Shown here: one piece after another, positions 1 to 64,000 of the stretch
How the letters are laid out: the number at the start of each line of letters is the position of its first letter
How positions within the stretch are numbered: position 1 is the stretch's first letter
Assembly: GCA_029259355.1 (NCBI GenBank)
Contig: JAPDIZ010000003.1
Coordinates: 69,181-133,180, forward strand
Direction of reading: 5' to 3'
From: Candidatus Bathyarchaeota archaeon
Lineage (GTDB): Archaea > Thermoproteota > Bathyarchaeia > JAPDIZ01
DNA length: 64,000 nucleotides
Translations under genes and position numbers: made by a program
The notes under the pieces: generated by a model
Told to the model about the DNA's origin: nothing
What the model saw: only the letters and a program-made list of their open reading frames with translations
Databases searched by the model: none

Positions 1-1
1 A

Positions 2-181
2 GCTCCGTGGTACAAGGAGGACGAGCTACTTAACAAGCAAGTAGCCGTTATAGCAAACCTACAACCAGCTAAGATATTCGGAGTCGAGTCAGAGGTTATG
101 ATTCTTGCCGCAGAAGACGAAGAAGGAGTATCCATTCTACAGCCAGATAAAAAGAAGAGAAATGGCTCAAAAATACTGTAA
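2..181 (+). CDS. tRNA-binding domain protein, C-terminal fragment (MetRS C-terminal / Trbp111-like OB fold); partial at window edge
   Basis: Frame-2 translation ...NLQPAKIFGVESEVMILAAEDEEGVSILQPDKKKRNGSKIL ending at TAA 179-181; typical tail of EMAP/Trbp111-type tRNA-binding domains. Confidence 0.55.
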   Translation, partial: APWYKEDELLNKQVAVIANLQPAKIFGVESEVMILAAEDEEGVSILQPDKKKRNGSKIL

Positions 182-186
182 ATTTT

Positions 187-345
187 TTACCTTTTGTTGT
201 TTCTCCTCATCCACAATTCAGTGGCTAGCATATCTCTAATAGCAGCACGAATAGCCTCAGCTCTATTTGGATAGTATCGCTCACTTACGAGTACGTCTAT
301 GTCTCTTAGGTACGACTCTGGAAGGTGTATGGTGATCAGTTTCAT
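187..345 (-). CDS. ribbon-helix-helix (CopG/NikR-type) DNA-binding protein
   Basis: MKLITIHLPESYLRDIDVLV...NRAEAIRAAIRDML fits the RHH strand-helix-helix pattern; the ORF track extends to 372 but MKLITI is the more typical start. Confidence 0.6.
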   Translation of the reverse strand: MKLITIHLPESYLRDIDVLVSERYYPNRAEAIRAAIRDMLATELWMRRNNKR

Positions 346-529
346 CGACCTCACCCCTCGGTCCGCGAGCACTCCCCTGTAAAAATAAAAGATATCCGTT
401 ATGATTACGATTTAAATACGTTTTAAATACCAAAACCTTTGGACATATAAAAATTGTCTATGGCTATGTAATTCCTCCTGTCAAAAAGTAGGTGTTAAGC
501 TCCTGTATTTTGGTTCGTTAACCCCAAAT

Positions 530-1837
530 CTACTCGAGGATTTCGCCCAAGAGGTGGAAGGGCTTGGCTTCCAACACCCTAATCTCCTTTTTAACCCCAA
601 GAAGCTGTAGGTGGTCCCGGATGACCACGGGTTTGTAGTTGTATGTTCTAGCTACAACGTTTTTGCCAAATCTGTCAAGCTCTATCAAGAAGGCTTTTTC
701 TCGATGCCCCACCATCCTCTGGTTGTTTTGGTAAGCGATTTGTTCGCAGAGCTTGGCAATAGCCGTGGATCGCTTCTTTACTTCTTTGGAGTTGAGGGGC
801 TTGAGCTTTGATGCAGGAGTCCCCGGCCTAGGTCCATACTTAGAGATATTCACTATATCTGGTCTGAGTTCCCTGATCAGCTCCACGGTCTTCTCGAAGT
901 CTTTGTGAGTTTCTGTAGGGTATCCGACGATGATGTCTGTTGCGATGGAGATACCCTCAACGCCTTCTCTTAGAGCTTCCACCACTTCTCTGAACAGCTC
1001 TACCGTGTAGGGTCGGTTCATGTCTCTGAGGACTTTGTTGGAGCCAGATTGTAGGGGGATGTGGACGAAGCGGTAGATCTTTGGGTGGTTTAGCGCCTCA
1101 ACGAGTTCGTCTAGCATGTCAGCTGCAAAGTGTGGATTCATCATACCGACTCTAATCCTATAGTCTCCAGAAACTTCGACCACTTTTTTAAGCAGGTCTG
1201 TGAGCTTCGTTCCGCGATCTCTTCCATAGGCTCCGCAATCCTGTGAGGTGAGCCAGATCTCCTTTGCCCCGCTTTCCACAGCCTTCTCAACCTTCTTCAC
1301 GATTTCGCGTACGTCGTAGGAGTAGAGAGTTCCTCTTGCGAAGCGGACGCAGCAGTAGGCGCAGCTCCCCAAGCACCCAAGCGAGATCTCAACGATCTCG
1401 ATGAAAGGATTTAGCCTTTGGTGCGGTAGCCCAATCTTTGGCTTAGGGCCCTTGGAGAGCTCCACAATCCCCCTCTCACCCAGCTCAACCCTTTGAAGAA
1501 CTTCTGGGAGCTTTTCGATGGTGTAGGGGTCTATGAGCGCGGCGAAGGAGGGAGCAGCTGCTTTAACCGCTGGGAGGTCTATCTTCGGCAGACAACCCGC
1601 TATGATTAGAGGCTTTTTGGTCGCGTGCAAAACCGATATCCTGTGAAGGAGCTTGTCCTCTGTGGGCTTCTTAACACCGCAGGTGTTGATGAGCAGCACA
1701 TCCGCTTGCTCAACGCTATCCACCCATGCGTAGCCTGCGCGCGCCGCTAGTGCGCGAATTATCTCGAAGTCGTGTTGGTTAGCTGCGCACCCATAGGTTT
1801 CTCCGTATATCCTCTTGCCACCCATTTTCGCAGCCAA
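530..1837 (-). CDS. radical SAM methylthiotransferase, MiaB-like (archaeal MtaB/CDKAL1-type tRNA modification enzyme)
   Basis: N-terminal MTTase Cys residues (GETYGCAAN, INTCGVK, AGCLP), radical SAM Cx3Cx2C (CLGSCAYCC) and C-terminal TRAM-like domain; 435 aa. Confidence 0.8.
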   Translation of the reverse strand: MAAKMGGKRIYGETYGCAANQHDFEIIRALAARAGYAWVDSVEQADVLLINTCGVKKPTEDKLLHRISVLHATKKPLIIAGCLPKIDLPAVKAAAPSFAALIDPYTIEKLPEVLQRVELGERGIVELSKGPKPKIGLPHQRLNPFIEIVEISLGCLGSCAYCCVRFARGTLYSYDVREIVKKVEKAVESGAKEIWLTSQDCGAYGRDRGTKLTDLLKKVVEVSGDYRIRVGMMNPHFAADMLDELVEALNHPKIYRFVHIPLQSGSNKVLRDMNRPYTVELFREVVEALREGVEGISIATDIIVGYPTETHKDFEKTVELIRELRPDIVNISKYGPRPGTPASKLKPLNSKEVKKRSTAIAKLCEQIAYQNNQRMVGHREKAFLIELDRFGKNVVARTYNYKPVVIRDHLQLLGVKKEIRVLEAKPFHLLGEILE

Positions 1838-1877
1838 TTTATGCTTCGGCGCTTATATGGGTGGGTGTGGCTAAGCC

Positions 1878-3014
1878 ATGTCTGAGTTCATCAGCGCTTA
1901 TGCTTTGCGGAGAAGCGCTAGGTGGAGGTACGAGCTTATAAGGGATTCGAGGTGGGACAAGTGCTACGCACCCGTGTATGAGGCTGTTGGTAGGGGGAGG
2001 AGGATACCCCTCCTCAAGACGCTTTTGGCTAGCTTCTGCCGCTACGGATGCGCCTACTGCGCTCTTAGGCAGGGGATGAGGAGAGGTGCTTGGGGTGTTG
2101 AGAGGCTTGTGAACGCAACCATCGCGCTCAGTCAGAGCAGGCGCATAGAGGGGCTTTTCCTAAGCTCTACGGTGTTCGGCGACCCAGATCGCGTAGTTGA
2201 GAGGGAGCTGGAGGTGGTGGAGAAGCTTAGAAGAAGAGGGTATACGGGATACATCCACCTCAAGGTCATGCCCGGTACAAGCCGATACTTGGTGGAGAGA
2301 GCTGCTGAGCTTGCGGACAGAGTCGGCGTAAACCTAGAAGCGCCCTTAGAATCCGCTTTCTCAGAAGTATGCCCTGACAAGGGAGGGTTTAGAGAAGCTG
2401 TGCTGAAGAGGCTTGAGTGGATCTCTGAAGCAGCTGAGAAGTGGAGGAGGAGAGGAGAGCGTCCGCGATGGGGGTTTGGGAGAGCAGGCGTCGATACACA
2501 GTTTGTTGTCGGCGCCACAGACGAACCCGACAAGACGTACTTGGAGCTTACGCAGAAGCTGTACCACGACCTCAAGCTGTCTAGAGTCTACTTCAGCGGA
2601 TTCGAGCCCATCCCCAACACCCCGCTGGAGAAGAGGAGGAGCTGTCCTCCGTGGAGGGAGCTGAGGCTGTATCAAGCCTCGTTTTTGATCAGAGATTATG
2701 GGTTTTCGGTTGAGCAGCTAGACGAAATACTCGACGACTTCGGGAACTTGCCCAACAAGGATCCAAAGGAGGCGTATGCGGAGGCACATCCAGAGCTCTT
2801 CCCAATAGACCTCAACCAAGCTAGCTTGAGAGAGCTTTTGCTCATACCGGGAATAGGCCTAGAAACCGCTAAGCGAATAGTTGCTGCGAGAAGCGTGCAA
2901 AAGATAGAGACCTACGCTGATCTGAGAAGAGTTTTAGGAAGAGCCCTCGCGAGGAAGATAGCTCCCTACGTCTCCTTTGGGGAAAAGGGAGCGCTTCGCG
3001 CATACGTGGGGTGA
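1878..3014 (+). CDS. radical SAM protein with C-terminal helix-hairpin-helix (putative DNA modification/repair radical SAM family)
   Basis: Cx3Cx2C motif CRYGCAYC near the N-terminus; C-terminal HhH signature LIPGIGLETAKRIVAAR. Confidence 0.5.
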   Translation: MSEFISAYALRRSARWRYELIRDSRWDKCYAPVYEAVGRGRRIPLLKTLLASFCRYGCAYCALRQGMRRGAWGVERLVNATIALSQSRRIEGLFLSSTVFGDPDRVVERELEVVEKLRRRGYTGYIHLKVMPGTSRYLVERAAELADRVGVNLEAPLESAFSEVCPDKGGFREAVLKRLEWISEAAEKWRRRGERPRWGFGRAGVDTQFVVGATDEPDKTYLELTQKLYHDLKLSRVYFSGFEPIPNTPLEKRRSCPPWRELRLYQASFLIRDYGFSVEQLDEILDDFGNLPNKDPKEAYAEAHPELFPIDLNQASLRELLLIPGIGLETAKRIVAARSVQKIETYADLRRVLGRALARKIAPYVSFGEKGALRAYVG

Positions 3015-3029
3015 AGAGAGCTGGGTTTT

Positions 3030-3686
3030 GTGCTAGAAGAGGGGGCTAAGCTCTTTGGATACGTTCGGGTGGGCGAAAGAGCCTACATAGGGCCTTACAC
3101 GCGCGTATACGGGCCAGCCACAATCGGCGACGATTCCCGCATAGAAGAGTTTTGCCTCATCGGCGTAGAAGCTGCGCGAAAAACATCTTCTAGAGAGAAT
3201 GAGCTCGAAACCTCGATAGGCGAAAAAGTCGTCATCCGCTCACACACAGTAGTTTATGCTGGTTGCCGAATCGATAGTGGGTGCTTCGTGGGGCACAACG
3301 CACTCCTCAGAGAGCATACGGTGCTGGGGAGGAACGTGGTTGTGGGAACAGCTTCCGTCCTAGAGGGCTATTGCTCAGTAGGCGACGAAACCGTTATGCA
3401 GTCTCTTGTATACGTCTGCCGCCACGCAGCCATAGGAAGAGGAGTCTTCATAGGCCCAAACACCGTTTTCCTCAACGACAAGCATCCCCCCTCCAAAAGG
3501 CTAGAAGCTCCGGTAGTGGAGGATGAAGCAGTCATTGGGGGAAACTGCACCATACTCCCAAACGTCAGAGTGGGGAGGGGAGCTTTGGTGGGCGCAGGCT
3601 CTGTCGTAACCAAAGATGTCCCTCCCTACGTGATCGTAGCGGGAAACCCCGCCAAGCCCTTGGGCAAAAGAGAGCTACCTACCTAA
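3030..3686 (+). CDS. hexapeptide-repeat (left-handed beta-helix) acyl/acetyltransferase
   Basis: Repeated [LIV]-G-x-x-x-x hexapeptide pattern across 218 aa (IGDDSRI, VGHNALL, IGGNCTI, VGAGSVV). Confidence 0.7.
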   Translation: MLEEGAKLFGYVRVGERAYIGPYTRVYGPATIGDDSRIEEFCLIGVEAARKTSSRENELETSIGEKVVIRSHTVVYAGCRIDSGCFVGHNALLREHTVLGRNVVVGTASVLEGYCSVGDETVMQSLVYVCRHAAIGRGVFIGPNTVFLNDKHPPSKRLEAPVVEDEAVIGGNCTILPNVRVGRGALVGAGSVVTKDVPPYVIVAGNPAKPLGKRELPT

Positions 3687-4847
3687 GGCGTCCTCAGCTC
3701 TCTGTACAAACTGCTCGTTGGTTAGCTCTGCAAAGACAGCGCTTGCTGCGTATGCGTGCCCATCGGCTATACCGAAGTCGGCGGTTGCTCTAAGCAGAAG
3801 CTCGTAGGCGTTGAGGAGCTCGCCTGAGTCTATCTTCGGCTGCATCTTCTTAGGGATGCGGACAGATGCCTTGACGTAGTCTTTTTGAAGCTCGCCAAAG
3901 CCTGGCACTTCTCTAGGTACGCGCATGAAGCCCATGATGTACTTGCTTGGGTCGATGAGCTTGGCTTGGTAGGAGATGAAGGAGCAGAAGGTCCCAACAA
4001 CCTTCGTACCCATTCCTCGGTATACGTCTCCCGAGTCAAACCACTGGATGTGCTCAGTCTTGTTCAAGCCTCTGCGGTAGAGAATTGCCAAAAGCCGCTT
4101 GTTGGCAGCTTTTCTCTTCTCCTCCAAGTCCTTTAGGAGGGTCTCTGCGCTTTGGGAGAAGCCGCGTAGAGACGCTTCTACCCCCACTCTTGGACCGCCT
4201 CGGTAGTAGCCGACGGAGCCAAGTATCTGGAGCTTGGAGAAGAGCCTCTGAACAGTCTCCCCTATTCTAGGGATTTTGAGCGACTTCCCCTCTTTAATCA
4301 GCGCCTTTGCTTCCAAGGCTTCGCTGAGAACCACTTGGTTGAGCCCTCTAAGGCCCCCAGGTATCTCTGTGCTGCCCACAACCGCCAGATAGGATAGGTC
4401 GACGTTTTCCTCGCTTAGCTTTTTGGAGAAGAGATAGCAGACGGTTGCGCCAGAAACCTCCTCCTCACCCCTTATTCCGAAGTTTTCGGGGTTTAGGTCG
4501 ATTACGGCGGGGTCCGTGGCTTGCCTAGGCTCGTGGTGATCAAGTATTATGGTGAGAAGCCTTCCTCGGTTTACGGAGGATATGTAGTCGGCGTGGGATG
4601 AGCCTATGTCGCAGTAGAGCACAACACCCTCTTCCTTCCTATGAATCGAGTCCACGACCTCGCGGAACAGCTTCTCCAAGCAGATGGTCTTTACCTCAAA
4701 CCCTGCTCGCCTAAGCGATTCGCAGATGATCGCGCCAGAGCACAGCCCATCTGCGTCGTCGTGGTGGATGACCACAGCTCTCTTTTCACCAGACTCAATC
4801 AGCTTGGAGACGGCTTCGCCGACTCGCTCGAAGTAATCCGACGACAT
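3675..4847 (-). CDS. DHH-family phosphoesterase (RecJ-like / NrnA-like nanoRNase or pAp phosphatase)
   Basis: VVIHHDDADGLCSGAI and ILDHHEP (DHH motifs), with a DHHA1-like C-terminal half; 390 aa. Confidence 0.7.
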   Translation of the reverse strand: MSSDYFERVGEAVSKLIESGEKRAVVIHHDDADGLCSGAIICESLRRAGFEVKTICLEKLFREVVDSIHRKEEGVVLYCDIGSSHADYISSVNRGRLLTIILDHHEPRQATDPAVIDLNPENFGIRGEEEVSGATVCYLFSKKLSEENVDLSYLAVVGSTEIPGGLRGLNQVVLSEALEAKALIKEGKSLKIPRIGETVQRLFSKLQILGSVGYYRGGPRVGVEASLRGFSQSAETLLKDLEEKRKAANKRLLAILYRRGLNKTEHIQWFDSGDVYRGMGTKVVGTFCSFISYQAKLIDPSKYIMGFMRVPREVPGFGELQKDYVKASVRIPKKMQPKIDSGELLNAYELLLRATADFGIADGHAYAASAVFAELTNEQFVQRAEDALGR

Positions 4848-4904
4848 CCCCCAACCACAGGGTATTAAGGAGGTTTGGGGGCTTAATTTGGTTGTGGGAG
4901 AGCG

Positions 4905-5498
4905 TTGGGTAGGCTAAGCGACCGCTACCGGGCATTGGCTAACCTCCGAAGAGCTGTGCAGCTCATAGAAAAATCGAGGTACTTCCCACTAGTCGTTCCA
5001 GAGGTGGGTACGAACGTAGCCATGGCCACACCCGGTGCAAAAAGCGTAGACGATATAGCAGCAGTTCCCGGAAGAATTGTGGTGATTGAGGGAAGGGCTA
5101 GAGCTGTTGGGTGCCCATGGTTTGGCGCGTCTAGCCACCTAGCTAGGCTCTTGCTCGAGAGGATGAAGTACGACCCCAACAAGCTTGGCGCAATAAACAT
5201 TCGGTTCTCCAGCTCTATACTCGAAGCTGTTGAGCACGTAGCTCAGCATCGTTCTCTAGTCATCTCATACTTCGAGAGAGAAAAAGAGCCTCCCGAAGTC
5301 GCTGAGGTTGAGGGCAAAAGCCTTCCATGGGGGCTTAGGCAAGCAATCGAAAACGCTGGCGGCAAAATCCCCGACATCGTATGGGATAGTGGAGGAGTTG
5401 GCAAAGAGGCTATGGTGAGGATATTCGGCAAAAACGCTGTTGACGCTACCAAGATCGCGTTAGCGGTAGCTAAGCTGGTCTCAAAGCAAACCTCTTAA
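4905..5498 (+). CDS. ThiN-domain protein (archaeal-type thiamine-phosphate synthase family), tentative
   Basis: GTNVAMA...AAVPGRI...WFGASSHLARLLL...AMVRIFGK resembles the ThiN domain as I recall it; not verified by search. Confidence 0.4.
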   Translation: MGRLSDRYRALANLRRAVQLIEKSRYFPLVVPEVGTNVAMATPGAKSVDDIAAVPGRIVVIEGRARAVGCPWFGASSHLARLLLERMKYDPNKLGAINIRFSSSILEAVEHVAQHRSLVISYFEREKEPPEVAEVEGKSLPWGLRQAIENAGGKIPDIVWDSGGVGKEAMVRIFGKNAVDATKIALAVAKLVSKQTS

Positions 5499-5534
5499 AT
5501 ACTCAGCACAGCCCTCCCAACGAGGGTTGATGGA

Positions 5535-5870
5535 TTGGGTCATTGGCTGATGGTAGTGATCGGCGCAGCCATTGGCTACCTCACCAACGCTATCGCAATT
5601 CGCATGGCTTTTCTGTGGCTTATTCCGCGAAAGCAAGAGGAGATGCGTAGGGGGTTGGTGGAGGGGATAAAGCAGTTTCTTCCCAAATACCTTCAGCTAC
5701 CTCTAATCGGAGACAAGATCGAGAAGGACATAGAGAGAATCGTCAGCCAATACGACTTGACCGAGTTGGGCAAGCAGCTGTATCGCGCTGGGCGAAGAGA
5801 GCTCTTGGGCATCGAGCTTCTTGGAGCTTTGGTGGGAGCTTTGGTCGGTTTAGTCGGGATGTTGCTCTAA
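5535..5870 (+). CDS. small hypothetical membrane protein
   Basis: 111-aa ORF with hydrophobic N- and C-terminal segments; no recognisable motif. Confidence 0.3.
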   Translation: MGHWLMVVIGAAIGYLTNAIAIRMAFLWLIPRKQEEMRRGLVEGIKQFLPKYLQLPLIGDKIEKDIERIVSQYDLTELGKQLYRAGRRELLGIELLGALVGALVGLVGMLL

Positions 5871-5986
5871 CCTAGCACCTGATTGTTTTCAACCGCGTGT
5901 TGGATTTGTCACCCCTGCCAACAAAGGCGATTGTAGCTAGGGGTCTGTTGCGCATTCGCTGAGCAGAAAGATTTGAGTTGTGAAGG

Positions 5987-6110
5987 TGGTAGCCCGGGGG
6001 AGATTCGAACTCCCGTCGGCGGGTCCAAAGCCCGCCATGCTTGGCCGTTTTGCGGCTTTTGCCTCTACACTCGGCGGGAGGCGTGCCCTCCACCGGGCTG
6101 CTCCCGGGCT
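5987..6110 (-). tRNA. tRNA gene, over-long (about 113-124 nt), probably intron-containing; candidate anticodon arm GCGGG-CUUUGGA-CCCGC would give anticodon UUG (Gln), isotype tentative
   Basis: Minus-strand RNA ends ...GGGAG-UUCGAAU-CUCCC-CCGGGCU-A-CCA (T-arm, 3' acceptor, discriminator, encoded CCA). Complementary 5' acceptor AGCCCGG occurs twice (6104-6110 and 6093-6099). Perfect 5-7-5 hairpin at 6019-6035. Extra sequence between acceptor and anticodon arm implies an intron at a non-canonical position. Confidence 0.6.
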
Positions 6111-6133
6111 GTGATGTGGATAGGAACAAGGTG

Positions 6134-6140
6134 TTTTTAA
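6134..6140 (-). promoter_or_regulatory. candidate archaeal TATA box for the tRNA at 5987-6110
   Basis: A/T-rich TTAAAAA (minus strand) about 24-30 nt upstream of the putative tRNA 5' end. Confidence 0.3.
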
Positions 6141-6255
6141 GTTTTGTAGGAGCTGCTAGTGGTGGGGGTGTAGAGTGTTCTAAGGGTTTATTGGGGAATT
6201 TTGTGCAATTGTTAGGATTACCGAAAAGTCTTTATACCTTCCTATTTCACCCTCT

Positions 6256-6987
6256 TTGAGGAATGGTCGGCTGAACATCGAGTTATCCGAAGAATCCATC
6301 CTCGCAAGGAGCTCGTCGCAGCAGGTTGTGTTGCTGATGCGTTGGGGGCTTGGATGGCTTAGGCGACGAAAATCCTCGACTCAGACGGCAGAGGTTTTGG
6401 AAGCTATAGACACTTTAGAGCGGGGAGGAGGATCGCCTAGCGTAAAAGCCATAAGCGCAGCAACCGGGTTGGGAAGCGACGAGGTTAGGAGAGTTCTAAG
6501 CGAAGCTGCTGACAAGGGGTTGGTATCGGTTGAGAGGGGAAGGCTTAGGCTCACGGACAAGGGAAGAGCTAGCGTGCTTGAGCACCGAACGAGGTATGTC
6601 CACGACCTCGTTTTAAGACCTCCCCCACCCCTCGCTACGCTCTCACGAGTTTGGGAGCGTGAGGTAAGCAGCTGGGGAGATCATTTGGTGAGAAACCACG
6701 GGATAGACCAGCAAGTAGTCCAGAGGCTTATGGAGTACAGAGGTAGAATAGAGCAGGTGGTTCCACTTACTTCGCTGGCGGAGGGGGAGAGGGGGGAAGT
6801 CGTCTTCGTATTGGGTGGGAGAGGAGCTGTTAGAAGGCTCTGGGATATGGGGCTCACCCCGGGAACCGAAGTCATCTTAGCTAGAAGAGCTCCCTTTATG
6901 GGGCCTGTCGAGGTTTTGGTTAGAGGAACGAGCTTAGCTCTTGGTAGAGGAATAGCTTCTCGAGTTTTTGTTAGAGTCAAGAGGTGA
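6256..6987 (+). CDS. winged-helix (DtxR-like) regulator with C-terminal FeoA (SH3-like) domain
   Basis: C-terminal LAEGERGEVVFVLGGRGAVRRLWDMGLTPGTEVILARRAPFMGPVEVLVRGTSLALGRGIASRVFV is FeoA-like; N-terminal HTH-like region; immediately upstream of feoB; true start uncertain. Confidence 0.65.
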   Translation: MRNGRLNIELSEESILARSSSQQVVLLMRWGLGWLRRRKSSTQTAEVLEAIDTLERGGGSPSVKAISAATGLGSDEVRRVLSEAADKGLVSVERGRLRLTDKGRASVLEHRTRYVHDLVLRPPPPLATLSRVWEREVSSWGDHLVRNHGIDQQVVQRLMEYRGRIEQVVPLTSLAEGERGEVVFVLGGRGAVRRLWDMGLTPGTEVILARRAPFMGPVEVLVRGTSLALGRGIASRVFVRVKR

Positions 6988-7107
6988 GCTCAAACGGGTA
7001 AGAGAATTAGCGTAGCGCTAGCTGGAAATGCTAATGTTGGGAAGAGCAGCCTCTTCAACCAGCTTACGGGGTCGAGCCAGCACATAGGTAACTGGCCGGG
7101 TAAGACT

Positions 7108-8958
7108 GTGGAAAAAGCTGAAGGCAAGCTGTACTACTCGGGATACGAGATATACGTGGTGGACCTGCCCGGTATCTACTCGCTGTCAGCTCTGTCGATT
7201 GAAGAGCTCATCGCTCGAGACTACATAGCCTCTGAAAAGCCCGACATAGTGATCGATGTCGTAGATGCCTCTGCTCTGGAGAGAAACCTGTACCTCACAG
7301 TGCAGCTGCTCGAACTCGAAGCCCCTCTACTGATAGCCCTCAACCAAGTAGACTTCGCCGCGAAGAGGGGGATTAGGATAGATGTCGAGGCTTTGGAAAG
7401 GGAGTTGGGGGTTAAGGTGGTTCCAACGATCGCAACCACTGGCTACGGGGTAGATGAACTCGTAAAAGCTGTAGTATCGTTCTACGAGGAGGGTAAGCCT
7501 AGCGGGAGAGCTCCAAGGTATGGGAGGGAAGTTGAGGAAGCGATAGAGGCTATCGAGAAGGAACTCTCCAACGTAACCCTTGGGGAGCTGGAGCGCTTTC
7601 CCAAAAGGTGGATTGCGATAAAGCTTCTCGAGAGAGATTCTGAGGTCTGGGAGCTGCTCTCCAAGCAGCCCAGCTGCGACGCTGTGTTTGAGGCTGTTGC
7701 GAAGTGGAGTCAAAAGATCGAGAGCATGCACGGCGAACGCGCTCCCGCCATAATCGCAGCCGAAAGATATGGGTTTATAACGCGAGTGGTTGAGCGCGTG
7801 CAGACGATAACCACACCCGCGAAGCCCTCGCTGAGCGAAGCCGTAGACGAGCTAACCACTCACCCAGTAGCGGGTTACCTGATCCTAGCTTGCGTAGTAG
7901 CTGGGATATTCGCTGCAGTCTTTGAAGGCGGATCAGCGCTCAGCGCTTTTCTTGAAAGCGTTCTATCTGGTTGGCTGCTTGCAGCGAGGCAGTGGCTCTT
8001 GAGCATCCTCCCAGCATGGGCTGTTGACGTCTTGATCGATGGGGTTCTGACGGGGTTTGTAGCGGGGCTTGTGCTCGTCATCCCATACGTCCTCCCCTTC
8101 TACGTCATACTCGCGCTGTTAGAGGACTCTGGGTACTTGCCTAGAGCCGCATTTCTCGTAGATAACCTCATGCACAAGATGGGGTTGCACGGAAAGGCCT
8201 TCATACCTCTCATGCTGGGCTTCGGCTGCAACGTCCCAGCTGTCATGGGCTGTCGAATAATGGAGACGGAGAGGGAGAGGTTCATCGCTGGCCTACTCGC
8301 TACTTTTGTGCCCTGCGCAGCTCGCACAGTCGTCATTCTCGGCGTTGTGGGAAGGTTTTTGGGCCTAGGGTGGGCGCTAGCCCTATACCTCATCGACATC
8401 TTGGTAGTGATCGCTGTGGGTAGGCTAGCTCACAGAGTTGCTCCAGGAGAGCCCATGGGCCTGATCATGGAGATGCCGCCTTACAGAAAGCCAAGCCCTT
8501 CGGTGGTGCTTAGACAGTCTTGGCTTAGGACAAAGGACTTTCTCTACATAGCTCTACCGATAATCGTGTTAGGGAGCAGCTTTTTGGAAGTGCTAAAGGT
8601 CGCGGGCGTCATCGACCAAGCCTCGCAAGCCTTTGCCCCAGCTATGAGCGCGATCCTCGGGCTACCCGGGTTTGCGGTGGTACCGCTGGTCTTTGGAGTG
8701 CTTAGGAAGGAGCTAGCTCTCGTAATGCTCGTTGAGGTAGCGGGCACGACCAACCTAAGCCTAGTGTTCACGCCTTCTCAGATGGTGGTTTTCTCACTTG
8801 TCACCATGCTCTACGTTCCCTGCATAGCTACGGTGGCAGCTCTGTTCAAGGAGTTTGGAGTTGGAAAAGCTGCGCTAATCACCGCAACAAACTTGCTGGT
8901 TGCAACCGCTTTGGGAGCGTCGTCTTTCAGGCTTATGGAGCTACTAGGCTTTTCCTAG
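7108..8958 (+). CDS. feoB: ferrous iron transport protein B (FeoB); real N-terminus lies upstream of the ORF-track start
   Basis: G3 (VVDLPG) and G4 (NQVD) GTPase motifs plus a polytopic membrane domain lie within the ORF; the G1 P-loop ALAGNANVGKSSLFNQ is encoded in the same frame at about 7015-7062, upstream of the first GTG (7108). Confidence 0.85.
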   Translation: MEKAEGKLYYSGYEIYVVDLPGIYSLSALSIEELIARDYIASEKPDIVIDVVDASALERNLYLTVQLLELEAPLLIALNQVDFAAKRGIRIDVEALERELGVKVVPTIATTGYGVDELVKAVVSFYEEGKPSGRAPRYGREVEEAIEAIEKELSNVTLGELERFPKRWIAIKLLERDSEVWELLSKQPSCDAVFEAVAKWSQKIESMHGERAPAIIAAERYGFITRVVERVQTITTPAKPSLSEAVDELTTHPVAGYLILACVVAGIFAAVFEGGSALSAFLESVLSGWLLAARQWLLSILPAWAVDVLIDGVLTGFVAGLVLVIPYVLPFYVILALLEDSGYLPRAAFLVDNLMHKMGLHGKAFIPLMLGFGCNVPAVMGCRIMETERERFIAGLLATFVPCAARTVVILGVVGRFLGLGWALALYLIDILVVIAVGRLAHRVAPGEPMGLIMEMPPYRKPSPSVVLRQSWLRTKDFLYIALPIIVLGSSFLEVLKVAGVIDQASQAFAPAMSAILGLPGFAVVPLVFGVLRKELALVMLVEVAGTTNLSLVFTPSQMVVFSLVTMLYVPCIATVAALFKEFGVGKAALITATNLLVATALGASSFRLMELLGFS

Positions 8959-8960
8959 GT

Positions 8961-9129
8961 TGGTGGGGCCGGAGGGATTTGAACCCCCGACATGCGGGTT
9001 GCTCTAGCTCCAGAAGTCAGTCATCCCCACAGGGTCTTCTTACCCGCATTCACGAGCCTCTGGAGCCCTTAACGAGGCTTCGCGCATTTCGCGAAGCCCT
9101 GCCGTCATACCTGGCTAGACCACGGCCCC
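8961..9129 (-). tRNA. tRNA gene, about 169 nt, with large intron(s); isotype not assigned
   Basis: Minus-strand RNA begins GGGGCCG-UG-GUCUAGCCAGGUAUGAC (acceptor, U8, D-arm with AGCCAGG loop) and ends GGGGG-UUCAAAU-CCCUC-CGGCCCC-A-CCA; about 115 nt lie between D-arm and T-arm, including a strong 8-bp hairpin GGCUUCGC/GCGAAGCC. Confidence 0.6.
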
Positions 9130-9154
9130 AGCAAATCCAAGGTTTAGCTTAGCT

Positions 9155-9163
9155 TGATATAAG
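9155..9163 (-). promoter_or_regulatory. candidate archaeal TATA box for the tRNA at 8961-9129
   Basis: CTTATATCA (minus strand) about 26-34 nt upstream of the tRNA 5' end. Confidence 0.3.
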
Positions 9164-9165
9164 CT

Positions 9166-9750
9166 TTAGCCAAGAGGCTTCAGCAACGTGTACAGCCCAA
9201 GCCCGATGAAGAGCGCTGCTGCAGCAAGCCTCAACCACTTAGACGGGAGCACTCTCCCGGCTTTGGCTCCGATAGCTACTGCAGCTGCCATCAAAACCAC
9301 AGCAGCTGCTACAATCCCACAGAGCACTTCAGCGGTTGCTTGGAAAGACGTAGCTAGCGAGATTACTGCTACGTTTGTCTTGTCTGCGAACTCCATGGTA
9401 GCGATGACCACTACCGAAGTAAAGAAAGTAGCTTCTCCCCTTTCCAGCACAACCTCAGCAGCTTCTGCTTGAGGAAGTGCGCACAAGATTCCCACCAAAA
9501 CCAGCATAAGCCCGGAAGCGAGCTTGAGCTGGCTTAGAGAGAGTAGGGATGAGAGACACACTCCCAAGAGTACGCAGGGAGCGTTGATCAGCAAGAAGCC
9601 GACCACGCTGCCTATGAAAACTGGTAGCGGTTTTCCTCTAGAAGCTAAAGCCACAGCCGCAAGCTGCGTCTTGTCACCCAATTCGGCTATCGACACAAGT
9701 ACGAATGCGGTAACTGCGGGGTTGGCAAGCGTCACTAGCTGCGCTTGCAT
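9166..9750 (-). CDS. UPF0016 / GDT1 (TMEM165) family membrane cation transporter
   Basis: Two internal repeats each carrying E-x-G-D-K-T (ELGDKTQ and EFADKTN) in a 6-TM 194-aa protein. Confidence 0.75.
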   Translation of the reverse strand: MQAQLVTLANPAVTAFVLVSIAELGDKTQLAAVALASRGKPLPVFIGSVVGFLLINAPCVLLGVCLSSLLSLSQLKLASGLMLVLVGILCALPQAEAAEVVLERGEATFFTSVVVIATMEFADKTNVAVISLATSFQATAEVLCGIVAAAVVLMAAAVAIGAKAGRVLPSKWLRLAAAALFIGLGLYTLLKPLG

Positions 9751-9782
9751 CTCAGCGCCTCAGCGTGGGTTATCCAACGCGC

Positions 9783-10091
9783 TTAGGCTTCTTTTGAGAG
9801 GTTAAAGGGCTTTCCATCCCGCCAAATCTTCTCTGGCATCTTGTCCTTCCACTTCCTCAGAAAGTTTAGGTCTTCCTTTTTATCGCGTAGCTCGTCGGGG
9901 AGCATTATGGGTATTTCGTCGTCTATTGGGTAGTAGCGGCCGCACTTTGGGCAGTAGAGAACCCCGTACACTATCTCCTTATACGGCTTGCCTTCTCTAT
10001 CGACTTCCTCCCTCTCCTCGAAGACGTAGAGCTCTAGGGGGTGGTGCTTGTCTATTGGACACGCAAGAATCTCCATCAGCCAGTACTTCAA
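9783..10091 (-). CDS. Trm112-like small zinc-finger protein
   Basis: [15 protein letters not shown]...[21 protein letters not shown] matches the Trm112 signature (LACP...C..C.R.YPI.DGIP.ML). Confidence 0.65.
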
Positions 10092-11240
10092 CTAGCGCCT
10101 CACCTTGCGGATTATGCCGCTTACCACGCTTCTCGGGTTTATCCTTATACTCGGCCAAATCCTCGCGTTCTTCTTTATCTTGGCGTATTCGCCCACTACA
10201 CAGTTAGCGCCTATTATCACGTAGTCGCCTATGGAAGCCTTCTGTCCAATGGTGCAGTTCTCCGCTACCACGCACTTCCTTAGCCGAGAACTATCTCCCA
10301 GCTCTGTATTCTCGTACACAATGGAGCCGTTTAGCTTGCTGGACTTGCCCACTGTTACACCATTTTTGATAACTGCACCTGGGGTGACTACTGCCTCCTT
10401 CTTCACAACAACATCGTCTTCGATTAACGCGGGGCCGATTATCTTAGCATCTCTCTCGACGCGCACATTTTCACCTATCCAAACAGGCCCAGCAACCTTA
10501 CCCTCCACCTCGCTATTCTCTGCAACATAGTTTCTTAGCCGCTTCAACACCCAAAGCGTTGCTGCTACATACCCATCTAGGCTTCCAACGTCAACCCAGA
10601 AAGCATCGGTTCTGTAGCCGTACATGGGCTTGCCTCGTGACAGAAGATCTGGGAAGAGATCTCTAGCGAAATCATAGGGGGTTTTGGGGGGGATGTAGTC
10701 AAAGATTTCTGGCTCACACACGTAGAGACCTGTGCTTATGGTTTTAGAGAAGCACTCCTCAGGCTTGGGCTTCTCAAAAAACTTCACTATTCTGTTGCTT
10801 CTGTTTAGTTTGACAACTCCAAACCTCCAAGGATCCGGAACCTTCTTCACAGCAATTGTGACTACTCCGCGCTTATGCTTGTGGTACTTCATTTCATCCG
10901 CGAGATTTATCTCCGTAACATTATCTCCCTGAATCACCGCAAAGGTTTCATCCAAATACTGCTGAGCGTTCAGAACCCCTCCAGCCGTACCCAGAGGAGT
11001 TTTTTCCCTAGTATACACTAACTTAACTCCTATCTTCGACCCATCTCCAAAGTACTCCCTTATCACGTGATCCATGTAGTTGGTCGTGATGATAACTTCG
11101 CGAAAGCCCTGATCCTTGAGAGAAGTCAGTATGTAGTATAGGATGGGCTTGTCAGCTATAGGCAACATAGGCTTTGGGCGGGTGTATGTTAGAGGACGCA
11201 AGCGGGTGCCCAAGCCGCCAGCGAGAACCACTGCTTTCAA
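10092..11240 (-). CDS. sugar-1-phosphate nucleotidyltransferase with C-terminal hexapeptide-repeat domain (archaeal GlmU/ST0452-like)
   Basis: N-terminal KAVVLAGGLGTRLRPLTYTRPKPMLPI (G-x-G-T-R nucleotidyltransferase motif); C-terminal LbH repeats. Confidence 0.8.
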   Translation of the reverse strand: MKAVVLAGGLGTRLRPLTYTRPKPMLPIADKPILYYILTSLKDQGFREVIITTNYMDHVIREYFGDGSKIGVKLVYTREKTPLGTAGGVLNAQQYLDETFAVIQGDNVTEINLADEMKYHKHKRGVVTIAVKKVPDPWRFGVVKLNRSNRIVKFFEKPKPEECFSKTISTGLYVCEPEIFDYIPPKTPYDFARDLFPDLLSRGKPMYGYRTDAFWVDVGSLDGYVAATLWVLKRLRNYVAENSEVEGKVAGPVWIGENVRVERDAKIIGPALIEDDVVVKKEAVVTPGAVIKNGVTVGKSSKLNGSIVYENTELGDSSRLRKCVVAENCTIGQKASIGDYVIIGANCVVGEYAKIKKNARIWPSIRINPRSVVSGIIRKVRR

Positions 11241-11510
11241 AGAAACCCCCGCACGCAGTCATAGCTTGGCTTCGACTTCCCCGTGCGTGTTGCAGAAGGT
11301 TTCTGCACCATGGTTTTTATGTTTTTGCCTACTTTTTATTGAAAAACTGCGCTGAAGTCTGGCGCGAATAGGCAGCATATGGGCTACGCTGAGGAAACAG
11401 CTAATAACCCCCAGCCTCCTCTACACGCGCTGAGAGAAACTGCTAGCAGGAAACTCTTAGCACAAGATGAGTTGTCAAGAATTTGTTGACTGCTATGGGA
11501 AGGAAGGCGC

Positions 11511-12602
11511 TTGACAACCATATGGCTAGACGTGCTCACCCATAAGCACGCTCTCTTGCTTAAAGAAGTTGGAGAATACCTGCGGAGAAGAGGTTTCAAG
11601 GTCTTCTACACAGCGAGAAGGATGAGCACACTCACCGATTTCTTAAACGCTTTATCAATCGATGCAGAGGTCGTTGGAAGCCACGGAGGCCGAGATCTCC
11701 GCAGAAAGCTTCTCCAAAGCCTTCGCAGAGCAAAAGAGCTGGTTCGCGTAGTGTTGGAGAAAAAGCCCTCGCTAGCCATCTCCCACGGGTCTCCAGAAGC
11801 CACTCGCGTAGCCTTCGGCCTTAAAATACCCCACATATGCATCCTCGACTCCCCACACGCAGAAGCAGTGTGTAGGCTCACTATACCCCTCTCATCACAC
11901 CTCCTCAGTACTTGGGCTATCCCCAAGAAGAGGTGGACCCCATACCTGATAGGCGGTTGCAGGCTTAGAACGTACAGAGCGCTAGACCCCGCACTATGGA
12001 TAAGAGGTGTTGAGCACCAGCCAGAGGAAGAGCCCTTGGTCGTTGTGAGAGCTGAGGAGTACTTCGCATCCTACATGCCTAGAGACGTAAGCGCTGCTTC
12101 TCTGAAGCTGGTCAAAGAGCTTGGCGAGCTGTGTAGGCGTCGGAAAGCTCGTGTGCTGGTGCTGGCTAGGACAGAGACGCAAGCGCAGAGGCTTGAGAGT
12201 GTAGCGGGGGAGGGGGTCGAAGTCGTTTACGAGTTGTTTCACGGGTCTCAGGTGCTGAGCAGAGCATGGGTTTTCCTCGGGATGGGAGGTACCATGACCT
12301 ACGAAGCCTCTTTGCTGGGAGTACCAACCGTAGCCTTTCCCCCAAGAAAGCCCACTGACTTAGAGCTATTCCTAGCTCAGAGAGGACTCGTCAGCATCGT
12401 GTACTCCACGTCTGACGCGATATCTCGTGTAGAAAGCGTTCTAAGCAACCCAGAGCCAGCTTTTCGCCGCCAGCGAAAGCGAGCGCAAAAGCTCTGGAGC
12501 CGTATGAGCGTCGCCGACTTTTACGACAAGCTCCAGAAATGCATAGACGAAGCTGTGCATAGAAGCACCGCCGCTATAGCTGAGAAAGCCGACAGCAGCT
12601 GA
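11511..12602 (+). CDS. uncharacterised protein, possibly DUF354-like (GT-B-like fold?)
   Basis: 363-aa soluble protein in glycan locus; TTG start; family assignment from memory only. Confidence 0.35.
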   Translation: MTTIWLDVLTHKHALLLKEVGEYLRRRGFKVFYTARRMSTLTDFLNALSIDAEVVGSHGGRDLRRKLLQSLRRAKELVRVVLEKKPSLAISHGSPEATRVAFGLKIPHICILDSPHAEAVCRLTIPLSSHLLSTWAIPKKRWTPYLIGGCRLRTYRALDPALWIRGVEHQPEEEPLVVVRAEEYFASYMPRDVSAASLKLVKELGELCRRRKARVLVLARTETQAQRLESVAGEGVEVVYELFHGSQVLSRAWVFLGMGGTMTYEASLLGVPTVAFPPRKPTDLELFLAQRGLVSIVYSTSDAISRVESVLSNPEPAFRRQRKRAQKLWSRMSVADFYDKLQKCIDEAVHRSTAAIAEKADSS

Positions 12603-13486
12603 ATGCGTAAGACGATCTCTTGCTCGCTAAGCGGCCTTTTTGAAACCAAGAGCTTAACCAAGGTCGATGGCGTGTTGTCCGAAGTGTTCGCGTGGATTAA
12701 CCCCTTTTCATCGAGGTAGACGGGCCTCTCAGCATACGTTGGATTCTTGCGTAGGCGAATAGCTGAGTAGGTTAGCAGAGCAGCATTGGTGAACTGTGGA
12801 GCGAGAGCCACAGCCGCAAAAGAGTGGGTGAGCCAAGCGCATGCTCCAGCTACCGCTCCTATCAACAAGCTCCCCGAATCCCCCAACAGATGCTTTGCAG
12901 GAAATGCGTTTCTAGTGTGGAAAACCAGCACAGCCACCAAAAGGCCTAGCGAAGCGATCAACGCCTCGTTATCAGGTGCGAGAAGAGCGATGAGAAGAAA
13001 GGCTGCTAAGGCTATGGACGAAGACCCTGTGAGAGAGCCGTTGAGCACATCAAGTGAATTCGCTGAAGCCGTTGAAGCAACGACAAAAGCATAGCAGGTG
13101 AGAGCGCTAACAAAACCTTCTCCAAGCCACACAGCAGCTAGGGGGAGAGGGATTAGAAGCAAGGCAGCCGTCTTCTCCCAAGTGCTTAGCTGGAAGAGGT
13201 CGTCTACAAGCCCTATGCAGCACGAGGTGATGGCTGTGATCAACAACGCAGCTAGAGCGAGGCTATGCATAAGCAGAGAGGATGCAGCATAAGCGAAAAA
13301 GATCGGTGGGAGAATCGAGAAGCCGCAGAGCGGAAGCACGGGCTTGTCGAGCTTATGGACATCTCTTCCGAAGAGGCCAAGCACCTCGGCTATGCGCGGA
13401 CCAGCGTAGAGAGCAGCTACAGCGATAAGCGTTGACGATAGGGCAGCTGAGGCTGAGAAAAGCAAACTTTGTAAATCATTGGACAA
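12521..13486 (-). CDS. MraY/WecA-family polyprenyl-phosphate sugar-1-phosphate transferase (AglH-like)
   Basis: Polytopic membrane protein with IGLVDDLFQLS (conserved D-D motif) and NSLDVLNG; 3' end overlaps the convergent ORF at 11511-12602. Confidence 0.7.
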   Translation of the reverse strand: MSNDLQSLLFSASAALSSTLIAVAALYAGPRIAEVLGLFGRDVHKLDKPVLPLCGFSILPPIFFAYAASSLLMHSLALAALLITAITSCCIGLVDDLFQLSTWEKTAALLLIPLPLAAVWLGEGFVSALTCYAFVVASTASANSLDVLNGSLTGSSSIALAAFLLIALLAPDNEALIASLGLLVAVLVFHTRNAFPAKHLLGDSGSLLIGAVAGACAWLTHSFAAVALAPQFTNAALLTYSAIRLRKNPTYAERPVYLDEKGLIHANTSDNTPSTLVKLLVSKRPLSEQEIVLRIQLLSAFSAIAAVLLCTASSMHFWSLS

Positions 13487-13571
13487 AGGTTTTCTAACCC
13501 CAGTATCTAAGGAATCTCTTGGAGCTTAGTAGGAGCTGTTGGTTAAAAAGAAGTTCGCGGGAGGGGTTTAG

Positions 13572-14675
13572 TTGGTTAAAGCGCTCATACTGGCTGGGGG
13601 TTTTGGTACTAGGCTTAGGCCGCTGAGCTGCACGAGGCCCAAGCAGCTATTTCCCGTGGGCAACCGCCCCCTACTCGAGTACCTCCTAGAGGGGCTTAGA
13701 GAAAGTGGTGTCGACACAGTCATATTAGCTACCAACTACATGGCGGATTATCTAGAGAAGTACTTTGGGGAAAGCTGGAATGGCTTGAAGATAAAGTACT
13801 CTCGCGAAGCAATCCCCCTCGGAACTGGGGGGCCTGTAAAGCGAGCCGAACCTCTCCTAGGGCATGATGAGCCCTTTTTGGTGCTCAACGGCGACATTCT
13901 GTCAAACATCCCCTACAACGAGATGCTCGATGCACACTTAGACAAAGAAGCTACGGCAACCATAGCGCTTAGGGAGGTAGAGGATCCTTCGCGATACGGT
14001 GTTGCAATAATGGACAATCACGGAAGGATACGAAAGTTCGTCGAAAAACCGAAGCCGGGAACCGCTCCCTCAAAGCTGATCAACGCGGGGGCGTATGTGC
14101 TGAGCCCAAAGATATTCGCTTACCTCCCAAACGAGGAGAGAAAAGTCTCTATGGAGAGAGAGGTTTTTCCCAAGCTCGCTGATCAGCAAAAGCTGTACGG
14201 GTTCTTCTATGAAGGGCTGTGGGTAGACATTGGAAAACCCGAGGATTACCTGAGGGCAAACTTCGAGATAGCCAAGCGCTTGGCAGGAGATGGTTTCGTA
14301 TTCGGACAAGGTGCTAGAATCGACGAAAACGTGGAGATCATCCCACCCGTACTCGTCGGAGACAACGTTGAGATAATGAGGAATTCGTGCATCGGGCCAT
14401 ACGTAGTCATAGGCAACAACGTAAGGATTCACGAAGGAGCTAGGCTCGAGAGAACCGTAGTCTTTCCAGACGCGGTGATCAAGAGCTTCTCCTCGCTCAA
14501 GGGAGCGATAATAGGTCAGGGAGCTGTCGTGGGTAGGTGGGTGAAGATCGAGGAAAACACCATAATAGGAGACGACGCGGAGATATTTGACAACGTTACG
14601 CTTGTAAGCGGCTGCTCGGTTTGCCCGTTTAAGGAAGTGTCGGAAAGCGTCTTATCGCCATCGAAGATTATGTAG
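13572..14675 (+). CDS. sugar-1-phosphate nucleotidyltransferase with C-terminal hexapeptide-repeat domain (paralog of 10092-11240)
   Basis: KALILAGGFGTRLRPLSCTRPKQLFPV; LbH repeats in the C-terminal third. Confidence 0.8.
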   Translation: MVKALILAGGFGTRLRPLSCTRPKQLFPVGNRPLLEYLLEGLRESGVDTVILATNYMADYLEKYFGESWNGLKIKYSREAIPLGTGGPVKRAEPLLGHDEPFLVLNGDILSNIPYNEMLDAHLDKEATATIALREVEDPSRYGVAIMDNHGRIRKFVEKPKPGTAPSKLINAGAYVLSPKIFAYLPNEERKVSMEREVFPKLADQQKLYGFFYEGLWVDIGKPEDYLRANFEIAKRLAGDGFVFGQGARIDENVEIIPPVLVGDNVEIMRNSCIGPYVVIGNNVRIHEGARLERTVVFPDAVIKSFSSLKGAIIGQGAVVGRWVKIEENTIIGDDAEIFDNVTLVSGCSVCPFKEVSESVLSPSKIM

Positions 14676-14690
14676 AGCTGGGCGAGCGCG

Positions 14691-16064
14691 TTGACGAGAA
14701 GGCTGTTCGGCACAAATGGCATACGCGGAGTAGCTAACGAAGAGATTACCCCAGAATTCTCGGTTCGAATAGGCCAAGCCATAGGCACATTCTTCGGGTT
14801 AGGTAGCAAGATCTTGGTGGGGATGGATGGGAGAACTAGCAGCCCCATGATAAAAGCCGCTGTCGAAGCAGGTTTAGCTTCAGCTGGTGTCAAGGTATTC
14901 GACGCCGAAATGCTCCCCACACCAGCTCTTCAGTACGCGGTAAAGCACCTCGGCATGGATGGAGGAGTGATGATTACAGCCTCCCACAACCCCCCAGAGT
15001 TCAACGGGATAAAGGTGGTCTACAGCGACGGAGTCGAGCTTGACAGATCTCGAGAAGAGGAGGTTGAGCGCATATTCTTCGAGCAAAGCTTTGAGCAAGC
15101 GCCTTGGCACAAACTCCACGACCCCAAGAAGGTATCGAGCATCCTCGACCTGTACGTAGATGCAGTCAAGTCTCACGTAGATGTGGAGGCTATTCGAAAG
15201 CGGGGTTACACGGTTGTCGTGGACCCGGGAAACGGCGTTGGCGCGCTGACGACTCCTAAGCTCTTGAAAGAGCTTGGGTGCAGAGTGGTGGCTATAAACA
15301 GCGCGATAGATGGCTCCTTCCCAGGCAGACTACCTGAGCCGACGCCGGAAAACCTAGGCTTGCTCTCAGAGACCGTTAAAGCCGTTGACGCAGATCTTGG
15401 AGTAGCTCACGACGGAGATGCTGATAGAGCGATCTTCACCGACGAGTTTGGCGAGGTCCATTGGGGAGATGAAACGGGCATACTGGTCATGGAGCACCTA
15501 CTTAGACAGGGAAAAGGGAATGTGGTGGTTACTCCTGTAAGCTCGTCGCACATAGTTGAGGATATTGCACGCAAGTACGGCGCCAGAGTGGTTTGGACAA
15601 AGGTAGGATCCATAGTGGTCTCCAGAACCATGCTCAAGGAGGGAGCGATTTACTCCTACGAGGAGAACGGGGGAATCTTCTACAAGCCCCACCAGCCCGT
15701 GAGAGATGGAGCGATGGCTGTTGCTTTGGTGCTTAACATAATGGCTTCTACGGGCAAGACGCTTTCTCAGCTGCTGCGGGAACAACCCAAAGTCTACTTA
15801 GTGAAGAAGAAGGTGAAATGCCCTAATGAGTTGAAGGAGAAGGTGCTGGAGGAGCTCGTGAAGAAGACAGAGGGTATGAAGAGGATAACCATCGATGGCG
15901 TAAAAGTCCTCTTCAATGATGGAGCAGTGCTCATCAGGCCATCTGGCACTGAGCCTATCTACAGGTGCTTCTGCGAAGGCTACACTGAAGAGAGAGCTCG
16001 GGAACTCGCGGAGTGGGGCGTTAACCTGATTTCAGAAGCTGTGAAGAAAGTCTCCAGCTCATAG
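14691..16064 (+). CDS. phosphohexomutase (phosphoglucosamine/phosphomannomutase family)
   Basis: Active-site TASHNPPEFNGIK, metal-binding GVAHDGDADR, sugar-binding ...EENGG...; 457 aa. Confidence 0.85.
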   Translation: MTRRLFGTNGIRGVANEEITPEFSVRIGQAIGTFFGLGSKILVGMDGRTSSPMIKAAVEAGLASAGVKVFDAEMLPTPALQYAVKHLGMDGGVMITASHNPPEFNGIKVVYSDGVELDRSREEEVERIFFEQSFEQAPWHKLHDPKKVSSILDLYVDAVKSHVDVEAIRKRGYTVVVDPGNGVGALTTPKLLKELGCRVVAINSAIDGSFPGRLPEPTPENLGLLSETVKAVDADLGVAHDGDADRAIFTDEFGEVHWGDETGILVMEHLLRQGKGNVVVTPVSSSHIVEDIARKYGARVVWTKVGSIVVSRTMLKEGAIYSYEENGGIFYKPHQPVRDGAMAVALVLNIMASTGKTLSQLLREQPKVYLVKKKVKCPNELKEKVLEELVKKTEGMKRITIDGVKVLFNDGAVLIRPSGTEPIYRCFCEGYTEERARELAEWGVNLISEAVKKVSSS

Positions 16065-16808
16065 CCTCCTGCATTTTTCTCGAAACAGCCTCGCGTGCGC
16101 TCTTATGAATTCGAGGATCTCTCCCAAGTTTAGCTTAGACTCCCCCCGTCGCCTATCGAAGAAGATGAACGGAACCTCACCAACCTTGTAGCCCTTCTTC
16201 ACGCAGCGGAAGAGTATCTCCTCGACGTATGCATAGCCGCTGCTCTTGATCTCCGAGAGGCCTATGCTCGAGAGCACCTCTCTTCTGTAAGCCCTGAAAG
16301 CGCTCGTAACGTCGTGGGCTTTGAAGCCCAAGAGCTTTCGAGAGATGAGGTTTGCTATTCTGCTCGTCAAGTGCCTACGAGGACCCCACCCGTAGATGGC
16401 TCCACCCTCGACGTACCTAGAGCCGATGACCACATCGTAGCCCTCCTTTATCTTCGAAACCATTTCAGGAATCTTCTCAGGCGGGTGCGAGAGGTCGGCG
16501 TCCATCTCTAGCAGTATTGTGGCGCCCATCTCCAATGATCTGTTGAAGCCCTCTATCCTAGCGGTTCCCTCACCCATCTTCCTAGGGCGGGTGATTACGG
16601 TGATGTTTGGGTACTGCTTAGCCAGCTCTTTTGCAACCTGCGAGGTTCCGTCAGGGCTGTTGTCATCTACGACCACCACAGCCCATTTACGCGCTGTTTT
16701 CTCCAGCACACGCACGAGGCGAGGTATGAGTACCTTGATGTTTTCAGCTTCTTTGTAAGTGGGTACGACTACTGAGACGAATTCGTCGAGCGGAGGTTGT
16801 GCAGACAT
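16059..16808 (-). CDS. GT2 glycosyltransferase, dolichyl-phosphate hexose synthase (Dpm1-like)
   Basis: VSVVVPTYKEAENI, VVVVDDNSPDGT, catalytic MDADLSHPP; 249 aa. Confidence 0.8.
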   Translation of the reverse strand: MSAQPPLDEFVSVVVPTYKEAENIKVLIPRLVRVLEKTARKWAVVVVDDNSPDGTSQVAKELAKQYPNITVITRPRKMGEGTARIEGFNRSLEMGATILLEMDADLSHPPEKIPEMVSKIKEGYDVVIGSRYVEGGAIYGWGPRRHLTSRIANLISRKLLGFKAHDVTSAFRAYRREVLSSIGLSEIKSSGYAYVEEILFRCVKKGYKVGEVPFIFFDRRRGESKLNLGEILEFIRAHARLFREKCRRL

Positions 16809-16810
16809 GA

Positions 16811-17332
16811 CTACACCACGCTAAAGGTTATTCTGTTCCACTGCCCAGTAAACACGAAGGTGTGGCTTTGCTCGTCGTATAGCCAAAGCTCGAAAATTAG
16901 GTCGTAGTTTTCACCAGGAGTATCGATTACGTAGTTAAACTCGAGGAGACGAGACTCCTCATTTGCGAGGAAGACCTGGTATTCCTTTATCACGGGGAGG
17001 TCAGCTGGCTTCTCCGTTGTGGGAAGCACCTTCTCATTTTGCCCAAGCTTCACCAACACACGAGCCCAGATAGCTTTTCCCATGTAGTTGTCAAGCTCTA
17101 CCCAGAGCTTGACGGGCTCTCCAGCTCTCACGGGGTTATCGGGGGTTGGGTAGTCGGTAGCCATCTTGTTCGGTCCCAAGGTAGCGATCACCACAAACCT
17201 CTCCGCTGGCGGAGGCTTGAGAGCTGCGTACGCTACAAAAGCCAGCACCAGTATCGCCGCTATCGCAACCGTTAAGACCACAGCCGTCTCTTCGCTTACC
17301 CAGACCTCCTCTTCTTTAGGCAAGGACATCAC
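16811..17332 (-). CDS. hypothetical single-pass membrane protein
   Basis: N-terminal TM helix then soluble domain; 4-nt overlap with upstream ORF and 2-nt gap to the GT2 suggest co-transcription. Confidence 0.35.
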   Translation of the reverse strand: MMSLPKEEEVWVSEETAVVLTVAIAAILVLAFVAYAALKPPPAERFVVIATLGPNKMATDYPTPDNPVRAGEPVKLWVELDNYMGKAIWARVLVKLGQNEKVLPTTEKPADLPVIKEYQVFLANEESRLLEFNYVIDTPGENYDLIFELWLYDEQSHTFVFTGQWNRITFSVV

Positions 17333-17832
17333 CCAATTTCCTTCTCAAGCAATTCTTCCAAAGACCTCTTTTCCCACCACCGCCACAGCCTCCAAGCTCC
17401 GTAAGTAATAGCCACAACAGCGACGGGTACTGTGACGTAGACTAGTATCTGCGTGATCTGTCTCCACCGCTCAGCAGATTCTCCCAAGGAATTTGCTTGC
17501 CCAACGATTTCGTTCGAGATGGCTATGGAGTTTTCGAGGAACTTCTCCGCTGCTTCAGCATCTCCAGCCTCGTAAGCCTGCTGGGCTTTGTCGATTAAGC
17601 TCTGAGCCTCGTTAAGCATCTGGACAAGCTGATTCACATCAGCGCCCTTTTCCTCAGCGCTTCTCACGGCGAGAAAGGCTTCCTCCAAAGACTTGTTAGC
17701 TTGCTCCAGCTTCTCCTGATAGCTCGCGCACGCTACAGCTGGTAGGTGAGGCGAGGAGAGCGCCATAGTTAGGATCAAGACAATTAGCGCCCAGCTGCTC
17801 GATCTGTCGGCGAACATCTCGAGGCTCTCCAC
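17329..17832 (-). CDS. hypothetical secreted coiled-coil protein with C-terminal membrane anchor
   Basis: Signal-peptide-like N-terminus, alanine/glutamate-rich helical region, C-terminal TM followed by basic tail RLWRWWEKR. Confidence 0.35.
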   Translation of the reverse strand: MESLEMFADRSSSWALIVLILTMALSSPHLPAVACASYQEKLEQANKSLEEAFLAVRSAEEKGADVNQLVQMLNEAQSLIDKAQQAYEAGDAEAAEKFLENSIAISNEIVGQANSLGESAERWRQITQILVYVTVPVAVVAITYGAWRLWRWWEKRSLEELLEKEIG

Positions 17833-17886
17833 AGGGTAATAAGCTTGATAAGAGCTTCGTGCGGTGAATTTAAGAGTTAGCGTTAG

Positions 17887-20127
17887 GTGTTCCTCGTGAG
17901 CTCATACAGACCTGTTCAGGCAACAGCTCTTCTGTTGGTTGTGTTCGTGATCGGGTTCTTCACCAGAATTCTACTGTTTACCCAAGCCCCCACACCACCC
18001 GGCGATGACGAAGCCGTGCTCTGCGGAGTTGCTTCCTACGTGCTTGAAGAGGGAAAGCTTCCCGAGAAAAACCCCTACCACATGTACGGAACGCCCTTCG
18101 TCTACCCTCCGCTTATGCACCTACTCTGCGCTCTGACATCAGCCGCTTGTGGGCTGAGTGGGTGGGGGGTGCTTGGAGCAGCGCTGTGGCTAACCATTTC
18201 GATCGATACATTCACCACACTCGCAGTGTATGCCGTGTCTAAGAGAATTCTCCAAAGCGAAGCCTGCTCGCTCCTCTGCGCGCTTGCCTACTCAGTTGCC
18301 AGCCCCCACCTCTACATGATGTGCTGGGGTGGATACGTAAACTTGCTGACGCTCTTCTACGTACCCCTCATCGTGGGGGCGCTGCTCCGTCACCTAGGAG
18401 GAGACTTTGTGAGGGGGTTTCTGACGCTAACCATCTCTCTAACAGCCGTTTTCTACTCCCACCACTTCTCCGCTGCCATCACGCTAGCGCTATTGAGCTG
18501 CACCGTGTTGGCGTTAGCAGCTACCAGAGCTCGCGAGAAGAAGACGCTGAAGTGGTTTTTCTGGGCAAGCGCGGCCACCGCATCCTCAGCAGCTGCGTCT
18601 GGGGCTTGGTACATCCCCAGATACGCTGAGTTCGCCTCGATATTCGCTAAAGCTGGAGCAGAGGCCTCCGTTTCCGCAACCCCGCAGATGATCGCTGAGG
18701 CTGCGTCCACCACCATATTGGGTATGGGGGCACCCTTTGCTGCGCTACTGCTTTGGCTCGTTGCCCTAGGCTTTGACTACGTTTGTCGAAGAAGAGGCTA
18801 TCTCGGCGTTGAGACCATATGCGTCTTCACGTGGTTTCTGGTTCCCTCCTTGCTTGGGCTACCCTTCGTATCGAAATCCCCCATGCTCTTCCAGAGATTC
18901 TTCTACTTCTCCACTCAACCCCTCGTCATACTCGCCGCAACGGGGCTGTTCTACATAGCAGTTGTGAGCGCACGGCTCAGCGACGCGCCAGCAGCTTTCG
19001 CTACCTTAGCCGTATCGATGCTTCTACTGGGATACTTCTTGGGAAACTTCTACTTCATCGGCTTGAGAGGGTTCTACGACGGAAACCTTGAGTGGTTTAG
19101 GAGCGGAGACGCTTCGACCAAGCACCTCATTAACTGGCTGTTTACGAAGTCGGAAGAAGGTTGCGTCATAGCTTCCTCTCACTCTCTCGGGTGGTGGCTC
19201 TCCGGGTTTTCACACCGCGGCATCATACCAGCAACACCAGCTAAGTTCCTAACCTTTCCCTACGAACTCGACCTATGCAGAGCAGCGTTTGTCTGCGTAA
19301 ACACATGCGTCTGGGCGGAGTCTGGAAGACACGCACTTATGGACAACGGGTTGAGGGGTGTGTTAAAAACTCCTCAAGTGTGCGTCTTGCGAGCTGGTGA
19401 GGTCTACCCGGGGATAGAGCTAGACACCAGCAAGCTATGCGTAGTCGTAAGAGAGGGGGGTGTGGTAAGGCGTTATGAGCTAAGCGATTTTGAGCCATCT
19501 CGCTCAGAGCTCGTTGCGAAGGGCAATGCGGTAGAGATGCTGTACGCCTATGAAGCAGATGAGCTTTGGCTGCGCCGAAGAGTGATATTTCCAAACAGCT
19601 CTGAAGGAGCAGATGTCTACCTAGAGGTTGGGGGAAAAGAGGTTTTGGAGGTTTGGGTTGGAGTGGATACACCCCTCGCCTACGAAAAAGCATACGCTGG
19701 CGATGGATGGGTGGGCTTCTTCGACAAAGCCGAGATGCTTGGCGCAGTAGCAGTCTTTGATCCAGAGCCACACGCGGTGCTCGGCGGAGAGGAGGGGAGC
19801 TACTTGGTCGTCTTCTGGGGAGGAGGTGGAGAGTTCCGAGCCAAGATATCGCTGCTGGTATTCGACGCCAGCAAAGCGGAGGTTAGGGAGCCGAAGGATT
19901 GGCTTGAGGAGATGATAGAGGCTAAGGTGGGGGGAGGGGGCGTAGAAGTGGCTACGGTGGACGAGCTGATGGATGTCTACAAAATCTCGTACGTAGCTGA
20001 TCAGGATGGCTACACAGCATACTCCATAGCACGCAGCCCCCGCTTCGACCTGATCTACTCCTGCTACAAAACGAAGCGAGGCTGGGAGGAGCCTACGAGA
20101 GTCTTGGTGCATAAGCGCTTGCTCTAA
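17887..20127 (+). CDS. GT-C-fold membrane glycosyltransferase (STT3/AglB-like or PMT/ArnT-like), 13-TM N-terminus plus soluble C-terminal domain
   Basis: 746 aa; N-terminal polytopic region with acidic loop PPGDDEA; C-terminal soluble domain about 300 aa; a WW-containing stretch LGWWLSGFSHRG instead of a canonical WWDYG. Confidence 0.5.
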   Translation: MFLVSSYRPVQATALLLVVFVIGFFTRILLFTQAPTPPGDDEAVLCGVASYVLEEGKLPEKNPYHMYGTPFVYPPLMHLLCALTSAACGLSGWGVLGAALWLTISIDTFTTLAVYAVSKRILQSEACSLLCALAYSVASPHLYMMCWGGYVNLLTLFYVPLIVGALLRHLGGDFVRGFLTLTISLTAVFYSHHFSAAITLALLSCTVLALAATRAREKKTLKWFFWASAATASSAAASGAWYIPRYAEFASIFAKAGAEASVSATPQMIAEAASTTILGMGAPFAALLLWLVALGFDYVCRRRGYLGVETICVFTWFLVPSLLGLPFVSKSPMLFQRFFYFSTQPLVILAATGLFYIAVVSARLSDAPAAFATLAVSMLLLGYFLGNFYFIGLRGFYDGNLEWFRSGDASTKHLINWLFTKSEEGCVIASSHSLGWWLSGFSHRGIIPATPAKFLTFPYELDLCRAAFVCVNTCVWAESGRHALMDNGLRGVLKTPQVCVLRAGEVYPGIELDTSKLCVVVREGGVVRRYELSDFEPSRSELVAKGNAVEMLYAYEADELWLRRRVIFPNSSEGADVYLEVGGKEVLEVWVGVDTPLAYEKAYAGDGWVGFFDKAEMLGAVAVFDPEPHAVLGGEEGSYLVVFWGGGGEFRAKISLLVFDASKAEVREPKDWLEEMIEAKVGGGGVEVATVDELMDVYKISYVADQDGYTAYSIARSPRFDLIYSCYKTKRGWEEPTRVLVHKRLL

Positions 20128-21353
20128 GGCCTTGAAACCTCTTGGTACAGCTCCTCCAGCGCACAGACTATCCGGCTCCAGTCGTATTTCTCAGCCGTAG
20201 CCAAGCAGTTTTGGCACATCTCAGCGTACTCACTTCTCCCCACTCCTTGAATGAGGTAGAGCATAGCTTCCGCAAACTCCTCTGGGTCGTTAGGCCTAAC
20301 AACCAACCCATTGAAGCCATTTCTCACGTAGTCTAGGGCGCCGTTGTGGACATGATTGACTACGATGGGGGGTGTACCCACGGACATCGCCTCCAAAACA
20401 GACATTGCAAAGCCTTCTCGAACAGATGGAAATGCGAAGACGTGCGACGACGCAACGGTGCGCAAAAACTCCTCGTGCCCCAGCACCCCCATAAAGGTAA
20501 CAGCGTCCTCTACCCCCAAGCTCTTCGCCTGCTTCTCAAGCGATTCTCGAAGAGGGCCGTCTCCGATTATCCTCAACCGAACGTCTCGAGAGACTTTGCG
20601 AACCTTGGTGAACGCGTGGATCAGCACATCCACCCTTTTGTGATGGACAAGCCTCCCCGCATAGACGATCTCCTTCACCTCGCTCAATGCCTTTTCACGA
20701 GGCTTTTTTGCAAGCCTCCGATTAGCTGCTGAGTCTACTCCGTTGGGTACGACTGCTATCTTCTGGCTCGCTCTACCGCCGAGGTAGTTCTTGAGGTTCT
20801 CCGCTGTTCTACTGGATACGCAGACAAAGCGCTTTGGGAGGTCGTAGCAGAGCTTTTCAACAGCCATCCCCATGGTGGCTAGGTACTTGTTTGAGGCGTA
20901 ATCTCTCCAGTAGCTCCCCCAAACCTCGTGGACGGTTAGCACAAACGGAGCCCGCCAAAGAGACGCAAGCATCCTTGAGGAGAAGACGTGTAGGTAAGGG
21001 AATGCGCTGCAGTCAACCACATCAAACCTGTGCTTCTTGAAGACGAGCTGAAGGAGGGAAAGGGCGAAGAGGATGGGTGGCCCAACTCTTCTAACGGATT
21101 CATCTCCAGCTTCGCTCGGCTCCACCTCGCGCACGTATGGAGCATGCCTATACAGCATCTCCCAGCGAAACTTCATTACCCTATACACTGATACGCCGTC
21201 GACGCTCTCGCTTCTAGGACGATCGGGGGGTCCTATGGCGAAAACGTAGACGTCGTGCTTCTTAGCAAGCCTCCTAGCTATCTCGTAATACCGCCTCTCC
21301 ACACCCCCTCGCTGGTAGGGGTAGAAAAGCTCGGGTATTAGCGCAATTCTCAT
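20124..21353 (-). CDS. GT4 glycosyltransferase (GT-B, group 1)
   Basis: C-terminal E-x7-E-type region (FAFPSVREGFAMSVLEAMSVGTPPIV). Confidence 0.8.
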   Translation of the reverse strand: MRIALIPELFYPYQRGGVERRYYEIARRLAKKHDVYVFAIGPPDRPRSESVDGVSVYRVMKFRWEMLYRHAPYVREVEPSEAGDESVRRVGPPILFALSLLQLVFKKHRFDVVDCSAFPYLHVFSSRMLASLWRAPFVLTVHEVWGSYWRDYASNKYLATMGMAVEKLCYDLPKRFVCVSSRTAENLKNYLGGRASQKIAVVPNGVDSAANRRLAKKPREKALSEVKEIVYAGRLVHHKRVDVLIHAFTKVRKVSRDVRLRIIGDGPLRESLEKQAKSLGVEDAVTFMGVLGHEEFLRTVASSHVFAFPSVREGFAMSVLEAMSVGTPPIVVNHVHNGALDYVRNGFNGLVVRPNDPEEFAEAMLYLIQGVGRSEYAEMCQNCLATAEKYDWSRIVCALEELYQEVSRP

Positions 21354-21529
21354 CCGATGCCCTTCCAGAGCTACGTAGCCGAGGGCTGCTGCTCTTACCT
21401 ACACCTCCTACTCTCGATAATAGCTTTTTGGCACGCTCGAAGCGATCACGTTTTAAACCCACGACGTGTCTAACGTGCCAGCGCTGGGGGGCTTAGCGAT
21501 TAGGGTGGTGATGGTAACCAGCTGTTTTC

Positions 21530-22612
21530 GTGCCCAGTAAGGGAGGAATCGAGACATTCGTATACGAGATCAGCAAGCGCTTGGTGCGCAATGGGCACGA
21601 AGTGCTGGTGGTGACGAGTAGCCGAGGGCTCCCACCAAGCTCGTACCGCCACAGAGTAGAGGGTATAGACGTAGTTAGGTATCCCGAGCGAGTTAGGGTT
21701 TGGGAGGTCCCCTTCGTTCCGCAGATACCCATAAAAGCGTTTCTTGAGGCTAAGCACAGCGTTGACCTAGTCCACATCAGCGGAGCTACTCCGCTGCAGA
21801 CAGACCTAGCGCATACGCTGCTCAAAGCGAGAAGGAAGCGAATCGTGTACACCCACCACTTCGACCCAGAGACGCGAACGGGTAGGCTTTCCAAAACCTA
21901 CGCATGGCTATCGATCCCCATAGTTAACCTCGCAGACGTGATCGTGGCAAGCACAGCGAGCTATGCAGCGACTAGTCCCACGCTAAAGAGGGTTTTGCGC
22001 AAAGTTAGGGTGATCCCAATGGGCGTTAACCCAAGCGAGTACTTGGTGAGGGGGTTGGCGGGGAGGGAAAGCATTATACTCTTCGTTGGAAAGCTGATCT
22101 ATTACAAAAACCCCCTAGGCTTGCTCAGGTCGTTTGCGCGAATCGCCAACGAGGTGCCTGAGTCCAAGCTAGTGTTCATCGGGGATGGGGAGGAGAGGCC
22201 CATCCTCATCCGAGAAGCCAAGAGGCTTGGGGTAAGCGATAGAGTGGTGTTGCGAGGCTTCGTAGAGAGAAAGGAGCTTCTGGCTTGGTTAGCCGAGGCT
22301 CGTGTGCTAGCACTACCATCGATCAATCGGAGAGAAGCTTTCGGCATAGTTCTCCTCGAAGCCGCTGCCTCTGGTTTGCCCGTCATCGGATCAGACATCC
22401 CAGGCGTTCGAGAGGTGGTGGAGTCGCTTGGGGGGCTTCTCGTGCCGCCTAGAGATGAGGAGAAGCTTGCTGAAGCGCTTAGGAAAGCTCTAGACGACGA
22501 CGGCTGGTGGAAGGCAGCCTCCTCTCGAGGCGTAAATGTGGTGAGAGAAAGGTTTTCTTGGGAAAAAATCTACCACAAGTACCTCAGCCTCTACGGGGAA
22601 TTAGCGGGATAG
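21530..22612 (+). CDS. GT4 glycosyltransferase (GT-B, group 1)
   Basis: LALPSINRREAFGIVLLEAAASGLPVIGSD. Confidence 0.8.
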   Translation: MPSKGGIETFVYEISKRLVRNGHEVLVVTSSRGLPPSSYRHRVEGIDVVRYPERVRVWEVPFVPQIPIKAFLEAKHSVDLVHISGATPLQTDLAHTLLKARRKRIVYTHHFDPETRTGRLSKTYAWLSIPIVNLADVIVASTASYAATSPTLKRVLRKVRVIPMGVNPSEYLVRGLAGRESIILFVGKLIYYKNPLGLLRSFARIANEVPESKLVFIGDGEERPILIREAKRLGVSDRVVLRGFVERKELLAWLAEARVLALPSINRREAFGIVLLEAAASGLPVIGSDIPGVREVVESLGGLLVPPRDEEKLAEALRKALDDDGWWKAASSRGVNVVRERFSWEKIYHKYLSLYGELAG

Positions 22613-23755
22613 CGCTTCTCGGTAAACCTCGGATATAGCTGCGGAAACCGACTCCCAGCTGAACAGCTCCTCCACAACTTTCCTCGCCCTTCGCCCCATC
22701 GACTCCCTCAGCTCTTGATCCTCCAACAGCTTCAACACCGCTTCGGCAAGCTCTCTAGAATCTCCTCGCTTCACAACCATTCCCACGCCAGCGTTCTTGA
22801 TGTACGGCGACACACCCGCGATCTCCGAAACAACCACAGGCTTTCCACAAGCCATCGCCTCTAAAACCACTGTTCCAAAACCCTCTAAGCGCGTGGTGGA
22901 GGGCAAGACAAGCAGGTCACAACTCGCATACTGCTCTATCAGCACTTCCTCCTCCAAATAGCCAGTGAAGGTTACGTATTTTCCGATACCAAGCGACGAA
23001 GCCAGCTTCAAGTAGTGCGGCATCATGTCACCAGCTCCCACGAGCTTGAAGCGCACTGAGGGATTGCTCCGCACCACCTCCTTCACTGCCTCTAACAACA
23101 CTGGAATGCCCTTGTAGGTGAAGGATCTTCCCATAGAGCCTACGAAAAGCACCTCAGCAACCTGCTTCTCCACGAGCTTCTTGAGTGGGGAGAACTTGTG
23201 AGTATCAACTCCAACGGGTATTACGTACACCCTATCCCCAAACCCCATAGACTTTAGCTCCAACCTCAGCAGGGGTGATGTAGCTATCACGGCAGAGGAT
23301 TCTTCGAGGACGCGGGGGGTGAGCAGGCTATGGTATGGATAGGCTAAAACCCTCCTTGCGAAGCTATCGGCGAAGACCTCTGGAGACTCGAGGTTGTGTA
23401 TGGTGATGACTAAGGGAACCCCCAGCCGTCTGCTCATCCTCGAAGCTTGCCAGCAGATCGATAGGTGTGGGATGTGCGCGTGGATTAGGGAGGGATCGAA
23501 GTGAGCTATTTCGTCTACGTCGAACCGCGCTAGTGGAGCTGTAAAGAGCCTAAACACACGCTTTGACCTAATCACTCTGTAGCCGTAGGCTAATGAGCTG
23601 GAGAAAAAGCCGCTGCACGTCGTTGCTACTCCAGGTTCAAACCCATGAGGTGGAAGGTGTTTAACCAGAGATGCGACGTAGTTCTCAACACCTCCATAGT
23701 GAGGTAGGTAGTAGGAGGTAATGTGCAGAACTCTTTGGGAAGACTTGCTCGGCAT
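22601..23755 (-). CDS. GT4 glycosyltransferase (GT-B, group 1)
   Basis: LVLPSTTRLEGFGTVVLEAMACGKPVVVSE. Confidence 0.8.
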   Translation of the reverse strand: MPSKSSQRVLHITSYYLPHYGGVENYVASLVKHLPPHGFEPGVATTCSGFFSSSLAYGYRVIRSKRVFRLFTAPLARFDVDEIAHFDPSLIHAHIPHLSICWQASRMSRRLGVPLVITIHNLESPEVFADSFARRVLAYPYHSLLTPRVLEESSAVIATSPLLRLELKSMGFGDRVYVIPVGVDTHKFSPLKKLVEKQVAEVLFVGSMGRSFTYKGIPVLLEAVKEVVRSNPSVRFKLVGAGDMMPHYLKLASSLGIGKYVTFTGYLEEEVLIEQYASCDLLVLPSTTRLEGFGTVVLEAMACGKPVVVSEIAGVSPYIKNAGVGMVVKRGDSRELAEAVLKLLEDQELRESMGRRARKVVEELFSWESVSAAISEVYREALSR

Positions 23756-23757
23756 TC

Positions 23758-24633
23758 TCAGAATTGATGCAGAGCCTCCCAGTACGATTCTGGGTTTCCC
23801 ACGTCGATGTACTTCTCGTGAGAGCCGAGCATAAGCGCGTAGACCTCGAAGCCCCAGTTTAGCAGGAGCTGTATGGCGTCGGTGAGCTGCTTCTCCCCAT
23901 CCCTTCCATATCCGACCCTCGTAAGAGCGTCGAATATCAAGGGCTTGAAGGCGTAGACCGCTATGGAGGCGATATTCGTCGGAGGCTCCTGAGGTTTCTC
24001 CACCACACTCCTCAGTCTTATCAAGTCGTCCTCTACGAAGTCTCCCTCAACTACACCGTAGATGCGCGGATCCTCCACCTCCTTAACTAGCATAGTTGCC
24101 GCAGGCTTGTAGGACTCGTGCACCTCCAGCAACCGCTTGATGTAGTGGTTGTCGTTTGACAGCACGAAGGAGTCTCCCGCGTAAACAATGAAGTCTTCAT
24201 CTCTAGCAAACGATCTCGCTCTCAACACCGCATCACCGAATCCCCTAGGCTTAGGCTGGTTTACCCAAACAATTATGGAGTCTTCCAGTCTGCGGTAAAA
24301 GGCGCTCAGCTCCTCAACATAATCCTGTTTGTTACGCTTCTCCAGCTCCTCTAAGAAGTCGTAGTCTGGGGTGAAATGGTCTTCAATCGCTCTCTTAGCC
24401 TTCCCCGTGATGAAGCAGAACTCCCTAATGCCCGCGTCGTATAGGTGCTCAAAGACTAGCTGAAGCAGAGGCTTAACAACAAGCCTTCCCCCGCTCTTCA
24501 CAAACACGGGAAGCATTTCTTTAGGCTGTTCCTTCGTCGCGGGGAGGAGGCGTGTTCCAAGACCCGCAGCGGGTATCACAGCTTTCCTAACCAAGGCTCG
24601 CTCCAGTCCTCCGAAACTAAGACATTTTAGCAA
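23758..24633 (-). CDS. UTP-glucose-1-phosphate uridylyltransferase (GalU-type)
   Basis: VRKAVIPAAGLGTRLLPATKEQPKEMLPV is the GalU N-terminal signature; 291 aa, no LbH domain. Confidence 0.8.
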   Translation of the reverse strand: MLKCLSFGGLERALVRKAVIPAAGLGTRLLPATKEQPKEMLPVFVKSGGRLVVKPLLQLVFEHLYDAGIREFCFITGKAKRAIEDHFTPDYDFLEELEKRNKQDYVEELSAFYRRLEDSIIVWVNQPKPRGFGDAVLRARSFARDEDFIVYAGDSFVLSNDNHYIKRLLEVHESYKPAATMLVKEVEDPRIYGVVEGDFVEDDLIRLRSVVEKPQEPPTNIASIAVYAFKPLIFDALTRVGYGRDGEKQLTDAIQLLLNWGFEVYALMLGSHEKYIDVGNPESYWEALHQF

Positions 24634-24688
24634 AACTCTTTTTAAAATACTCCATCCCGAACATTGGAAACACTATGCTCACGTTGAG

Positions 24689-25729
24689 ATGATCGACGTG
24701 CACAAAGTAGTCAGAGAAGGTTTGGAGCGAATAGAAAGAGAACTCTCGGAATACCACGAAGCCTTTGAGTCACGCAAAGTCTTAGTGGCTGGCGGAGCTG
24801 GTTTCATAGGGACTTGGGTGTGCAGAACCCTTCTACGGTTGGGAGCTGAAGTGGTGTGTGTAGACAACTTCGCAAGCTCGCTTCCCGAAAACGTTGAGGA
24901 GTTATTGAGCCAACAAGGCTTTACACTGTTAAAGAAAGACGTCTCCAAACCTCTCGCCGCTGAGGAGGTGGGTCGAGTAAACATCGTCTTGCACTTAGCT
25001 AGCCGAGCTGCACCGCCTGAGTTTGACAGCTTTCCCGTAGAAACTCTTCTCGCAAACACCGTGGGAACAGCTAACCTGCTGGAACTGTCGAGAGCTTGTG
25101 ATGCAACCTTCCTGTTCGCCTCATCCTCAGAGGTCTATGGAGACCCCCCGCCAAACTACGTACCCACGCCCGAGATCTATACTGGAAACGTCAACCCCGT
25201 AGGTCCTCGTAGCTGCTACGAAGAAGCCAAGAGGTGTGGTGAAGCTTTTGCAAAAGCCTACGAAAAGCAGTACGGCCTCGATGTGAGAATCGTCAGAATC
25301 TTCAACACCTACGGGCCGTACATGAGGGCTGAGGGCATCTACGGAAGGGTCGTCTCCCGCTTCATCACACAAGCTCTCGCAAACCAACCCATCACTATCT
25401 ACGGCGACGGAAGCCAGTCAAGAAGCTTCACTTACGTCACAGATCTCGTTAACGGGTTGCTGCGAGCAACATGCTGCGATAAAGCTAGGGGTGAGGTCAT
25501 CAACATAGGGAGTGAAAGGGAGATCAAGATCATCGAGCTAGCTCATCTGATAAAGAAGCTGACGAGGAGCAGCTCAGAATTCAAGTTTGAGCAGCCACCA
25601 CCCGACGATCCTCGAAGGAGGTGCCCTGACATATCCAAGGCGAAAAAGCTCCTTAACTGGACTCCAAAGGTAGGCCTCGAAGAAGGCCTAACCTACACAA
25701 TCGAGTGGTTTCGTGACAAGATGAGCTAA
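24689..25729 (+). CDS. UDP-glucuronate decarboxylase-like extended SDR (UXS / ArnA C-terminal domain family)
   Basis: Rossmann VLVAGGAGFIGTWV; catalytic Y-x3-K (YEEAKRCGE); C-terminal RRRCPDISKAKKLLNWTPKV resembles the UXS tail motif. Confidence 0.7.
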   Translation: MIDVHKVVREGLERIERELSEYHEAFESRKVLVAGGAGFIGTWVCRTLLRLGAEVVCVDNFASSLPENVEELLSQQGFTLLKKDVSKPLAAEEVGRVNIVLHLASRAAPPEFDSFPVETLLANTVGTANLLELSRACDATFLFASSSEVYGDPPPNYVPTPEIYTGNVNPVGPRSCYEEAKRCGEAFAKAYEKQYGLDVRIVRIFNTYGPYMRAEGIYGRVVSRFITQALANQPITIYGDGSQSRSFTYVTDLVNGLLRATCCDKARGEVINIGSEREIKIIELAHLIKKLTRSSSEFKFEQPPPDDPRRRCPDISKAKKLLNWTPKVGLEEGLTYTIEWFRDKMS

Positions 25730-25789
25730 TGTTTATTAGAAGCGCGTAATCACGTTTGCCTCGCAAACGCCTAAGGCGTTTCAAGGGGG

Positions 25790-26314
25790 TTGGCGGCGCT
25801 GAGCCGCTTACTTCCTTGGCGCCTAGTTGGGCGTTGGCAGTGCATAGCCTGTGGCGAGTGCTGCCGAATCTTCAGAGTTGGCTTGAACAGCAGCGAGCTG
25901 CAGAGGTTTCTCACGAAGTACCCATATGCGGTTGAGATTGGAGCAGATGGGAGGGCGTATCTGAAGCGTAGGAGAGATGGGAGCTGCGTCTTTCAGATAG
26001 GTAGGCTCTGCGGAATACAGCACGAAAAACCTCTTGCGTGCAAGCTCTGGCCCTTCTACATATACCCAAAGCCCCTCGACGTTGGGAGACCAGAGGACGC
26101 AGCATACCTCTATGGCAACGAGGTGTACTACGTCTACGTACATGCAGTGTGCAACGGGTTGGGAGTGGGGCCGCCCATCGAGTTTGCTATAGCCGAAGCG
26201 ATGAAGATTCGGGAAGGCAAAATGCTTAGGCAGAAGTTTCTCACCAGCCCATCGACACCTACGTCACCGATCGACGTGGTTCGTCGACCAGTTCTCCCCA
26301 GACCTATATGCTAG
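25790..26314 (+). CDS. YkgJ-like cysteine-cluster protein (CxxCxxCC putative Fe-S/Zn domain)
   Basis: CIACGECC near the N-terminus plus additional conserved Cys. Confidence 0.5.
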   Translation: MAALSRLLPWRLVGRWQCIACGECCRIFRVGLNSSELQRFLTKYPYAVEIGADGRAYLKRRRDGSCVFQIGRLCGIQHEKPLACKLWPFYIYPKPLDVGRPEDAAYLYGNEVYYVYVHAVCNGLGVGPPIEFAIAEAMKIREGKMLRQKFLTSPSTPTSPIDVVRRPVLPRPIC

Positions 26315-27233
26315 AAAGCGCTTGCTGATAGGTTTGCTTGATGCTTTCCACAGCCTCCCAAAACAGCTTCTTCTCAACCTCGTCGAGGTCTAGAGCGCAA
26401 GGCTTTATCGACTTCCTGCCAAGCGAGAAAACCCAGTTTGCAAAGCACTTCACTCCATCTACCTCCACGAAGGAGCCTATGGTGAACTCCCTGTTTTCGT
26501 CTAGCAGGAGAGCTTTGGAAATCTCTCTAAAACATCCTACAGGCCCTGTTGAGGTCCCGCCCAGCTTAGCTATGACATCCCTAGCCATGCTGGACACGGC
26601 CTTTCTCGCCTCCTCAATAGAGACTTCGATCCCTTTCTCAGAGAGAAATTTGAAGAGCTTCTTGCCCCTAACCCAAGTTTGCGAAAGCACCGGGACGAGC
26701 TTCTCCCCGTGCTCACCCACGACTAGCGTAGACACCTCGTTTGGCGAAACCCCCAGCTTTTGCGAAATCCAAAGCCTAAGCCTCACCCCATCTAGAAACG
26801 TCCCGCTGCTGATGGCGTAGGGGAAGTTCCCCACCTCCTTCATAAGCCACGCCATAGCATCTACTGGGTTGGTGACGACAACGATGTGAGACTCTTGGTT
26901 AGTTTTCACCAACGACTCAGCGATGTCTGATATCACCTTAGCGTTGACCGCTGCCAAATCTTTGCGATCCATGTGCGGCTTCCTCGGAGAGCCTGCGCAC
27001 ACCAGCACCAAATCAGCTTGATCAAGCTCCTCCAGCGTGCTTAGAGTACGTACCTCGAGGTCTTTGCCACGTGCGCAAGCAGATATCATTAGCTCAAGCT
27101 TCAGCGCTTCAGCCAAGCCCGGTACAACGTCGTAGAGGGTGAGGCAGCCAACGTAGGGCTCGCTAGACATTGCGTGGGCATAGGTTCTTCCGATAAGCCC
27201 TAAGCCGATTACCGCGACGTGATACGTTACCAA
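26304..27233 (-). CDS. mdh: malate/L-lactate dehydrogenase (LDH-like MDH)
   Basis: VAVIGLGLIGRTYAH (NAD-binding), IVVVTNPVD, GEHGE. Confidence 0.8.
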   Translation of the reverse strand: MVTYHVAVIGLGLIGRTYAHAMSSEPYVGCLTLYDVVPGLAEALKLELMISACARGKDLEVRTLSTLEELDQADLVLVCAGSPRKPHMDRKDLAAVNAKVISDIAESLVKTNQESHIVVVTNPVDAMAWLMKEVGNFPYAISSGTFLDGVRLRLWISQKLGVSPNEVSTLVVGEHGEKLVPVLSQTWVRGKKLFKFLSEKGIEVSIEEARKAVSSMARDVIAKLGGTSTGPVGCFREISKALLLDENREFTIGSFVEVDGVKCFANWVFSLGRKSIKPCALDLDEVEKKLFWEAVESIKQTYQQALSSI

Positions 27234-28189
27234 GACAGCTCACCTCTCCTCGCATATCCCTTTACCACGTTAGCGAGGGTGAGGGGGATGTGCTCGTAGC
27301 TATCTACTACTTGAAACACTCCTCCAGATACCTTGGCCATCTCCCCACAAACCTCTCTATCGATAACCTTTCCCCTACGAGTCTGTACGCCAATTACGTG
27401 GAGCTGTGGGTACTTAGCAGCTACTGGCACGGGGTCTTCGGTTGTGTATATGCCGTCTGTTATGAGCACACCCATCTTCTCCTTATGAGAAGCTCGCTGA
27501 AGCTGCTGAAGCCCAGCTCTCAAAGCAGCAGCTATGTCCGTGTACCCAGTTGGTGGAGTTGACAGTATCTCCCTCACAATCGCTCTGACCTCCCTATACT
27601 CCCTCATGTCCTTAATTACCCTAGGCTTGTCGCTGTAAAGGATTACAGCATACTCCTCATCTCGCAAGAGGTAGGCCAAGACCGCTGTGGAGAGAGCTGC
27701 TACGAGTATTTTTGAACCAGACATCGAACCCGAGTGGTCCATGATGAGCGCAACAGACCTCTTCGTCCTCCACCTTTCGTAAGAAACCACATTCTCCAAG
27801 CTTGGCGAAAGAGTTTCGGTTACCCTCTCGATGGTCTCATCCCAGTCGATTAGGTCGTTGCCCGGCTCGTAGGGAACCCTCCTAAGCTTGGGAACAGGTT
27901 TTCCAATTCCTAAGAGCTCAAGCGCCTTTGCTTCTATCCAGTTTATGTATGTGTGCAGCACGAGATCGAGAACTTTGTCGGATAGCCAAGGCTTGACCTT
28001 GTAAAAGACCTCTAGGAAGCGCGTTGGGTGGTCTTCGACGAATCTTTTGGCATACTCTGGGTCGCGGTTTAGGTAGCTAGCTATGGTGTCTGCGCGGAAA
28101 TCGGAGAACTTCCTCAGAGATTCAACGTCCAGCTCCCTGAGCGCGTCAGCGATCATCTTCCTATAGCTCTGCAGCGGGGCTTGGCTCAC
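27227..28189 (-). CDS. von Willebrand factor A (VWA) domain protein
   Basis: MIDAS motif DHSGSMSG (D-x-S-x-S) within a VWA-like fold; 7-nt overlap with mdh start. Confidence 0.75.
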   Translation of the reverse strand: MSQAPLQSYRKMIADALRELDVESLRKFSDFRADTIASYLNRDPEYAKRFVEDHPTRFLEVFYKVKPWLSDKVLDLVLHTYINWIEAKALELLGIGKPVPKLRRVPYEPGNDLIDWDETIERVTETLSPSLENVVSYERWRTKRSVALIMDHSGSMSGSKILVAALSTAVLAYLLRDEEYAVILYSDKPRVIKDMREYREVRAIVREILSTPPTGYTDIAAALRAGLQQLQRASHKEKMGVLITDGIYTTEDPVPVAAKYPQLHVIGVQTRRGKVIDREVCGEMAKVSGGVFQVVDSYEHIPLTLANVVKGYARRGELSW

Positions 28190-28193
28190 CCAC

Positions 28194-29186
28194 TCAACGC
28201 CTTCTTCCTCCTCTTCGAGGCGAGGGGGTTCCAGCCCCCTTTGCTCGAAAAAAGGGCTCAGAGGATGGTTCTTGAGCCACAGCTCCTCCTCTAAGCGCCA
28301 TCGAAACTATCTCTGACACGATCTGCTCCCTAGTCTTGGTCACGTCGTCTCTTACGCGGATTTTCTTGGTAAACGCCATCAGCGCAGCGTTTAGCAGAAT
28401 GCTCTCATTTCTCCAATCCCCTCCCTCGCTACACAGCTCGCCGAGCACGATGCCCATGTGTATCCCAGCTCTGAGAGAAACCCCAGAAACCAAGTCAGGG
28501 TGCCTATAGGTTAGGTCTACGCACGCTTCGATTAGGTCAAGCAGCTCATCGTTTTTGGCTATATGGTCGTATCCCCTCGCCAAGAGCTCCCTCTTGATTA
28601 TCTCCCTCTCCTCTAAGGGGTCTTGCCTCCTCATCGGAACCCAAACAAATCTATCTATAGCGGCTTCGGGCAGGGGATAAGTTCCCGCATACTCCATGGG
28701 GTTAGCTGTGACGATTACCGAGAAGCCCTTCTTTGCCCTAACCCCACCGAGCTTGGGTATGTGTATCACCCTCTCGTCCATAGCTGTCAACAGGACATTC
28801 CACGTATCGGAGGGTAGCCTAGTCCCCTCGTTTATGAACAAGATACCTCCATCAAGCATAGCCCTCGTCAGCGGGCCTGGGACAAAGGTGTCCCACGAAA
28901 AGCCTGGCTTTATCCCAAGCTTCTCAGCTTCTTCAGCGTTCATCAAGACGAGGGAGGGGTCAAACCACCCAACGATCTTGGAGGGCGTGATGTCGGGGGC
29001 GCCGTCAACGCGGTAGAATGGCCTACCCAGCGCCTTAGCTATCTCCATGCAGATCTTGGTCTTTCCCCTGCCCACGTCGCCCTCTATCAAAACCGGGGTC
29101 TCAGACCTCAGCGCAGCCAGTATGAGCCTAACCTCAACTCTCCGCCCAACAACGGCTTTCTCGAGCTTCTTGAGCACTTCGTCCAT
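28194..29186 (-). CDS. AAA+ ATPase, MoxR/ChlI-like
   Basis: Walker A GDVGRGKT; Walker B-like ILFINEGTR; immediately upstream of the VWA gene. Confidence 0.7.
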   Translation of the reverse strand: MDEVLKKLEKAVVGRRVEVRLILAALRSETPVLIEGDVGRGKTKICMEIAKALGRPFYRVDGAPDITPSKIVGWFDPSLVLMNAEEAEKLGIKPGFSWDTFVPGPLTRAMLDGGILFINEGTRLPSDTWNVLLTAMDERVIHIPKLGGVRAKKGFSVIVTANPMEYAGTYPLPEAAIDRFVWVPMRRQDPLEEREIIKRELLARGYDHIAKNDELLDLIEACVDLTYRHPDLVSGVSLRAGIHMGIVLGELCSEGGDWRNESILLNAALMAFTKKIRVRDDVTKTREQIVSEIVSMALRGGAVAQEPSSEPFFRAKGAGTPSPRRGGRRR

Positions 29187-29223
29187 CGCAGCAGATAATT
29201 AGAAAGCTCCTCGATAAAAATAG

Positions 29224-30093
29224 TTGGCTTCGAAGAGGAAACGCTTTTTTGCCTCCACCTGTCTACGCCGTAACGCAGCCATGACTGCCGAAAACGAGGT
29301 TCAGTTTTTCGTATCACCGCTTCCTTTTCTTCAGAGCGTTGTTGACCAGCTCCTGCTCAGCCCCTGCCTCCGCGCTTCGAAAGCCATAGCCCTACCATAC
29401 TCGAGGAGCCTTTCGCCATACTTTGAGGAAGTAGTCAACGGAGCTCCCTTCGAGACCATAATGGGTTGCCTGCTCGAAGCTGGCTTGATAACGTCGCCAA
29501 CTAAGCAGTGGAAGCAGGTTACGAAGAGGCTGCTCGAAGGGCTTAGGCAGGTTAAGAGAGACCATCCTGATGTAGCCATCGAGTGCTTCAAGCCCGACGG
29601 CTACGAGGAGTGGGTGGTCCACACCTCCACCGAGATAGCTGCGTTGGTTATGAGAGCTGGTGCTAGGGGTAGGGTGGATGTTTCCGAGTGGAGGTCTAAG
29701 CTGCTTGAGAGCCTAGACTTCGAAGACACTGTCGAGGAAGAGGTCGATCGCCTACACGACATAGCTCGTCGCCGCGGATCCCCCGTCTTCGCAGCTACTT
29801 GGGGCACATGCGTCCCCCTGCTGAGAAAGCTTAGGAGCAGAGGGCTCAGAGCACGAGCTGTTTACCCCGTCAAACCCTACGTCAAAAACCCCCTTGAGGA
29901 GCTCGAGACCCTCGTCTACGCAAAAGGAGCTAAGGGCATAAGCGACCAGCTTCTCGAAAACCTAGCTAAGAGATATGTTGACTACGTCAGAGAGTACGTG
30001 ATGAAGACGCACTCAGTGGATGAGGCATACGCCCTCTGGATCAGGAAAGAGATCTCGAAGAAGCTGAGAGCTCTGCTCGCTAAGCAGAGCTGA
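29224..30093 (+). CDS. hypothetical protein
   Basis: 289-aa ORF with no recognisable motif; start uncertain. Confidence 0.3.
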   Translation: MASKRKRFFASTCLRRNAAMTAENEVQFFVSPLPFLQSVVDQLLLSPCLRASKAIALPYSRSLSPYFEEVVNGAPFETIMGCLLEAGLITSPTKQWKQVTKRLLEGLRQVKRDHPDVAIECFKPDGYEEWVVHTSTEIAALVMRAGARGRVDVSEWRSKLLESLDFEDTVEEEVDRLHDIARRRGSPVFAATWGTCVPLLRKLRSRGLRARAVYPVKPYVKNPLEELETLVYAKGAKGISDQLLENLAKRYVDYVREYVMKTHSVDEAYALWIRKEISKKLRALLAKQS

Positions 30094-30145
30094 GGCAACG
30101 CTTTAAGCCAAAGAAACCTTCTGTGCATAGGCAGGAGGTAGCTGT

Positions 30146-30703
30146 GTGTATAGGAGGCTACAGATAGCCATAGCTACCACCTACGACATCCCCCCAGAAC
30201 ATGTAGTGGAGAAGGCTAAAGCAGTTGCCAGAGAGCTTGCGAAGAGGGAGTGCGTTGTTCTCACAGGAGGCAACGGAGGCTTGATGACCATTATCGCGAA
30301 GGAGGTGAACGAGGCAGGAGGGATAACTGTCGGCATATTGGCCAAGGAGCTGGAAGACCTCCCCTGCGACCACCCTTGGCACAACCCCTACAACACCATA
30401 GAAATTAGGTCGGGCGCTTCCTTCGCCATAAGGAGCTTCGTGCTCGTAAACAGCTGCGACGCGCTAATAGTCATCGCTGGAGGCTCTGGAACGCTGACGG
30501 AGGTGGCTATGGCCTACAACTACGGTAAGCCCATAGTCGTGCTTAGGGGGACGGGGATGATTGCAGAGACGTTGGAGAAGAGCTTCCCCGATGGATACCT
30601 AGACCACAGAAAAACGACTAAGATAGTCTTTGCCGACACCCCAGAGGAGGCTGTAGAGATCGCTTGCCGCAAAGCAGAGGAGTGGCGTAGGCGAACCACT
30701 TAA
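30146..30703 (+). CDS. Rossmann-fold nucleotide-binding protein, LOG/TIGR00725-like
   Basis: VLTGGNGGLMTIIAKEV...ALIVIAGGSGTLTEVAMAY resembles the LOG family fold. Confidence 0.5.
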   Translation: MYRRLQIAIATTYDIPPEHVVEKAKAVARELAKRECVVLTGGNGGLMTIIAKEVNEAGGITVGILAKELEDLPCDHPWHNPYNTIEIRSGASFAIRSFVLVNSCDALIVIAGGSGTLTEVAMAYNYGKPIVVLRGTGMIAETLEKSFPDGYLDHRKTTKIVFADTPEEAVEIACRKAEEWRRRTT

Positions 30704-30704
30704 A

Positions 30705-31847
30705 TTGAGATGCTTAGGTGTCTGTGGAGAAGGGGGTCGTTGCTTCGTGGGATATGAAGTTTCTAAGGCTTTGGTAACTGGCGGAGCAGGCTTCGTAGGC
30801 GTAAACTACGCCAAACACCTCCTTGATCGAGGGGTTGAGGTCGTTGTATACGACAACTTTGGGAGAGGCCCTGGGGGAAAGATAAACTGCGAGTGGCTTA
30901 GTAAGCACCCCAACGCCAACAAGCTAGAGGTTGTTGAAGGAGACGTGAGAGACTTCGAGTCCTTGAAGAAAGCTGCCTCTGGATGTGATCTCATCCTCCA
31001 CGCTGCTGCGCAAGTATCGGTTCCGCTGTCCATGGAGGAGCCCAAGGTAGACTTCGAGATCAACGTGTTGGGAACCTTTAACGTGCTCGAGGTTGCGCGA
31101 AGCCTAAACACAGACCCAGCCGTGATCTACACCTCGACGAACAAAGTCTACGGAATCCCTGAGTACGAGCTGGTGGAACTGGAGACGAGATACGACTTCA
31201 CTGGCGACCTGCTTGGGGTTGATGAGAAAGCTCAGCTCAAAGCTGAGGAGCCCTATGGAGCAAGCAAAGCCGTTGGAGACCTCTACGTGAAGGCGTATCA
31301 CAACATCTATGGCCTAAAAACCGTCTCCTTCAGGTGCTCCTGCATGTATGGACCGAGGCAGTGGGGCGTTGAAGAGCAGGGATGGGTTGCGTGGTTCTGC
31401 ACCGCCTTCGCCCTAGGATACCCCATCACCATCTTCGGCAACGGAAAGCAGGTTAGAGACCTCCTATACATAAGCGACGTAGTAGAGGCTTTCGACCTCG
31501 CACTCGACAACATCGACAAAGTAGCTGGTTTAGGCATCAACTTAGGTGGTGGAAAAGAAAATGCGGTTTCGCTTCTAGAGGTCATCGCATACCTCGAGCA
31601 GCTCTCTGGCAGAAAAGTCGATATCCAATTCACCGACTGGCGACCATTTGACAACAAGTGCTACTACACCGACATCACTCTCGTTAAGAAGCTGCTGGGG
31701 TGGATTCCAAAGGTTTCTTGGCGCGACGGAGTGAGAATGACTTACGAATGGGTTAAGGAAAACCTCGAGGTTATTGAAGAGGTGTATCGCTCCAAAGAGG
31801 GAAGAAGCTTAAGACCTATGGTGGAAGCCGCAAAGAAACATGGCTGA
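30705..31847 (+). CDS. NAD-dependent nucleotide-sugar epimerase/dehydratase (extended SDR) with Cys-rich N-terminal extension
   Basis: TTG start; ALVTGGAGFVGVNYAKHLL; Y-x3-K (YGASKAVGD); N-terminal MRCLGVCGEGGRC leader precedes the Rossmann motif. Confidence 0.75.
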   Translation: MRCLGVCGEGGRCFVGYEVSKALVTGGAGFVGVNYAKHLLDRGVEVVVYDNFGRGPGGKINCEWLSKHPNANKLEVVEGDVRDFESLKKAASGCDLILHAAAQVSVPLSMEEPKVDFEINVLGTFNVLEVARSLNTDPAVIYTSTNKVYGIPEYELVELETRYDFTGDLLGVDEKAQLKAEEPYGASKAVGDLYVKAYHNIYGLKTVSFRCSCMYGPRQWGVEEQGWVAWFCTAFALGYPITIFGNGKQVRDLLYISDVVEAFDLALDNIDKVAGLGINLGGGKENAVSLLEVIAYLEQLSGRKVDIQFTDWRPFDNKCYYTDITLVKKLLGWIPKVSWRDGVRMTYEWVKENLEVIEEVYRSKEGRSLRPMVEAAKKHG

Positions 31848-31993
31848 CGAATAGATCCACGGCCTTCTGCCTTCACAAAAAACTGAGCAGCCATACCCAC
31901 TACCACCAATAAGTATAAACCTTTGTGATTTTGGGGGGAGGTTTACGGAGCCCTTCTGGAGCTGATAGACGCTCCCTATAGGATTATTGAAGG

Positions 31994-32827
31994 GTGAGAG
32001 TGCAGGGAGCTATGCAGAAAGTCCTAGAAGAAGCTGCTGCTCAACCTTGCTACGGAACTCCATACAGATATTTAATCAGACTTCATCTACACGCCTTCGT
32101 AGAGGAACTCCTGAAGAAAACTCCCAGAGAGCTTCTAATTCTAGACGTAGGCTGTGGAAAAGGCGCGTACTCCCGCGTATTCAGCAACTTCCAAACACTC
32201 GGTAAGTACGTAGGCGGAGATATCGAAGCGTTTCGAGACTCTTGGAAGCAAGCTAAGAGGCGTTTTGAGGGAAAGTTCTCAGCTGACTACATCTGCTTTG
32301 ACGCAAACCACCTACCTCTCAAGGACGACGCATTTGACGCTGTGCTGTGCATAGCAGCTCTTGAGCACATAAAAGACGATGAGTCAGCGGTAGAGGAGAT
32401 CGAAAGGGTGTTGAGGAAGGAGGGGGTAGCTTATGTATGGGTTCCAAGCAAGGGCACATGGTTGTTTGATTTAGGCAAGCACGGCTACCACTTCTACTCT
32501 CTCAAAGATATCGTCAAGCTCTTTGAGGGAAGAAGACTCACCATCAGCAAAGTCATGCCAACAGGAGGTACACTTTGCTTCATCACCACCTGCCTAACTA
32601 TTTGGCTCAAACTCGTCATCTCAGCGATCGCGTTGGCTCTGGGGATAAGCAAAGATAGGAGGAAGTACTTGGCAGATGGCGTCGATCGCCTAAGGATTAA
32701 GTTAGGAGAGGCTTACGACAAAGCCCTCAAGTATTGCGTGAGGAAAGATTTTGCTGCTGGCAACAAGCTCCCAGGCGGTTACTCCATAATCATTTACAAG
32801 CGTTTTCCTTCTAGAGAAATGGTGTAG
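31994..32827 (+). CDS. class I SAM-dependent methyltransferase
   Basis: Motif I LILDVGCGKGAYS. Confidence 0.7.
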   Translation: MRVQGAMQKVLEEAAAQPCYGTPYRYLIRLHLHAFVEELLKKTPRELLILDVGCGKGAYSRVFSNFQTLGKYVGGDIEAFRDSWKQAKRRFEGKFSADYICFDANHLPLKDDAFDAVLCIAALEHIKDDESAVEEIERVLRKEGVAYVWVPSKGTWLFDLGKHGYHFYSLKDIVKLFEGRRLTISKVMPTGGTLCFITTCLTIWLKLVISAIALALGISKDRRKYLADGVDRLRIKLGEAYDKALKYCVRKDFAAGNKLPGGYSIIIYKRFPSREMV

Positions 32828-32863
32828 AGAGGCACCATTCAGATCTATTCGATTTGGCGAGAG

Positions 32864-33997
32864 GTGAACTACTTGCAAAGACGCGAGTTTAGAAAAATTC
32901 CCTTCATTGATTTGGTCAGACAGTACGAATCGATTAGAAACGAAATTGACTCAGCTATAAGCAGCGTCATCGAGCGAGGAAAGTTTATTCTTGGAGAAAA
33001 CGTTGAGCAATTCGAGAAAGAGTTTGCTCGTTTTTGTGGAGTGAAGTATGGGGTGGGAGTTGGTTCGGGAGCAGATGCTCTTCTATTCGCCCTCAAAGCA
33101 CTTGGTATCGAAGCTGGGGATGAGGTGATCACAACGCCTTTTACCTTCGTAGCGACGGTTAACGCAATAGTGCTTGCTGGAGCAAAGCCTGTATTCGTTG
33201 ATATCGACCCCGACACCTACTGCCTATCCCCTGATAAGCTTAAGAAGGCGATTACCTCTCGAACCAAAGCCATAATCCCTGTGCATCTCTATGGACACCC
33301 ATGCGACATGAAGCCCATTCTCGAGGTGGCTGAGGAATATGGGCTCTACGTCGTTGAGGATGCCTGTCAAGCACACGGAGCGCAGTACTATGGAGCAAAA
33401 GCAGGTTCGTTTGGAATATGCGGGTGCTTCAGCTTCTATCCGACCAAAAACTTGGGAGCGTTTGGAGATGGAGGAATGGTCGTCACCAACGACTACGAAC
33501 TCGCTGAGAGAATAAGGCTGCTTAGAGCGCAGGGGCAGAGATCGAGATACAGTTACGAGGTAATTGGCTACACCAGTAGGCTTGATGAAATTCAAGCAGC
33601 TATTCTGAGAGTAAAGCTAAGACATCTCGAAGAGTGGAATGAAAAGCGTAGGGAAAAAGCTAGGACCTACTCGAAGCTCTTAAGCGAACTTGACTTAGTC
33701 TTGCCCATAGAGAAAAACTACGCTAAGCACGTCTACCACCTCTACGTAATTAGATGCAGCAGACGTGATGAATTAGTTACTTTTCTAAACCAAAACGGAG
33801 TTGAGGCGCTCATCCATTACCCAACACCCATTCACTTAGCAAGTGGATACCGCTTTATGAGGTACAGCTCAAACTCATTCCCCGTCTCCGAGCGATGCGC
33901 TAAGGAAGTGGTTTCGCTACCCATTTTCCCCGAACTCAGCGTCGAAGAAGTGGAATACGTCTGCTCGCTGTTGGAGGAGTTTCTGAACAGCTACTAA
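32864..33997 (+). CDS. DegT/DnrJ/EryC1/StrS-family PLP-dependent nucleotide-sugar aminotransferase
   Basis: GVGVGSGADALLFALKALGIEAGDEVITTPFTFVATVNAI; DACQAHGA; lysine-containing FSFYPTKNLGAFGDGG. Confidence 0.85.
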   Translation: MNYLQRREFRKIPFIDLVRQYESIRNEIDSAISSVIERGKFILGENVEQFEKEFARFCGVKYGVGVGSGADALLFALKALGIEAGDEVITTPFTFVATVNAIVLAGAKPVFVDIDPDTYCLSPDKLKKAITSRTKAIIPVHLYGHPCDMKPILEVAEEYGLYVVEDACQAHGAQYYGAKAGSFGICGCFSFYPTKNLGAFGDGGMVVTNDYELAERIRLLRAQGQRSRYSYEVIGYTSRLDEIQAAILRVKLRHLEEWNEKRREKARTYSKLLSELDLVLPIEKNYAKHVYHLYVIRCSRRDELVTFLNQNGVEALIHYPTPIHLASGYRFMRYSSNSFPVSERCAKEVVSLPIFPELSVEEVEYVCSLLEEFLNSY

Positions 33998-34011
33998 TGA
34001 GCAAAAACTTG

Positions 34012-34623
34012 TTAGGAACAGGGTTTTCTCGCTACCACCACATACCCCGTCGTCCAAGCTTCGCTACAGCCTCTATCTAGCCTGCTCAAGAGGTGTGCAA
34101 AGAGCCACAGAGGATACTTTATGAGCGGTGGGAAGCGCTCCCCCCACACGTGTATGAGAGAACCAACCGATGTAAACAGCCCACCTTGAGACTCGATGAG
34201 GTCCACGCTGAAGCCCAGTTCCTCAAGAATCCTCCTCACCCCCCTAGGGGTTATCCTCCAATAATCCTTCTCATCATGTAGTGGGTAAAGAAACGGCGTA
34301 GACAATATCAGGACGCCATCATTGACCAAAACCCTCCTGACCTCTTCCAACGCCTCGCCCGGCTTTTCCAAATGCTCCAAGACCTCGGTGCATATCACAG
34401 CATTGACGGACCTCCCCCTGATCGGAAGGTGATGCGCGTCCGCGACCACATCCACCTTATGGCTCGACTTATCGATGTCGAGCCTGATAGACTTGACTTG
34501 AGGGAGTTGAGAGTATGGAGACGCACCCGCGCCTACGTCGAGAACGACTCCCTTGATTCCGCGGCATAGCTTAAGCATAGCTTGATCCAAGAGCTTGCGC
34601 CGAGGCGTTCTGCAGATAGCCAC
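34012..34623 (-). CDS. class I SAM-dependent methyltransferase
   Basis: GVVLDVGAGASPY motif I; 203 aa. Confidence 0.7.
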   Translation of the reverse strand: MAICRTPRRKLLDQAMLKLCRGIKGVVLDVGAGASPYSQLPQVKSIRLDIDKSSHKVDVVADAHHLPIRGRSVNAVICTEVLEHLEKPGEALEEVRRVLVNDGVLILSTPFLYPLHDEKDYWRITPRGVRRILEELGFSVDLIESQGGLFTSVGSLIHVWGERFPPLIKYPLWLFAHLLSRLDRGCSEAWTTGYVVVARKPCS

Positions 34624-34714
34624 GCGTTATCCTCCGCAGTAGCTATTGCAGATCGAAAACGCCTTTTAATTCGTTGGAGCTCTTCTTCTATAAAGGCAAA
34701 TCGGTGCAGCAAAG

Positions 34715-36028
34715 TTGAAAATAGGCTTGGTAACCGAGTTTTTCCCTCCCTACATACTTGGTGGAGGAGAGCTTAGCGTAAAAGAATTAGGCAAAGCGCT
34801 GGCAGAGGCTGGCGAGGAAGTTTACGTCATAACACCTAGCTACGATGGGTGGAGAGGGGAACTCAGCTTAGACGGATACACCGTCGTGTACTACCCTTTT
34901 CCCCTCAAACAAGCTTTTGATCACAGATACCTAGTCGGAAACCCCCTCTTCTTTAGGTACATGGCTAGGGAAGTTGGCAAAGCCTGTTCGAAGTATTCGA
35001 TAGAAATCTTGCACGCGCAAAACAAGTACGCCGTCCCAGGAACCATATACGCTGGGGAAAAAGCCAGCATCCCAGTTGTAGCAACGCTGAGAGATACCAT
35101 AGCTATCTGCGAATTCGGCATATGCTTGCTCAGTTTTCCACACAAACCTCCTAGGTGGTGTAGCTTCTGGAAGCGACTGCGCTGTTGCATAAACTTTCTA
35201 GAGATGTATAGCGATAGTGTCTCGACTCTGGATAAGCTAGTAAAAGCTCCTCTACTAGCTACTTACTCAGCTTACTTAGCTCGTGTCTTGAGAAGCGATC
35301 TTCGAAAAGTGGACAAGATAGTTTTCGCAAGCCAAGGGCTTCTGGAAGTCTACGCTAGCCTAGATCTCCCGCGCGAAAAGCTAGCAGTTATACCCAACAT
35401 CCCTCCTCGCATAGAGGCGAAGGCAGGGAATCACCGAGACGTTAGGAAAAGCTTAGCCGTCGGGGAAGACGCTTTTCTCGTGGTGTATGCGGGTAGGATC
35501 TCTTGGGGAAAAGGAGTCCATACGCTTTTAGAAGCTGTACGCTTGCTGATGAGAAGAGGTGAGGCAAAGAATCTGAAGGTGGCGCTGGTTGGAGGAGGCT
35601 TGGTGAACCGCTTCACAGAAATCAGCAGAGAATACGGGCTTAACGATTCTGTGATGTTTTTGGGTCCTCGCCCCCACGACTTCGTACTCTCGCTTGTTGC
35701 ATCATCTGATGCTGCTGTCATGCCATCTGTGTGGCCAGAACCTCTGAGCAGGTTTGTTCTGGAAGCTATGGTGCTATCCAAGCCCATAATCGCCACGAGA
35801 GTTGGGGGAAACCCAGACGCCGTCATAGACGGAGAAAACGGCTTCCTTGTCAAACCCAGTAGCCCCACAGAGTTAGCAAACGCTCTATCCAAGTTGATCA
35901 ACAACCCCGACCTACGCAAAAAGATGGGGGCTCGAAGCAGAGAACTCGTTAAAGAGATATTCAGCAGAGAGGAGATCGTGAAGAAAACGCTCGACCTATA
36001 TCGCGATGTGTTGGAGGCGAAGCGTTAA
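34715..36028 (+). CDS. GT4 glycosyltransferase (GT-B, group 1)
   Basis: N-terminal KIGLVTEFFPPYILGGGE; C-terminal VMPSVWPEPLSRFVLEAMVLSKPIIATRVGG. Confidence 0.8.
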   Translation: MKIGLVTEFFPPYILGGGELSVKELGKALAEAGEEVYVITPSYDGWRGELSLDGYTVVYYPFPLKQAFDHRYLVGNPLFFRYMAREVGKACSKYSIEILHAQNKYAVPGTIYAGEKASIPVVATLRDTIAICEFGICLLSFPHKPPRWCSFWKRLRCCINFLEMYSDSVSTLDKLVKAPLLATYSAYLARVLRSDLRKVDKIVFASQGLLEVYASLDLPREKLAVIPNIPPRIEAKAGNHRDVRKSLAVGEDAFLVVYAGRISWGKGVHTLLEAVRLLMRRGEAKNLKVALVGGGLVNRFTEISREYGLNDSVMFLGPRPHDFVLSLVASSDAAVMPSVWPEPLSRFVLEAMVLSKPIIATRVGGNPDAVIDGENGFLVKPSSPTELANALSKLINNPDLRKKMGARSRELVKEIFSREEIVKKTLDLYRDVLEAKR

Positions 36029-37944
36029 CGAAGACCTGATACAGACTCAAAGTCATATGCTTTATCGAGCGCGTTTATTCGGTGCACTGGATATCCTACA
36101 TCGAGTATCCTATCCGTCAGAGGGGTTTTATCCATCTCCACGCGAATCGATTTTACGTAGTAGAAATCGACGAACTCGAGGTTTTGCAAGTTCACATAGC
36201 CTATCCTGCCAGTCCATGGGTCAAAGTAAAAGGGCGAAATGCTGTTCGATGGAAAGGGAGCGCTCCTCCCTAGCCAGTTGATGACTATGAAGTCCCTCTG
36301 AGTTATTCTTACACCAAACATCTCACTACAATACTCGAAGTAGCTGATCGCGTATAGACAAGCCACCACAGTTATCGCCGCGAGTAGAGCGTAGCGAATA
36401 TACCTAGTTGCTGAGCCGAGTAGCTTGAGAACATAGCTTAACCCAACAGCTGCTAGAACGCAGGCAGGCACAGAAGATACGTAGACAAACCGGGGGATGT
36501 CTGGCGTGTCTAGGGGGAACTGCGCGTAGAACAGGCTTTGCTCAGCCAACACGACTGAGGAGAGAAGCCAAAGAACCAATAGCTTTCCTCCATACCCCTC
36601 TTCGAAAAACGCGTAAAAAAGCCCAGCTAACGTGAGCACGAAGACTATAGGCGAGAAGTTGGATACAAAGTCGAACAGAAGCCTGACAGGGACCTCGACC
36701 ACCTCCTCATAGTACATAGACACTCTTCCATAGACTATGAGGTATGTCACAGAAACAACTAACAAGCCCACAAACGCCTTTTTAGCCCAGCTCCAGCGGA
36801 GCCAGCTAGCTTCTTTCCTCGCTGTAAGCACTAAAGCTACAGCCAACATTGCGTAGATGAAAATCGACGCAGGATATGGATGCGTCAGCATCAGCGAAAA
36901 AACCATGATAGCGAGGGGGAGGAGAAGCCTATCGTCTCGCCTCTTCAAGTAGCAGAGGAAGCAGTGAGCAGCGTAAATCGAGAGAGCTACACCCATTAAG
37001 CACTTGTAGAGGTCAGAGGTGTGTCTGAGGATTCCCGGAGAGGTAGCGAAGAAAACCCCGGCAAAGGCCGCGGCTAGCTGGCTGCCAGTGAGCCTGTGGA
37101 CAAGCCCATAAGCCCCCACAGCCCCAAGCGCCATTAACAAAAGCGGCAACAGCTCAACCACCCTTATCCAGTAGGGTTTGTGGAGTGGTTGGAGAAAAGC
37201 GCCAATAGCCTCAAACGTTAGGTGAGCACCTTTGGTCATGAGCGGAAACTCGTGTGGAGAAACCCTATGCTCCAAAGTAGCGATGTAGATGGGTACGTCC
37301 CAGCCTACGGGCGCGTGAAGGCCTACGCTAGCAAATAACCGAGTGCTAACCGCTACAAGCGACACGAGAAAAAGCGGAAGAAACGAGTTCGGTGTAGTTG
37401 GCGAAGCAGTTTGTATAGTTCCTAAAGCGCCTTTCCCCCTATCAACAGCACTTTTCAAAAGAGACGAAAAGGTCCACCAATAAAGAAGCAAGAGCACAAC
37501 CTTGGTGGAAAGCTCGATCATCCAAGGTAACCTAAAGCCAGCTTGTGTTAGAGCAAATTCCACGAGGAAAGAGGGAGCTGCTACAAAGATCCACAGCTGC
37601 TGAATGGGCTTAGCGTTTCTGGGAAAAGCTAGGAGCGCATCACGTAACCAGTTCGGCGCAGCGATCCAGGCAGCTGTATAGATTGTGAAAGCGGCGAGAA
37701 GAGCAACTAGAAGTAGACGGGTAATGCCTCTCTTCAACTGGCGATGAGTTAGCCACCCCAACAGCGCTCCAAATGCTAGCGCAGCAAAGATTATTGAGCA
37801 GCATTGGCTGTGGCCAGGGTATGCGGTAAGGGCAATAGCTCCAGCACCAGTTGGTATCAGCAACAGCAGCCACGCAACTACGTCTATCCATCTTCTCCGC
37901 ACTTTGGATATACACCTGCCATCGCTCGCATAACTGCTCAACAA
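36025..37944 (-). CDS. large polytopic membrane protein, possible GT-C-like glycosyltransferase or polymerase
   Basis: 639 aa, more than 12 predicted TM helices by hydrophobicity, C-terminal soluble region; no diagnostic motif recognised. Confidence 0.4.
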   Translation of the reverse strand: MLSSYASDGRCISKVRRRWIDVVAWLLLLIPTGAGAIALTAYPGHSQCCSIIFAALAFGALLGWLTHRQLKRGITRLLLVALLAAFTIYTAAWIAAPNWLRDALLAFPRNAKPIQQLWIFVAAPSFLVEFALTQAGFRLPWMIELSTKVVLLLLYWWTFSSLLKSAVDRGKGALGTIQTASPTTPNSFLPLFLVSLVAVSTRLFASVGLHAPVGWDVPIYIATLEHRVSPHEFPLMTKGAHLTFEAIGAFLQPLHKPYWIRVVELLPLLLMALGAVGAYGLVHRLTGSQLAAAFAGVFFATSPGILRHTSDLYKCLMGVALSIYAAHCFLCYLKRRDDRLLLPLAIMVFSLMLTHPYPASIFIYAMLAVALVLTARKEASWLRWSWAKKAFVGLLVVSVTYLIVYGRVSMYYEEVVEVPVRLLFDFVSNFSPIVFVLTLAGLFYAFFEEGYGGKLLVLWLLSSVVLAEQSLFYAQFPLDTPDIPRFVYVSSVPACVLAAVGLSYVLKLLGSATRYIRYALLAAITVVACLYAISYFEYCSEMFGVRITQRDFIVINWLGRSAPFPSNSISPFYFDPWTGRIGYVNLQNLEFVDFYYVKSIRVEMDKTPLTDRILDVGYPVHRINALDKAYDFESVSGLR

Positions 37945-38065
37945 TTGGCTTCCTCGCTCTTAAGGAGGTTTTCGTAAAAAGATGTTGACGCTACAGCATC
38001 TCTAGTCAGTAGTCAAGTTCTTTAAGAAGCATGTCAAACGAGATTATTGCGGGATAGGTGGTCAG

Positions 38066-39019
38066 ATGCGGCGCATCACCATAGCTATCCTCGTCGTGCT
38101 GCTTTCTGCCCTAGTCATCGTTTTGCTGAAGCCCATGGGAGAAGCGGTTAGCAAGCCAGAGCTTGAGTGGAGCAGCGACGTCAAGCCTGGCTCAGGGCCT
38201 GGTCAGCCCCCGCCCGACATGCCTCCCGACGCTGATGGGCCGTGGAATCACCGCATACTGATTGCGTGCTCATCCGATGGGCTATCTTGGCAGAAAAAGT
38301 ACGTAATTTTAGCTGACCAAGCATCTGTTCCAGACGCCATCATCGACAAAGAGGGGAACATACGCGTATACTATTGCGACTACTTCAACGGCGGGATCAC
38401 CGTAGCCATATCCAAAGACGGCGAGAACTGGATCTATAAGCGAGTAAAGGGCTTATCCCCGGAGTGGGCTGACCCAGACGTAGTCATCCTACCCGACGGG
38501 AGGTATAGGCTATACGCTTCATACTTCCCCTTGGTGGGGAGCCAAGACCGCATAGTATCCGCTATCTCAGAAGACGGCATCAACTTCATACCCGAGGAGG
38601 GAAACCGCTATCATGAACCCGGAACTCTGCTAGCCGACCCCGATGTCTTCTGGGCTGGAGACCACTGGGTCATGTTCGTCGATACAGGCGGAGCCTTGAT
38701 CATGCTAACCTCAGAGGATGGGCTCAACTTCACGAAGATTGGGGAATTGGAGCTTGAAGTTGATTCTGGAGGTGTATCTTGCACAATCCCCGTCGAAGGT
38801 GGGTACAGGATATACTTCCACCGCGGCAAGCCTCTTCAAATCTACTCCGCCTTTACATCAGACCTCAAAAACTGGTCAGAGCCAGTGCTCGTGCTTGAGG
38901 CTGGCGAACCCGGGTCACTCGACGAGTTTGGAACCGCGGATCCTGCGGTTGTCAAGCTTCCACAAGGGGGATACCTGATGTTCTACAAAACCTGGATAAA
39001 CCCGCCAAAAAGCCTCTAG
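38066..39019 (+). CDS. secreted BNR/Asp-box repeat beta-propeller protein (putative glycosidase-like)
   Basis: Signal peptide MRRITIAILVVLLSALVIVLL; four Asp-box-like repeats (SSDGLSW, SKDGENW, SEDGINF, SEDGLNF). Confidence 0.6.
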   Translation: MRRITIAILVVLLSALVIVLLKPMGEAVSKPELEWSSDVKPGSGPGQPPPDMPPDADGPWNHRILIACSSDGLSWQKKYVILADQASVPDAIIDKEGNIRVYYCDYFNGGITVAISKDGENWIYKRVKGLSPEWADPDVVILPDGRYRLYASYFPLVGSQDRIVSAISEDGINFIPEEGNRYHEPGTLLADPDVFWAGDHWVMFVDTGGALIMLTSEDGLNFTKIGELELEVDSGGVSCTIPVEGGYRIYFHRGKPLQIYSAFTSDLKNWSEPVLVLEAGEPGSLDEFGTADPAVVKLPQGGYLMFYKTWINPPKSL

Positions 39020-39024
39020 CCACT

Positions 39025-40014
39025 CTACGATTTTACAAAAGCAAGCTTTGGGAAGCGCCTCCCAAAGAAGAAGCCGATTAGGTGAGAAGCCGTCACGACT
39101 GGGTAGTAGACAAGCGATGCCAACCAAACCAAGGGGTTCTTCGTACGGATCATTGCGCGCAAGAAATAGGCTAAGTCTACGATCAGGGCTGCAGAGAGAA
39201 ACGCGTAGACCAAGGTTATGGCAGTCTCTACTCTCAGCAGAGCCCATAGAAGAAGAGAGAGCGAAATCATCAAGAGATAGGCGATGAATAGATTGCTCAG
39301 CAACCGCTTAGCTCTCCACGCGCCATATAGGGAGTCGCAGTAGCCTAAGCCAAGACCTTGCCTAAGCTCCTTCCTCGCTATAGCGCGCAACCCATTCTCC
39401 ACTTCATGAAAAACCACTGCATTAGGCTGGTAGACTATTTGACAACCAAGAGCCTTGAGGATTCTGTGAGCTATTTCTTGGTCTTCACATGCGACCAGCT
39501 CCTCGTTGAAGCCTCCAACAGCCTCTACGACGAACCTTCTGTAGGCGCAGTTTACCGTTGAGAAGTCTTGCCCAGGTTTCATCACTCGCCTCTGCTGCTT
39601 TGCCTTAGCCAAAAACCCCAATTCCCTTACCTTTGAGAAGATGCCTCTAGATTTCATCGGAAGCTGCCTACCTACGACGCCACAAACCTCCTTCTCCTCA
39701 AACTCCGACAACAAGCTCTCAAGCCATCGGGAGTCGGCTACGCAGTCTGCGCTGATGAAGCAAACATACTCTCCTTTCGCACTCGAAACCCCGACGTTTC
39801 TAGCGTGCCCAAAGGTGTGTTTTCGCTCAATAACTACGCGCGCACCCATTTCCTCAGCAATCTCCTTAGTCCTATCTACCGACTCACCATCGACAACGAT
39901 TATCTCATAGGATTCTCGGGGAAGCGTCTGCTTTAGAAGCGAGTCGATGCAAGCGCCTATGCTATCCTCTTCGTTTCTGGCTATGATGATCACAGATGCT
40001 AGCAGTTTCTCCAA
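39025..40014 (-). CDS. GT2 glycosyltransferase with C-terminal transmembrane segments
   Basis: SVIIIARNEEDSI...IIVVDGESVDRT (GT2 nucleotide-binding region); hydrophobic C-terminus. Confidence 0.75.
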   Translation of the reverse strand: MEKLLASVIIIARNEEDSIGACIDSLLKQTLPRESYEIIVVDGESVDRTKEIAEEMGARVVIERKHTFGHARNVGVSSAKGEYVCFISADCVADSRWLESLLSEFEEKEVCGVVGRQLPMKSRGIFSKVRELGFLAKAKQQRRVMKPGQDFSTVNCAYRRFVVEAVGGFNEELVACEDQEIAHRILKALGCQIVYQPNAVVFHEVENGLRAIARKELRQGLGLGYCDSLYGAWRAKRLLSNLFIAYLLMISLSLLLWALLRVETAITLVYAFLSAALIVDLAYFLRAMIRTKNPLVWLASLVYYPVVTASHLIGFFFGRRFPKLAFVKS

Positions 40015-40090
40015 CTACTCACACCTGCGCTAAGCTTTAACTCCACGGCTAAAAATAGCTATTCGCGTTTGCGGAGAGATGCGTTGAAAG

Positions 40091-41230
40091 ATGATCGATG
40101 TTTGCTTGGTTACGCTTAAGTACCCACCGCTGCTGGGTGGAGATGCAAGCCACACTCAGCAACTAGCCAAAGAACTCTCGAGGAGAGGGTACAGAGTAGC
40201 TGTAGTAACGATCAAGCCGAGAAAGAAGCCTTCTTCTCAGTACGAGGACGGCGTTTGGGTGGAGAGAGTTGGGGTCGGTAGCGAGACCACTGAGCTTGAG
40301 CGGTTTTGCCTCAAGAGAGCGCTGTTCATCGTCTGCGCCTTTGCAGCGCTTGCCAAACTCTGGGCTAGAGCGGGCATCCGAACAATACACTCCCACGGCT
40401 GGGACCCCGGCTTGGTATGTGGACTGTTCTCGCTCATCACAAGAGCTAAGCTAGTCCACACCCTTCACGGCATTCCCCGCGTCAGTGGGTTGCTTGCTCT
40501 CTGGGAAAGGCTTGTCCTAAAGATCTGCTCTGCAGCTAGAGCTTTCCTCATCGCGCTTAACCCAGAAGACGCTGAGCTAGCAGCGTCTATGGGGGTTCCG
40601 AGGAATCGAATAAGGACTATACCCAACGCTATCGACGTAGAGAAGTTGTCGAGAGGAGATGCGGGGGCTTTTAGATCGAGGTATGGGGTGAGGAAAGGGG
40701 AGGCTGTAGCTATCTTTGTGGGAAGACTCCACGCTCAAAAAGGCGTCGATACCCTAATCCGAGCAGCACGCCTTCTGCAAGACTACCCCATAAAGTTCTT
40801 CGTCATCGGATCAGGACACGAAGCCCGCAGATACCTCGAGGAAGCTAGGGGCTTGAGCAACCTCCGCTTTTTGGGAGAGGTCCCTGAGGATGTTTTGAGC
40901 CAAGCCTACGCAGCTTGCGACATCTTCGTGCTACCATCCATCTTTGAGGGAATGCCCTACGCGCTCATGGAGGCTATGGCGCTGGGGAAGGCGGTGGTGG
41001 CGAGTGACATTGAGGGTGTGAAAACCCTAGTCAAAGACGGAGAGACTGGTCTTCTATTTCCCCCACGCGACCCCCAAGCTTTAGCAGAGAGGATTAAGAT
41101 CCTCTGCGAAAACCCAGAGCTTAGAAGGAAGTTGGGGAAAAATGCCCGCGAACTCGTGCTCTCCCGGTACAGCTGGGAATCGGTATTGAACAAGCTCCTC
41201 AGGCTCTACGGAGTGATTCCCTTTGGCTAA
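40091..41230 (+). CDS. GT4 glycosyltransferase (GT-B, group 1)
   Basis: FVLPSIFEGMPYALMEAMALGKAVVASDIEG. Confidence 0.8.
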   Translation: MIDVCLVTLKYPPLLGGDASHTQQLAKELSRRGYRVAVVTIKPRKKPSSQYEDGVWVERVGVGSETTELERFCLKRALFIVCAFAALAKLWARAGIRTIHSHGWDPGLVCGLFSLITRAKLVHTLHGIPRVSGLLALWERLVLKICSAARAFLIALNPEDAELAASMGVPRNRIRTIPNAIDVEKLSRGDAGAFRSRYGVRKGEAVAIFVGRLHAQKGVDTLIRAARLLQDYPIKFFVIGSGHEARRYLEEARGLSNLRFLGEVPEDVLSQAYAACDIFVLPSIFEGMPYALMEAMALGKAVVASDIEGVKTLVKDGETGLLFPPRDPQALAERIKILCENPELRRKLGKNARELVLSRYSWESVLNKLLRLYGVIPFG

Positions 41231-42389
41231 GCTATCCATCGCGCAAGCAGCTTCTTACTACCCACCCGACTTTGGAGGAATAGAATCTTACGTCTACAAC
41301 ATATCCATCCGAATGGCTAGGAAGGGACACCGGGTTGTGGTGCTAACCTCAGAGCACCCAAGATGTTCTCAAGTCGAAGTTGTTGAAGGTGTTGAGGTGA
41401 GGAGGCTTAGAGTCGCTAAGAAGTTCTTCGGCTTTCCCCTAATGCCCAGCTTACCCACCCAGATAGCCTCCGAAGACTTCGACGTAGTTCACGGACACAT
41501 CAACGCCCCTCTAGTCGTAGACCTAGCCGCACTAGCCTCTAGGGCTTCGCACACTCCTCTGGTAGTGACCTATCACGCAGACCTGCTCCCCGAAGAAGTA
41601 GCTGAGGGAAGCATAGCGTTGGCCAAAGCTCTCTCCGCAGTTTACGACACATCGATCAAGAGGTGGGTTCTGAGACAAGCTAGAGCCATAATCGCTACCA
41701 CACCCCTCTATGCATCAACCTCACCCTACCTCAGAAAGTTTCTGCGAAAAGTTAGGATAGCGCCTGTTGGGGTGGACGTAGAGCACTTTAAGCCCATGCG
41801 GGAGGAGGGGGTAAGGGAGGACCTAGGCATCCCCAAAGATCTGAGGGTTGTTCTCTTCGTTGGAAGAATGGTCGCCTACAAAGCTTTGGACATTCTCTTA
41901 GCGGCTTTCGCAAAGCTAGCCAAGGCGGTGAATGACGTAGCATTGGTTTTGGTGGGGGAAGGGCCTAGGAAAAGTTGGGCTTCTGCGCTTGCGAGAGAGC
42001 TAAGCGTTAAGAACAGAGTTTTCGTGGTGGGGAATGTGCCTCTTGAGACGCTTCCCAAGGTATATGCTATGTCCGAGCTTGTGGTAGTTCCTTCTAGGTC
42101 TAGGGCTGAGGCGTTTAGCGTCACAGCACTCGAAGCGATGGCTTGTGGAAAACCCGTAGTTGCGACTCGCGTAGGTGGAGTGCCCTACGTGGTAGTCGAT
42201 GGCGTAACAGGCGTCTTAGTTCCTCCGAAAAATGCGGAGGCACTTTGCGAGGCTATGCTTAGCTTGCTAAGCAACGAGGACGAGGCGCGTAGGCTGGGAG
42301 AAGCTGGTAGGAGAAGAGCTGTGGAGCTGTTTAGCTGGGATAGGGTGGTAAACCTAATTGAGGATGTCTACCTATCGGTAGCTGTGTGA
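41223..42389 (+). CDS. GT4 glycosyltransferase (GT-B, group 1)
   Basis: VVVPSRSRAEAFSVTALEAMACGKPVVATRVGG; overlaps upstream GT4 by 8 nt. Confidence 0.8.
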   Translation: MAKLSIAQAASYYPPDFGGIESYVYNISIRMARKGHRVVVLTSEHPRCSQVEVVEGVEVRRLRVAKKFFGFPLMPSLPTQIASEDFDVVHGHINAPLVVDLAALASRASHTPLVVTYHADLLPEEVAEGSIALAKALSAVYDTSIKRWVLRQARAIIATTPLYASTSPYLRKFLRKVRIAPVGVDVEHFKPMREEGVREDLGIPKDLRVVLFVGRMVAYKALDILLAAFAKLAKAVNDVALVLVGEGPRKSWASALARELSVKNRVFVVGNVPLETLPKVYAMSELVVVPSRSRAEAFSVTALEAMACGKPVVATRVGGVPYVVVDGVTGVLVPPKNAEALCEAMLSLLSNEDEARRLGEAGRRRAVELFSWDRVVNLIEDVYLSVAV

Positions 42390-42401
42390 GGCGGTGGTTT
42401 A

Positions 42402-42743
42402 TTGGAGGCGTACTACCTAGCCTTAGCAGCCTTTGGCGCGTTGATGGCTTACCTAACCTTTAGGGAGTATCGAAGGCGGAGGATTAGGCTAAGCAGCTTA
42501 ATCCTCTGGGAGATGCTATGGGTTTCGATCACGGTTTTCTGTCTATACCCTCCGCTGATAACCATAGCCATCGAAGCGCTGAACGTCGCTTTGCCAGTCC
42601 ACCTCTTCTCCGTTGCATCCATTCTGGTTCTCTTCGTGTTGGTGTATAGGCTATACGCAAAGCTTGAGGAGCTCAACAAAAACCTCATAAGGCTTGCGAG
42701 AGAGGTTGCGCTACGCCAGCTCGATGAGGAGCAAAAGAGCTAG
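42402..42743 (+). CDS. small membrane protein, DUF2304-like (GT2-associated)
   Basis: 113 aa, about 3 TM helices followed by a short helical tail; 3' end overlaps the convergent GT2. Confidence 0.45.
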   Translation: MEAYYLALAAFGALMAYLTFREYRRRRIRLSSLILWEMLWVSITVFCLYPPLITIAIEALNVALPVHLFSVASILVLFVLVYRLYAKLEELNKNLIRLAREVALRQLDEEQKS

Positions 42744-43414
42744 AGCAGGTGTCTCTTGACGAAGTCAACGAATATCTTAACCCCATCGAACACCCCAGTT
42801 CCCTTCTTCATCGAATACTCGCTGTATATGGGCGTAACCGGCACCTCAGCTACCCTACATCCAAGCCTAATAGCTTGGGCGATCATGTCAGAAGCCCAAG
42901 CAAATCCCGTTGGAAACTCCTCTAGTGCATGGAGGAGGCGTCGAGACAAGGCTCTGAAACCAGACTGGGAGTCGGAGAGGGAGTATCTACAAACCGCTGA
43001 AGTTATCGATGTGAGGAGCTTGTTGCCCAATCGCTTTACAAAGGGTATTGAAGAAGTGTCACCAGCGAACCTAGACCCAATCACCAAGTCAGCCTCCCCC
43101 CTCTTCACGGGCTCAGCCACAGCTGGTATCTCGTCGGGGTTGTGCTGTCCATCAGCGTCTATCATAACAACTACCTCGGGGTCGAACCTCTTCGCAGCCT
43201 CAAGCCCAGTGTATATGGCAGCGCCTACGCCCAAGTTGAAGGGATGAGAGAGCACTAGCGCACCAGCGTCTGCAGCTTTTTCAGCTGTTCTATCCACGCT
43301 CCCATCGTCAATAACCAAGACGATAGGGCAGTGCTTTAGAGCTCCAGCTACAACATCGCCGACTGTCGCCTCCTCGTTGTACGCAGGTATTACGCAGACC
43401 ATCGATGTCCTCAA
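42740..43414 (-). CDS. GT2 glycosyltransferase, polyprenyl-phosphate hexose synthase-like
   Basis: VCVIPAYNEEATV, VLVIDDGSVDRT, MIDADGQHNPDE. Confidence 0.8.
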   Translation of the reverse strand: MRTSMVCVIPAYNEEATVGDVVAGALKHCPIVLVIDDGSVDRTAEKAADAGALVLSHPFNLGVGAAIYTGLEAAKRFDPEVVVMIDADGQHNPDEIPAVAEPVKRGEADLVIGSRFAGDTSSIPFVKRLGNKLLTSITSAVCRYSLSDSQSGFRALSRRLLHALEEFPTGFAWASDMIAQAIRLGCRVAEVPVTPIYSEYSMKKGTGVFDGVKIFVDFVKRHLL

Positions 43415-43421
43415 GGCTCGC

Positions 43422-45086
43422 CTATCCCCTAACTACGTAGTATGAGCCAATACCCGTATCTGTTATGCGGTTACCCCTAGGCAGGTAAGCCAATATGGGC
43501 ACGTGAGACTCTACCAAAAAGTATCCCCTTCTCCACACCTCGGCTTTGATCACAAGCGTGCTTCCCTCTTCCCAGGGCTGAAGCCTGTACATACACCTAC
43601 ACTTCCCAAACTTCCCTGTGTAGAGCGTGTTTATCCAGTCTCCGCTTTTTACGACGTGAACTTCAGCATCCTGCATAGCCATGCCATGCTGATCTACGTA
43701 ACACCTAATCTCCACGTACTCTCTGTTGCACATTCGAGCAGAGACTTGTACGCCGTAGCAATTTCCAACCGTGTCACGCTTCATAACCCTAATCTCTCTA
43801 GCAACGTATAGAGCTCCCGCTTTGGGGTTGTTGACTCCCAGCTTTTGAAGCAGCAGCATATCCCAGTTGGTGGATTTCGACCAAGAGCTACAGACAGATT
43901 GCGCTGAAAGGTTGCGTAAGATCCTCGTCGCCACCACGTCTTGCTTGAGGTAGAAGCTATAGTTGGACACGTACTCGACGGAGTATGAAACCAGCTCGAC
44001 CCCTAGCACCGCTACCACCAAAAAGGATACCACGAGTGGGGGAACGAGCTTAGCTCTGTTTGGCAGACGCACGCCCCTCTCGTAGAGAAAAGGCCAAAAA
44101 ACCGTAGTCGAAGCAAACAGCGCTATCGGAAGCGAAGCATAACACGCAAGCCTTTCTGGGCTGCCAAAGGTGTAGATCAGCCTAACGTGCATGAGCGAAA
44201 GAGGTATGAGAGCCCAGAGAGCGAGGAAGACCAAAGCCTGCTCGTTTAGCTGCCTTCTCCTCGCAAGAGTAGGGACTGCGAAGAGCGAAGCAACCATCAA
44301 AGCAGCTAAAGACAGTCCGAAAAGGTGGACGTATGGAAAGTAGAGCACGATCGAGGGCTTAGCCCAGACTACTGGAAAGGTGTAGAATCGTACCAAGGCT
44401 TTGGCACAAGCTTCGTAAAGAACTAGGAACAAGGCGAATGCTAATAGGATGGCGGCAAACCCAGCCCTATCTCTCCTCAAAAGCTTGATCGCTGCAGCAT
44501 ACGCCAACACCACTGCGAAGGTGAAGAATAGCGTAGGTGAGTGGGTTATGAGCATTCCTACGATCAAGAGAGCGTAGATAGCCCAAGCTCTTTTCGTAGA
44601 CTCTGACATCGCTATCATCAGAGCAGTAGCTGACAGCATATAGTAAGAGAGTATGAAGGGGTAGAGGCCACAAGCCAGTGCCTCAACCTCGCGAGGCGAT
44701 AGAGCGAGTAACAGAGCCGCTAACCCACCGACTCCATGAGAGCGAGCGAATCTCCTGCCTAGAGCGTAAGCGGGGATAACGAGCAGAGCCGAGGAAACCG
44801 AAGCAAACGCCTTGGTTGCCTCAAAGATTTGGGAGAGGTCTCCGCCTCCCCAAATGGCGGTCGAGAGGCAGAGGAGGATGTGCAGAGCTGGTGGATACCT
44901 CTGCGAGATAGAGAGCTGCTCAGCCGAGAGGCTAGACATACCAAGCATTAGGAAAACGCGCTGTAGGTGAATAGCTGGATCCTCTCCAAGCGGTGGAAGC
45001 GATAGGCAGAGCAAACGCACTCGAATGAAGAGGGCGAGGAGGAAGATCAGCGAGAGCGTGAAGATGGCTTTGCTGGAGCCTCGCAA
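43422..45086 (-). CDS. polytopic membrane protein with C-terminal soluble domain (possible GT-C-like)
   Basis: 554 aa; N-terminal two-thirds strongly hydrophobic; C-terminal roughly 170 aa Cys-containing soluble domain. Confidence 0.4.
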   Translation of the reverse strand: MRGSSKAIFTLSLIFLLALFIRVRLLCLSLPPLGEDPAIHLQRVFLMLGMSSLSAEQLSISQRYPPALHILLCLSTAIWGGGDLSQIFEATKAFASVSSALLVIPAYALGRRFARSHGVGGLAALLLALSPREVEALACGLYPFILSYYMLSATALMIAMSESTKRAWAIYALLIVGMLITHSPTLFFTFAVVLAYAAAIKLLRRDRAGFAAILLAFALFLVLYEACAKALVRFYTFPVVWAKPSIVLYFPYVHLFGLSLAALMVASLFAVPTLARRRQLNEQALVFLALWALIPLSLMHVRLIYTFGSPERLACYASLPIALFASTTVFWPFLYERGVRLPNRAKLVPPLVVSFLVVAVLGVELVSYSVEYVSNYSFYLKQDVVATRILRNLSAQSVCSSWSKSTNWDMLLLQKLGVNNPKAGALYVAREIRVMKRDTVGNCYGVQVSARMCNREYVEIRCYVDQHGMAMQDAEVHVVKSGDWINTLYTGKFGKCRCMYRLQPWEEGSTLVIKAEVWRRGYFLVESHVPILAYLPRGNRITDTGIGSYYVVRG

Positions 45087-45098
45087 CTCCTCCCCCAG

Positions 45099-46514
45099 CT
45101 AGCTACGCTGAAAAGCTTGTGGAGGCCTACCCAACCCCCTCCAGATAAAGCCCAGCTCTATCGCGTGATTTGGGTCTACTATTCCTCTAGCGTCTACTAG
45201 GACGCAGGGCTTCTTAACCAGCGACCAAACTCTTTTCCAGTCCACTTCTTGAAAAGCTCTGTGCTCAGTAGCGACCACCACAGCATCAGCTCCCTCCACC
45301 GCTTCATACACAGACGAAGCAGTCTCTGCTGGAGCCTCCTTCACATACGGGTCAAATGCTACGACTCTAGCTCCTTCTCCGACTAGCCTCTCTATCAGCT
45401 TTAGAGACTGGCTTTCGCGCGTGTCGCTCGTCTCTCCCTTAAAGGCTAAGCCGAGCACAGCTACTCGCGACTTCCTCACCTCTTTACCAGCTTCCAAAAG
45501 CCCGTCGCGAAGCAAATCCAACACGTGGAGGTACATCGAGCTGTTTAAGTTCCTAGCTGAGACTATTAGGCTGGTGTCTATCCCCAGCTTTTCACCCACA
45601 GCAGCTAAGAAAAGCGGGTCTTTGGGTAAGCAGCTCCCACCAACCAGCCCTGGGTTCAATATGTTTACAGAGGAGTAGCCGCGGGACAAGGTGTTGGCTG
45701 CGGAAATCACCTTTCTCACATCTGCGCCGTAAGTTTCGCAGAAGAGGGCTATGAGGTTTCCGAGAGCTATCGACACGTCGATCCAGAGGTTGTCAGCAAG
45801 CTTAACCAGCTCAGCTGCCCTAGGGTTTCCCACGTCGATGGTTTCTAAGCCTAGGCATCTGAAGAAGGCGACGACGCAGTCTCTACTCCTTGGGCCGACT
45901 GCTCCCACGACTACAGGAAGCTTTGCCAACTCCTCCAAAGCCCTACCCTCTGACAAGCGCTCTGGGCAAAACGCTAGGGCAAAGTCTTGCTCAGCCTTCA
46001 GCCCGCTTCCATGCTCTAAGGCTGGCTTAAGCAGCTCCTCCGTAGTTCCCGGAGGAACCGTTGACTTCAGCACAACAACCTGACCAGCTCTGAGGCGGCT
46101 AGATATAGCCTCTGCAGCGCTTCTCAGATACCTTAGCTCCGCGCTTCCATCCACCCCTAGCGGAGTACCAACCGTTATCACTATCACGTTGGAAGATTCC
46201 ACGGCGTAGGCTGAGTCTGTGGTAGCCTCTAACATCTTAGACGCTATGCATGTTTTCAGAGCTTCCTCGAGCCCAGGCTCAAAGAAGGGGGTTTCTCCTC
46301 TCCTAACCTTCTCAACGACTTCTTCGCTCACATCTACTCCAACAACCCTTATCCCCCTTTGAGCCATGAAGGCTGAGAGGCAGAGCCCGACGTAGCCAAG
46401 CCCGAAAACAGATGCGACGAGTTTACCCGATTTGTGCCATCGATCGATCTCGTCGGGCGTGGGTATGGGCATAGAGACACCACACAACAATTGCTCAGGC
46501 TTCTTCATACCCAC
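45099..46514 (-). CDS. UDP-glucose 6-dehydrogenase / nucleotide-sugar dehydrogenase
   Basis: N-terminal NAD-binding VFGLGYVGLCLSAF; central region with catalytic Cys (GGSCLPKD). Confidence 0.85.
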   Translation of the reverse strand: MGMKKPEQLLCGVSMPIPTPDEIDRWHKSGKLVASVFGLGYVGLCLSAFMAQRGIRVVGVDVSEEVVEKVRRGETPFFEPGLEEALKTCIASKMLEATTDSAYAVESSNVIVITVGTPLGVDGSAELRYLRSAAEAISSRLRAGQVVVLKSTVPPGTTEELLKPALEHGSGLKAEQDFALAFCPERLSEGRALEELAKLPVVVGAVGPRSRDCVVAFFRCLGLETIDVGNPRAAELVKLADNLWIDVSIALGNLIALFCETYGADVRKVISAANTLSRGYSSVNILNPGLVGGSCLPKDPLFLAAVGEKLGIDTSLIVSARNLNSSMYLHVLDLLRDGLLEAGKEVRKSRVAVLGLAFKGETSDTRESQSLKLIERLVGEGARVVAFDPYVKEAPAETASSVYEAVEGADAVVVATEHRAFQEVDWKRVWSLVKKPCVLVDARGIVDPNHAIELGFIWRGLGRPPQAFQRS

Positions 46515-46575
46515 TTACGCGAGTTTTATTAGGCTTTGCTTACTCCATATCTCGACCTATCAAGGGGGTTTTTTC

Positions 46576-47253
46576 TTGAGCGAACCCGAAGTCGTGACGG
46601 TTCCTGAGGAAGAGATCTTAGACGTTGAGGTAGAGAAGGACGTCTTAGAAGCTAACAGAAAGCTTGCTGAAGAGGTTAGGAAAGCCCTAGATGCTCACGG
46701 CGTGAAAGCGATCGACGTCATGGGCTCCATAGGCTCTGGAAAAACCACCATCATCGAAGAGCTGGTTAAGCGGTTGAAGACTAAGTACTCCATAGCCGTA
46801 ATCAGTGGAGACGTAGCCACGTCGATAGACGCAAAGAGAATTCTCCAGCACGGAGTGGAGGCGATACAGGTTAACACGGGAAAGGAGTGCCACCTCGACG
46901 CCAACTTGGTTAAGAAAGCGTTGGGGAGGCTCGACCTATCAAAGCTTGACTTGCTCTTCATCGAAAACGTTGGAAACCTCATCTGCCCAGCAGAGTTTCC
47001 GCTTGGAGCGCACAAGCGAGTCGTGGTGGTGAGCGTTACCGAAGGACCGTACATGGTGGTTAAGCACCCCATGATATTCGCTGAAGCAGATGTCGTCGTA
47101 ATCAACAAGGTAGACTTGGCGCAGGCGATGGGCGTTGACGTGGACAAGCTAGCTGAGGATTGCTTGAGGGTTAACCCAAGAGCTAAGGTTATGAAGACGA
47201 TAGCGAGGGAAGGAGTGGGAGTAGATGAGCTGGCAAAAGCTTTAGAGCTCTAG
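46576..47253 (+). CDS. hypB: hydrogenase nickel-incorporation GTPase HypB
   Basis: P-loop MGSIGSGKTT; ENVGNLICPA (HypB metal-binding CPA motif region); INKVDL (NKxD). Start placed at in-frame TTG 46576 to avoid overlap with the upstream gene. Confidence 0.8.
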   Translation: MSEPEVVTVPEEEILDVEVEKDVLEANRKLAEEVRKALDAHGVKAIDVMGSIGSGKTTIIEELVKRLKTKYSIAVISGDVATSIDAKRILQHGVEAIQVNTGKECHLDANLVKKALGRLDLSKLDLLFIENVGNLICPAEFPLGAHKRVVVVSVTEGPYMVVKHPMIFAEADVVVINKVDLAQAMGVDVDKLAEDCLRVNPRAKVMKTIAREGVGVDELAKALEL

Positions 47254-47255
47254 CT

Positions 47256-47990
47256 CTACCTTCTCCTACGAAGTATCTTCACATCCTCGGTCTTACACCC
47301 CACAAACACTACATCAGCAAGTCTTATGAAGAGCCCCGTCTCCACCACGCCGGGTATGCTCCTTATCCTCTGATCAAGCTCAGCAGGGTTCTCTATAACC
47401 CCGAAGTCTACGTCAACGACGAAGTTGCCGTTGTCTGTGACGATGGGGCCATCTTTTTTCGAGGCTATTCGCAGAGAAGGCTTTCCCCCAAGCTCCTCAA
47501 GCTTTCTAACTACGGCTGGTAGCGCAAAGGGCAACACCTCTACCGGGACTGGTTGTTTTCTCCCCAATTTCTCCACAACCTTTGTCTCATCTACCACGAC
47601 GACGAACTGCTTAGCTAAGCTGTCTACGACCTTCTCACGAGCGTGTGCAGCACCTCCTCCCTTTATCAGGTTGAGCTCAAAGTCTACTTGGTCAGCGCCG
47701 TCTATCGCTATGTCGATGGACGGGGTTTCGAAGAGATTGGTCAGCGGAATGCCGACTTCTGCAGCAAGCATCATCGATTGGTACGAAGTGGGTATCCCCA
47801 CTATGTCTAGCCCTTCTTCCCTGATGCGCCTTCCAAGCTCAATTATCGCATATCTGACCGTAGAACCCGTTCCCAGCCCAACGACTTGACCACTCTTCAC
47901 AAGCTTCGTCGCCTCAATCGCTGCCGCTTTCTTCGCGCTCTCCTTCCAGCTCATCTCCACCAACCTCCACCAACTTATCGAGCTCCTCAA
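47256..47990 (-). CDS. rpiA: ribose-5-phosphate isomerase A
   Basis: VVGLGTGSTVRYAI; IDGADQVD; KGGGAAHAREK. Confidence 0.8.
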   Translation of the reverse strand: MRSSISWWRLVEMSWKESAKKAAAIEATKLVKSGQVVGLGTGSTVRYAIIELGRRIREEGLDIVGIPTSYQSMMLAAEVGIPLTNLFETPSIDIAIDGADQVDFELNLIKGGGAAHAREKVVDSLAKQFVVVVDETKVVEKLGRKQPVPVEVLPFALPAVVRKLEELGGKPSLRIASKKDGPIVTDNGNFVVDVDFGVIENPAELDQRIRSIPGVVETGLFIRLADVVFVGCKTEDVKILRRRR

Positions 47991-48468
47991 GCTTCTTCAA
48001 AGCTCTAGCGATCTCCTCTCGCAAAGCCTCAATCTCTCCTCTTTGCTCAGCAGGCTTCGGAGAAGGCTTGGGTTTAGCAGCTTGCGTCCTCTGCGGAAGA
48101 GGTAAGCGCGCAACAGTTTCTGGCTTAGGCATAGGCGCTTCTTCCAATCTCTCTATTCGCTCAAGCTCAGATCGGTAGCGCCTAAGCAACGCGTGGAAAT
48201 CGCTTTCCCCGATCTCTCCCCTAGCCTTCGCATCGTATATGCGGGTAAGCGCGTAGCCGATGATCTCCCTTTCTATGGCGAGCACACCTTTTGAGAGGGG
48301 TGTGTCTAGCTTTTCGGAGACGAACCCGCTTCCTTGGATACGAGGCGTTCTAGATTTGAGGAGCGCAGCTGTTGCGACAGCTACGACAGCAACTATAGCG
48401 GATGCGAGCAAGAGCTGTGTGAGGGGGTCTAAGCCAAGCCCCTGTAGTACTGATGGCTCAACCAACAC
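47914..48468 (-). CDS. hypothetical membrane-anchored protein with Pro/Lys-rich linker and acidic coiled-coil tail
   Basis: N-terminal TM helix, then PKPETVARLPLPQRTQAAKPKPSPKP linker; overlaps the annotated 5' end of rpiA. Confidence 0.3.
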   Translation of the reverse strand: MLVEPSVLQGLGLDPLTQLLLASAIVAVVAVATAALLKSRTPRIQGSGFVSEKLDTPLSKGVLAIEREIIGYALTRIYDAKARGEIGESDFHALLRRYRSELERIERLEEAPMPKPETVARLPLPQRTQAAKPKPSPKPAEQRGEIEALREEIARALKKLEELDKLVEVGGDELEGEREESGSD

Positions 48469-48562
48469 CCATCCCTTGCCCTAACCCTTCCAGAGGAGCT
48501 CCTAAAAACGTTTGTGAAAAGCCGAAGCCACAGAAGTAGCTAGAAAACGAGAAGATTTTGCC

Positions 48563-49288
48563 TTAGGTCATGGGAGCGTATATACCTAGGTAGAGCCTAC
48601 CGAGGTCTGGGTGGGAGAGCAGCTCCTTAGCTGAGCCGCTGAATATTGGGCGGCCAGCTACGAAGAGGTATGCGCTGTCACCTATTTCGAGAGCACGCTT
48701 AGCGTTCTGCTCCACCAAGACTATGGTCATGTCGTGAGTATCCCTCAGCTGGACAATCTGCCCCAAGATCGTTCTCGCTATCTTAGGCGCTAGGTTTGCC
48801 GTAGGCTCATCGAACATCATGAGCTTGGGGTGCCGAATGAGCGCCATAGCTATCGCCAGCATCTGGCGCTCTCCTCCGCTCAGCTTCATCGCCTTGCTAC
48901 CCATGTACTCCTTTAGAATGGGGAAGAGCTCCAGCACCTCGGCCATCCTAGACTCCACTTCATCCCTAGGAACTGTGTAGCTCGCCATCAGCAGATTTTC
49001 CCTAACCGTTAGGTGCGGGAAAACGTTTTCCACCTGCGATAGATAGGCTATGCCCACCCTAGCTACTTCGTGAGGCTTGAGGTTTGTCAAGTCGATTCCG
49101 TCAAAAGTTATCTTTCCGCTGTAGAGGCTAGTCAGCCTGAAGATGGTCTTAAGCATCGTAGACTTGCCGCTTCCGTTTGGACCCACGATTACGGTGATCT
49201 CTCCGTCTCTCACCTCCATATCTACGTCGAACAGCACCTGAAGGCTTCCGTAGCCTGCGTTGACTCCCTCAGCTACCAAATGGGGCAA
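48563..49288 (-). CDS. livF: ABC transporter ATP-binding protein, LivF-type
   Basis: Walker A GPNGSGKST; signature LSGGERQ; Walker B MMFDEP. Confidence 0.8.
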   Translation of the reverse strand: MPHLVAEGVNAGYGSLQVLFDVDMEVRDGEITVIVGPNGSGKSTMLKTIFRLTSLYSGKITFDGIDLTNLKPHEVARVGIAYLSQVENVFPHLTVRENLLMASYTVPRDEVESRMAEVLELFPILKEYMGSKAMKLSGGERQMLAIAMALIRHPKLMMFDEPTANLAPKIARTILGQIVQLRDTHDMTIVLVEQNAKRALEIGDSAYLFVAGRPIFSGSAKELLSHPDLGRLYLGIYAPMT

Positions 49289-49291
49289 GCT

Positions 49292-50086
49292 TCACCCACC
49301 CAGATACGATTCGATGACCTCGGGAGTGTTCACTACGTCCTTAGGCTTTCCCTCAGCGATCACCCTCCCTCTGTGCATAGCGTAGACGTGATCCACGTAT
49401 TGAAGCGCGATGTCGAGCCTATGCTCGACTATCAAGAACGATATACCCAACTCCTTCCTCAAACCAAGTATGTGCTCAAAGATCTCGTGAGCCAGCCTCG
49501 GGTTTATGCCAGCTATGGGCTCATCCATCAAGATAACTCGGGGGTCGCTCATCAGCGCTCTGCCGATCTCAACGAGCTTCATTTGCCCACCGCTCAAAGC
49601 GTTTACGGGCGTGTTCCACAGACCGTCTAGGTTGAGTATCTCGAGCACGTTAAACGCCTTCTCTACAAGCTCTTCCTCTTGCTCGACCCAAGTCTTCTTC
49701 AGCACAGCCTTAGACAGGTTTTCGCCTACTTGGCTTCTAGCTGCTACCAAGAGGTTCTCCAAGACCGTGAGCTTGGTGAAGAGAGCGGGTATCTGAAAGG
49801 TTCGAACTACACCGCTCTGGTATATCTTGTGGGGAGGCCAACCCGTTATGTCGGTTCCGTTAAACCTCACCCGCCCATCGTCTAGCCTGTAGATTCCAGA
49901 GACCACGTTGATCAGCGTAGTCTTTCCGCTGCCGTTGGGGCCGATGAGCATGACCAAAGATCTGTCTCCAACGCCCAGCGTAGCCCCATCTAGCGCAACC
50001 ACTCCGCCAAATCGCTTCCGAACGTTTTCTACGTCTAACACCCTTCCGTCTGATCCGCTCATACCCGTGGAGCCACCCTTTCCCAC
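49292..50086 (-). CDS. livG: ABC transporter ATP-binding protein, LivG-type
   Basis: Walker A GPNGSGKTT; signature LSGGQMK; Walker B ILMDEP. Confidence 0.8.
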   Translation of the reverse strand: MGKGGSTGMSGSDGRVLDVENVRKRFGGVVALDGATLGVGDRSLVMLIGPNGSGKTTLINVVSGIYRLDDGRVRFNGTDITGWPPHKIYQSGVVRTFQIPALFTKLTVLENLLVAARSQVGENLSKAVLKKTWVEQEEELVEKAFNVLEILNLDGLWNTPVNALSGGQMKLVEIGRALMSDPRVILMDEPIAGINPRLAHEIFEHILGLRKELGISFLIVEHRLDIALQYVDHVYAMHRGRVIAEGKPKDVVNTPEVIESYLGG

Positions 50087-50154
50087 TTTTGTGGGCTTAG
50101 TGAGGCATCAAAAAAGGAAGAGGTTATTTATTAAGTTTAGCGCTACCCATGCTC

Positions 50155-51597
50155 CTAGAACCACTGGACGGTTCCCGTAGCAGCGTTGTAGATACCTACG
50201 TCAACCCACTTGTACTGGCCATCGACGAGCTGGACGTTGGTTATGACATAGTCACCGTAGGCGCGGTCACCCGCGTCGTCGAGAGCGGTCCAGCCAGTAA
50301 CGCCGAAGTACCTGTCGGCGACCTCGGGTATGGCCTTGGCTACGGCTTGCCCGTCGTAGACCCTTGCCTCAAGTATAGCGAGAGCTGCTATCCACGCAGA
50401 GTCGTAGAGGTTCATTGAGTATGGGTGCGGATCGATGCCGAACCTGCTTCTGTACTTCTCGATGAACGCGTCCTTCTTTGGAGACTTTGCTGGTGTGTAG
50501 ATAGTTGAGCCTACGAAGACTGCGCTAACGACATCGCCTACGCTCTCAGCAATCCTCGTCGAGTAGGCAATGCCATCGGTTCCGAACCACTTGACATCCA
50601 TGAGCACGCTGTAGTCCTTAGCCAAGCTGAGTATGCCTGTTCCTTCTTCGAACGAGATTAGGACGACGCCTACGTCAGCGCCAGCGCCGAAGGCGTTGAC
50701 AGCATCAGCGAGCTTGCTTACCTCAGCAGAGTAAACCGCTGCATATGGGTCGTAAGGTATCTCGGTGGTGGTGCCGCCCATAGCCTCGAAGTTCTCCTTG
50801 ATGGCGTCCCTGAGACCAACTCCCCAGTCGTCGTTTCTGTAGATGATTACGAGCTTCCTTATGCCAGATTGCCATATGATGTGAGCAAGTGCTTTGCCTT
50901 GGGTTACGTCAGTAGGCACCGTTCGGAACAGTGGGTCGCCAGCGATGGCGAGACCTGGGAACGTCGAGGAGGGGCTTATGGTTACGAGGTTGTTTTCCTT
51001 CAAGTAGCTGAGCACCTTACTCGCTTCGCCGCTGGCGTATGGGCCTACATAGACCTTTATGCCCTTAGCAGCAAGCGACTTAACGGCCTCTAGGGCGCCA
51101 TCTGGCGAGGTCTTGGTGTCTTCGATGTATATCTTAAAAGCGACGTTTAGGCCGAGGGTGTTGTGGACGTAGTCGTTAATGTCCTCCTCCGCTAGTATGA
51201 GCGCGTTCTTCCCATTTTCGCCGTAAGAAGACAGAGCGCCTGAGAGGGGTATTAGAGCGCCGATGGGCACTTCGCTTGGAAGCTGGCCCGCAGCAGTCGC
51301 GCCTACGCCAGGCGCTGCTGCGAGGATGTAGCCGATGCCTGCGCCCACCAGTATGCCTATCACTAGTACAACGACCAAGTAGGTGATCGATGGCTTAGCC
51401 GACAATTTTTTCACCCACCTACCCGTACCTCTTGAATATGGCCTTTTGCCATGGAGACGAATACATAGCAAGGGGGTAGGTAGAAATATAACTCTTTTTG
51501 TGGAGAATACAGCAAAACGCGGCGGTGGAGCGGGCGAAAAGCGTGGTGAGCCCATGATCCACCTTGAGATACTGAAGGAGGCGGTGATGTTCAGCAA
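50155..51597 (-). CDS. ABC transporter substrate-binding protein (type I periplasmic binding fold, Liv-like)
   Basis: N-terminal membrane anchor/signal segment, then alpha/beta binding-protein fold; the ORF-track N-terminus is probably over-extended. Confidence 0.75.
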   Translation of the reverse strand: MLNITASFSISRWIMGSPRFSPAPPPRFAVFSTKRVIFLPTPLLCIRLHGKRPYSRGTGRWVKKLSAKPSITYLVVVLVIGILVGAGIGYILAAAPGVGATAAGQLPSEVPIGALIPLSGALSSYGENGKNALILAEEDINDYVHNTLGLNVAFKIYIEDTKTSPDGALEAVKSLAAKGIKVYVGPYASGEASKVLSYLKENNLVTISPSSTFPGLAIAGDPLFRTVPTDVTQGKALAHIIWQSGIRKLVIIYRNDDWGVGLRDAIKENFEAMGGTTTEIPYDPYAAVYSAEVSKLADAVNAFGAGADVGVVLISFEEGTGILSLAKDYSVLMDVKWFGTDGIAYSTRIAESVGDVVSAVFVGSTIYTPAKSPKKDAFIEKYRSRFGIDPHPYSMNLYDSAWIAALAILEARVYDGQAVAKAIPEVADRYFGVTGWTALDDAGDRAYGDYVITNVQLVDGQYKWVDVGIYNAATGTVQWF

Positions 51598-52540
51598 CCT
51601 CTTGGTGCTGATGTCGATAGGGCTTACGCTAACCTACATGACCCTCAAGGTCCCGAACTTCTCTCACGGAGACTTCGCCACCCTCGGCGCCTACGCAGCC
51701 TACACCCTCTACAAGCTCATGGGGGCTGGAATAGTTTCGACGGTGCCTGTAGCGTTTCTCTTCTCAGGCGCTGTAGCGCTCATGCTCTACTACGTGGTCT
51801 TTAGACCTCTCTGGAAGAGGGGAGCGGGTATAGTGGTGCTCATGATCGCCTCCATAGCTCTAGAGATCGCGATAAGGAGCTGTGTACACATCTACGCAGA
51901 CGTGATGACAGCAGCCACTCCCCCCGACGTGTTCTTCAGAGGCTTCATGATCACCGAGGAGTTTGTGCTCAACATCGGTGGGTTGGTGCTTCCCGGCTTA
52001 CTCACCCTATCCACGCTCATGGTGGTAGTGCTCGTCGTATCTCTCTACATCCTCCTCACCAAGACCAAGTTCGGCATAGCGATGAGAGCAGCAATAGAAA
52101 ACCCAAGCTTAGCTAGCACCGTGGGGATAAACGTAGACTTGGTCTATGCAGTATCTTGGTTCTTGGCGGGAGGGCTTGCTGGCGCAGCAGGAGCTCTTAT
52201 CCCCCTATACTTCCCGTGCGACCCAGAGAGTGGTTGGTGGTTCCTGCTCAGAATATTCACCGTAACCATATTGGGCGGTCTCTCAGGCCTTTGGGGTACT
52301 ATAGTGAGCGGCTACATAGTGGGCTTTTCAGAGGTCATAGGCATCTACCTGCTTTCGCAGCCTCCTCTCTCGCTTTCAACAGCTTATAGACCAGCTATAG
52401 CCCTCCTCATACTAGTTATTACGCTGTTGGTAGCTCCCAAGGGCTTGAGCGGCATCGAGTGGGATCAGGTCATGTACTCGCTCAAAAAGCGGTTTGGTGG
52501 TGTGGTAAGCGTTGGTGTTGGGGATAGTCGATCCAGTTAG
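51554..52540 (+). CDS. livH: ABC transporter permease, LivH-type
   Basis: Polytopic permease; start placed at internal ATG (MIHLEIL) to avoid overlap with the divergent substrate-binding gene. Confidence 0.7.
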   Translation: MIHLEILKEAVMFSNLLVLMSIGLTLTYMTLKVPNFSHGDFATLGAYAAYTLYKLMGAGIVSTVPVAFLFSGAVALMLYYVVFRPLWKRGAGIVVLMIASIALEIAIRSCVHIYADVMTAATPPDVFFRGFMITEEFVLNIGGLVLPGLLTLSTLMVVVLVVSLYILLTKTKFGIAMRAAIENPSLASTVGINVDLVYAVSWFLAGGLAGAAGALIPLYFPCDPESGWWFLLRIFTVTILGGLSGLWGTIVSGYIVGFSEVIGIYLLSQPPLSLSTAYRPAIALLILVITLLVAPKGLSGIEWDQVMYSLKKRFGGVVSVGVGDSRSS

Positions 52541-53600
52541 GTTTTTGCTAGACTTCACAGCGCTCTACGCAGTGTACATGATACTGTCAGTTAGCTTAAA
52601 CTTCGAGTATGGCTACTTGGGCATACCAAACTTCGGCAAGGTGCTCTTCTTCGCGGGAGGAGCCTTCATAGTTGGGGGTATGACAGCTAGGTTTGTTGCT
52701 TGGCTAGCAGGCATCGCCTACTCACCTGAGACATACTCTATTGAGAACGTCAAGCTATCTATGCAGGTTTCACAATACTTCGCTCAAAACCCCGGTGTAG
52801 CGATCTTGGTGCTGCTGTTAGCGGTTGTACTAGCTATAGGGTTCAGCGCTTTGCTGGGGCTGTTGGCTTCTTATCCCGCTATAAGGCTGAGGGAGGACTA
52901 CTTAGGCATAACGCTTCTCGCCATGGGCGAGTTGCTGAGGGTTATTGCGAGAAACTATGAGCCATGGGTTTGCGGAACATTTGGAGTGGCGGTGCCCGAT
53001 CCCTTGGCTTGGGTGCCCACCTCCCTCCACGACTTTGCCTACATCGCACTAATGCTATCCGCAGCCTTCGGCGTCTGGCTATTCACCGAGCAGCTAGCTC
53101 GCTCACCGTTTGGCAGAATGCTTAGAGCGATAAGAGACAACGAGGTAGCTGCGGCTGCGCTGGGCAAAGACGTAGTGAAGACTAGGATGAAGGTGCTGAT
53201 AGTGGGCTCGGCGATGGCTGGGCTTGCTGGAGCACTCCACGCATTCTACACCCACGCCGTCCACCCAGACGACTACATGCCCATAAGGACATTCTTGGTG
53301 TGGGTTATGGTGATTCTTGGAGGAGCTGGCAACAACGCTGGCGCTATGCTGGGCGCACTCATCTACACGCTCATCGATAGGCTCATCGCTCAGTACAAGT
53401 ACGCCATAGCAGCCCCCTTCGACGTAAACTACCTGAGCTACGTAATCTTGGGGATAGTGCTCATCCTCGTCCTTATGTACAAGCCCGAGGGAATCTTGCC
53501 AGAGAAGCCTAGCGAAACCATCGACTTTTCGCGAAAGAAGCAAGAGCTTGAACAGGCGAAGCAGTCTGGGAGAGAGCTAGAGGTGTTTTCTAGCGATTAG
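52512..53600 (+). CDS. livM: ABC transporter permease, LivM-type
   Basis: Polytopic membrane protein downstream of livH with overlapping junction. Confidence 0.75.
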   Translation: MVLGIVDPVRFLLDFTALYAVYMILSVSLNFEYGYLGIPNFGKVLFFAGGAFIVGGMTARFVAWLAGIAYSPETYSIENVKLSMQVSQYFAQNPGVAILVLLLAVVLAIGFSALLGLLASYPAIRLREDYLGITLLAMGELLRVIARNYEPWVCGTFGVAVPDPLAWVPTSLHDFAYIALMLSAAFGVWLFTEQLARSPFGRMLRAIRDNEVAAAALGKDVVKTRMKVLIVGSAMAGLAGALHAFYTHAVHPDDYMPIRTFLVWVMVILGGAGNNAGAMLGALIYTLIDRLIAQYKYAIAAPFDVNYLSYVILGIVLILVLMYKPEGILPEKPSETIDFSRKKQELEQAKQSGRELEVFSSD

Positions 53601-54452
53601 CACATACTCCCTACACCAGTATAGTGGAAACCTATTGAGTATTTTCGCTAGCAGAACTAGGGCTCTCAACAAGCTCCTCGAAAACCTCCTGTACAGTATC
53701 CAGTCAAAGTTAGCGGAGGTTTTTCGAAAGAGTAGCAGAGCCCACCTATCGCCTCCGAAGAGCTGGGCCAGCTCAGCTTCACCCATAGCTCTATCAGGTG
53801 GGGTGAGCGATCTATCAACCGAGTCCCGGTACTCGTCCTGAAGGCGCTTGATGGCTTCCCTCTTGCGCTCGAGGTGTTTTCTCGCAAGCTTAACCAACCA
53901 CCTCAGAGGCGGTGCCCCCCAAATGGGATCCATCCACTCTTCACGTGGAGCGATAACCACCACCAGCCCGTTGGGCTTAAGCACTCTCCAAACCTCGCTT
54001 ACAACAGTCTCAGCATCGTGGACGTGTTCGAGCATATGGCTGCAGAGCACCACATCCACCGAGTTGCTGCGGATAGGGAGCAGCTCCCCAGGCGAAAGCG
54101 CAAAACAAGCTTCTTTGCAGCGCTTGCTCGCTTGCCGCAGAAGAGCCTTGGAGATGTCCGATCCAAAAAAGCGTGGGGGTTTTTCGCACACAGCAGCTAT
54201 CTCGCTTAGGACAAGCCCCTCTCCGCACCCACAGTCTAAGCAGATTTGGCCATTTCTACCATCAAACACCTTCTTCCAAAGCCTTCGAAAGAAGCCTTGC
54301 CTAACCTCTCGCTCAGCAAGCCTAACGTCTCTAGGAACCTTGTAGTAGACGGTGAGCGCATGGTCGTCTAGCTCCTCATAAGCGCTGTATATGGCTGAGT
54401 ATATCTTGTCGTAAACCTCTACGTGCCTCTTAAGCCTCTTCCCCTGCTTCAA
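53577..54452 (-). CDS. class I SAM-dependent methyltransferase
   Basis: Motif I ICLDCGCGEGLVLS. Confidence 0.7.
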   Translation of the reverse strand: MKQGKRLKRHVEVYDKIYSAIYSAYEELDDHALTVYYKVPRDVRLAEREVRQGFFRRLWKKVFDGRNGQICLDCGCGEGLVLSEIAAVCEKPPRFFGSDISKALLRQASKRCKEACFALSPGELLPIRSNSVDVVLCSHMLEHVHDAETVVSEVWRVLKPNGLVVVIAPREEWMDPIWGAPPLRWLVKLARKHLERKREAIKRLQDEYRDSVDRSLTPPDRAMGEAELAQLFGGDRWALLLFRKTSANFDWILYRRFSRSLLRALVLLAKILNRFPLYWCREYVLIARKHL

Positions 54453-55914
54453 TACTGACCTCCTCTATCCAATACTCTACCACCCAGTAGCCGCTATCGA
54501 ACAACCTGATCTGTCCAGAGCTTGAAGCTGAGCGCTCCACCACCACGTATGCAGGAGGCTTCGTCACATAGCTTGGCGTAAGTGGGTATGCCCACCACCA
54601 ATGCCCCACCCCATATGCGGTGAGAACAGGTTCAGCCCCTCTCTCCACAACAAACGAGTATACCAAGCTCTCCTCCCAAGATATTCCGTAAAAACCCACC
54701 GACTTCTCAACCACTACTCGAGCCATAAGCGTTGCCCAAACCCCTTGGATTAAGATAAGCACCGCGACCAAAGCAAGCGCGAGCACCCAGACCCACCTAG
54801 AGGGGAGAGGAAGGCGCAGAGCCTCCGCTGCATCGCGTAGGAGCAAGGCGAGGGCAAAAATTCCTAGAGTGCTTAAGCAGAGAACGGGGTACGTTAGGTA
54901 CTGGATGAAACGGGCTATGGCATATTCGCCCACAACTCCTGAAGCGATGAGGAGGTGAGGAGCAACCACCCAAGCAGCAATCGCTTCCCTGGCCAAGGAC
55001 GAAGAGCTTTCTCGCTTCATCGCCAAGTAGACCACTCCAAGCATAGCGAGCGCAGTATAGGGGAGGAAGTAGCTTGCGAGGTAGAAGTTTTTCAGTGCCA
55101 AGACTCTCCAATCGCTCACCAAGCCTTTTTTAGGAAGCTGCTCAGCTATGCGAAGCCCACGAACAAGCGATTGAGCAGCTCTCGAAGTCATCGATCTGCT
55201 CTCTACAAACAAGTTAACGCTGTTTACCTCTTGATGCCAAGCATATGCGTAGGCGGTTGCACCTATCAACGCAACCAAAACCCACAGCCAGTCCAGCCGC
55301 TTCTTCGCCAACGCGTAGAGAGTGAGTAGCAAAAGCGTCGAGAAGGCCACAGCGGGGGTGGAGAGGTGCAGAGACCCAGCGAATGAGAGAATCAGGAAGA
55401 CAACTAGGGCTTCTCGAGCGCCAACTCGCTTGCTCGAAACAAATGCAAGGAGAAGGGCTACAAAGAAAAAACCTATGGCTGTTGGGTAGCCTCCCCACGA
55501 ATACACTAACAGATCGTTTATCGAAAGCGCGACGAAGGTGGAGGCGAGGAGAGCAAAGCTTCTTCCCAGCTTAGAGCACAGGCAATACACTGCAAGCACT
55601 GACAAAGAGTTTAGGGTGATGGAGATTAGAGTGAGCGCGGTCAGCGCTTGGAGAGCGTCTAGAGAAGAAGCTGTGGCTACGCAAGCAGCGACCACGTGGA
55701 TTGAAGATGCGTAGACTCTCCACGCATCTATCCAAAAGTACCCAAGCCGATCTACATTCTCTATGGCCAAAACCTGCGAGAGGTGTCTACCCGCATCACT
55801 TCCGCAGCCAGCGTATCCATCGAAGCCGTAGGCTTTCACCGAAAAGCTGAGCACAAGGATTAGGGCTAAAGTTAGCTTGCGCATACATAAGCGCGATCTA
55901 AGCTCTTCAGCCAA
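54430..55914 (-). CDS. polytopic membrane protein with C-terminal soluble domain (possible GT-C-like glycosyltransferase or polymerase)
   Basis: 494 aa, more than 10 hydrophobic helices; 23-nt overlap with the downstream methyltransferase. Confidence 0.4.
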   Translation of the reverse strand: MAEELRSRLCMRKLTLALILVLSFSVKAYGFDGYAGCGSDAGRHLSQVLAIENVDRLGYFWIDAWRVYASSIHVVAACVATASSLDALQALTALTLISITLNSLSVLAVYCLCSKLGRSFALLASTFVALSINDLLVYSWGGYPTAIGFFFVALLLAFVSSKRVGAREALVVFLILSFAGSLHLSTPAVAFSTLLLLTLYALAKKRLDWLWVLVALIGATAYAYAWHQEVNSVNLFVESRSMTSRAAQSLVRGLRIAEQLPKKGLVSDWRVLALKNFYLASYFLPYTALAMLGVVYLAMKRESSSSLAREAIAAWVVAPHLLIASGVVGEYAIARFIQYLTYPVLCLSTLGIFALALLLRDAAEALRLPLPSRWVWVLALALVAVLILIQGVWATLMARVVVEKSVGFYGISWEESLVYSFVVERGAEPVLTAYGVGHWWWAYPLTPSYVTKPPAYVVVERSASSSGQIRLFDSGYWVVEYWIEEVSIEAGEEA

Positions 55915-55972
55915 CCCCTCACCTTCGAAGCTCCTTATCCAAGTAGCTTTTTATAATAGCGCTTGTTAATCT

Positions 55973-56986
55973 GTGAGACCAGCATTGACTCAAGTGCTTT
56001 TGGCTTTACAACTCCTTGCATCGATGGCTTTATCGTTTGCAGCTACGTACATCCTCGTACCACTAGCCATAGAGAGGCTAACAGCTAGAGGTATCTTCGG
56101 CGTAGATGTCCACAAACCTACTCAGCCCCGAGTGCCAGAGATGGGTGGAGTAGCATTTGTTGGAGGATACCTGCTTGGAATGCTATACCTCCTCACCGCA
56201 TTCCCTGGCTACATAACCCCCATACTGGCTGCGCTTTGCAGCATACTGATGATCTGTTTGATGGGGATGCTTGACGACATACTCGACCTAAGCCAGAGGA
56301 CCAAAGCAACCCTTCCACTAATAGCATCCCTTCCGCTGATAATAGCTGTGAGCAGCGACCGCGCCATGCTCATCCCCCTCATCGGTCGAGTCCAGCTAGG
56401 CCTCATCTACCCCTTCCTCTTGGTTCCCATAGGCGTCACAGCTGCGTCCAACTTAACTAATCTATTAGCAGGGTTCAACGGCTTAGAAGCGGGTATGGGG
56501 ATAATCGCTCTCTCCTCTCTGGTGATATCTGCCCTGTTAATAGGACACGATTTATGCGCAGTGATAGCAGCGCCCATGATCGGCGCACTAGCCGCTTTCT
56601 TCCTCTTCAACCGATACCCAGCTAGGATCTTCCCGGGAAACGCGGGCACCTTCTCGATAGGTGCTGTGGTTGCTGCAGCCGTTATACTGGGCGATATGGA
56701 GGTTATAGGCGTAATATGCCTCATGCCCTACATCATAGAGTTCTTCATCAAAGCAAGAACCAAGTTCAAGGGGGTTTGCTTCGGCGTTCTAAACCCCGAC
56801 GGAACGCTTTCTCCGCCAAGAGGCAAGCACGTCGAGTCCTTAACCCACATCCTCATGCTCAACGGAAGATGCACTGAAAAGGGTTTGGTGTATAGGCTGC
56901 TGCTCATAGAAGCATTCTTTGGCACGATAGCCATAGTTGTAGCTCACTTAAGCCTCTACTTCATTCTACTCAGACCAGTCAGCTAG
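55973..56986 (+). CDS. MraY/WecA-family UDP-HexNAc:polyprenyl-phosphate HexNAc-1-phosphate transferase (AglH-like)
   Basis: MGMLDDILDLS (D-D motif), NLTNLLAGFNGLEAG, FPGNAG; paralog of 12521-13486. Confidence 0.8.
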   Translation: MRPALTQVLLALQLLASMALSFAATYILVPLAIERLTARGIFGVDVHKPTQPRVPEMGGVAFVGGYLLGMLYLLTAFPGYITPILAALCSILMICLMGMLDDILDLSQRTKATLPLIASLPLIIAVSSDRAMLIPLIGRVQLGLIYPFLLVPIGVTAASNLTNLLAGFNGLEAGMGIIALSSLVISALLIGHDLCAVIAAPMIGALAAFFLFNRYPARIFPGNAGTFSIGAVVAAAVILGDMEVIGVICLMPYIIEFFIKARTKFKGVCFGVLNPDGTLSPPRGKHVESLTHILMLNGRCTEKGLVYRLLLIEAFFGTIAIVVAHLSLYFILLRPVS

Positions 56987-56991
56987 TACCA

Positions 56992-57433
56992 GAAGTAGGG
57001 GTTGTTGCAAGCAATCCACGCAAGCTGGAGTATGCTGTAGACGAAGTAGGCAGCGATCAGCGCGTAACTAGCCATGCGCTCACGCAGCGAAGCAGTTTGG
57101 AGCGCACCACAGGCAATGACCATCGCCAGCAGTGGAGTAGCAGCCAGCATGTACCTCGCCTCCTTGTGTATGAATAAGGAGTGTGCAAAGAGCTAGTGCG
57201 AAAGCATTAGCTGAAATAAACCAAGTCTTTTGATCTCCACGTAACAGAGCTATTAGCACAAGGTACAGCGCTGGGCCAAAGATTGCGAAGAAACAGTAGT
57301 AGAAGAACTCTGGGGGAGAGGAGTACTGTATGAGCAAAACCTGCTCTGTGTTTAGGTTAAAGGTTAGGAAGCGCCAAGGTGACTTAAACGGAACTCCATA
57401 AACCACGTAATCTAAGAGAGCTTGAATTGCCAT
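56992..57433 (-). pseudogene. frameshifted small membrane protein gene (possibly GtrA-like)
   Basis: One frame gives MAIQALLDYVVYGVPF...LLIHTQGG (57080-57433); a different frame continues ...EARYMLAATPLLAMVIACGALQTAS...MASYALIAAYFVYSILQLAWIACNNPYFW to a stop near 56992. Both halves are hydrophobic and protein-like. Confidence 0.4.
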
Positions 57434-57982
57434 AGCTACCGAGAAGCCAGCGACATAGGGAAAAGCAGCTTTGGAGAAGCGGTGAAGCTGGGGTTTAAAG
57501 AGGCTAGAGGAGACATAATCGTCCCAGTGATGAGGGATAGATCCGATATCCCTAAGCTACTGAAAGCTGTTCTCTCAGGCTACGACATAGCCATAGGCTC
57601 GAGGTTCATCAAGGGATCCAAGCTCGTAGGCCACCCGAGGTGGAAGCTATCCGCCAACAGGCTATACAACGCTTTGCTAATGGTTGTTACGGGGAGGAGG
57701 ATATCCGACTTCACCAACGCCTTCAAAGCATACAAAGGGGAAGTGCTAGATGGGATTAACCCAAGCTCGAGAAGCTTCGACATAACAGCGGAAATCGCGC
57801 TGAAGGCTGTGTTCATGGGAGCAAGAATGGTCGAAGTTCCCGTAGAGTGGAGAGGAAGAAGCAAAGGAGAGGCTAAGTTTAAGCTAACCGTTGGAGCAAG
57901 CTACCTCGCTACGCTGCTCAGGGTTTGGGTAGAGGGAATTGTGGGTAGAGCCTTATCCAAAGCTCGACGAGTTGTGTGGTGA
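57422..57982 (+). pseudogene. 5'-truncated GT2 (Dpm1-like) glycosyltransferase remnant
   Basis: Aligns to residues about 75 onward of the GT2 at 16059-16808 (GEAVKLGFKEARGD vs GEGTARIEGFNRS); the N-terminal nucleotide-binding region is absent and the catalytic MDADLSHPP position reads MRDRSDIP. Confidence 0.5.
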
Positions 57983-58080
57983 ATAGCCCTCTGCAAAGCG
58001 GTAGTTAAGCTGAGTCGAGGAAAAGCTCTTTTGAATGATGCGGGTTTTACGCTTATGCAAGGGGGAAGGCGAAGCTGTCC

Positions 58081-59136
58081 AAAGTAGTCATAACTGGAGG
58101 ATTAGGCTTCATAGGCTTCAACTTCGCTACGCACTTCCTCAGAAGCTATCGAGAAGACGGTGTAGAGGTCGTGTTAGTCGACAACTTATCGGATCCGAGC
58201 GGGGGAGCTTACAAAAACATGGTAACGCTTCTCAGACACCATGGAGAGGATGTTGAGAAGGGTTTGCTGAGGATCGTTCCAACAGATGTGAGAGATTTTG
58301 AAGCTCTTCGCCAGACGTTGAGAGATGCAGACACCGTCCTACACTTCGCTGCTCAAGTAGCTATGAAGCCCTCGCTCGAAGACCCCATAACCGATTTTGA
58401 GATAAACGCGCGCGGAACGCTAAACGTCTTAGAAGCTGCGAGGAGATCGGAATCGAACCCCGTGATGCTCTACACCTCAACTAACAAGGTGTATGGACGG
58501 CTCGATAGAGTACCACTAGTGGAGAAGGAGCTTCGCTGGGACTACTCAGAGGATTCGCCATACTATGAGGGAATTACCGAGGATTACCCGCTCGACATAG
58601 GAGGGCCTTACGGCATAAGCAAGTGCGCAGGCGACATGTACTTTCGAGAATACGCCAAAACCTACGGCATGAAGACCATAGTCTTCCGTATGTCAGCCGT
58701 ATATGGTGAGAACCAGTACACAACCGAAGTACACGGCTGGGTTGGGTGGGTTATCTCGCGAGCGCTTTTGAAAAAGCCCCTAACCATATTCGGCGATGGA
58801 AAACAGGTTCGTGGAGTGTTGCACGTGCAAGACCTAATCGAAGCGTTTGAGCTTGCGCAAAAAAACATCAACCGAGTTAGGGGTGAGGCATTCAACATAG
58901 GGGGAAACCGCCGAAACTCTCTCTCCATCCTCGAGCTGCTCAAGCTGCTCAAGGAGAGATACGGCGTCGCTCCCTCTGAGGTTAGGTATGCGAATTGGAG
59001 AAAAGTGGATCAGAAGTGCTTCATAGCTAACTGCCGAAAAGCTTTGGAGTACTTTGGGTGGAGGCAGAAGATAAGTAAGGAAGAAGGCATCGACCGGATG
59101 ATCGCTTGGGTTCGGCAAAACATCGCCGATAGCTAG
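58081..59136 (+). CDS. NAD-dependent nucleotide-sugar epimerase/dehydratase (paralog of 30705-31847), no canonical start codon for the Rossmann motif
   Basis: Frame-1 translation from 58081 gives KVVITGGLGFIGFNFATHFL...; Y-x3-K (YGISKCAGD); first in-frame ATG/GTG/TTG is GTG at 58171, after the Rossmann motif. Confidence 0.7.
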   Translation, partial: KVVITGGLGFIGFNFATHFLRSYREDGVEVVLVDNLSDPSGGAYKNMVTLLRHHGEDVEKGLLRIVPTDVRDFEALRQTLRDADTVLHFAAQVAMKPSLEDPITDFEINARGTLNVLEAARRSESNPVMLYTSTNKVYGRLDRVPLVEKELRWDYSEDSPYYEGITEDYPLDIGGPYGISKCAGDMYFREYAKTYGMKTIVFRMSAVYGENQYTTEVHGWVGWVISRALLKKPLTIFGDGKQVRGVLHVQDLIEAFELAQKNINRVRGEAFNIGGNRRNSLSILELLKLLKERYGVAPSEVRYANWRKVDQKCFIANCRKALEYFGWRQKISKEEGIDRMIAWVRQNIADS

Positions 59137-60587
59137 CGAACCAGCTTCTCATATTTTCTCAGCCACTTGATAATTCGAGGTTCTAGAGGAAGCTTGAGGA
59201 AGCGCGTCTTCCACCGAATACTCTCGATTTTGCCCAAAGCCTCTAAAAGAACTCCGAGAGATTTCTTCGAAACCTTGTGCTTTAAGCTGGGGTGGTGTAC
59301 TAGCCACGTGATGAAGCACAGCTCCTCCAACATTTCTCCATACTCTTTGGTGAGCCAAGGGGAAACCGCAACGTCGTATGAGAAGAACGCCCACTCCTCC
59401 AAGCTCCTTGGCTCCCTTAAACCGTGTTTGAGCGAGAACTCATAGAGAGGAGTCCCTGGGTATGGTGTGTAGATGAAGAGGGAGAGGTGAGATTCTGGGT
59501 TGATTTCGCGAAGCTTCTCCATAACCCTGATCGTCATGTAGACATCACCGTAGGTTTCGCCGGGAAAACCAACCATGAAAGAGTATTCGGGAACGATGCC
59601 GAATTTCTTGCACTTCTCCGCAGACCTCAGGATATCGCTTACCGTTATGTCCTTCTTGATGAGCTCAAGTATTCTAGGGGATCCAGATTCTGCGCCTAGA
59701 AGCAGAGAGCGGCAGCCGCTTCTGCTAATCCAGCCCATAAGCTCATCGCTAAAACCCGCTACATAGTCGCATCTGCAGCTCGCGCTCCAACCAATGTCCA
59801 AACCCTCCTCAACAATGCCTCTGCATATCTCAACAACTCTTCTTCTGTCCACGAAGAAGTTGTCGTCTTGGAAGCGAACACCCTTGATGCGGTAGCGCCA
59901 AACGAGGCTCTTCAGCTCCTCAACAACTCTCCTCGACGATAGGGGAAACCACTTTCTGCCATAGAAACGAGATATCGCGCAAAACGCGCAGCGATGCACA
60001 CACCCACGGCTCGTTATGTAGTCTAAGGTTTTGTCAGAAGCTTCATCTTTAACGCAGTATTTCTCAACGTTGATTAAGTGGTAGGCAAGCGGGGGAAACT
60101 TATTCACATCCTCCAGCAGCCTCTCGGGATTATGCTGAACTTCTCTACCATACTTGTAAGATAAGCCTAGCAACCCCTTTAGCTCGTCTCCCTTCTCTAG
60201 CCGCTGCACAAGCTCTAGTAGCGTAAGCTCTCCTTGCCCTCTCACCACAGCATCTACCAAGGGGTGGCTAACTGTCTGCTCAGGAAGAAGCGTTGGGTGG
60301 AAGCCTCCCCAGACGACAAAGGCTCCCTGCTCCTTCGCGGCAGCCGAAGCAGCCAAGCCGTCTCTGATTTGAAAGCCCGTCATCGAGCTTACTCCAATGC
60401 AGAGAGCGGAGCGCGATAGCTTCCTGATGGTATGCTCAAAGTCATCATCCAGCCTAGCGTCTACTATTTCCACCTCATAACCTGCTTTCTCGAGAACAGG
60501 TGCTAGCGCTAACAGCGAAAGGGGGGCTCTGTTGACCGGAACCCCAGTTCGGGGATAGAAGAGAACTACCCTCCCGCTCAAGCCCAA
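59133..60587 (-). CDS. B12-binding-domain radical SAM enzyme (class B radical SAM)
   Basis: N-terminal cobalamin-binding-like domain (VVLFYPRTG...EVEIVDARLDD); radical SAM CxxxCxxC (CVHRCAFCAIS); 484 aa. Confidence 0.8.
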   Translation of the reverse strand: MGLSGRVVLFYPRTGVPVNRAPLSLLALAPVLEKAGYEVEIVDARLDDDFEHTIRKLSRSALCIGVSSMTGFQIRDGLAASAAAKEQGAFVVWGGFHPTLLPEQTVSHPLVDAVVRGQGELTLLELVQRLEKGDELKGLLGLSYKYGREVQHNPERLLEDVNKFPPLAYHLINVEKYCVKDEASDKTLDYITSRGCVHRCAFCAISRFYGRKWFPLSSRRVVEELKSLVWRYRIKGVRFQDDNFFVDRRRVVEICRGIVEEGLDIGWSASCRCDYVAGFSDELMGWISRSGCRSLLLGAESGSPRILELIKKDITVSDILRSAEKCKKFGIVPEYSFMVGFPGETYGDVYMTIRVMEKLREINPESHLSLFIYTPYPGTPLYEFSLKHGLREPRSLEEWAFFSYDVAVSPWLTKEYGEMLEELCFITWLVHHPSLKHKVSKKSLGVLLEALGKIESIRWKTRFLKLPLEPRIIKWLRKYEKLVR

Positions 60588-60632
60588 AAAACCCGCGTGA
60601 AAAATTGCGAAGCTTTAGATATCACTACCAAG

Positions 60633-60851
60633 CTAAAGATAGCCAAGCGCTCTCAGCCTTCGCTTTATCTCTTCTTCCTCCTCCGGGCTATAGGGATACT
60701 CTTCACCCTCTTCTTCTTTGAGGAGTTCGGTGAGCACGAACTCGATAAACTCTTCTACGTCTTTGAAAGCTCCCTCACTTTCCTTGACTTTCTCCTCAAT
60801 TTTTTGGTAAAGCGATTTGGGGATGGATATAGTTACCTTCTCTGCGCTCAT
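60633..60851 (-). CDS. small ribbon-helix-helix-like protein with acidic C-terminal tail
   Basis: KVTISIPKSLYQKIEEKV (RHH-like strand/helix) followed by a Glu-rich tail; start overlaps the cysC stop by 4 nt. Confidence 0.5.
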   Translation of the reverse strand: MSAEKVTISIPKSLYQKIEEKVKESEGAFKDVEEFIEFVLTELLKEEEGEEYPYSPEEEEEIKRRLRALGYL

Positions 60852-61402
60852 CCTCGCACCATCCTTGGAGGCTCTTCTATGTACCCAAGGTTTTTCAAAG
60901 TTTCCAAAATCTTCTCCACACAGCTGTCTGGGCTTTCAGCTTCCGTATCCAGTACGACCTCGGGGTTCTCTGGCTCCTCGTACACGTCCTGTATACCAGT
61001 CATATCGCTTATCTCACCCCTTAAGGCTCTTCTGTACAAGCCCTTGGGGTCTCTGCGGATGCAAGTTTCTAGAGAGCACTTAACGTATACCTCGACAAAG
61101 TCTTTGATGAGTTCTCTGGCAAACCTCCTCACCGAGCGGTAGGGCGAGACAAACGATGCGATAACCACAACTCCGTTGCGAGCTAATAGGTGGCTGACGT
61201 ATGCTACTCTGCGGAGGTGCCTCTCCCGATCCTCTCTGCTAAAGCCCGCCTCAGGGCTAAGCCACTTCCTCACCTCATCCCCATCCAAAACCTCTACGGG
61301 GAAGCCATAGGTTCTCAGCACGGGCTCAAGCTTCCTAGCTATGGTAGTCTTTCCAGAGCTAGGAAGCCCGGTCAGCCAGATGACGAAGCCACGGCGCATC
61401 AC
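60848..61402 (-). CDS. cysC: adenylylsulfate (APS) kinase
   Basis: P-loop GLPSSGKTT; ASFVSPY; DPKGLYRRALRGEI...TGIQDVYEEP; 184 aa. Confidence 0.9.
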   Translation of the reverse strand: MMRRGFVIWLTGLPSSGKTTIARKLEPVLRTYGFPVEVLDGDEVRKWLSPEAGFSREDRERHLRRVAYVSHLLARNGVVVIASFVSPYRSVRRFARELIKDFVEVYVKCSLETCIRRDPKGLYRRALRGEISDMTGIQDVYEEPENPEVVLDTEAESPDSCVEKILETLKNLGYIEEPPRMVRG

Positions 61403-62790
61403 ACAGCCTCCACTAGGGACCGCCCCCTCAACCCAATAGGTTTCTCCAAACCAAAGAGCTCGAAAAGGGTGGGGGCTATGTCGTAGATAGATGCGCTCCT
61501 CCTCCCTTGACTTATCCTTCCCTCGGGGTCGTGCAGTATGTATACTCCGTGCATTGAGTGTACTGCATCATCTGGGCCTATGTCGTTTTCCGGAAGATAC
61601 ATGGTTCCATGGCCAAGCGTGCCCGCTGACCTCCAGTAGAGGTCGTCGAAGTAGACGAGGAGATCTGGGTAATCCCCCGATACGGTGGAGTAGAGCTGCT
61701 CAGGCTTGTAGACCTTAGTTTCCATTCTCCTACCGCTTGGATCGTCTATTTTTCGAAGCTCATCAGCTAGCTCCTCCCTAAAAGATTCGTAGCTGCTGGG
61801 GTCTATAACACCCCTAGGCTCTCTTCCCCTGACGTTGATGAAGATTCTTGCGTAGTATCCTCCCCACCCCCATGCCTTGGTGCGATCCCAGTCTACGGAT
61901 AGCTTTTCTAGGTCTACGACGCCCCCTGGCTTATGCTTGATGACCAAGTATCCCTTTTCGATGAGCCATTCGTTGACGCAGAAAGCACCCCTCATCCCCT
62001 TCGCTCCATGGTCTGAAACAACCAAGATGAGCACATCTTTTCCAACCACCTTCAAGAGCTCAGCGATTTTCTGGTCAACATACTTGTAGTAGTCTTCGAT
62101 AACGTGCTCAAACTCGTTTCCCGGAGTGTAGAGGTGGTGCGTAGGGTCGAAGAACTTCCAAAACGCGTGGTGGACACGATCAACACCGATCTCAACGAAC
62201 ATGAAGAAATCCCACTTTTTGCGCGAAGCCAAGTGGTTTATCGCCTTAAAGTGCAGATCCGTCATGTGATACAGCTCTCGAAGAAGCCGTTTCCGCTGCT
62301 CAGTCCTAAACTCCACATCAAAGACATACTTCTCGCCAATTACCCTCTCGATCTCAAATCTAAGCAGTGAGGGGTAGGTGTACTGCTTATCAGCTGAGGG
62401 AGTTATGAAGCAAGACACCCAGCACCCCTTGACAGGCTTTGGTGGATATCCTGGAGGCACGCTTACTATGCAAGAGCGCATTCCTCTCTTCGAAAGCTCG
62501 TCCCAAACAGCGGGGTACTTGACGCTATGGGAGTTCACGATGTATGTCTCGTCATAGGAACCCAGCTTCCTATGCCTAAAGCCATACATCCCAAGCTCTC
62601 CAGGCTCTCTCCCAGTAGCCATAACGATCCACGCGGGAATCGTTATTGGAGGATGACAACTCTCCAAAGAGCCGTAGAAGCCCCCATCCATCAAGGAGGA
62701 TATGGTTGGCAGAGAATCTCTAAACCTCTCGAAAACCAGCTCTGGAGGAGCACAGTCTAAGCCAATCACCAAAACTCTATTGCTCCTCAT
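61399..62790 (-). CDS. alkaline-phosphatase-superfamily enzyme (type I phosphodiesterase / nucleotide pyrophosphatase-like), function unknown
   Basis: N-terminal VLVIGLDCAPPEL and mid-protein LILVVSDHGA resemble metal-ligand motifs of the PF01663-like alkaline phosphatase fold (from memory); 4-nt overlap with cysC. Confidence 0.55.
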   Translation of the reverse strand: MRSNRVLVIGLDCAPPELVFERFRDSLPTISSLMDGGFYGSLESCHPPITIPAWIVMATGREPGELGMYGFRHRKLGSYDETYIVNSHSVKYPAVWDELSKRGMRSCIVSVPPGYPPKPVKGCWVSCFITPSADKQYTYPSLLRFEIERVIGEKYVFDVEFRTEQRKRLLRELYHMTDLHFKAINHLASRKKWDFFMFVEIGVDRVHHAFWKFFDPTHHLYTPGNEFEHVIEDYYKYVDQKIAELLKVVGKDVLILVVSDHGAKGMRGAFCVNEWLIEKGYLVIKHKPGGVVDLEKLSVDWDRTKAWGWGGYYARIFINVRGREPRGVIDPSSYESFREELADELRKIDDPSGRRMETKVYKPEQLYSTVSGDYPDLLVYFDDLYWRSAGTLGHGTMYLPENDIGPDDAVHSMHGVYILHDPEGRISQGRRSASIYDIAPTLFELFGLEKPIGLRGRSLVEAV

Positions 62791-62795
62791 CTAAT

Positions 62796-63962
62796 TCACT
62801 CCACAAAGGGCTTTTCGTAAGATAGCAGAACCTCAGCAACCTCTGGCCTAACCATGTAGGGCGGGGGTCGCTCCCTCCTGCTTATCAATTCCCTAAGCTT
62901 GGTGCCGCTAAACCTTACCCTAAGCTCCTCGCTATGCGGGCATATCTTCTCATTAACTATCCCGCCGCACTTTTCGCAGTAGAGGAACTCTCTGAAGAAG
63001 AGGGGGACTATGCCTAGGTCTGGGAACTGCTTGAAAATCTCCTGAGCCTCATATGGCCCGTAGTAGTTACCTACGCCTGCGTGGTCTCTACCCACGATGA
63101 AGTGCGTACACCCAAAGTTCTTCCTCATTATGGCGTGGTGAACAGCCTCTCTCGGCCCAGCGTAGCGCATTTGATACCGCAATATGCTCAAAACGACGGT
63201 GTCTTTCGGGAAGTAGTTCTTGGTGAGGACATCGTAAGCTCTCAAAATGACTTCGTCGCGAAAATCCCCTCTCTTCTTCCTACCTATCACTGGGTTTATG
63301 AATAGGCCATCTACGAAGGCTAGCGCCGACTTCTGGAGGTACTCGTGGCCGAGGTGGGGGGCGTTTCTCGTCTGAAAGCCCACGACCGTCCTCCAACCCC
63401 TCTCCCTAAACAAAACTCTCGTCTCAATAGGTCGGAGAGTGTAGCGGTAGAAGGGGTTTGGCGCTTCTCCAATGAGCTCTATTTCCCCTCCAATCAGCAG
63501 CTCCTTCGCTGAATAAAGCTTAGCCACACCAGGGTGGTTTGCATCCCGTGTCTTGAACACCTTCTCCGCGTACTCACCCCTATCCCAAGGATAAACCTCC
63601 TCAACGCGGAGAACTGCAAGAGGTGTTTCGCTAAAGAAGAGAGCAGCTTCATCACCCTCCCTAAGCTCGCCCAAATCCTCCTTAGAGACATCGAGGACTA
63701 TAGGGATAGTCCAAGGAAGACCATTCAGCAACCTCATCTCATAGAGAACGCTCTCAAGCTCATCTCGGCACAAAAAGCCCGTCAACGGGCTGTATATCCC
63801 ATGACCAATGTTCTCGAGGTCTAGGGCGTGATCCTCATCTACGTATATCCTATGCATTTCCCTAGACTCGATTAGTAGGCGCTGAAGCCTAGCTCCCTTG
63901 GCGACGCGAACCACCAACGAGCCGCCGTGAGGCTTCGACACCAAGCTCTCCGCAGCCTCCAC
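62796..63962 (-). CDS. sat: sulfate adenylyltransferase (ATP sulfurylase)
   Basis: QTRNAPHLGHEYL and VGRDHAGVG motifs; N-terminal PUA-like domain; 388 aa. Confidence 0.9.
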   Translation of the reverse strand: MEAAESLVSKPHGGSLVVRVAKGARLQRLLIESREMHRIYVDEDHALDLENIGHGIYSPLTGFLCRDELESVLYEMRLLNGLPWTIPIVLDVSKEDLGELREGDEAALFFSETPLAVLRVEEVYPWDRGEYAEKVFKTRDANHPGVAKLYSAKELLIGGEIELIGEAPNPFYRYTLRPIETRVLFRERGWRTVVGFQTRNAPHLGHEYLQKSALAFVDGLFINPVIGRKKRGDFRDEVILRAYDVLTKNYFPKDTVVLSILRYQMRYAGPREAVHHAIMRKNFGCTHFIVGRDHAGVGNYYGPYEAQEIFKQFPDLGIVPLFFREFLYCEKCGGIVNEKICPHSEELRVRFSGTKLRELISRRERPPPYMVRPEVAEVLLSYEKPFVE

Positions 63963-64000
63963 CGACCATACAGGATGAAGTAACGAGATTATTGTGTTTT

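Follow-up and report, generated by a model that had tools for sequence, protein, structure and literature searches.

Two small membrane proteins (P1 and P2), encoded on the minus strand of a 64,000-nt stretch of Candidatus Bathyarchaeota archaeon DNA (the window), are two halves, encoded by separate genes, of a single membrane module that is conserved in archaea. In the window they share an operon with a predicted mannose-lipid synthase (GT2), and this arrangement suggests a link to surface glycosylation. The reading that we prefer, though tentatively and at somewhat short of even chances, is that P1-P2 is a module of the predicted arCOG01314/MoxR/vWA envelope system and is functionally tied to Dol-P-hexose glycosylation. 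The genes and the intergenic region concerned are these:

13572-14675, plus strand, GMPPB-like nucleotidyltransferase (Pfam), predicted GDP-mannose supply
14691-16064, plus strand, phosphomannomutase/phosphoglucomutase (Pfam), predicted GDP-mannose supply, sharing 6 nt with the 3' end of GT2
16059-16808, minus strand, GT2 (249 aa from ATG; ORF call)
16811-17332, minus strand, P2 (173 aa from GTG; ORF call)
17329-17817 (ATG start) or 17329-17832 (GTG start, 167 aa), minus strand, P1 (ORF call)
17818-17895, no strand assigned, intergenic region between the divergent genes, two TATA-like A/T-rich elements read from the sequence
17887-20127, plus strand, polytopic protein (746 aa, or 743 aa from 17896; ORF call)
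27227-28189, minus strand, vWA/DUF58 protein (Pfam)
28194-29186, minus strand, MoxR-type AAA+ ATPase (Pfam)

The three minus-strand genes are consecutive, with a 4-nt overlap between P1 and P2 and a 2-nt gap between P2 and GT2; the ORF listing thus bears out both the three-gene operon at exactly 16059-17832 and the coupling that a preliminary description had claimed. The GTG start of P1 is not kept in L001, an 84%-identical relative, and P1 therefore likely starts at ATG 17817 (162 aa), the start that public gene callers likewise picked. For P2 the start may be ATG 17329 (172 aa), in which case it would overlap P1 by 1 nt, at TGATG. Comparison with L001 shows purifying selection on all four genes (dN/dS 0.11 for P1, 0.04 for P2, 0.12 for GT2 and 0.13 for the 746-aa protein), and therefore they are real genes and chance ORFs are excluded. 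The TATA-like element GCTTATTA lies about 20-27 nt 5' of the P1 ATG and its counterpart AATTTAAG about 23-30 nt 5' of 17896, where the polytopic protein has its alternative start, which suggests predicted back-to-back promoters and leaderless mRNAs. Neither tRNA nor Rfam elements were found in the 64-kb window. For P1, P2 and the 746-aa protein, the relatives returned by word-indexed homologue searches are all 75-100% identical, and their synteny is uninformative because it is identical to that of the window.

P2 matches Pfam DUF1616 (PF07760, COG4743) with 33.2 bits (gathering cut-off 31.6, E = 4e-8), in agreement with its public precomputed annotation, and the match spans positions 152-287 of the 307 in the profile, which is its C-terminal part only. 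A 2019 survey of archaeal "dark matter" reportedly placed arCOG02884/pfam07760 proteins in 293 genomes, and to our knowledge these proteins have never been studied experimentally. The AF2 model of P2 (pLDDT 94.6) consists of a helix (14-38) followed by a 7-strand beta-sandwich, and the topology is type-II-like, with one TM, as expected of the single-pass membrane protein described previously, and an extracellular CARDB/Ig-like sandwich. The best Foldseek matches are the CARDB domain of Pyrococcus furiosus PF1109, a GH3 Fn3-like domain and complement MG domains. The CARDB domain (PDB 3idu/2kl6) is the best structural match to the ectodomain, with a target-normalised TM-score of 0.66-0.75, although sequence identity is 14-17% and P2 has no Pfam CARDB match. 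A PDB search by sequence gave no meaningful match for P2. The ectodomain is a generic Ig-like sandwich, which implies binding or scaffolding and no specific function. Homologues of P2 comprise 235 representatives in short and fused forms, the closest relatives in the genome collection being 36% identical. DUF1616 proteins such as Haloferax volcanii HVO_2173 and Methanococcus maripaludis MMP0360 have the TM-plus-sandwich region in common with P2, including the motifs YP, VKLG and FELW. However, the DUF1616 profile opens with a 4-TM domain (positions ~1-121, motif LPGY...LER.ALSIGLS...PL.GL.LN.TPWGIRL) that is missing from P2 and from the window and that is a separate protein, P3, in related loci, whereas P1 lies outside the coverage of the profile. 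Peptides from the P2-homologous domain of HVO_2173, an AglB-dependent N-glycoprotein, are N-glycosylated (PMC8241124), and this domain is therefore extracellular.

P1 begins with a hydrophobic signal-like segment with a cleavage-type site between AVACA and S, continues with a helical ectodomain of about 90 aa and ends with a C-terminal TM, after which a basic, Trp/Arg-rich cytoplasmic tail (RLWRWWEKR) forms a conserved amphipathic segment. No Pfam, NCBIfam or PDB family matched P1. Previously P1 was described as a secreted coiled-coil protein with a C-terminal anchor; the signal and the C-terminal TM are retained, but in place of a coiled coil the AF2 model of a fused homologue (P0008) has a small helical bundle. 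This model is a confident single chain (pLDDT 91.4, pTM 0.80) in which the bundle runs into the TM helix, and Foldseek matched it via the Ig domain alone. The WxxWxRxR tail shows the same conservation in homologues without a nearby GT2 gene. Reading the C-terminus of P1 as an archaeosortase sorting signal was considered and rejected, since the tail is too long and the same tail forms the linker between the two TMs in fusions.

The genome scan for homologous loci used an alignment of 10 sequences, and the locus sample comprises 68 loci with a P2 homologue from Thermoproteota and Asgard archaea; the iterative P1 HMM was run with the P2 domain masked, keeping fusion proteins out. In 49 of these loci a separate P1 homologue is encoded immediately upstream of that of P2, the two are fused as P1-P2 in eight more, and the reverse fusion, P2-P1, occurs once. 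Because they are adjacent or fused in 58 of the 68 loci in total, P1 and P2 constitute one two-TM module, and they are not orphans: P2 is DUF1616 and P1 is its obligate partner. Compared with shuffles, N-glycosylation sequons in the family ectodomains reach about three times the expected number in P2 and about twice in P1, whereas in the window P1 carries a single N-X-S/T sequon and P2 none.

The module is most often accompanied by P3, a 4-TM protein (45/68 loci), and by DUF4350/DUF58/MoxR (about 33 loci), and about half of the related loci have P1-P2-P3 immediately downstream of DUF4350/DUF58/MoxR. Archaeosortase-like genes occur near the module in seven loci. The module and its P3/MoxR/vWA/DUF4350 neighbours are the arCOG01314 putative secretion/membrane-remodelling system predicted by Makarova, Galperin & Koonin 2015, as set out in section 3.2 and Table 2 of that paper (PMC5898192). 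The window has a MoxR and vWA/DUF58 pair on the same strand 10 kb from P1-P2, in a different operon and with glycosylation genes between, whereas in many other archaea this pair adjoins P1-P2-P3 directly upstream. It differs from the arCOG01314 system in two respects. First, a P3 HMM had no match in the 64-kb window at E <= 1, and an iterative DUF4350 HMM seeded on proteins of related loci matched no window ORF at E <= 1; second, P1-P2 is instead coupled to the Dol-P-Man synthase.

GT2 is a predicted polyprenyl-phosphate hexose synthase, Dol-P-mannose-synthase-like and closest to the Pyrococcus enzyme. It matches Pfam Glycos_transf_2 (1.5e-36), and its best PDB match is PfDPMS 5mlz (2.9e-41, chain residues 25-248 of 374). 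Its DADLSH aligns with PfDPMS 89-DADLQH-94, the DXD/DAD metal-binding motif of the GT-A catalytic domain, and in an ungapped alignment window residues R131, R145 and S149 correspond to chain R139, R153 and S157, that is, to Arg117, Arg131 and Ser135 in PfDPMS numbering, which bind the phosphate of Dol-P and are kept in genuine DPMSs (PMC5526996). The PfDPMS match, the DAD motif and the retained Arg/Arg/Ser residues agree with the polyprenyl-phosphate hexose synthase named in the preliminary description; the NCBIfam equivalog cut-offs are all missed. Hydropathy indicates no hydrophobic segment in GT2, which is type II-like, with the catalytic domain and interface helices only and without the 4-TM domain of PfDPMS. 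The adjoining phosphomannomutase and GMPPB-like genes, which converge on GT2 and keep the same order in close relatives, give contextual support to mannose, rather than glucose or another hexose, as the predicted donor.

In the divergently encoded 746-aa protein, residues 1-385 include about 11 hydrophobic segments and the C-terminal part is a soluble domain of about 360 aa, and the hydropathy plot places an acidic PPGDDE motif just after TM1. It had been introduced as a divergent GT-C protein; the divergent plus-strand ORF is there, but the protein has no Pfam, NCBIfam or PDB sequence match even at E <= 5, and it is here considered a putative Dol-P-sugar-dependent GT-C-type transferase. Its N-terminal 190 residues align by hhalign (probability 90.6%, E = 1.3e-6) with what appears to be an undescribed polytopic, GT-C-like family (family X), the profile of which has no PDB or Pfam match. 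D40/D41 align with the invariant Asp of family X and an SHH motif is also aligned; the two are remotely related. The polytopic N-terminal half with an acidic residue just after TM1 fits the GT-C pattern of a conserved acidic residue in the first extracytoplasmic loop. No orthologue of the 746-aa protein was found next to a P1-P2 pair elsewhere.

Genes of both kinds recur beside the module. Within 1 kb there are 16 GT2 gene starts against 3.9 expected, about a 4-fold excess (Poisson P = 4e-6, overstated because the loci are phylogenetically non-independent), and 11 starts fall in the first kb downstream compared with 0-3 per kb further out. Within 3 kb, a GT2 is present in 20 and family X in 13 of the 68 loci, and 37 loci have neither. 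In the 30 loci whose flanks extend for at least 9 kb in both directions, family X is found within 3 kb in eight and at 6-9 kb in none (p = 0.005); the corresponding numbers for GT2 are 11 and five (p = 0.14, not significant). When ten neighbouring GT2s were compared with NCBIfam, the best matches of eight were AglJ and Dol-P-hexose transferase models, and the AglJ-like proteins, of about 300 aa, matched the AglJ model nearly end to end; the scanned neighbours come from at least three phyla. The neighbouring synthases scanned are mostly of the AglJ and Dol-P-hexose transferase kind and that of the window is DPMS-type, and therefore non-orthologous Dol-P-hexose synthases occupy the same neighbourhood. 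A GT2-anchored metagenome scan yielded 11 distant DPMS-like loci, none with P1, P2 or P3 nearby, which is a weak negative. Conserved co-occurrence with GT2 and GT-C genes, proposed earlier as a check on the pair being accessory factors of lipid-linked sugar transfer, thus holds in part: GT2s are enriched within 1 kb and family X within 3 kb, and the GT2s are of the Dol-P-hexose type, but the GT2 enrichment is not significant at the 3-kb scale and both gene types are less constant than P3 and MoxR/vWA/DUF4350.

What could such a module do? Most likely P1 and P2 would form a heterodimer, held together by their two TM helices. Its outer face would display the small helical bundle of P1 packed next to the CARDB/Ig-like beta-sandwich of P2, and its cytoplasmic face would carry the short Trp/Arg-rich amphipathic segment. 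The module has no catalytic signature and could be a non-catalytic extracytoplasmic scaffold or adaptor of an envelope assembly machinery, the arCOG01314/MoxR/vWA "secretion or S-layer" machinery, which would be functionally tied to lipid-linked (Dol-P-hexose) glycosylation. P3 and DUF4350 would have disappeared in this lineage or become detached from the module, which is co-translated with a Dol-P-mannose synthase that lacks TMs and adjoins the GDP-mannose supply genes, and the divergent polytopic GT-C-like protein would use Dol-P-Man outside the membrane.

If this link holds, a predicted archaeal "secretion system" is connected to lipid-linked glycosylation of the cell envelope, and Haloferax HVO_2173 and Methanococcus MMP0360 are genetically tractable homologues suited to knockouts. 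The obligate helical partner and its fusions, the preference for Dol-P-hexose synthases and the co-occurrence with the undescribed family X are new here; section 3.2 and Table 2 of PMC5898192 mention no obligate P1 partner or fusions and no link to a Dol-P-hexose synthase or to family X. The Ig-domain protein of the P2 type pairs with a helical partner, and the natural fusions are usable for structure work. A bolder version, which we consider improbable, is that archaeal Dol-P-hexose-dependent extracytoplasmic glycosylation has a third component, so far unrecognised, in P1-P2 (with P3 where present), which would face outward and, as an adaptor or hand-over factor, couple AglJ-/DPMS-type synthases to the GT-C-like family X and the 746-aa protein. 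In that case the pfam07760/arCOG02884 "dark matter" family would gain a function in glycan or S-layer assembly.

The alternative with the most weight, though still unlikely, is that P1-P2 is a component of an arCOG01314-type envelope, secretion or S-layer system without any link to sugar transfer and that the glycosyltransferase neighbours reflect the general clustering of cell-surface genes. On the one hand, P3 and DUF4350/DUF58/MoxR are the commonest partners, the arCOG01314 system was predicted without a glycosylation link in the parts of PMC5898192 named above, and GT2s are fairly common 6-9 kb away as well (5/30 loci). On the other hand, general clustering does not readily account for GT2s that pile up in the first kb downstream and are, among those scanned, mostly of the Dol-P-hexose-synthase type in at least three phyla, for a family X present near the module only, or for the translational coupling of the window pair to the synthase. 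The preliminary description also suggested that P1 and P2 are substrates of lipid-linked sugar transfer, and this idea proved weak: that they are merely glycoprotein substrates of the surrounding pathway has the slightest likelihood of all the readings considered. The sequon-rich family ectodomains and the AglB-dependent N-glycosylation of HVO_2173 (PMC8241124) are in its favour, but the near absence of sequons from the window proteins (none in P2, one in P1) is not; translational coupling of a substrate to a donor-synthesis enzyme is rare, and the dN/dS of 0.04, together with the obligate pairing and the fusions, speaks for a dedicated role.

Two further alternatives are best weighed against the known systems they resemble. 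In the eukaryotic type II DPM1/DPM2/DPM3 complex, as in the window, a catalytic subunit without TMs and with a DADLSH-type motif is accompanied by two small membrane proteins, and it is conceivable, but very doubtful, that P1 and P2 are analogues of DPM3 and DPM2 (or of mycobacterial Ppm2) that use their TM helices and short cytoplasmic segments to tether, stabilise or activate the Dol-P-Man synthase at the membrane. Without the 4-TM domain, GT2 is similar to type II DPM1, an enzyme dependent on DPM2 and DPM3, and the conserved amphipathic tail of P1 would suit such a role. However, P1 and P2 have no sequence or topological likeness to DPM2 and DPM3 and no Pfam match to either. DPM2 and DPM3 have 80-90 aa, two TMs and no ectodomain, whereas P1 (162 aa) and P2 (172 aa) each carry a single membrane anchor, with most of their mass outside the cell. 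Moreover, the WxxWxRxR tail is equally conserved where no GT2 is nearby and is a linker in fusions, and PfDPMS deprived of its TM domain still reaches the membrane and retains full activity on its own (PMC5526996). It is marginally less doubtful, but still quite improbable, that P1-P2 (with P3) is a missing translocation component in the role of GtrA or ArnE/F, moving or handing Dol-P-hexose to an outward-facing GT-C. The locus fits the bacterial three-component logic of a GT2, a small membrane protein and a GT-C (PMC11127046), no other flippase candidate was seen in the 12-25 kb island, and the window's DPMS is without the TM domain for which a role in flipping the enzyme's own product has recently been proposed (PMC12992685). 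Against this, a lipid translocator would be expected to have more than the two TM helices of a heterodimer, the large ectodomains would be unexplained, the window lacks the 4-TM candidate, P3, P1 and P2 show no GtrA/SMR similarity, and no GtrA/SMR-type Pfam family occurs among the ORFs scanned at 6256-29186. The bacterial GtrB/GtrA/GtrX and ArnC/ArnEF/ArnT systems likewise set a GT2 synthase beside a large polytopic putative GT-C and one or more small membrane proteins; their GtrA/SMR flippases, however, have 4 TMs, whereas P1 and P2 each cross the membrane once and have large ectodomains, and in the window the carrier would be dolichol phosphate and the GT-C class of the 746-aa protein is putative.

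The open reading frame list places three genes on the minus strand, namely P1 (an envelope protein with a helical ectodomain), P2 (a single-TM DUF1616 protein) and GT2 (a glycosyltransferase resembling Dol-P-mannose synthases), and a divergent gene for a 746-aa protein. The three-gene operon of the preliminary description, with its 4-nt overlap between P1 and P2 and 2-nt gap between P2 and GT2, is recovered at the same coordinates, and in the window sequence the two junctions read GGG-TGA-TG and TAG-tc-ATG, respectively.

Open reading frames of the operon and its divergent neighbour
17329-17832, minus strand: P1
16811-17332, minus strand: P2
16059-16808, minus strand: GT2
17887-20127, plus strand: 746-aa protein, divergent from P1-P2-GT2

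Since the GTG start of P1 is not kept in L001, an 84%-identical relative, P1 probably starts at ATG 17817, where public gene calls also place it, giving 162 aa. The dN/dS values against L001 (Nei-Gojobori) are 0.11 for P1, 0.04 for P2, 0.12 for GT2 and 0.13 for the 746-aa protein; these are real, constrained genes. No tRNA or Rfam element was matched across the window. Convergent 3′ ends overlap at two places: GT2 and phosphomannomutase by 6 nt (16059-16064), and the genes of a DUF354 protein and an AglH-like GT4 (Glycos_transf_4) by 82 nt when taken as longest ORFs (12521-12602).

P2 scores above the Pfam gathering threshold for DUF1616, only across profile positions 152-287 of 307, and is on this match a partial DUF1616 protein. 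An exhaustive HMMER search gave 235 representative homologues of two size classes, short (~160-210 aa) and long (~300-360 aa). The AlphaFold2 model of P2, built on a 34-sequence alignment, is very confident (pLDDT 94.6) and has a TM helix at residues 14-38 followed by a seven-strand β-sandwich, a generic binding or scaffold fold; Foldseek ranks highest the CARDB domain of PF1109, Fn3-like domains at the C-terminus of GH3 glucosidases, and complement MG domains. The DUF1616 protein HVO_2173 of Haloferax volcanii is an AglB-dependent N-glycoprotein and one of its mapped peptides falls in the P2-type domain (PMC8241124), and therefore the domain is extracellular.

P1 has no relative in Pfam, NCBIfam or the PDB, where only weak matches to designed helical bundles were obtained. 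Its nature is explained by the long P2 forms, which contain the same parts as P1 joined to P2. In the fused forms (P0008, P0009, P0014, P0017, P0020, P0026 and P0027) the order is signal peptide, helical ectodomain, TM, a basic W-x-x-W-x-R-x-R linker, second TM and β-sandwich; permuted P2-P1(-P3) fusions are found in P0015, P0038 and L018, P3 being a separate protein with four TM helices. A genome scan with the P2 alignment, using one genome per GTDB species, yielded 69 loci spanning Desulfurococcales, Sulfolobales, Ignisphaera, Bathyarchaeia, Nitrososphaerales, Nezhaarchaeota and Asgard archaea (Borr-, Hel- and Promethearchaeota), and a P1 HMM built with the P2 domain masked was applied to the 68 loci having a P2 homologue.

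Position of P1 in the 68 loci
P1 homologue directly upstream, same strand, mostly overlapping: 49
P1-P2 fused: 8
P2-P1 fused: 1
At contig end: 3
P1 not detected (some being ORF-start artefacts): 7

The single-chain model of the fused protein P0008 is confident (pLDDT 91.4, pTM 0.80); in it, a long helix and three short ones lead from the ectodomain across the membrane. Because Foldseek matched this model through the Ig domain only, the whole architecture is without a solved analogue. On account of the adjacent and fused counts and the P0008 model, P1 and P2 are one module, which is split in the window. The preliminary description had called both proteins uncharacterised. They are not orphans: P2 belongs to DUF1616, and P1 lies upstream of or is fused to a P2 homologue in 58/68 loci.

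The identification of GT2 as a polyprenyl-phosphate hexose synthase was borne out. GT2 matches Pfam Glycos_transf_2 (1.5e-36), and its closest solved structure is the Pyrococcus furiosus Dol-P-mannose synthase, PfDPMS (5mlz, 2.9e-41), the alignment spanning the catalytic domain and interface helices and ending where the four-TM part of PfDPMS starts. GT2 retains the DAD motif (DADLSH) and the counterparts of PfDPMS residues Arg117, Arg131 and Ser135, which are termed conserved in bona fide DPMSs (PMC5526996); it has the sequence features of a DPMS. Genes for a phosphomannomutase and a GMPPB-like nucleotidyltransferase (Pfam) converge on GT2, and together they would fit a pathway from GDP-Man to Dol-P-Man.

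Among the related loci, 16 GT2 starts fall within 1 kb of the module (118 locus-kb), compared with 21 in the 630 locus-kb lying 2-9 kb away, a ~4-fold enrichment (Poisson P = 4e-6, ignoring the relatedness of the loci). A GT2 lies within 3 kb in 20/68 loci, and the GT2-bearing loci are spread over Asgard, Thermoprotei, Bathyarchaeia and Nezhaarchaeota. NCBIfam scans of ten neighbouring GT2s gave AglJ and Dol-P-hexose transferase models as the best match for eight; these neighbours are of Dol-P-hexose-synthase type and not orthologous to the DPMS-type GT2 of the window. In eleven distant DPMS-like metagenome loci no module genes were found. The co-occurrence with GT2 genes implied by the preliminary description is seen within 1 kb, but at the 3-kb scale the excess is not significant (0-3 kb vs 6-9 kb: 11 vs 5 of 30 loci, p = 0.14).

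As to the implied co-occurrence with GT-C genes, the search around the modules gave no orthologue of the 746-aa protein, but family X, a remotely related group of polytopic GT-C-like proteins, lies within 3 kb of the module in 13 loci and is absent at 6-9 kb (0-3 kb vs 6-9 kb: 8 vs 0 of 30 loci, p = 0.005). GT2 or family X is present within 3 kb in 31/68 loci, and in 25/41 of the loci whose flanks reach at least 3 kb on each side. The family X proteins are ~500-560 aa long, contain 10-12 TM helices and carry an SHH motif as well as an invariant Asp directly behind TM1; they have no Pfam or PDB sequence match, were seen only near the P1-P2 module among the fetched loci, and may constitute an undescribed GT-C family.

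Members of family X (among others)
L010:7104-8729
L013:7011-8627
L027:9254-10861
L037:13028-14641
L045:12636-14180

Residues 1-190 of the 746-aa protein are related to family X (hhalign probability 90.6%, E = 1.3e-6) in an alignment that pairs the acidic and SHH motifs. Given its ~11 hydrophobic segments and the soluble domain of 360 aa behind them, the protein is compatible with a candidate GT-C enzyme. A second glycosylation cluster is present in the window at 34715-46514.

Genes of the second glycosylation cluster
34715-36028: GT4
36025-37944: 639-aa protein, no Pfam match
43422-45086: family-X-like polytopic protein (HMM E = 6e-6, no Pfam match)
45099-46514: UDP-glucose/GDP-mannose dehydrogenase

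The commonest gene after P2 encodes P3, a protein of ~190 aa with four TM helices, which adjoins the module in 45/68 loci (P3 HMM); the N-terminal part of the DUF1616 profile is matched by 28/61 of the +1 neighbours. A P3-type domain of this kind also stands at the N-terminus of a 774-aa protein for which 16 TM helices are predicted (L032:2303-4627, minus strand; weak DUF6541 match further on), and therefore the P3 domain can sit in much larger polytopic proteins. Upstream of the module are found, among others, genes for DUF4350, DUF58/vWA and MoxR AAA+ proteins (~33 loci by a local, uncurated HMM), and in many other archaea MoxR and vWA/DUF58, with DUF4350, directly precede P1-P2-P3. Neither P3 nor DUF4350-like genes were found by HMM in the 64-kb window. 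Here sugar-nucleotide and GT4 genes form a block between P1-P2 and the pair listed next, which looks like an inserted glycosylation island.

MoxR/vWA pair, 10 kb from P1-P2 and on the same strand
28194-29186, minus strand: MoxR-type AAA+ ATPase
27227-28189, minus strand: vWA/DUF58 protein

Archaeosortase-like genes adjoin or lie near P1-P2-P3 in seven loci (L016, L024, L028, L035, L041, L055 and L058; for example L035:7921-9567 and L028:9707-11854). Pfam Exosortase_EpsH was confirmed in L028, L035, L041 and L055, the L024 protein has no Pfam match, and L016 and L058 are assigned by local HMM only; such neighbours hint at a connection of the module to processing of surface-protein C-termini. 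In L066 (contig CAWETL010000004.1, titled as a Gemmatimonadales bacterium MAG) an archaeal-type P1-P2 pair is followed by AglJ-like GT2 and GT4 genes, possibly through mis-binning or a transfer event.

Best supported is a reading in which P1 and P2 are a non-catalytic envelope module of the pfam07760 system and would pair as a heterodimer with two TM helices, with a helical bundle and an Ig-like domain on the outer face; the module is genomically linked, recurrently but not universally, to Dol-P-hexose synthesis and the GT-C-like family. In the window lineage it would be translated together with a Dol-P-Man synthase that lacks TM helices, next to the genes for GDP-mannose supply. That P1-P2 acts as an adaptor or scaffold in Dol-P-hexose-dependent envelope glycoprotein assembly we consider to have a little under an even chance. 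The preliminary description had also named P1 and P2 as possible substrates of sugar transfer. N-X-S/T sequons are 2-3 times above shuffle expectation in the homologues of loci L007-L075 (P2: mean 4.7 vs 1.6; P1: mean 1.8 vs 0.9), with NVT frequent near the P2 end; of 50 split pairs, 20 have a sequon among the final 11 aa of P2 and 21 a G-x-N-x-S/T motif in P1. Despite these sequon-rich ectodomains, the window lineage seems depleted (none in P2, one in P1, one in the 746-aa protein); the substrate claim is therefore weak here, and a role as mere substrate is the least probable of those considered. Hydropathy revealed no hydrophobic segment in GT2, and its architecture therefore resembles that of type II DPMS (human DPM1), the TM-less catalytic subunit being the sole resemblance of the locus to that type. 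An anchor like DPM2/3 is also very improbable: PfDPMS minus its TM domain retains membrane targeting and activity (PMC5526996), so a membrane anchor is not obligatory.

The bacterial three-component glycosylation systems (PMC11127046) follow a similar logic, but the window locus is without a GtrA-type protein, and a GtrA-like hand-over or flippase role of P1-P2 appears improbable. A role in the envelope or in secretion with no tie to glycosylation is a more serious alternative, though less likely than the adaptor role: the neighbourhood of the module elsewhere (P3, MoxR/vWA/DUF4350) matches the arCOG01314 and arCOG02884 system, for which Makarova, Galperin and Koonin 2015 (PMC5898192) predict a putative secretion or membrane-remodelling function; the association with GT2 and family X genes points towards glycosylation. 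The locus is a variant of this predicted but uncharacterised system, and what is new here is the obligate P1 partner with its fusions, the association with Dol-P-hexose synthases, and family X.

Follow-up and report, generated by a model that had tools for sequence, protein, structure and literature searches.

The 64-kb window, that is, the whole stretch of DNA analysed, carries a large surface-glycan biosynthesis island of the N-glycan or S-layer glycan type (~10–46.5 kb), with additional sugar genes at 54–64 kb. It is likely that this island makes UDP-xylose with a UXS-type UDP-glucuronate decarboxylase and that its DegT-family aminotransferase acts in a separate amino-sugar branch. As a result of that separation, the island would represent a routine pathway with what is very likely a standard UDP-xylose synthase, and not a new amino-pentose route. 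An initial annotation had read genes in the span 24689–46514 together as resembling a route either to UDP-xylose or to an Arn-like amino-pentose. Its three open reading frames (24689–25729, 32864–33997, and 45099–46514) are confirmed, with strong family matches far above chance level. However, the span is not a single cluster, because Pfam matches place unrelated genes (CxxCxxCC, malate/lactate dehydrogenase, VWA, and MoxR ATPase) between the decarboxylase and the aminotransferase, which lie 7 kb apart.

The UXS-type gene (24689–25729, plus strand, ATG start) encodes a 346-aa protein with Epimerase and GDP_Man_Dehyd domains. Its best match in the PDB is human UXS1 (293 bits, E = 2.6e-86; 46% identity over 323 aa), whereas the runner-up structure reaches 157 bits and ArnA about 70 bits. 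The UXS group is defined by features corresponding to T118, S119, E120, Y147, K151, and R277 of human UXS1 (PMC3438964). All six active-site residues have kept equivalents in the window protein: the S-S-E motif stands for T118/S119/E120, with Ser at the position of Thr118, the Y..K motif for Y147/K151, and the third R of DDPRRRCPDI for R277; the equivalents of S119, E120, and R277 are specific to UXS. Within its own subfamily, S147, E148, Y177, K181, and R311 are invariant. The tail DDPRRRCPDISKAKKLL, already pointed out in the initial annotation, is present and is the consensus of the entire subfamily. Relatives at ~52–61% identity, archaeal MAGs included, carry the name UDP-glucuronate decarboxylase. 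The protein scores 82 bits against the ArnA model (cutoff 777) and 87 bits against the 4-keto-pentose/xylose synthase model (cutoff 294), and it has no formyltransferase domain. The discrimination of UXS from ArnA by sequence, proposed earlier as a check, thus comes out in favour of UXS, and with a GalU-type gene adjoining, the protein is very likely to make UDP-xylose.

From family placement, active-site residues, and gene-neighbourhood statistics we infer substrates and products as follows. An archaeal GlmM-type phosphohexomutase (14691–16064, plus strand; all four PGM_PMM domains; TIGR03990 Arch_GlmM, 554.5 bits, cutoff 439) would supply sugar-1-phosphate, from which a GalU-type UTP-glucose-1-phosphate uridylyltransferase would form UDP-glucose. 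The gene of the latter (23758–24633, minus strand, called start ~24579; NTP_transferase domain) is transcribed divergently from the UXS gene, and its best model is TIGR01099 galU (211.8 bits, under the cutoff of 326.8). UDP-glucose would then be converted to UDP-glucuronate, probably by the dehydrogenase encoded at 45099–46514. The UXS-type enzyme would use tightly bound NAD+ to oxidise UDP-glucuronate at C4; after decarboxylation, its reduction of the resulting 4-keto-pentose would yield UDP-xylose. One of the many GT4 or GT2 transferases of the island presumably uses this product. Three GT4 genes (20124–21353, minus; 21530–22612, plus; 22601–23755, minus; each with Glycos_transf_1 and Glyco_transf_4 domains, E = 1e-36 to 1e-40) adjoin the GalU-type and UXS genes. 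Further glycan-assembly genes lie at 34715–42389: Pfam matches and hydropathy analysis give three GT4 (34715–36028, 40091–41230, and 41223–42389, all plus), one GT2 (39025–40014, minus), a 12-TM protein (36025–37944, minus), and a secreted 317-aa protein (38066–39019, plus). The association of GalU with UXS recurs elsewhere. For example, GalU orthologues with 51–54% identity lie 39–62 bp from UXS, again in divergent orientation, in two metagenome loci (L022 and L025), and a Hydrothermarchaeales MAG has the operon dehydrogenase-GalU-UXS.

The dehydrogenase gene (45099–46514, minus strand) encodes 471 aa with three UDPG_MGDP_dh domains and the catalytic motif GGSCLPKD. Its true start is probably at least 9 codons downstream of 46514, because the longest reading frame overlaps a divergent CobW-like one and a 99%-identical database copy has 462 aa. 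The protein passes the generic nucleotide-sugar dehydrogenase model TIGR03026 (398.7 bits, cutoff 189.8) and reaches none of the curated NCBIfam equivalog models, including that for the label "UDP-glucose dehydrogenase". Its best PDB match is CalS8 (306 bits, 42% identity), followed by the UDP-ManNAc dehydrogenase of P. horikoshii (254 bits) and UGDH (207 bits). The window protein, CalS8, and the UGDHs have GGSC at the catalytic Cys, in contrast to GGHC in three HexNAc dehydrogenases, and none of 120 homologues has His at that position. In a neighbour-joining tree it is sister to CalS8 and apart from the HexNAc dehydrogenases. Its relatives lie next to, or within ~1 kb of, sugar-1-phosphate nucleotidylyltransferase genes and never next to WecB in the neighbourhoods compared; WecB, a canonical UGDH, and a second nucleotide-sugar dehydrogenase are all absent from the 64-kb window. 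It is therefore reasoned that this CalS8-like enzyme of the hexose type is a plausible source of UDP-glucuronate (or dTDP-glucuronate), and it likely oxidises an NDP-glucose. From its PDB title and from general background, we take CalS8 to be a TDP-glucose enzyme, so the nucleotide of the window enzyme may not be UDP. The earlier name, UDP-glucose dehydrogenase, thus fits as to a hexose, plausibly glucose, but not as to a canonical UGDH.

With a GT2 gene and a GT-C-like gene the dehydrogenase gene forms a tight minus-strand operon (42740–46514, gaps of 7–12 nt). The small GT2 (42740–43414; Glycos_transf_2 domain) is of the polyprenyl-phosphate sugar synthase type, similar to PpgS (NF058614, 172 bits, cutoff 370) and AglJ (120 bits). 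Convergent with it is the gene of a small DUF2304 membrane protein (42402–42743, plus; PF10066, 62 bits), whose hydrophobic segments fit 2–4 TM helices. The 554-aa GT-C-like membrane glycosyltransferase (43422–45086, minus; ~8 TM helices, LGEDP after TM1) is highly divergent, with only 13 matches among 1.84 billion representatives. In four of the 13, PMT_2 is above threshold within the aligned region, and the link to PMT_2 thus runs via distant relatives only. A second lipid-carrier module at 16059–20127 consists of a polyprenyl-phosphate-type GT2 (16059–16808, minus; matches under cutoff to ArnC at 88 bits and to Dol-P-hexose transferase at 84.5 bits), a DUF1616 protein (16811–17332, minus), a 167-aa membrane protein (17329–17832, minus), and a 746-aa GT-C-like protein (17887–20127, plus; PPGDDE after TM1) whose TM1 and following loop can be aligned with the 554-aa protein (E = 1e-5). 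A Helarchaeota MAG also has a UXS-183aa-DUF1616 arrangement. The polyprenyl-phosphate GT2 enzymes noticed earlier are thus borne out; the GT-C assignment holds more loosely, as both GT-C-like proteins are polytopic with an acidic motif after TM1 and neither has a direct Pfam match.

The DegT-family aminotransferase (32864–33997, plus strand, 377 aa; DegT_DnrJ_EryC1, 437 bits; gene callers begin three codons later) belongs to the C-3 (FdtB/QdtB-type) clade, and very probably it is unrelated to the pentose route. Its PDB matches are 7B0D (483 bits), QdtB (370), DesV (357), WbpE (284), ArnB (190), and CalS13 (92). Orthologues with 59–60% identity sit in FdtA/acetyltransferase/aminotransferase clusters; in P. 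yayanosii and in the locus L016, the genes for FdtA and a hexapeptide acetyltransferase immediately precede them. The window lacks both an FdtA cupin and an RmlB-type 4,6-dehydratase, and the sole similar acetyltransferase is 30 kb from the DegT gene. Upstream lie a CDP-tyvelose 2-epimerase-like extended SDR (30705–31847, plus, called start ~30747; PDB 9RL0 270 bits, 1ORR 261 bits, next structure 142 bits; STNK in place of the TDE of 4,6-dehydratases) and a SAM-dependent methyltransferase (31994–32827, plus; Methyltransf_11/25 domains); a second methyltransferase gene is convergent with DegT (34012–34623, minus; Methyltransf_11 domain). The SDR-methyltransferase-DegT arrangement is kept in a 79%-identity relative, and in another locus (L014) a methyltransferase follows DegT too. 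These four proteins probably form a separate branch toward an amino, possibly methylated, hexose derivative.

Other explanations concern the SDR, its partners, or its substrate. That the SDR is a 4-epimerase or 4,6-dehydratase is highly improbable. The highest-scoring NCBIfam match is to dTDP-glucose 4,6-dehydratase and no dedicated UXS model is among the NCBIfam matches; however, this score (156.7 bits) is far under the cutoff of 365, no solved dehydratase or epimerase exceeds 157 bits, and the site reads S-S-E instead of the T-D-E of dehydratases. Equivalents of Glu120 and Arg277 are present where UDP-glucuronate 4-epimerases have Ser and Thr (PMC3438964), so the active-site comparison named earlier as a possible refutation speaks for a decarboxylase. 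Equally improbable is a UDP-XylNAc route as in Bacillus cereus, with a UDP-GlcNAc 6-dehydrogenase and a UXNAcS-type UDP-GlcNAcA decarboxylase. The window does have GlmM-type and GlmU-like genes, several relatives of the dehydrogenase are UDP-ManNAcA dehydrogenases in JGI naming, and its best specific NCBIfam model is of the HexNAc type (archaeal UDP-ManNAc dehydrogenase). That match (307 bits) is nevertheless far under the cutoff of 750, the GGSC motif and the tree point away from HexNAc enzymes, identity to the B. cereus UDP-GlcNAc dehydrogenase is only ~30%, and the SDR is closer to human UXS1 (about 291–293 bits) than to UXNAcS (38.5% identity, 169 bits); it is also GalU, not GlmU, that pairs with UXS. 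Only slightly less improbable is an Arn- or calicheamicin-like route, in which an NDP-4-keto-pentose would be released, aminated at C4 by DegT, and transferred by GT2 and GT-C (ArnA/B/C/T; CalS8/S9/S13). CalS8, the closest match of the dehydrogenase, catalyses the first step of calicheamicin aminopentose synthesis, PpgS/ArnC-type GT2 and GT-C genes are in the window, one locus (L019) has the gene order DegT, CalS8-like dehydrogenase, UXS-like SDR, and the partition between UDP-xylose and UDP-4-keto-pentose is not readable from the sequence of a UXS-type enzyme (PMC7725333). Against this, the window DegT is only 31% identical to that of L019 and scores 249.6 bits with the ArnB model (cutoff 631). 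Among 39 loci carrying homologues of the window UXS, three have a DegT gene nearby, always >5 kb away and with 33–38% identity. The Arn-like alternative is thus unsupported, given the failed ArnA model, the C-3 clade and FdtA-cluster orthologues of DegT, and its near absence of linkage to UXS.

A different question is whether the window dehydrogenase, 19 kb away, supplies the UXS enzyme, for which we see about even chances. It is unlikely, but a possibility of some weight, that UXS makes UDP-xylose from UDP-glucuronate provided by a canonical UGDH outside the window. The NDP-hexuronate of the window dehydrogenase would then be transferred to dolichyl phosphate by the GT2 and, outside the cell, onward by the GT-C protein, or would be a substrate of a TyvE-like SDR, giving for example a mannuronate. 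The tight operon favours this explanation, as do two loci (L011 and L020) in which the gene just upstream of a CalS8-clade dehydrogenase, itself not paired with UXS, is a TyvE-like orthologue (48–49% identity). Canonical UGDH is found in 14 of the 39 UXS loci, in seven of them within 100 bp of UXS, and none of these 14 dehydrogenases, nor any in the 39 loci, is of the CalS8-like clade, which is only 33–38% identical to the canonical clade; the true supplier may therefore be a canonical UGDH encoded in another part of the genome. On the other hand, the 64 kb contain no such gene, the CalS8 clade is next to UXS-like SDRs in L019 and L012 (in the latter a 54%-identical dehydrogenase beside a 54%-identical GalU orthologue and a PGM/PMM), and a single UDP-glucuronate pool could serve both uses.

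UDP-xylose synthesis by the UXS-type enzyme can be compared with several known systems. The window protein shares with human UXS1 (PDB 2B69/4GLL; EC 4.1.1.35) the extended SDR fold, the S/T-S-E and YxxxK motifs, and identity across the whole catalytic core; it differs in being soluble and archaeal, with a 28-residue N-terminal extension and without a membrane anchor. With the Arn system of UDP-Ara4N lipid A modification, the window has in common a UDP-glucuronate decarboxylase, a DegT protein, a polyprenyl-phosphate GT2, and a GT-C within 22 kb, but the ArnA, ArnB, and ArnC models are all far under cutoff and the genes are scattered among unrelated ones. The dehydrogenase and CalS8 (PDB 4XR9), which acts with CalS9 and CalS13 in calicheamicin aminopentose synthesis, share the loop ANTLxxGxSxVN..PG.(x)GGSC; however, 58% of positions differ and a CalS13-type aminotransferase is unmatched. 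The DegT protein resembles QdtB of the FdtA/FdtB/FdtC and QdtA/QdtB/QdtC systems for dTDP-3-acetamido-3,6-dideoxyhexoses, but has a TyvE-like SDR and methyltransferases as neighbours.

The GT2, its adjacent DUF2304 protein, and the GT-C-like protein recall a mycobacterial system of PpgS (Rv3631), a DUF2304 protein (Rv3632), and a GT-C (Rv3779), although the window GT-C is almost an orphan and its operon also includes a nucleotide-sugar dehydrogenase. Haloarchaeal systems of the AglD/AglS type likewise combine a Dol-P-sugar with an outer-face transferase. Among archaea, the SDR Mth373 of Methanothermobacter thermautotrophicus (PDB 8W3U/9AR1) is a structurally assigned UXS proposed for UDP-xylose (PMC12820599); it uses the motif SAE with an additional arrangement of Tyr73 and Arg75, and reaches only ~83–85 bits to the window enzyme, which is of the mainstream UXS type. 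The earlier remark that such a sugar would be uncommon in archaeal glycans is only partly right for xylose: two xylose residues belong to the N-glycan of Pyrococcus furiosus (PMC4476749), and many archaeal MAGs have annotated UXS homologues.

The three open reading frames on which a pentose or amino-pentose pathway had been proposed in the initial annotation were recovered in place, and each has an unambiguous family match: a decarboxylase (185.6 bits), a DegT aminotransferase (437 bits) and a nucleotide-sugar dehydrogenase (398.7 bits). The decarboxylase gene, 24689-25729 (+), encodes a 346-aa extended SDR with an Epimerase domain, an N-terminal NAD-binding GxxGxxG motif that reads GGAGFIG (residues 35-41), and a C-terminal end of DDPRRRCPDISKAKKLL. 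The tail singled out earlier is the consensus of the UDP-xylose synthase (UXS) subfamily in an 18-member alignment. In a PDB search, the top match was human UDP-xylose synthase (hUXS1, PDB 2B69; 293 bits, E 2.6e-86), with 46% identity over 323 residues. The second-best solved structure was Pal at 157 bits; 4,6-dehydratases and 4-epimerases scored 157 bits or less, and ArnA about 70.

The SDR triad of hUXS1 is Thr118/Tyr147/Lys151, and UXS enzymes are set apart by Ser119, Glu120 and Arg277, the last two being Ser and Thr in UDP-GlcA 4-epimerases (PMC3438964). Upon alignment to 2B69, the Ser-Ser-Glu of FASSSEVYGDP in the window protein falls on hUXS1 residues 118-120, with Ser at the Thr118 position. 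The equivalents of Tyr147 and Lys151 lie in CYEEAKR, and that of Arg277 is the third Arg of DDPRRRCPDI. All of these mapped positions are invariant across the 18 aligned subfamily members. Homologues number in the thousands, and those at about 52-61% identity are repeatedly annotated as UDP-glucuronate decarboxylase, a name also carried by homologues in Hydrothermarchaeota and Helarchaeota MAGs. At the level of sequence, the protein carries every defining feature of UXS (EC 4.1.1.35) examined, and its predicted product is likely UDP-xylose.

Several other identities were considered for this protein. It was unclear at the outset whether the decarboxylase was of the UXS or the ArnA type, and the comparison places it on the UXS side (293 versus about 70 bits). 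It reaches neither the ArnA model NF005998 (82 bits against a cutoff of 777) nor the bifunctional 4-keto-pentose/xylose synthase model NF008872 (87 against 294), and there is no formyltransferase domain, the SDR domain standing alone in the 346 residues. An active-site comparison had been suggested as a means of exposing a 4,6-dehydratase or 4-epimerase; S-S-E, Y, K and R are all kept, and both identities were rejected, given scores of at most 157 versus 293 bits and the presence of all the UXS residues. For UDP-XylNAc synthase, we took the B. cereus UXNAcS sequence from the supplement of a paper. It is only 38.5% identical to the window protein (169 bits) and 37.7% to hUXS1, which places the window protein with true UXS. 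Being closer to hUXS1 (293 bits) than to UXNAcS (169 bits), it was not assigned as a UDP-XylNAc synthase.

The gene context points to the same pathway. A GalU-type uridylyltransferase gene (23758-24633, -) is transcribed divergently from UXS, and a Hydrothermarchaeales MAG holds a tight operon of dehydrogenase, GalU-like and UXS genes. For a survey of linkage, 80 metagenomic UXS loci were collected, and those with flanking DNA of 6 kb or more, 39 in all, were analysed. A nucleotide-sugar dehydrogenase is present in 14 of the 39, at 100 bp or less from UXS in 7 of those, and a GalU-like gene in 5. At two loci (L022 and L025), GalU, 51-54% identical to that of the window, lies 39-62 bp from UXS, as it does in the window. 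A DegT gene of any kind was found at only 3 of the 39 loci, always more than 5 kb away and with 33-38% identity. From these counts, a gene unit leading from glucose-1-phosphate through UDP-glucose and UDP-glucuronate to UDP-xylose is real and recurrent, but a linkage of the UXS family with an aminotransferase is not. Gene order is identical in a relative at 79% identity, which is uninformative on functional linkage. Between UXS and DegT lie genes for a CxxCxxCC protein, a malate/lactate dehydrogenase, a VWA protein, a MoxR-type ATPase and one unassigned protein. The block of malate/lactate dehydrogenase, VWA and MoxR-type AAA ATPase genes (26304-29186, -), which separates the UXS and DegT sub-clusters, is kept in the 79%-identity relative. 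At a Helarchaeota locus (L018, 3621-4693), the genes right after UXS encode a small protein and a DUF1616 protein, the latter 31% identical to that of the window. In the window, the DUF1616 gene and one for a 167-aa coiled-coil membrane protein (16811-17832, -) are about 7 kb from UXS, flanked by a Dol-P-sugar-type GT2 and a 746-aa GT-C-like protein.

The alternative pathway raised in the initial annotation, an Arn-like amino-pentose route, depends on the DegT/DnrJ/EryC1-family protein encoded at 32864-33997 (+). Aminopentose-type units do exist in nature, as seen in a bacterial locus (L019) with a triad of DegT, CalS8-like dehydrogenase and UXS-like SDR; the DegT of that triad, however, is only 31% identical to that of the window. 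Ranked by PDB match, the window DegT scores 483 bits to 7B0D, 370 to QdtB and 357 to DesV, then about 284-290 to WlaRG-like proteins and WbpE. The perosamine synthases (233 bits), ArnB (190, beneath more than 20 other structures) and CalS13 (92) come lower, and the ArnB model NF008658 was not reached (249.6 against 631). Judged by these matches, the protein is closest to characterised C-3 aminotransferases of the QdtB/FdtB/DesV/WbpE type. With the decarboxylase failing the ArnA model, the formyltransferase domain missing and DegT so rarely near UXS, an Arn-like or CalS-like amino-pentose route that involves the window DegT and UXS is highly improbable. The UDP-xylose alternative is the one we retain.

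What the window DegT does instead is partly indicated by its orthologues (55-61% identity), which occur in Thermococcus, Pyrococcus, Archaeoglobus, Methanocaldococcus, Thermofilum and Bathyarchaeia. In P. yayanosii (L015) and at one other locus (L016), the orthologue directly follows genes for an FdtA-type 3,4-ketoisomerase and a hexapeptide acetyltransferase, which is the layout for 3-acetamido-3,6-dideoxyhexose synthesis. No FdtA cupin, WbpB-type (GFO) oxidase or RmlB orthologue was found in the window, and DegT is flanked there by a CDP-tyvelose 2-epimerase-like (TyvE-like) extended SDR and two methyltransferases. The flanking SDR (30705-31847) scores 270 bits to 9RL0 and has STNK in place of the dehydratase TDE. 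The arrangement of TyvE-like SDR, methyltransferase and DegT was not found at L014-L016. A hexapeptide-repeat acetyltransferase (NeuD/PglB/VioB-like) is encoded at 3030-3686 (+), 30 kb from DegT, and shows 36-39% identity to the FdtC-like acetyltransferases encoded ahead of the DegT orthologues at L015 and L016.

The dehydrogenase, 45099-46514 (-), has all three UDPG_MGDP_dh domains and matches the NCBIfam subfamily model TIGR03026 (398.7 bits against 189.8), and its catalytic motifs are GGSCLPKD, VKLADN and CPERL. In the NCBIfam scan it reached no curated equivalog model: the UGDH models AglM (242.7 against 670) and TuaD (247.3 against 700) fell below cutoff, as did the archaeal UDP-ManNAc dehydrogenase model NF040825 (307 against 750). 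The best solved matches are CalS8 (306 bits), P. horikoshii UDP-ManNAc dehydrogenase (254) and P. islandicum UGDH (207). CalS8 is the TDP-glucose dehydrogenase of calicheamicin aminopentose synthesis. The window enzyme is 42% identical to CalS8 (300-306 bits), shares its insertion (ANTLxxGxSxVN) in the loop before GGSC, and is its sister in a neighbour-joining tree. Ser precedes the catalytic Cys (GGSC) in the window enzyme, in CalS8 and in four UGDH-type enzymes, and His (GGHC) in the ManNAc, GalNAcA and GlcNAc dehydrogenases examined; none of 120 homologues of the window enzyme has His at this position. Relatives at 51-54% identity adjoin, or lie within about 1 kb of, small sugar-1-phosphate nucleotidylyltransferases, and in those examined WecB 2-epimerase is never adjacent. 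At one locus (L012), a relative at 54% identity has as neighbours a 54%-identical GalU orthologue, a PGM/PMM and a UXS-like SDR with TSE and RRAPDI motifs. No WecB was found in the window. The GGSC motif, the CalS8 loop and tree position, the neighbours of the relatives and the missing WecB favour a hexose (glucose) substrate over a HexNAc, and the enzyme probably oxidises an NDP-glucose.

Two HexNAc-based assignments were rejected. A UDP-ManNAc/UDP-GlcNAc dehydrogenase type (WecC, WbpA, Cap5O) disagrees with GGSC rather than GGHC, with 307 against 750 bits and with a window devoid of WecB; a DUF354 protein (11511-12602), tried as a WecB-like 2-epimerase, had neither PDB nor NCBIfam support. 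The WbpA/B/E/D route to UDP-GlcNAc3NAcA, which would combine the dehydrogenase with DegT, lacks a WbpB-type oxidoreductase in the window, and the dehydrogenase does not belong to the HexNAc type. The original label of UDP-glucose dehydrogenase is plausible in view of the hexose-type motif and the kinship with CalS8; no UGDH model was reached, and the clade is not the canonical one.

Whether this NDP-glucose dehydrogenase is also the physiological supplier of UXS is, in our estimate, evenly balanced, and its link to the UDP-xylose pathway is plausible. It is the sole such dehydrogenase in the 64-kb window. Its gene lies 19 kb from UXS and shares a transcript with those of a membrane protein and a GT2. 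The dehydrogenases found beside UXS homologues (14 of 14) are all canonical and none belongs to the CalS8-like clade; identity between the canonical UGDH clade (L017, P. yayanosii) and the clade of the window enzyme is 33-38%, and the window enzyme itself is only 33-35% identical to the L017 and P. yayanosii members. As longest open reading frames, the dehydrogenase gene and a divergent CobW/HypB-like GTPase gene (46432-47253, +) overlap at their 5' ends (46432-46514), so at least one of the two starts is over-extended. A database copy of the dehydrogenase at 99% identity has 462 aa.

The polyprenyl-phosphate-type GT2 enzymes said to be nearby are indeed there, as two small proteins of the polyprenyl-phosphate sugar synthase type, both under model cutoffs. 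For 42740-43414, which adjoins a DUF2304 gene, the best model is PpgS (NF058614; 172 bits against 370), followed by AglJ; 16059-16808 matches ArnC and Dol-P-hexose transferase at about 85 bits each. Between the former and the dehydrogenase lies a gene (43422-45086, -) for a 554-aa protein with about 8 TM helices, the first of which (TM1) is followed by LGEDP. It is nearly an orphan, with 13 matches at E <= 1e-3 among 1.84 billion representative proteins, 4 of which have PMT_2 above threshold in the aligned region. A 746-aa protein (17887-20127) has a PPGDDE motif and aligns to the 554-aa protein over TM1 and the acidic loop (E 1e-5). As to the earlier mention of GT-C proteins, the TM topology and acidic motifs are present and distant relatives carry PMT_2, but a direct match is missing: a Pfam scan at E up to 10 gave no GT-C match for the large membrane ORFs, and for the 554-aa protein no match of any kind. 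By transitive homology, a GT-C identity for these proteins is plausible. An AlphaFold2 model of the 554-aa protein from an 11-sequence alignment (pLDDT 50.6) was too poor for fold matching. The C-terminal ~150 residues of the 554-aa protein are predicted to lie outside the cytoplasm and to be rich in beta structure.

It is conceivable, if unlikely, that the CalS8-clade dehydrogenase, the GT-C protein, the PpgS-like GT2 and DUF2304 form a dedicated archaeal lipid-carrier module, in which dolichyl phosphate would be loaded with a hexuronate or a UXS-derived pentose for attachment to surface glycans on the outer face. If true, an acidic or pentose sugar would be added outside the cytoplasm in the style of Arn or PpgS, a decoration undescribed in Archaea. 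At two unrelated metagenome loci (L011 8942-11380 and L020 6249-8730), TyvE-like SDRs, 48-49% identical to 30705-31847, lie directly upstream of CalS8-clade dehydrogenases. Such pairs may represent an undescribed NDP-uronate branch, which could yield, for instance, a mannuronate, or a keto-uronate that the C-3 DegT would aminate. The window has two TyvE-like SDRs (30705-31847 and 58171-59136), neither of which adjoins its dehydrogenase.

These genes belong to a large glycosylation island, in which the span from UXS to the dehydrogenase does not form an unbroken cluster. The glycosyltransferases of the island are an AglH-type GT4, three GT2s and seven GT4s; it further comprises two GlmU-like nucleotidyltransferases, an archaeal GlmM-type phosphohexomutase, three extended SDRs and three large polytopic membrane proteins. 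Set among the glycosyltransferases, 38066-39019 (+) encodes a secreted 317-aa protein with a signal anchor and weak hints of a BNR/GH32-like beta-propeller (E 0.02-0.07). No tRNA genes were found in the window; ThiN, Arch_GlmM and DUF1616 indicate an archaeal source. The exact proteins are confined to metagenome assemblies, with copies in NCBI, ENA and Logan, and the GTDB species set has no close relative, a genome scan there giving bacterial SDRs alone, at 27-33% identity. Further sugar and sulfur genes lie at the right end of the window. Another gene set consists of a methyltransferase (53577-54452), a 494-aa ORF with no Pfam match (54430-55914), a second AglH/MraY-type GT4 (55973-56986) and, beside the TyvE-like SDR, a B12-binding radical-SAM enzyme (59133-60587). 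The stretch 54430-60587 may be a second sugar-modification cluster, possibly with C-methylation. In the third extended SDR (the TyvE-like 58081-59136, +), the Rossmann motif KVVITGGLGFIGFNF is in frame upstream of the first canonical start (GTG, 58171). Ahead of the motif, no ATG, GTG or TTG stands in frame, and the ATG close by is in another frame; either translation begins at a non-canonical codon (CTG or ATA), or the gene is damaged or frameshifted. The minus strand at 61399-63962 encodes an ATP-sulfurylase and a type I phosphodiesterase/NPP. The latter shares 53% identity with a phosphodiesterase of the P. yayanosii glycosylation island (L015 10076-16098), which adjoins an APS kinase and a TauE exporter. 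The sulfur genes suggest sulfated sugars in the glycan.

If confirmed, the window would provide a mainstream, eukaryote-like UXS from an uncultured archaeon, and with it a candidate gene behind the xylose of archaeal surface glycans. In practice the gain is modest, an improved annotation of an archaeal glycosylation island, together with the caution that a DegT gene less than 20 kb from a decarboxylase does not imply an amino-pentose pathway. Two features are less ordinary: a CalS8-type dehydrogenase shares an operon with a near-orphan GT-C and a PpgS-like GT2, and TyvE-like SDRs pair repeatedly with CalS8-clade dehydrogenases. Xylose, said in the initial annotation to be uncommon in described archaeal glycans, is already documented in one of them: the N-glycan heptasaccharide of P. 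furiosus bears two xyloses (PMC4476749); in the literature we found no study assigning the enzymes for this xylose. Mth373, a divergent methanogen SDR, has been assigned as UXS by crystallography (PMC12820599), and UXS-family genes are routinely annotated in archaeal MAGs. The window UXS therefore adds to a known kind, alongside the xylose of P. furiosus, Mth373 and the annotated archaeal genes.

Follow-up and report, generated by a model that had tools for sequence, protein, structure and literature searches.

An exported five-bladed β-propeller protein of a Bathyarchaeota archaeon, probably a cell-surface sugar-cleaving or sugar-binding protein

A gene in a 64,000-nucleotide stretch of DNA from a Candidatus Bathyarchaeota archaeon, here called the window, encodes what is probably a cell-surface protein that cleaves or binds sugars. 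Its body is predicted to be a five-bladed β-propeller, and the reading that we prefer, with a probability of roughly one half, is an extracytoplasmic glycoside hydrolase of a family outside the curated models, acting on an extracellular or cell-surface glycan. The fold and the superfamily are well known, and whether or not the protein is catalytic, no new mechanism follows from the present evidence; hence, the finding matters for annotation and the discovery of enzymes, not conceptually.

Gene product, leader and repeats

The open reading frame is real and complete, starts with ATG, is of ordinary composition and occurs as a single copy within the window (Table 1). The upstream spacer contains a TTTAAG box at 38021-38026, 40-45 nt upstream of the reading frame, and a Shine-Dalgarno-like GGTGG box at 38057-38061, 5-9 nt upstream, which may serve as archaeal promoter and ribosome-binding elements. 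A scan for bacterial-type promoters and terminators gave signals at background level only.

Table 1. Features of the propeller gene and its product, with positions in the window
Feature	Positions	Strand	Basis
Possible archaeal promoter/ribosome-binding elements in the 121-bp divergent spacer	38021..38061	+	sequence only, putative function
Complete CDS of 317 aa with leader, conserved extension and five-bladed propeller	38066..39019	+	ORF and AF2 model
Leader at the N-terminus, residues 1-27 (MRR, then a hydrophobic helix of 18 residues, then KPMGEA); either signal peptide or signal anchor	38066..38146	+	putative cleavage site A27/V28
Conserved Pro/Gly-rich N-terminal extension, residues 28-57; family motif F-E-W-x-S-D-x-x-P-G-x-G...DGPW; pLDDT about 94	38147..38236	+	AF2 model, family alignment
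Five-bladed β-propeller, residues 58-312, 20 strands	38237..39001	+	AF2 model, structure search
s-Asp-box 1, SSDGLSW (residue 69), closing blade	38270..38290	+	motif scan
V88-P89-D90 in D-Q-A-S-V-P-D, the motif most conserved in the family; on the inner strand of the first complete blade	38327..38335	+	family conservation
s-Asp-box 2, SKDGENW (residue 116)	38411..38431	+	motif scan
D136-P137-D138; D136 aligns with catalytic D142 of GH159 Ch_Gaf159A	38471..38479	+	alignment, conservation
s-Asp-box 3, SEDGINF (residue 168)	38567..38587	+	motif scan
D191-P192-D193; D191 aligned to the proton-donor Asp of GH130 (EDPR) and to the Asp of RDP in GH32; directly follows the position of GH159 E190	38636..38644	+	alignments, conservation
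s-Asp-box 4, SEDGLNF (residue 216)	38711..38731	+	motif scan
s-Asp-box 5, degenerate, TSDLKNW (residue 264)	38855..38875	+	motif scan
D292-P293; D292 candidate general base in the GH43-like register	38939..38944	+	conservation, permuted-profile alignment

The leader could be a Sec signal peptide or a signal anchor. Its hydrophobic stretch has a Kyte-Doolittle mean of 2.9-3.5, residues 2-20 are predicted as a helix in the AF2 model, and a possible signal-peptidase site follows at G25-E26-A27/V28, with the small residues G25 and A27 at positions -3 and -1. An N-terminal hydrophobic leader is likewise found in 63 of 70 family members; at least 12 of the 70 carry a lipobox-like Cys, and Thr- or Pro-rich linkers often come after the hydrophobic segment. 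The leader of the propeller protein and those of its relatives support the secretion proposed in the initial annotation of this DNA.

The AF2 model, built with a 70-sequence alignment, is confident (pLDDT 95.1, pTM 0.89). After the leader helix and an ordered Pro/Gly-rich extension it shows 20 strands, which group as 2 + 4x4 + 2 and form five four-stranded blades, the five-bladed fold of GH43 and GH159 (clan GH-F). Both termini contribute to the closing blade, in which the C-terminal strands A-B (291-310) are joined by the N-terminal strands C-D (62-84); when rejoined, this blade can be aligned with the other four blades, and the blade-to-blade identity is 12-36%. Two elements recur along the blades. 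One is an inner strand starting with x-D-P-x-V (V-P in one blade, no such start in another), followed by a D-G turn, and the other is the repeat motif in the C-D hairpin.

This motif, S-x-D-G/L-x-x-W/F, is present five times, one per blade, in four exact copies and one degenerate copy spaced by 47, 52, 48 and 48 residues. Among 200,000 composition-preserving shuffles none had three or more strict motifs, against four observed, and none had four or more relaxed motifs, against five observed; the recurrence is far beyond chance. The repeats had been noted before as four, to which the degenerate TSDLKNW has to be added. All five copies have a seven-residue form in which the residue between Asp and Gly of S-x-D-x-G-x-T-W is missing, and are therefore s-Asp-boxes and not canonical sialidase Asp-boxes. 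Quistgaard and Thirup described the s-Asp-box as a hallmark of the five-bladed propellers in GH32 and GH43, with one to three copies each (PMC2716378), whereas the protein of the window has one in all five blades.

Place among the known propeller families

No curated Pfam or NCBIfam model covers the family. In the Pfam scan of the propeller protein nothing reached its cut-off, with BNR_2 at 15 bits versus 31.4 (E 0.016) and GH32N at 13.2 versus 22.1, and neither Glyco_hydro_130 nor the GH43 model PF04616 gave a match. When 70 members were scanned singly against Pfam, weak matches were obtained to BNR_2 in 24, to GH32N in 14 and to GH43 in 7, and otherwise nothing relevant; multi-copy relatives reach the PF04616 gathering score only through summed partial matches. 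The best NCBIfam match was the β-1,2-mannobiose phosphorylase model of GH130, NF052550, with E 5.9e-6 and 25.8 bits versus a cut-off of 450.

In the structure search the best Foldseek matches of the model were GH159 7zei (E 8e-9), GH43 4qqs and 3qef, GH130 9fj8 and 9gph, GH32 7znr and 8bet, and GH117 4u6b, all of modest similarity with TM 0.50-0.57 and 13-20% identity. The family profile, run against PDB sequences, ranked the GH159 enzyme Ch_Gaf159A (7zei) first (6e-11), then GH130 7fip (4e-9) and 9fj8 (1.5e-8), with GH117, GH32 and GH43 below GH130 and sialidases only near E = 1e-4. Based on both rankings, the protein is a member of the five-bladed furanosidase/GH130 superfamily, roughly equidistant from the known families, and not a sialidase. 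The β-propeller of glycosidase-like kind suggested earlier is thus borne out, with a confident model and with glycoside hydrolases or phosphorylases as the best structural and profile matches.

The sialidase part of that suggestion did not stand, and an exo-alpha-sialidase (GH33) is extremely improbable. The Asp-box-type hairpin between strands C and D of each blade is common to GH33/BNR propellers and the protein of the window, and propellers with s-Asp-boxes and with canonical Asp-boxes probably have a distant common ancestor (PMC2716378). BNR_2 matches weakly here and in some members, one relative bears the NCBI name 'exo-alpha-sialidase', and sialidases are among the low-ranking profile and fold matches. 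However, GH33 enzymes have six blades instead of five and the eight-residue instead of the seven-residue motif, the BNR_2 score is less than half of its cut-off, and human sialidase Neu2 compares with the model at a TM of only 0.42 (rmsd 7.6). The Arg triad and the RIP motif are absent as well; the only RIP candidate, H62-R63-I-L, has Arg at position 63 in 167 of 351 domains.

GH159 Ch_Gaf159A (7ZEI), the best match in both searches, is likewise a single-domain five-bladed propeller of about 300 aa. The acids over blades 1, 3 and 4 can be superimposed, with catalytic D142 opposite D136, and a D...R pair (blade positions 1 and 13) together with a Met in the next blade is common to both proteins. 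In contrast, the identity is 16-17% with a TM of 0.53, the general-acid Glu is replaced by Ala190/Asp191, and the metal-binding His244 has no equivalent. The chain start of the window protein is shifted by half a blade, which gives the closing blade made from both termini, and the s-Asp-box in all five blades is a further difference. Finally, GH159 enzymes are intracellular, whereas the protein of the window is exported.

GH32 invertases and fructofuranosidases (1UYP, 8BEQ; clan GH-J) also have s-Asp-boxes in several blades (PMC2716378). Their R-D-P aligns with A-D191-P, followed by a V-F-W..W-V-M stretch common to both, and the permuted closing blade resembles GH32 blade 1, D-P..G.Y.MFY...S.D...W. 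In the GH32 register, however, the nucleophile position of the WMNDPNG motif is taken by Val88 and the E-C acid/base motif by S238-C239, and the C-terminal β-sandwich domain of GH32 is missing.

The highest-scoring sequence-profile alignments, 35-38 bits, are those with GH130 β-mannoside phosphorylases and hydrolases (7FIP, 9FJ8, 5A7V), which also have S-x-D-G/L-x-x-W/F hairpins in several blades. A GH130-type glycoside phosphorylase would agree with these alignments, with the NCBIfam ranking, with GH130 chains among the best profile matches and with D191 on the proton donor. A levansucrase-like extracellular transglycosylase, which builds a polymer outside the cell, may be considered too, as GH68 enzymes are secreted five-bladed propellers. 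We regard both as very unlikely. No GH68 structure is among the top profile or Foldseek matches, and the phosphorylase is disfavoured because GH130 phosphorylases have no signal peptide and need an Arg/His pair for phosphate (PMC7660257), while the protein of the window has a leader, Lys308 instead of the His and an Arg position that is not conserved in its family, and stays far below the NF052550 cut-off.

Candidate active site

Conservation, computed over 351 unique domains, reaches 98% at D136, 97% at D191, 95% each at V88 and P89, and 91% at R148, followed by D292 and W201 (86% each), R248 (85%), H62 (70%), K308 (69%) and D105 (68%); D292 is replaced in about 10% of the domains. D136, D191 and D292 are the first residues of D-P motifs where inner strands start, with Val88 and Gly236 at the matching positions of the other two blades. 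In GH43, GH32, GH130 and GH159 the catalytic carboxylates are placed at inner-strand starts in the same way. A propeller lacking conserved acidic active-site residues, which the initial annotation had named as the outcome that would speak against an enzyme, is therefore not what we find.

Two motifs, D-Q-A-S-V-P-D and Y-Y-x-D-x-x-N, are each conserved in one blade only, and according to the propeller topology their loops should lie on the same face. With Asp in three blades, Val or Gly in two and these blade-specific motifs, the asymmetric conservation suggests one site rather than one per blade.

The alignments with characterised enzymes bear on the roles of the three aspartates. In the best 7zei alignment (31.5 bits) D136 coincides with D142, E190 falls on A190, immediately before D191, and D19 is unaligned; D292 is a candidate for D19 by blade order alone, from the comparison with the GH43/GH159 triad. 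Mutants D19A, D142A and E190A of Ch_Gaf159A are inactive (PMC9278983). The best GH130 alignment (38.5 bits) pairs D191 with the Asp of E-D-P-R, which is the proton donor of GH130 (PMC7660257). Read around the ring from the closing blade, the order of acids is D,-,D,D,- compared with D,-,D,E,- in GH43 and GH159, in the same register as the best 7zei alignment. Together, the acid pattern of the ring and the 7zei and GH130 alignments support a GH43-like inverting centre, in which an Asp would serve as the acid.

The blade register is nevertheless ambiguous, as competing alignments place D191 and D292 differently. Another GH130 alignment (20 bits) sets D292 against the Asp of E-D-P-R. With GH32 chains, as with the Pfam GH32N and GH43 models, D191 falls at the blade-3 Asp (R-D-P), and this register leaves Val88 at the nucleophile/base position and blade 4 without an acid. 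A circularly permuted family profile, with the C-terminal strands moved to the front, gave no full-length GH43 or GH159 alignment and a third register for GH130. Neither a conserved Glu acid nor an equivalent of the metal-binding His244 was found.

Four of the five blades have a D-P motif at the same position, and its Asp residues could be structural or ion-binding. Hence, a non-catalytic surface propeller, either a glycan-binding (lectin- or CBM-like) or a scaffold module with D-P aspartates that stabilise the central channel or bind a cation, is a possible though less probable reading. The repetition of the motif in blades of 12-36% identity would agree with it, as would the lack of a Glu acid and of any curated glycosidase model that is passed, and GH-F propellers commonly hold a central Ca2+ (PMC9278983). 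Relatives with two to six tandem copies suit a binding module, and in relatives the propeller is also accompanied by a dockerin and a separate glycosidase-like domain of TIM-barrel type, or fused to NHL- or PQQ-type propellers. On the other hand, conservation is unequal among the blades, which suggests one site, and D136 and D191 match positions shown experimentally to be essential for catalysis in GH159 and GH130. A purely structural role was considered in the form of a salt bridge between the strand B Arg of one blade and the Asp starting the next; it fits all five blades in the query, but shows no covariation over the 351 domains, in which R100 is only 39% conserved compared with 98% for D136, and was rejected.

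For the glycoside hydrolase that we prefer, we infer catalysis, residue roles and substrate as follows. The protein would either stay attached through its N-terminal helix or be freed by signal peptidase. Its body is a five-bladed propeller of the arabinanase/levansucrase/invertase-type superfamily (GH43, GH159, GH32, GH117, GH130), and the sugar would bind in a funnel at the top of the central channel. D292, D136 and D191 may act as general base, as pKa modulator or transition-state stabiliser, and as general acid, respectively. Such a centre would resemble that of the inverting GH43 and GH159 enzymes, with the Asp of a D-P motif as the acid as in GH130, and furanoside or β-mannoside types would be the nearest substrate precedents.

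Family architectures and genomic context

A homologue search returned 242 matches, nearly all unnamed or 'hypothetical', with a single automatic name, 'exo-alpha-sialidase'. Searching 1.84 billion representatives with the family profile gave 996 proteins at E<=1e-30 and 3821 at E<=1e-10, so that the family comprises about 1000 clusters (50% identity, E<=1e-30) from uncultured archaea and bacteria. Archaeal genomes with matches belong to Bathyarchaeia/Hecatellales (62-69% identity; probably also the group of the window), Hadarchaeia, Methanomethylicia, Thermofilaceae, Hydrothermarchaeota, Micrarchaeota and Nanoarchaeota, bacterial ones to Bryobacteraceae/Solibacteraceae, Dehalococcoidia, Planctomycetota and Opitutae. 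One protein of 5844 aa with about 20 matches (P0134) was rejected as a member; the D136/D191 pattern is missing in most of its copies, and it appears to be a blade-level relative from a different repeat family.

Many relatives are multidomain proteins, with two to six tandem propellers or with the propeller joined to a type-I dockerin, a TIM-barrel glycosidase-like domain, NHL or PQQ-type propellers, or CARDB. The TIM-barrel assignment is based on Glyco_hydro_cc at 24-29 bits versus a cut-off of 21, with GH39 just under its cut-off. Both dockerin and TIM-barrel fusions extend to close relatives of 55-65% identity, and in several of the closest (L011, L027, P0124 and P0017) a dockerin takes the place of the membrane helix of the window protein. 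Given the leaders and lipobox of the relatives and their fusions to dockerin and TIM-barrel domains, the propeller module is thus consistently displayed outside the cell, alongside carbohydrate-active domains. The traits that set the family apart are the s-Asp-box in all five blades, the closing blade from both termini, the conserved N-terminal extension and the Asp-only centre.

Tentatively, the protein could be the founding member of a new glycoside hydrolase family, although this wider proposal is less probable than hydrolase activity as such. Such a family would be defined by a five-bladed propeller at the cell surface, an s-Asp-box per blade, a two-ended closing blade and an all-aspartate catalytic centre (D292/D136/D191). 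Members would occur widely among archaea (Bathyarchaeia, Hadarchaeia, Methanomethylicia, DPANN lineages) and bacteria (Acidobacteriota, Dehalococcoidia, candidate phyla radiation) that are uncultured, and would be displayed by membrane anchor, lipid anchor or dockerin, with one copy recruited here into a surface-glycan locus.

The extracellular enzymes of Bathyarchaeia and Hadarchaeia are mostly inferred from annotation. If catalytic, the propellers would add an unclassified glycosidase family with roughly a thousand clusters at 50% identity, supply a missing item in the carbohydrate-turnover inventories for these sediment and subsurface archaea, and correct the automatic 'exo-alpha-sialidase' labels on relatives. 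If non-catalytic, they would represent a glycan-binding module that is common on the cell surfaces of these lineages.

In the window, the propeller gene stands between a divergent gene for a 639-aa protein with about 12 TM segments (36025-37944, minus strand), across the 121-bp spacer, and a convergent GT2 gene (39025-40014, minus strand), with 5 nt separating the stop codons. The polytopic protein and the adjacent glycosyltransferase had been described correctly in the initial annotation. Flanked on both sides by opposite-strand genes, the propeller gene is monocistronic, a transcription unit of its own. The 639-aa protein matched only its own orthologues when compared with Pfam, NCBIfam and PDB sequences and in a homologue search.

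For the comparison of neighbourhoods, the ORFs of 46 related loci and of the window were clustered, and no family other than the propeller is common to them. Where other neighbours recur, this is due to synteny between closely related loci, e.g. the radical-SAM/ThiS/methyltransferase genes in Hadarchaeia. No GT2 or GT4 relative (phmmer E<=1e-3, flanks up to 10 kb) was detected in any of the 45 other loci, archaeal or bacterial. With the GT2, GT4, membrane, dehydrogenase and aminotransferase proteins of the window as phmmer queries, relatives were obtained only in L005, which holds a 97%-identical orthologue in the same arrangement. A conserved linkage with biosynthetic glycosyltransferases, as for glycosidases of the exopolysaccharide-operon class, is thus not seen. 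Since conserved context is absent beyond L005 and the gene is monocistronic, an argument from association with the glycosyltransferase cluster can be made in this organism only.

These results weaken the earlier idea that the protein trims or remodels the exported glycan, an idea drawn from gene position only. A dedicated enzyme for the glycan of the flanking cluster, comparable to the hydrolases of bacterial exopolysaccharide operons, would be a special case of the hydrolase that we prefer, and we consider it unlikely. It would agree with the location between the 12-TM orphan membrane protein and the GT2 inside a glycan region of about 16 kb, with the arrangement kept in the 97%-identical orthologue, and with a protein that is extracytoplasmic like the presumed glycan products. 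Against it stand the separate transcription unit between opposite-strand genes, the lack of GT2 or GT4 relatives at the 45 other loci and of any neighbour conserved beyond close relatives, and the closest paralogues, which form part of multidomain proteins with dockerins. The enzyme of this genome may still act on the glycan of the flanking cluster, with its position as the sole basis.

Rfam and tRNA scans across the window were empty. The region of about 16 kb (30.7-46.5 kb) contains three GT4 and two GT2 genes, a DUF2304/PpgS-like lipid-sugar module, a sugar dehydratase, an aminotransferase and a dehydrogenase, and more glycan genes are present at 14.7-21.4 kb of the window.

Gene packing and an orphan membrane protein

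The genes around the propeller gene are tightly packed, with convergent ends (window 36025-36028 and 39019-39027). The 3' ends of a GT4 gene and of the gene for a 639-aa membrane protein overlap by 4 nt, and 5 nt separate the stop codons of the propeller gene and a GT2 gene, which leaves no room for separate terminators.

The 639-aa protein, encoded divergently to the propeller, is an orphan. A search of 5.8 billion protein clusters gave only two matches, to itself and to an 89%-identical orthologue, and searches of Pfam, NCBIfam and PDB sequences gave no match. As a guess, it could be a highly divergent polymerase/ligase (Wzy-like) or a GT-C enzyme.

Other glycan-related genes in the window

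Upstream lies a set of genes for sugar-nucleotide tailoring (30705-34623), which suggests that the local glycan contains an amino-dideoxy, possibly methylated, sugar. The glycan-related region reaches further, over 14691-21353.

Glycan-related and neighbouring genes in the window
Feature	Position	Strand
Phosphoglucomutase/phosphomannomutase	14691-16064	
746-aa protein, without Pfam match	17887-20127	
GT4 (another)	20124-21353	-
4,6-dehydratase/epimerase-type SDR	30705-31847	
Methyltransferase	31994-32827	
DegT/PseC-type aminotransferase	32864-33997	
Second methyltransferase	34012-34623	-
GT4	34715-36028	+
639-aa protein, ~12 TM	36025-37944	-
DUF2304 small membrane protein	42402-42743	+
GT2, 224 aa	42740-43414	-
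Polytopic membrane protein, 554 aa, without family match	43422-45086	-
UDP-sugar 6-dehydrogenase	45099-46514	

A three-gene module (42402-45086) comprises the DUF2304 protein, the 224-aa GT2 and the 554-aa membrane protein. The top match of this GT2 was the polyprenyl-phospho-N-acetylgalactosaminyl synthase PpgS (E 1e-50, under the curated cut-off), and AglJ and dolichyl-phosphate hexose transferase were also matched. The module is similar to the arrangement of PpgS/Rv3632 plus GT-C in mycobacteria, where a glycosyltransferase working outside the membrane is supplied by a lipid-linked sugar donor.

Relatives of the propeller

In archaeal relatives (P0124, P0017 and P0126; L011:404-2731, L027:3974-8290), type-I dockerin modules are located immediately upstream of the propeller; PQQ-type propellers and, at the N-terminus, a TIM-barrel glycosidase-like domain are often present as well. 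These architectures hint at the display of carbohydrate-active proteins via cohesin-dockerin in Bathyarchaeia-like and Methanomethylicia lineages.

The bacterial family member P0069 carries the NCBI name 'exo-alpha-sialidase', which is probably an over-annotation, given that propellers of this family have five blades and short Asp-boxes and lack an Arg triad.

The giant protein P0134 (5844 aa) is made up of ~20 consecutive profile matches, with a very regular repeat of ~50 residues (…GYATSSDGITWT…GKFD…V.KDGSTYRMWY…). Most of its copies lack the pattern of D136/D191, the candidate active-site positions of the propeller, and P0134 appears to be a distinct array of s-Asp-box propellers that is highly repetitive.
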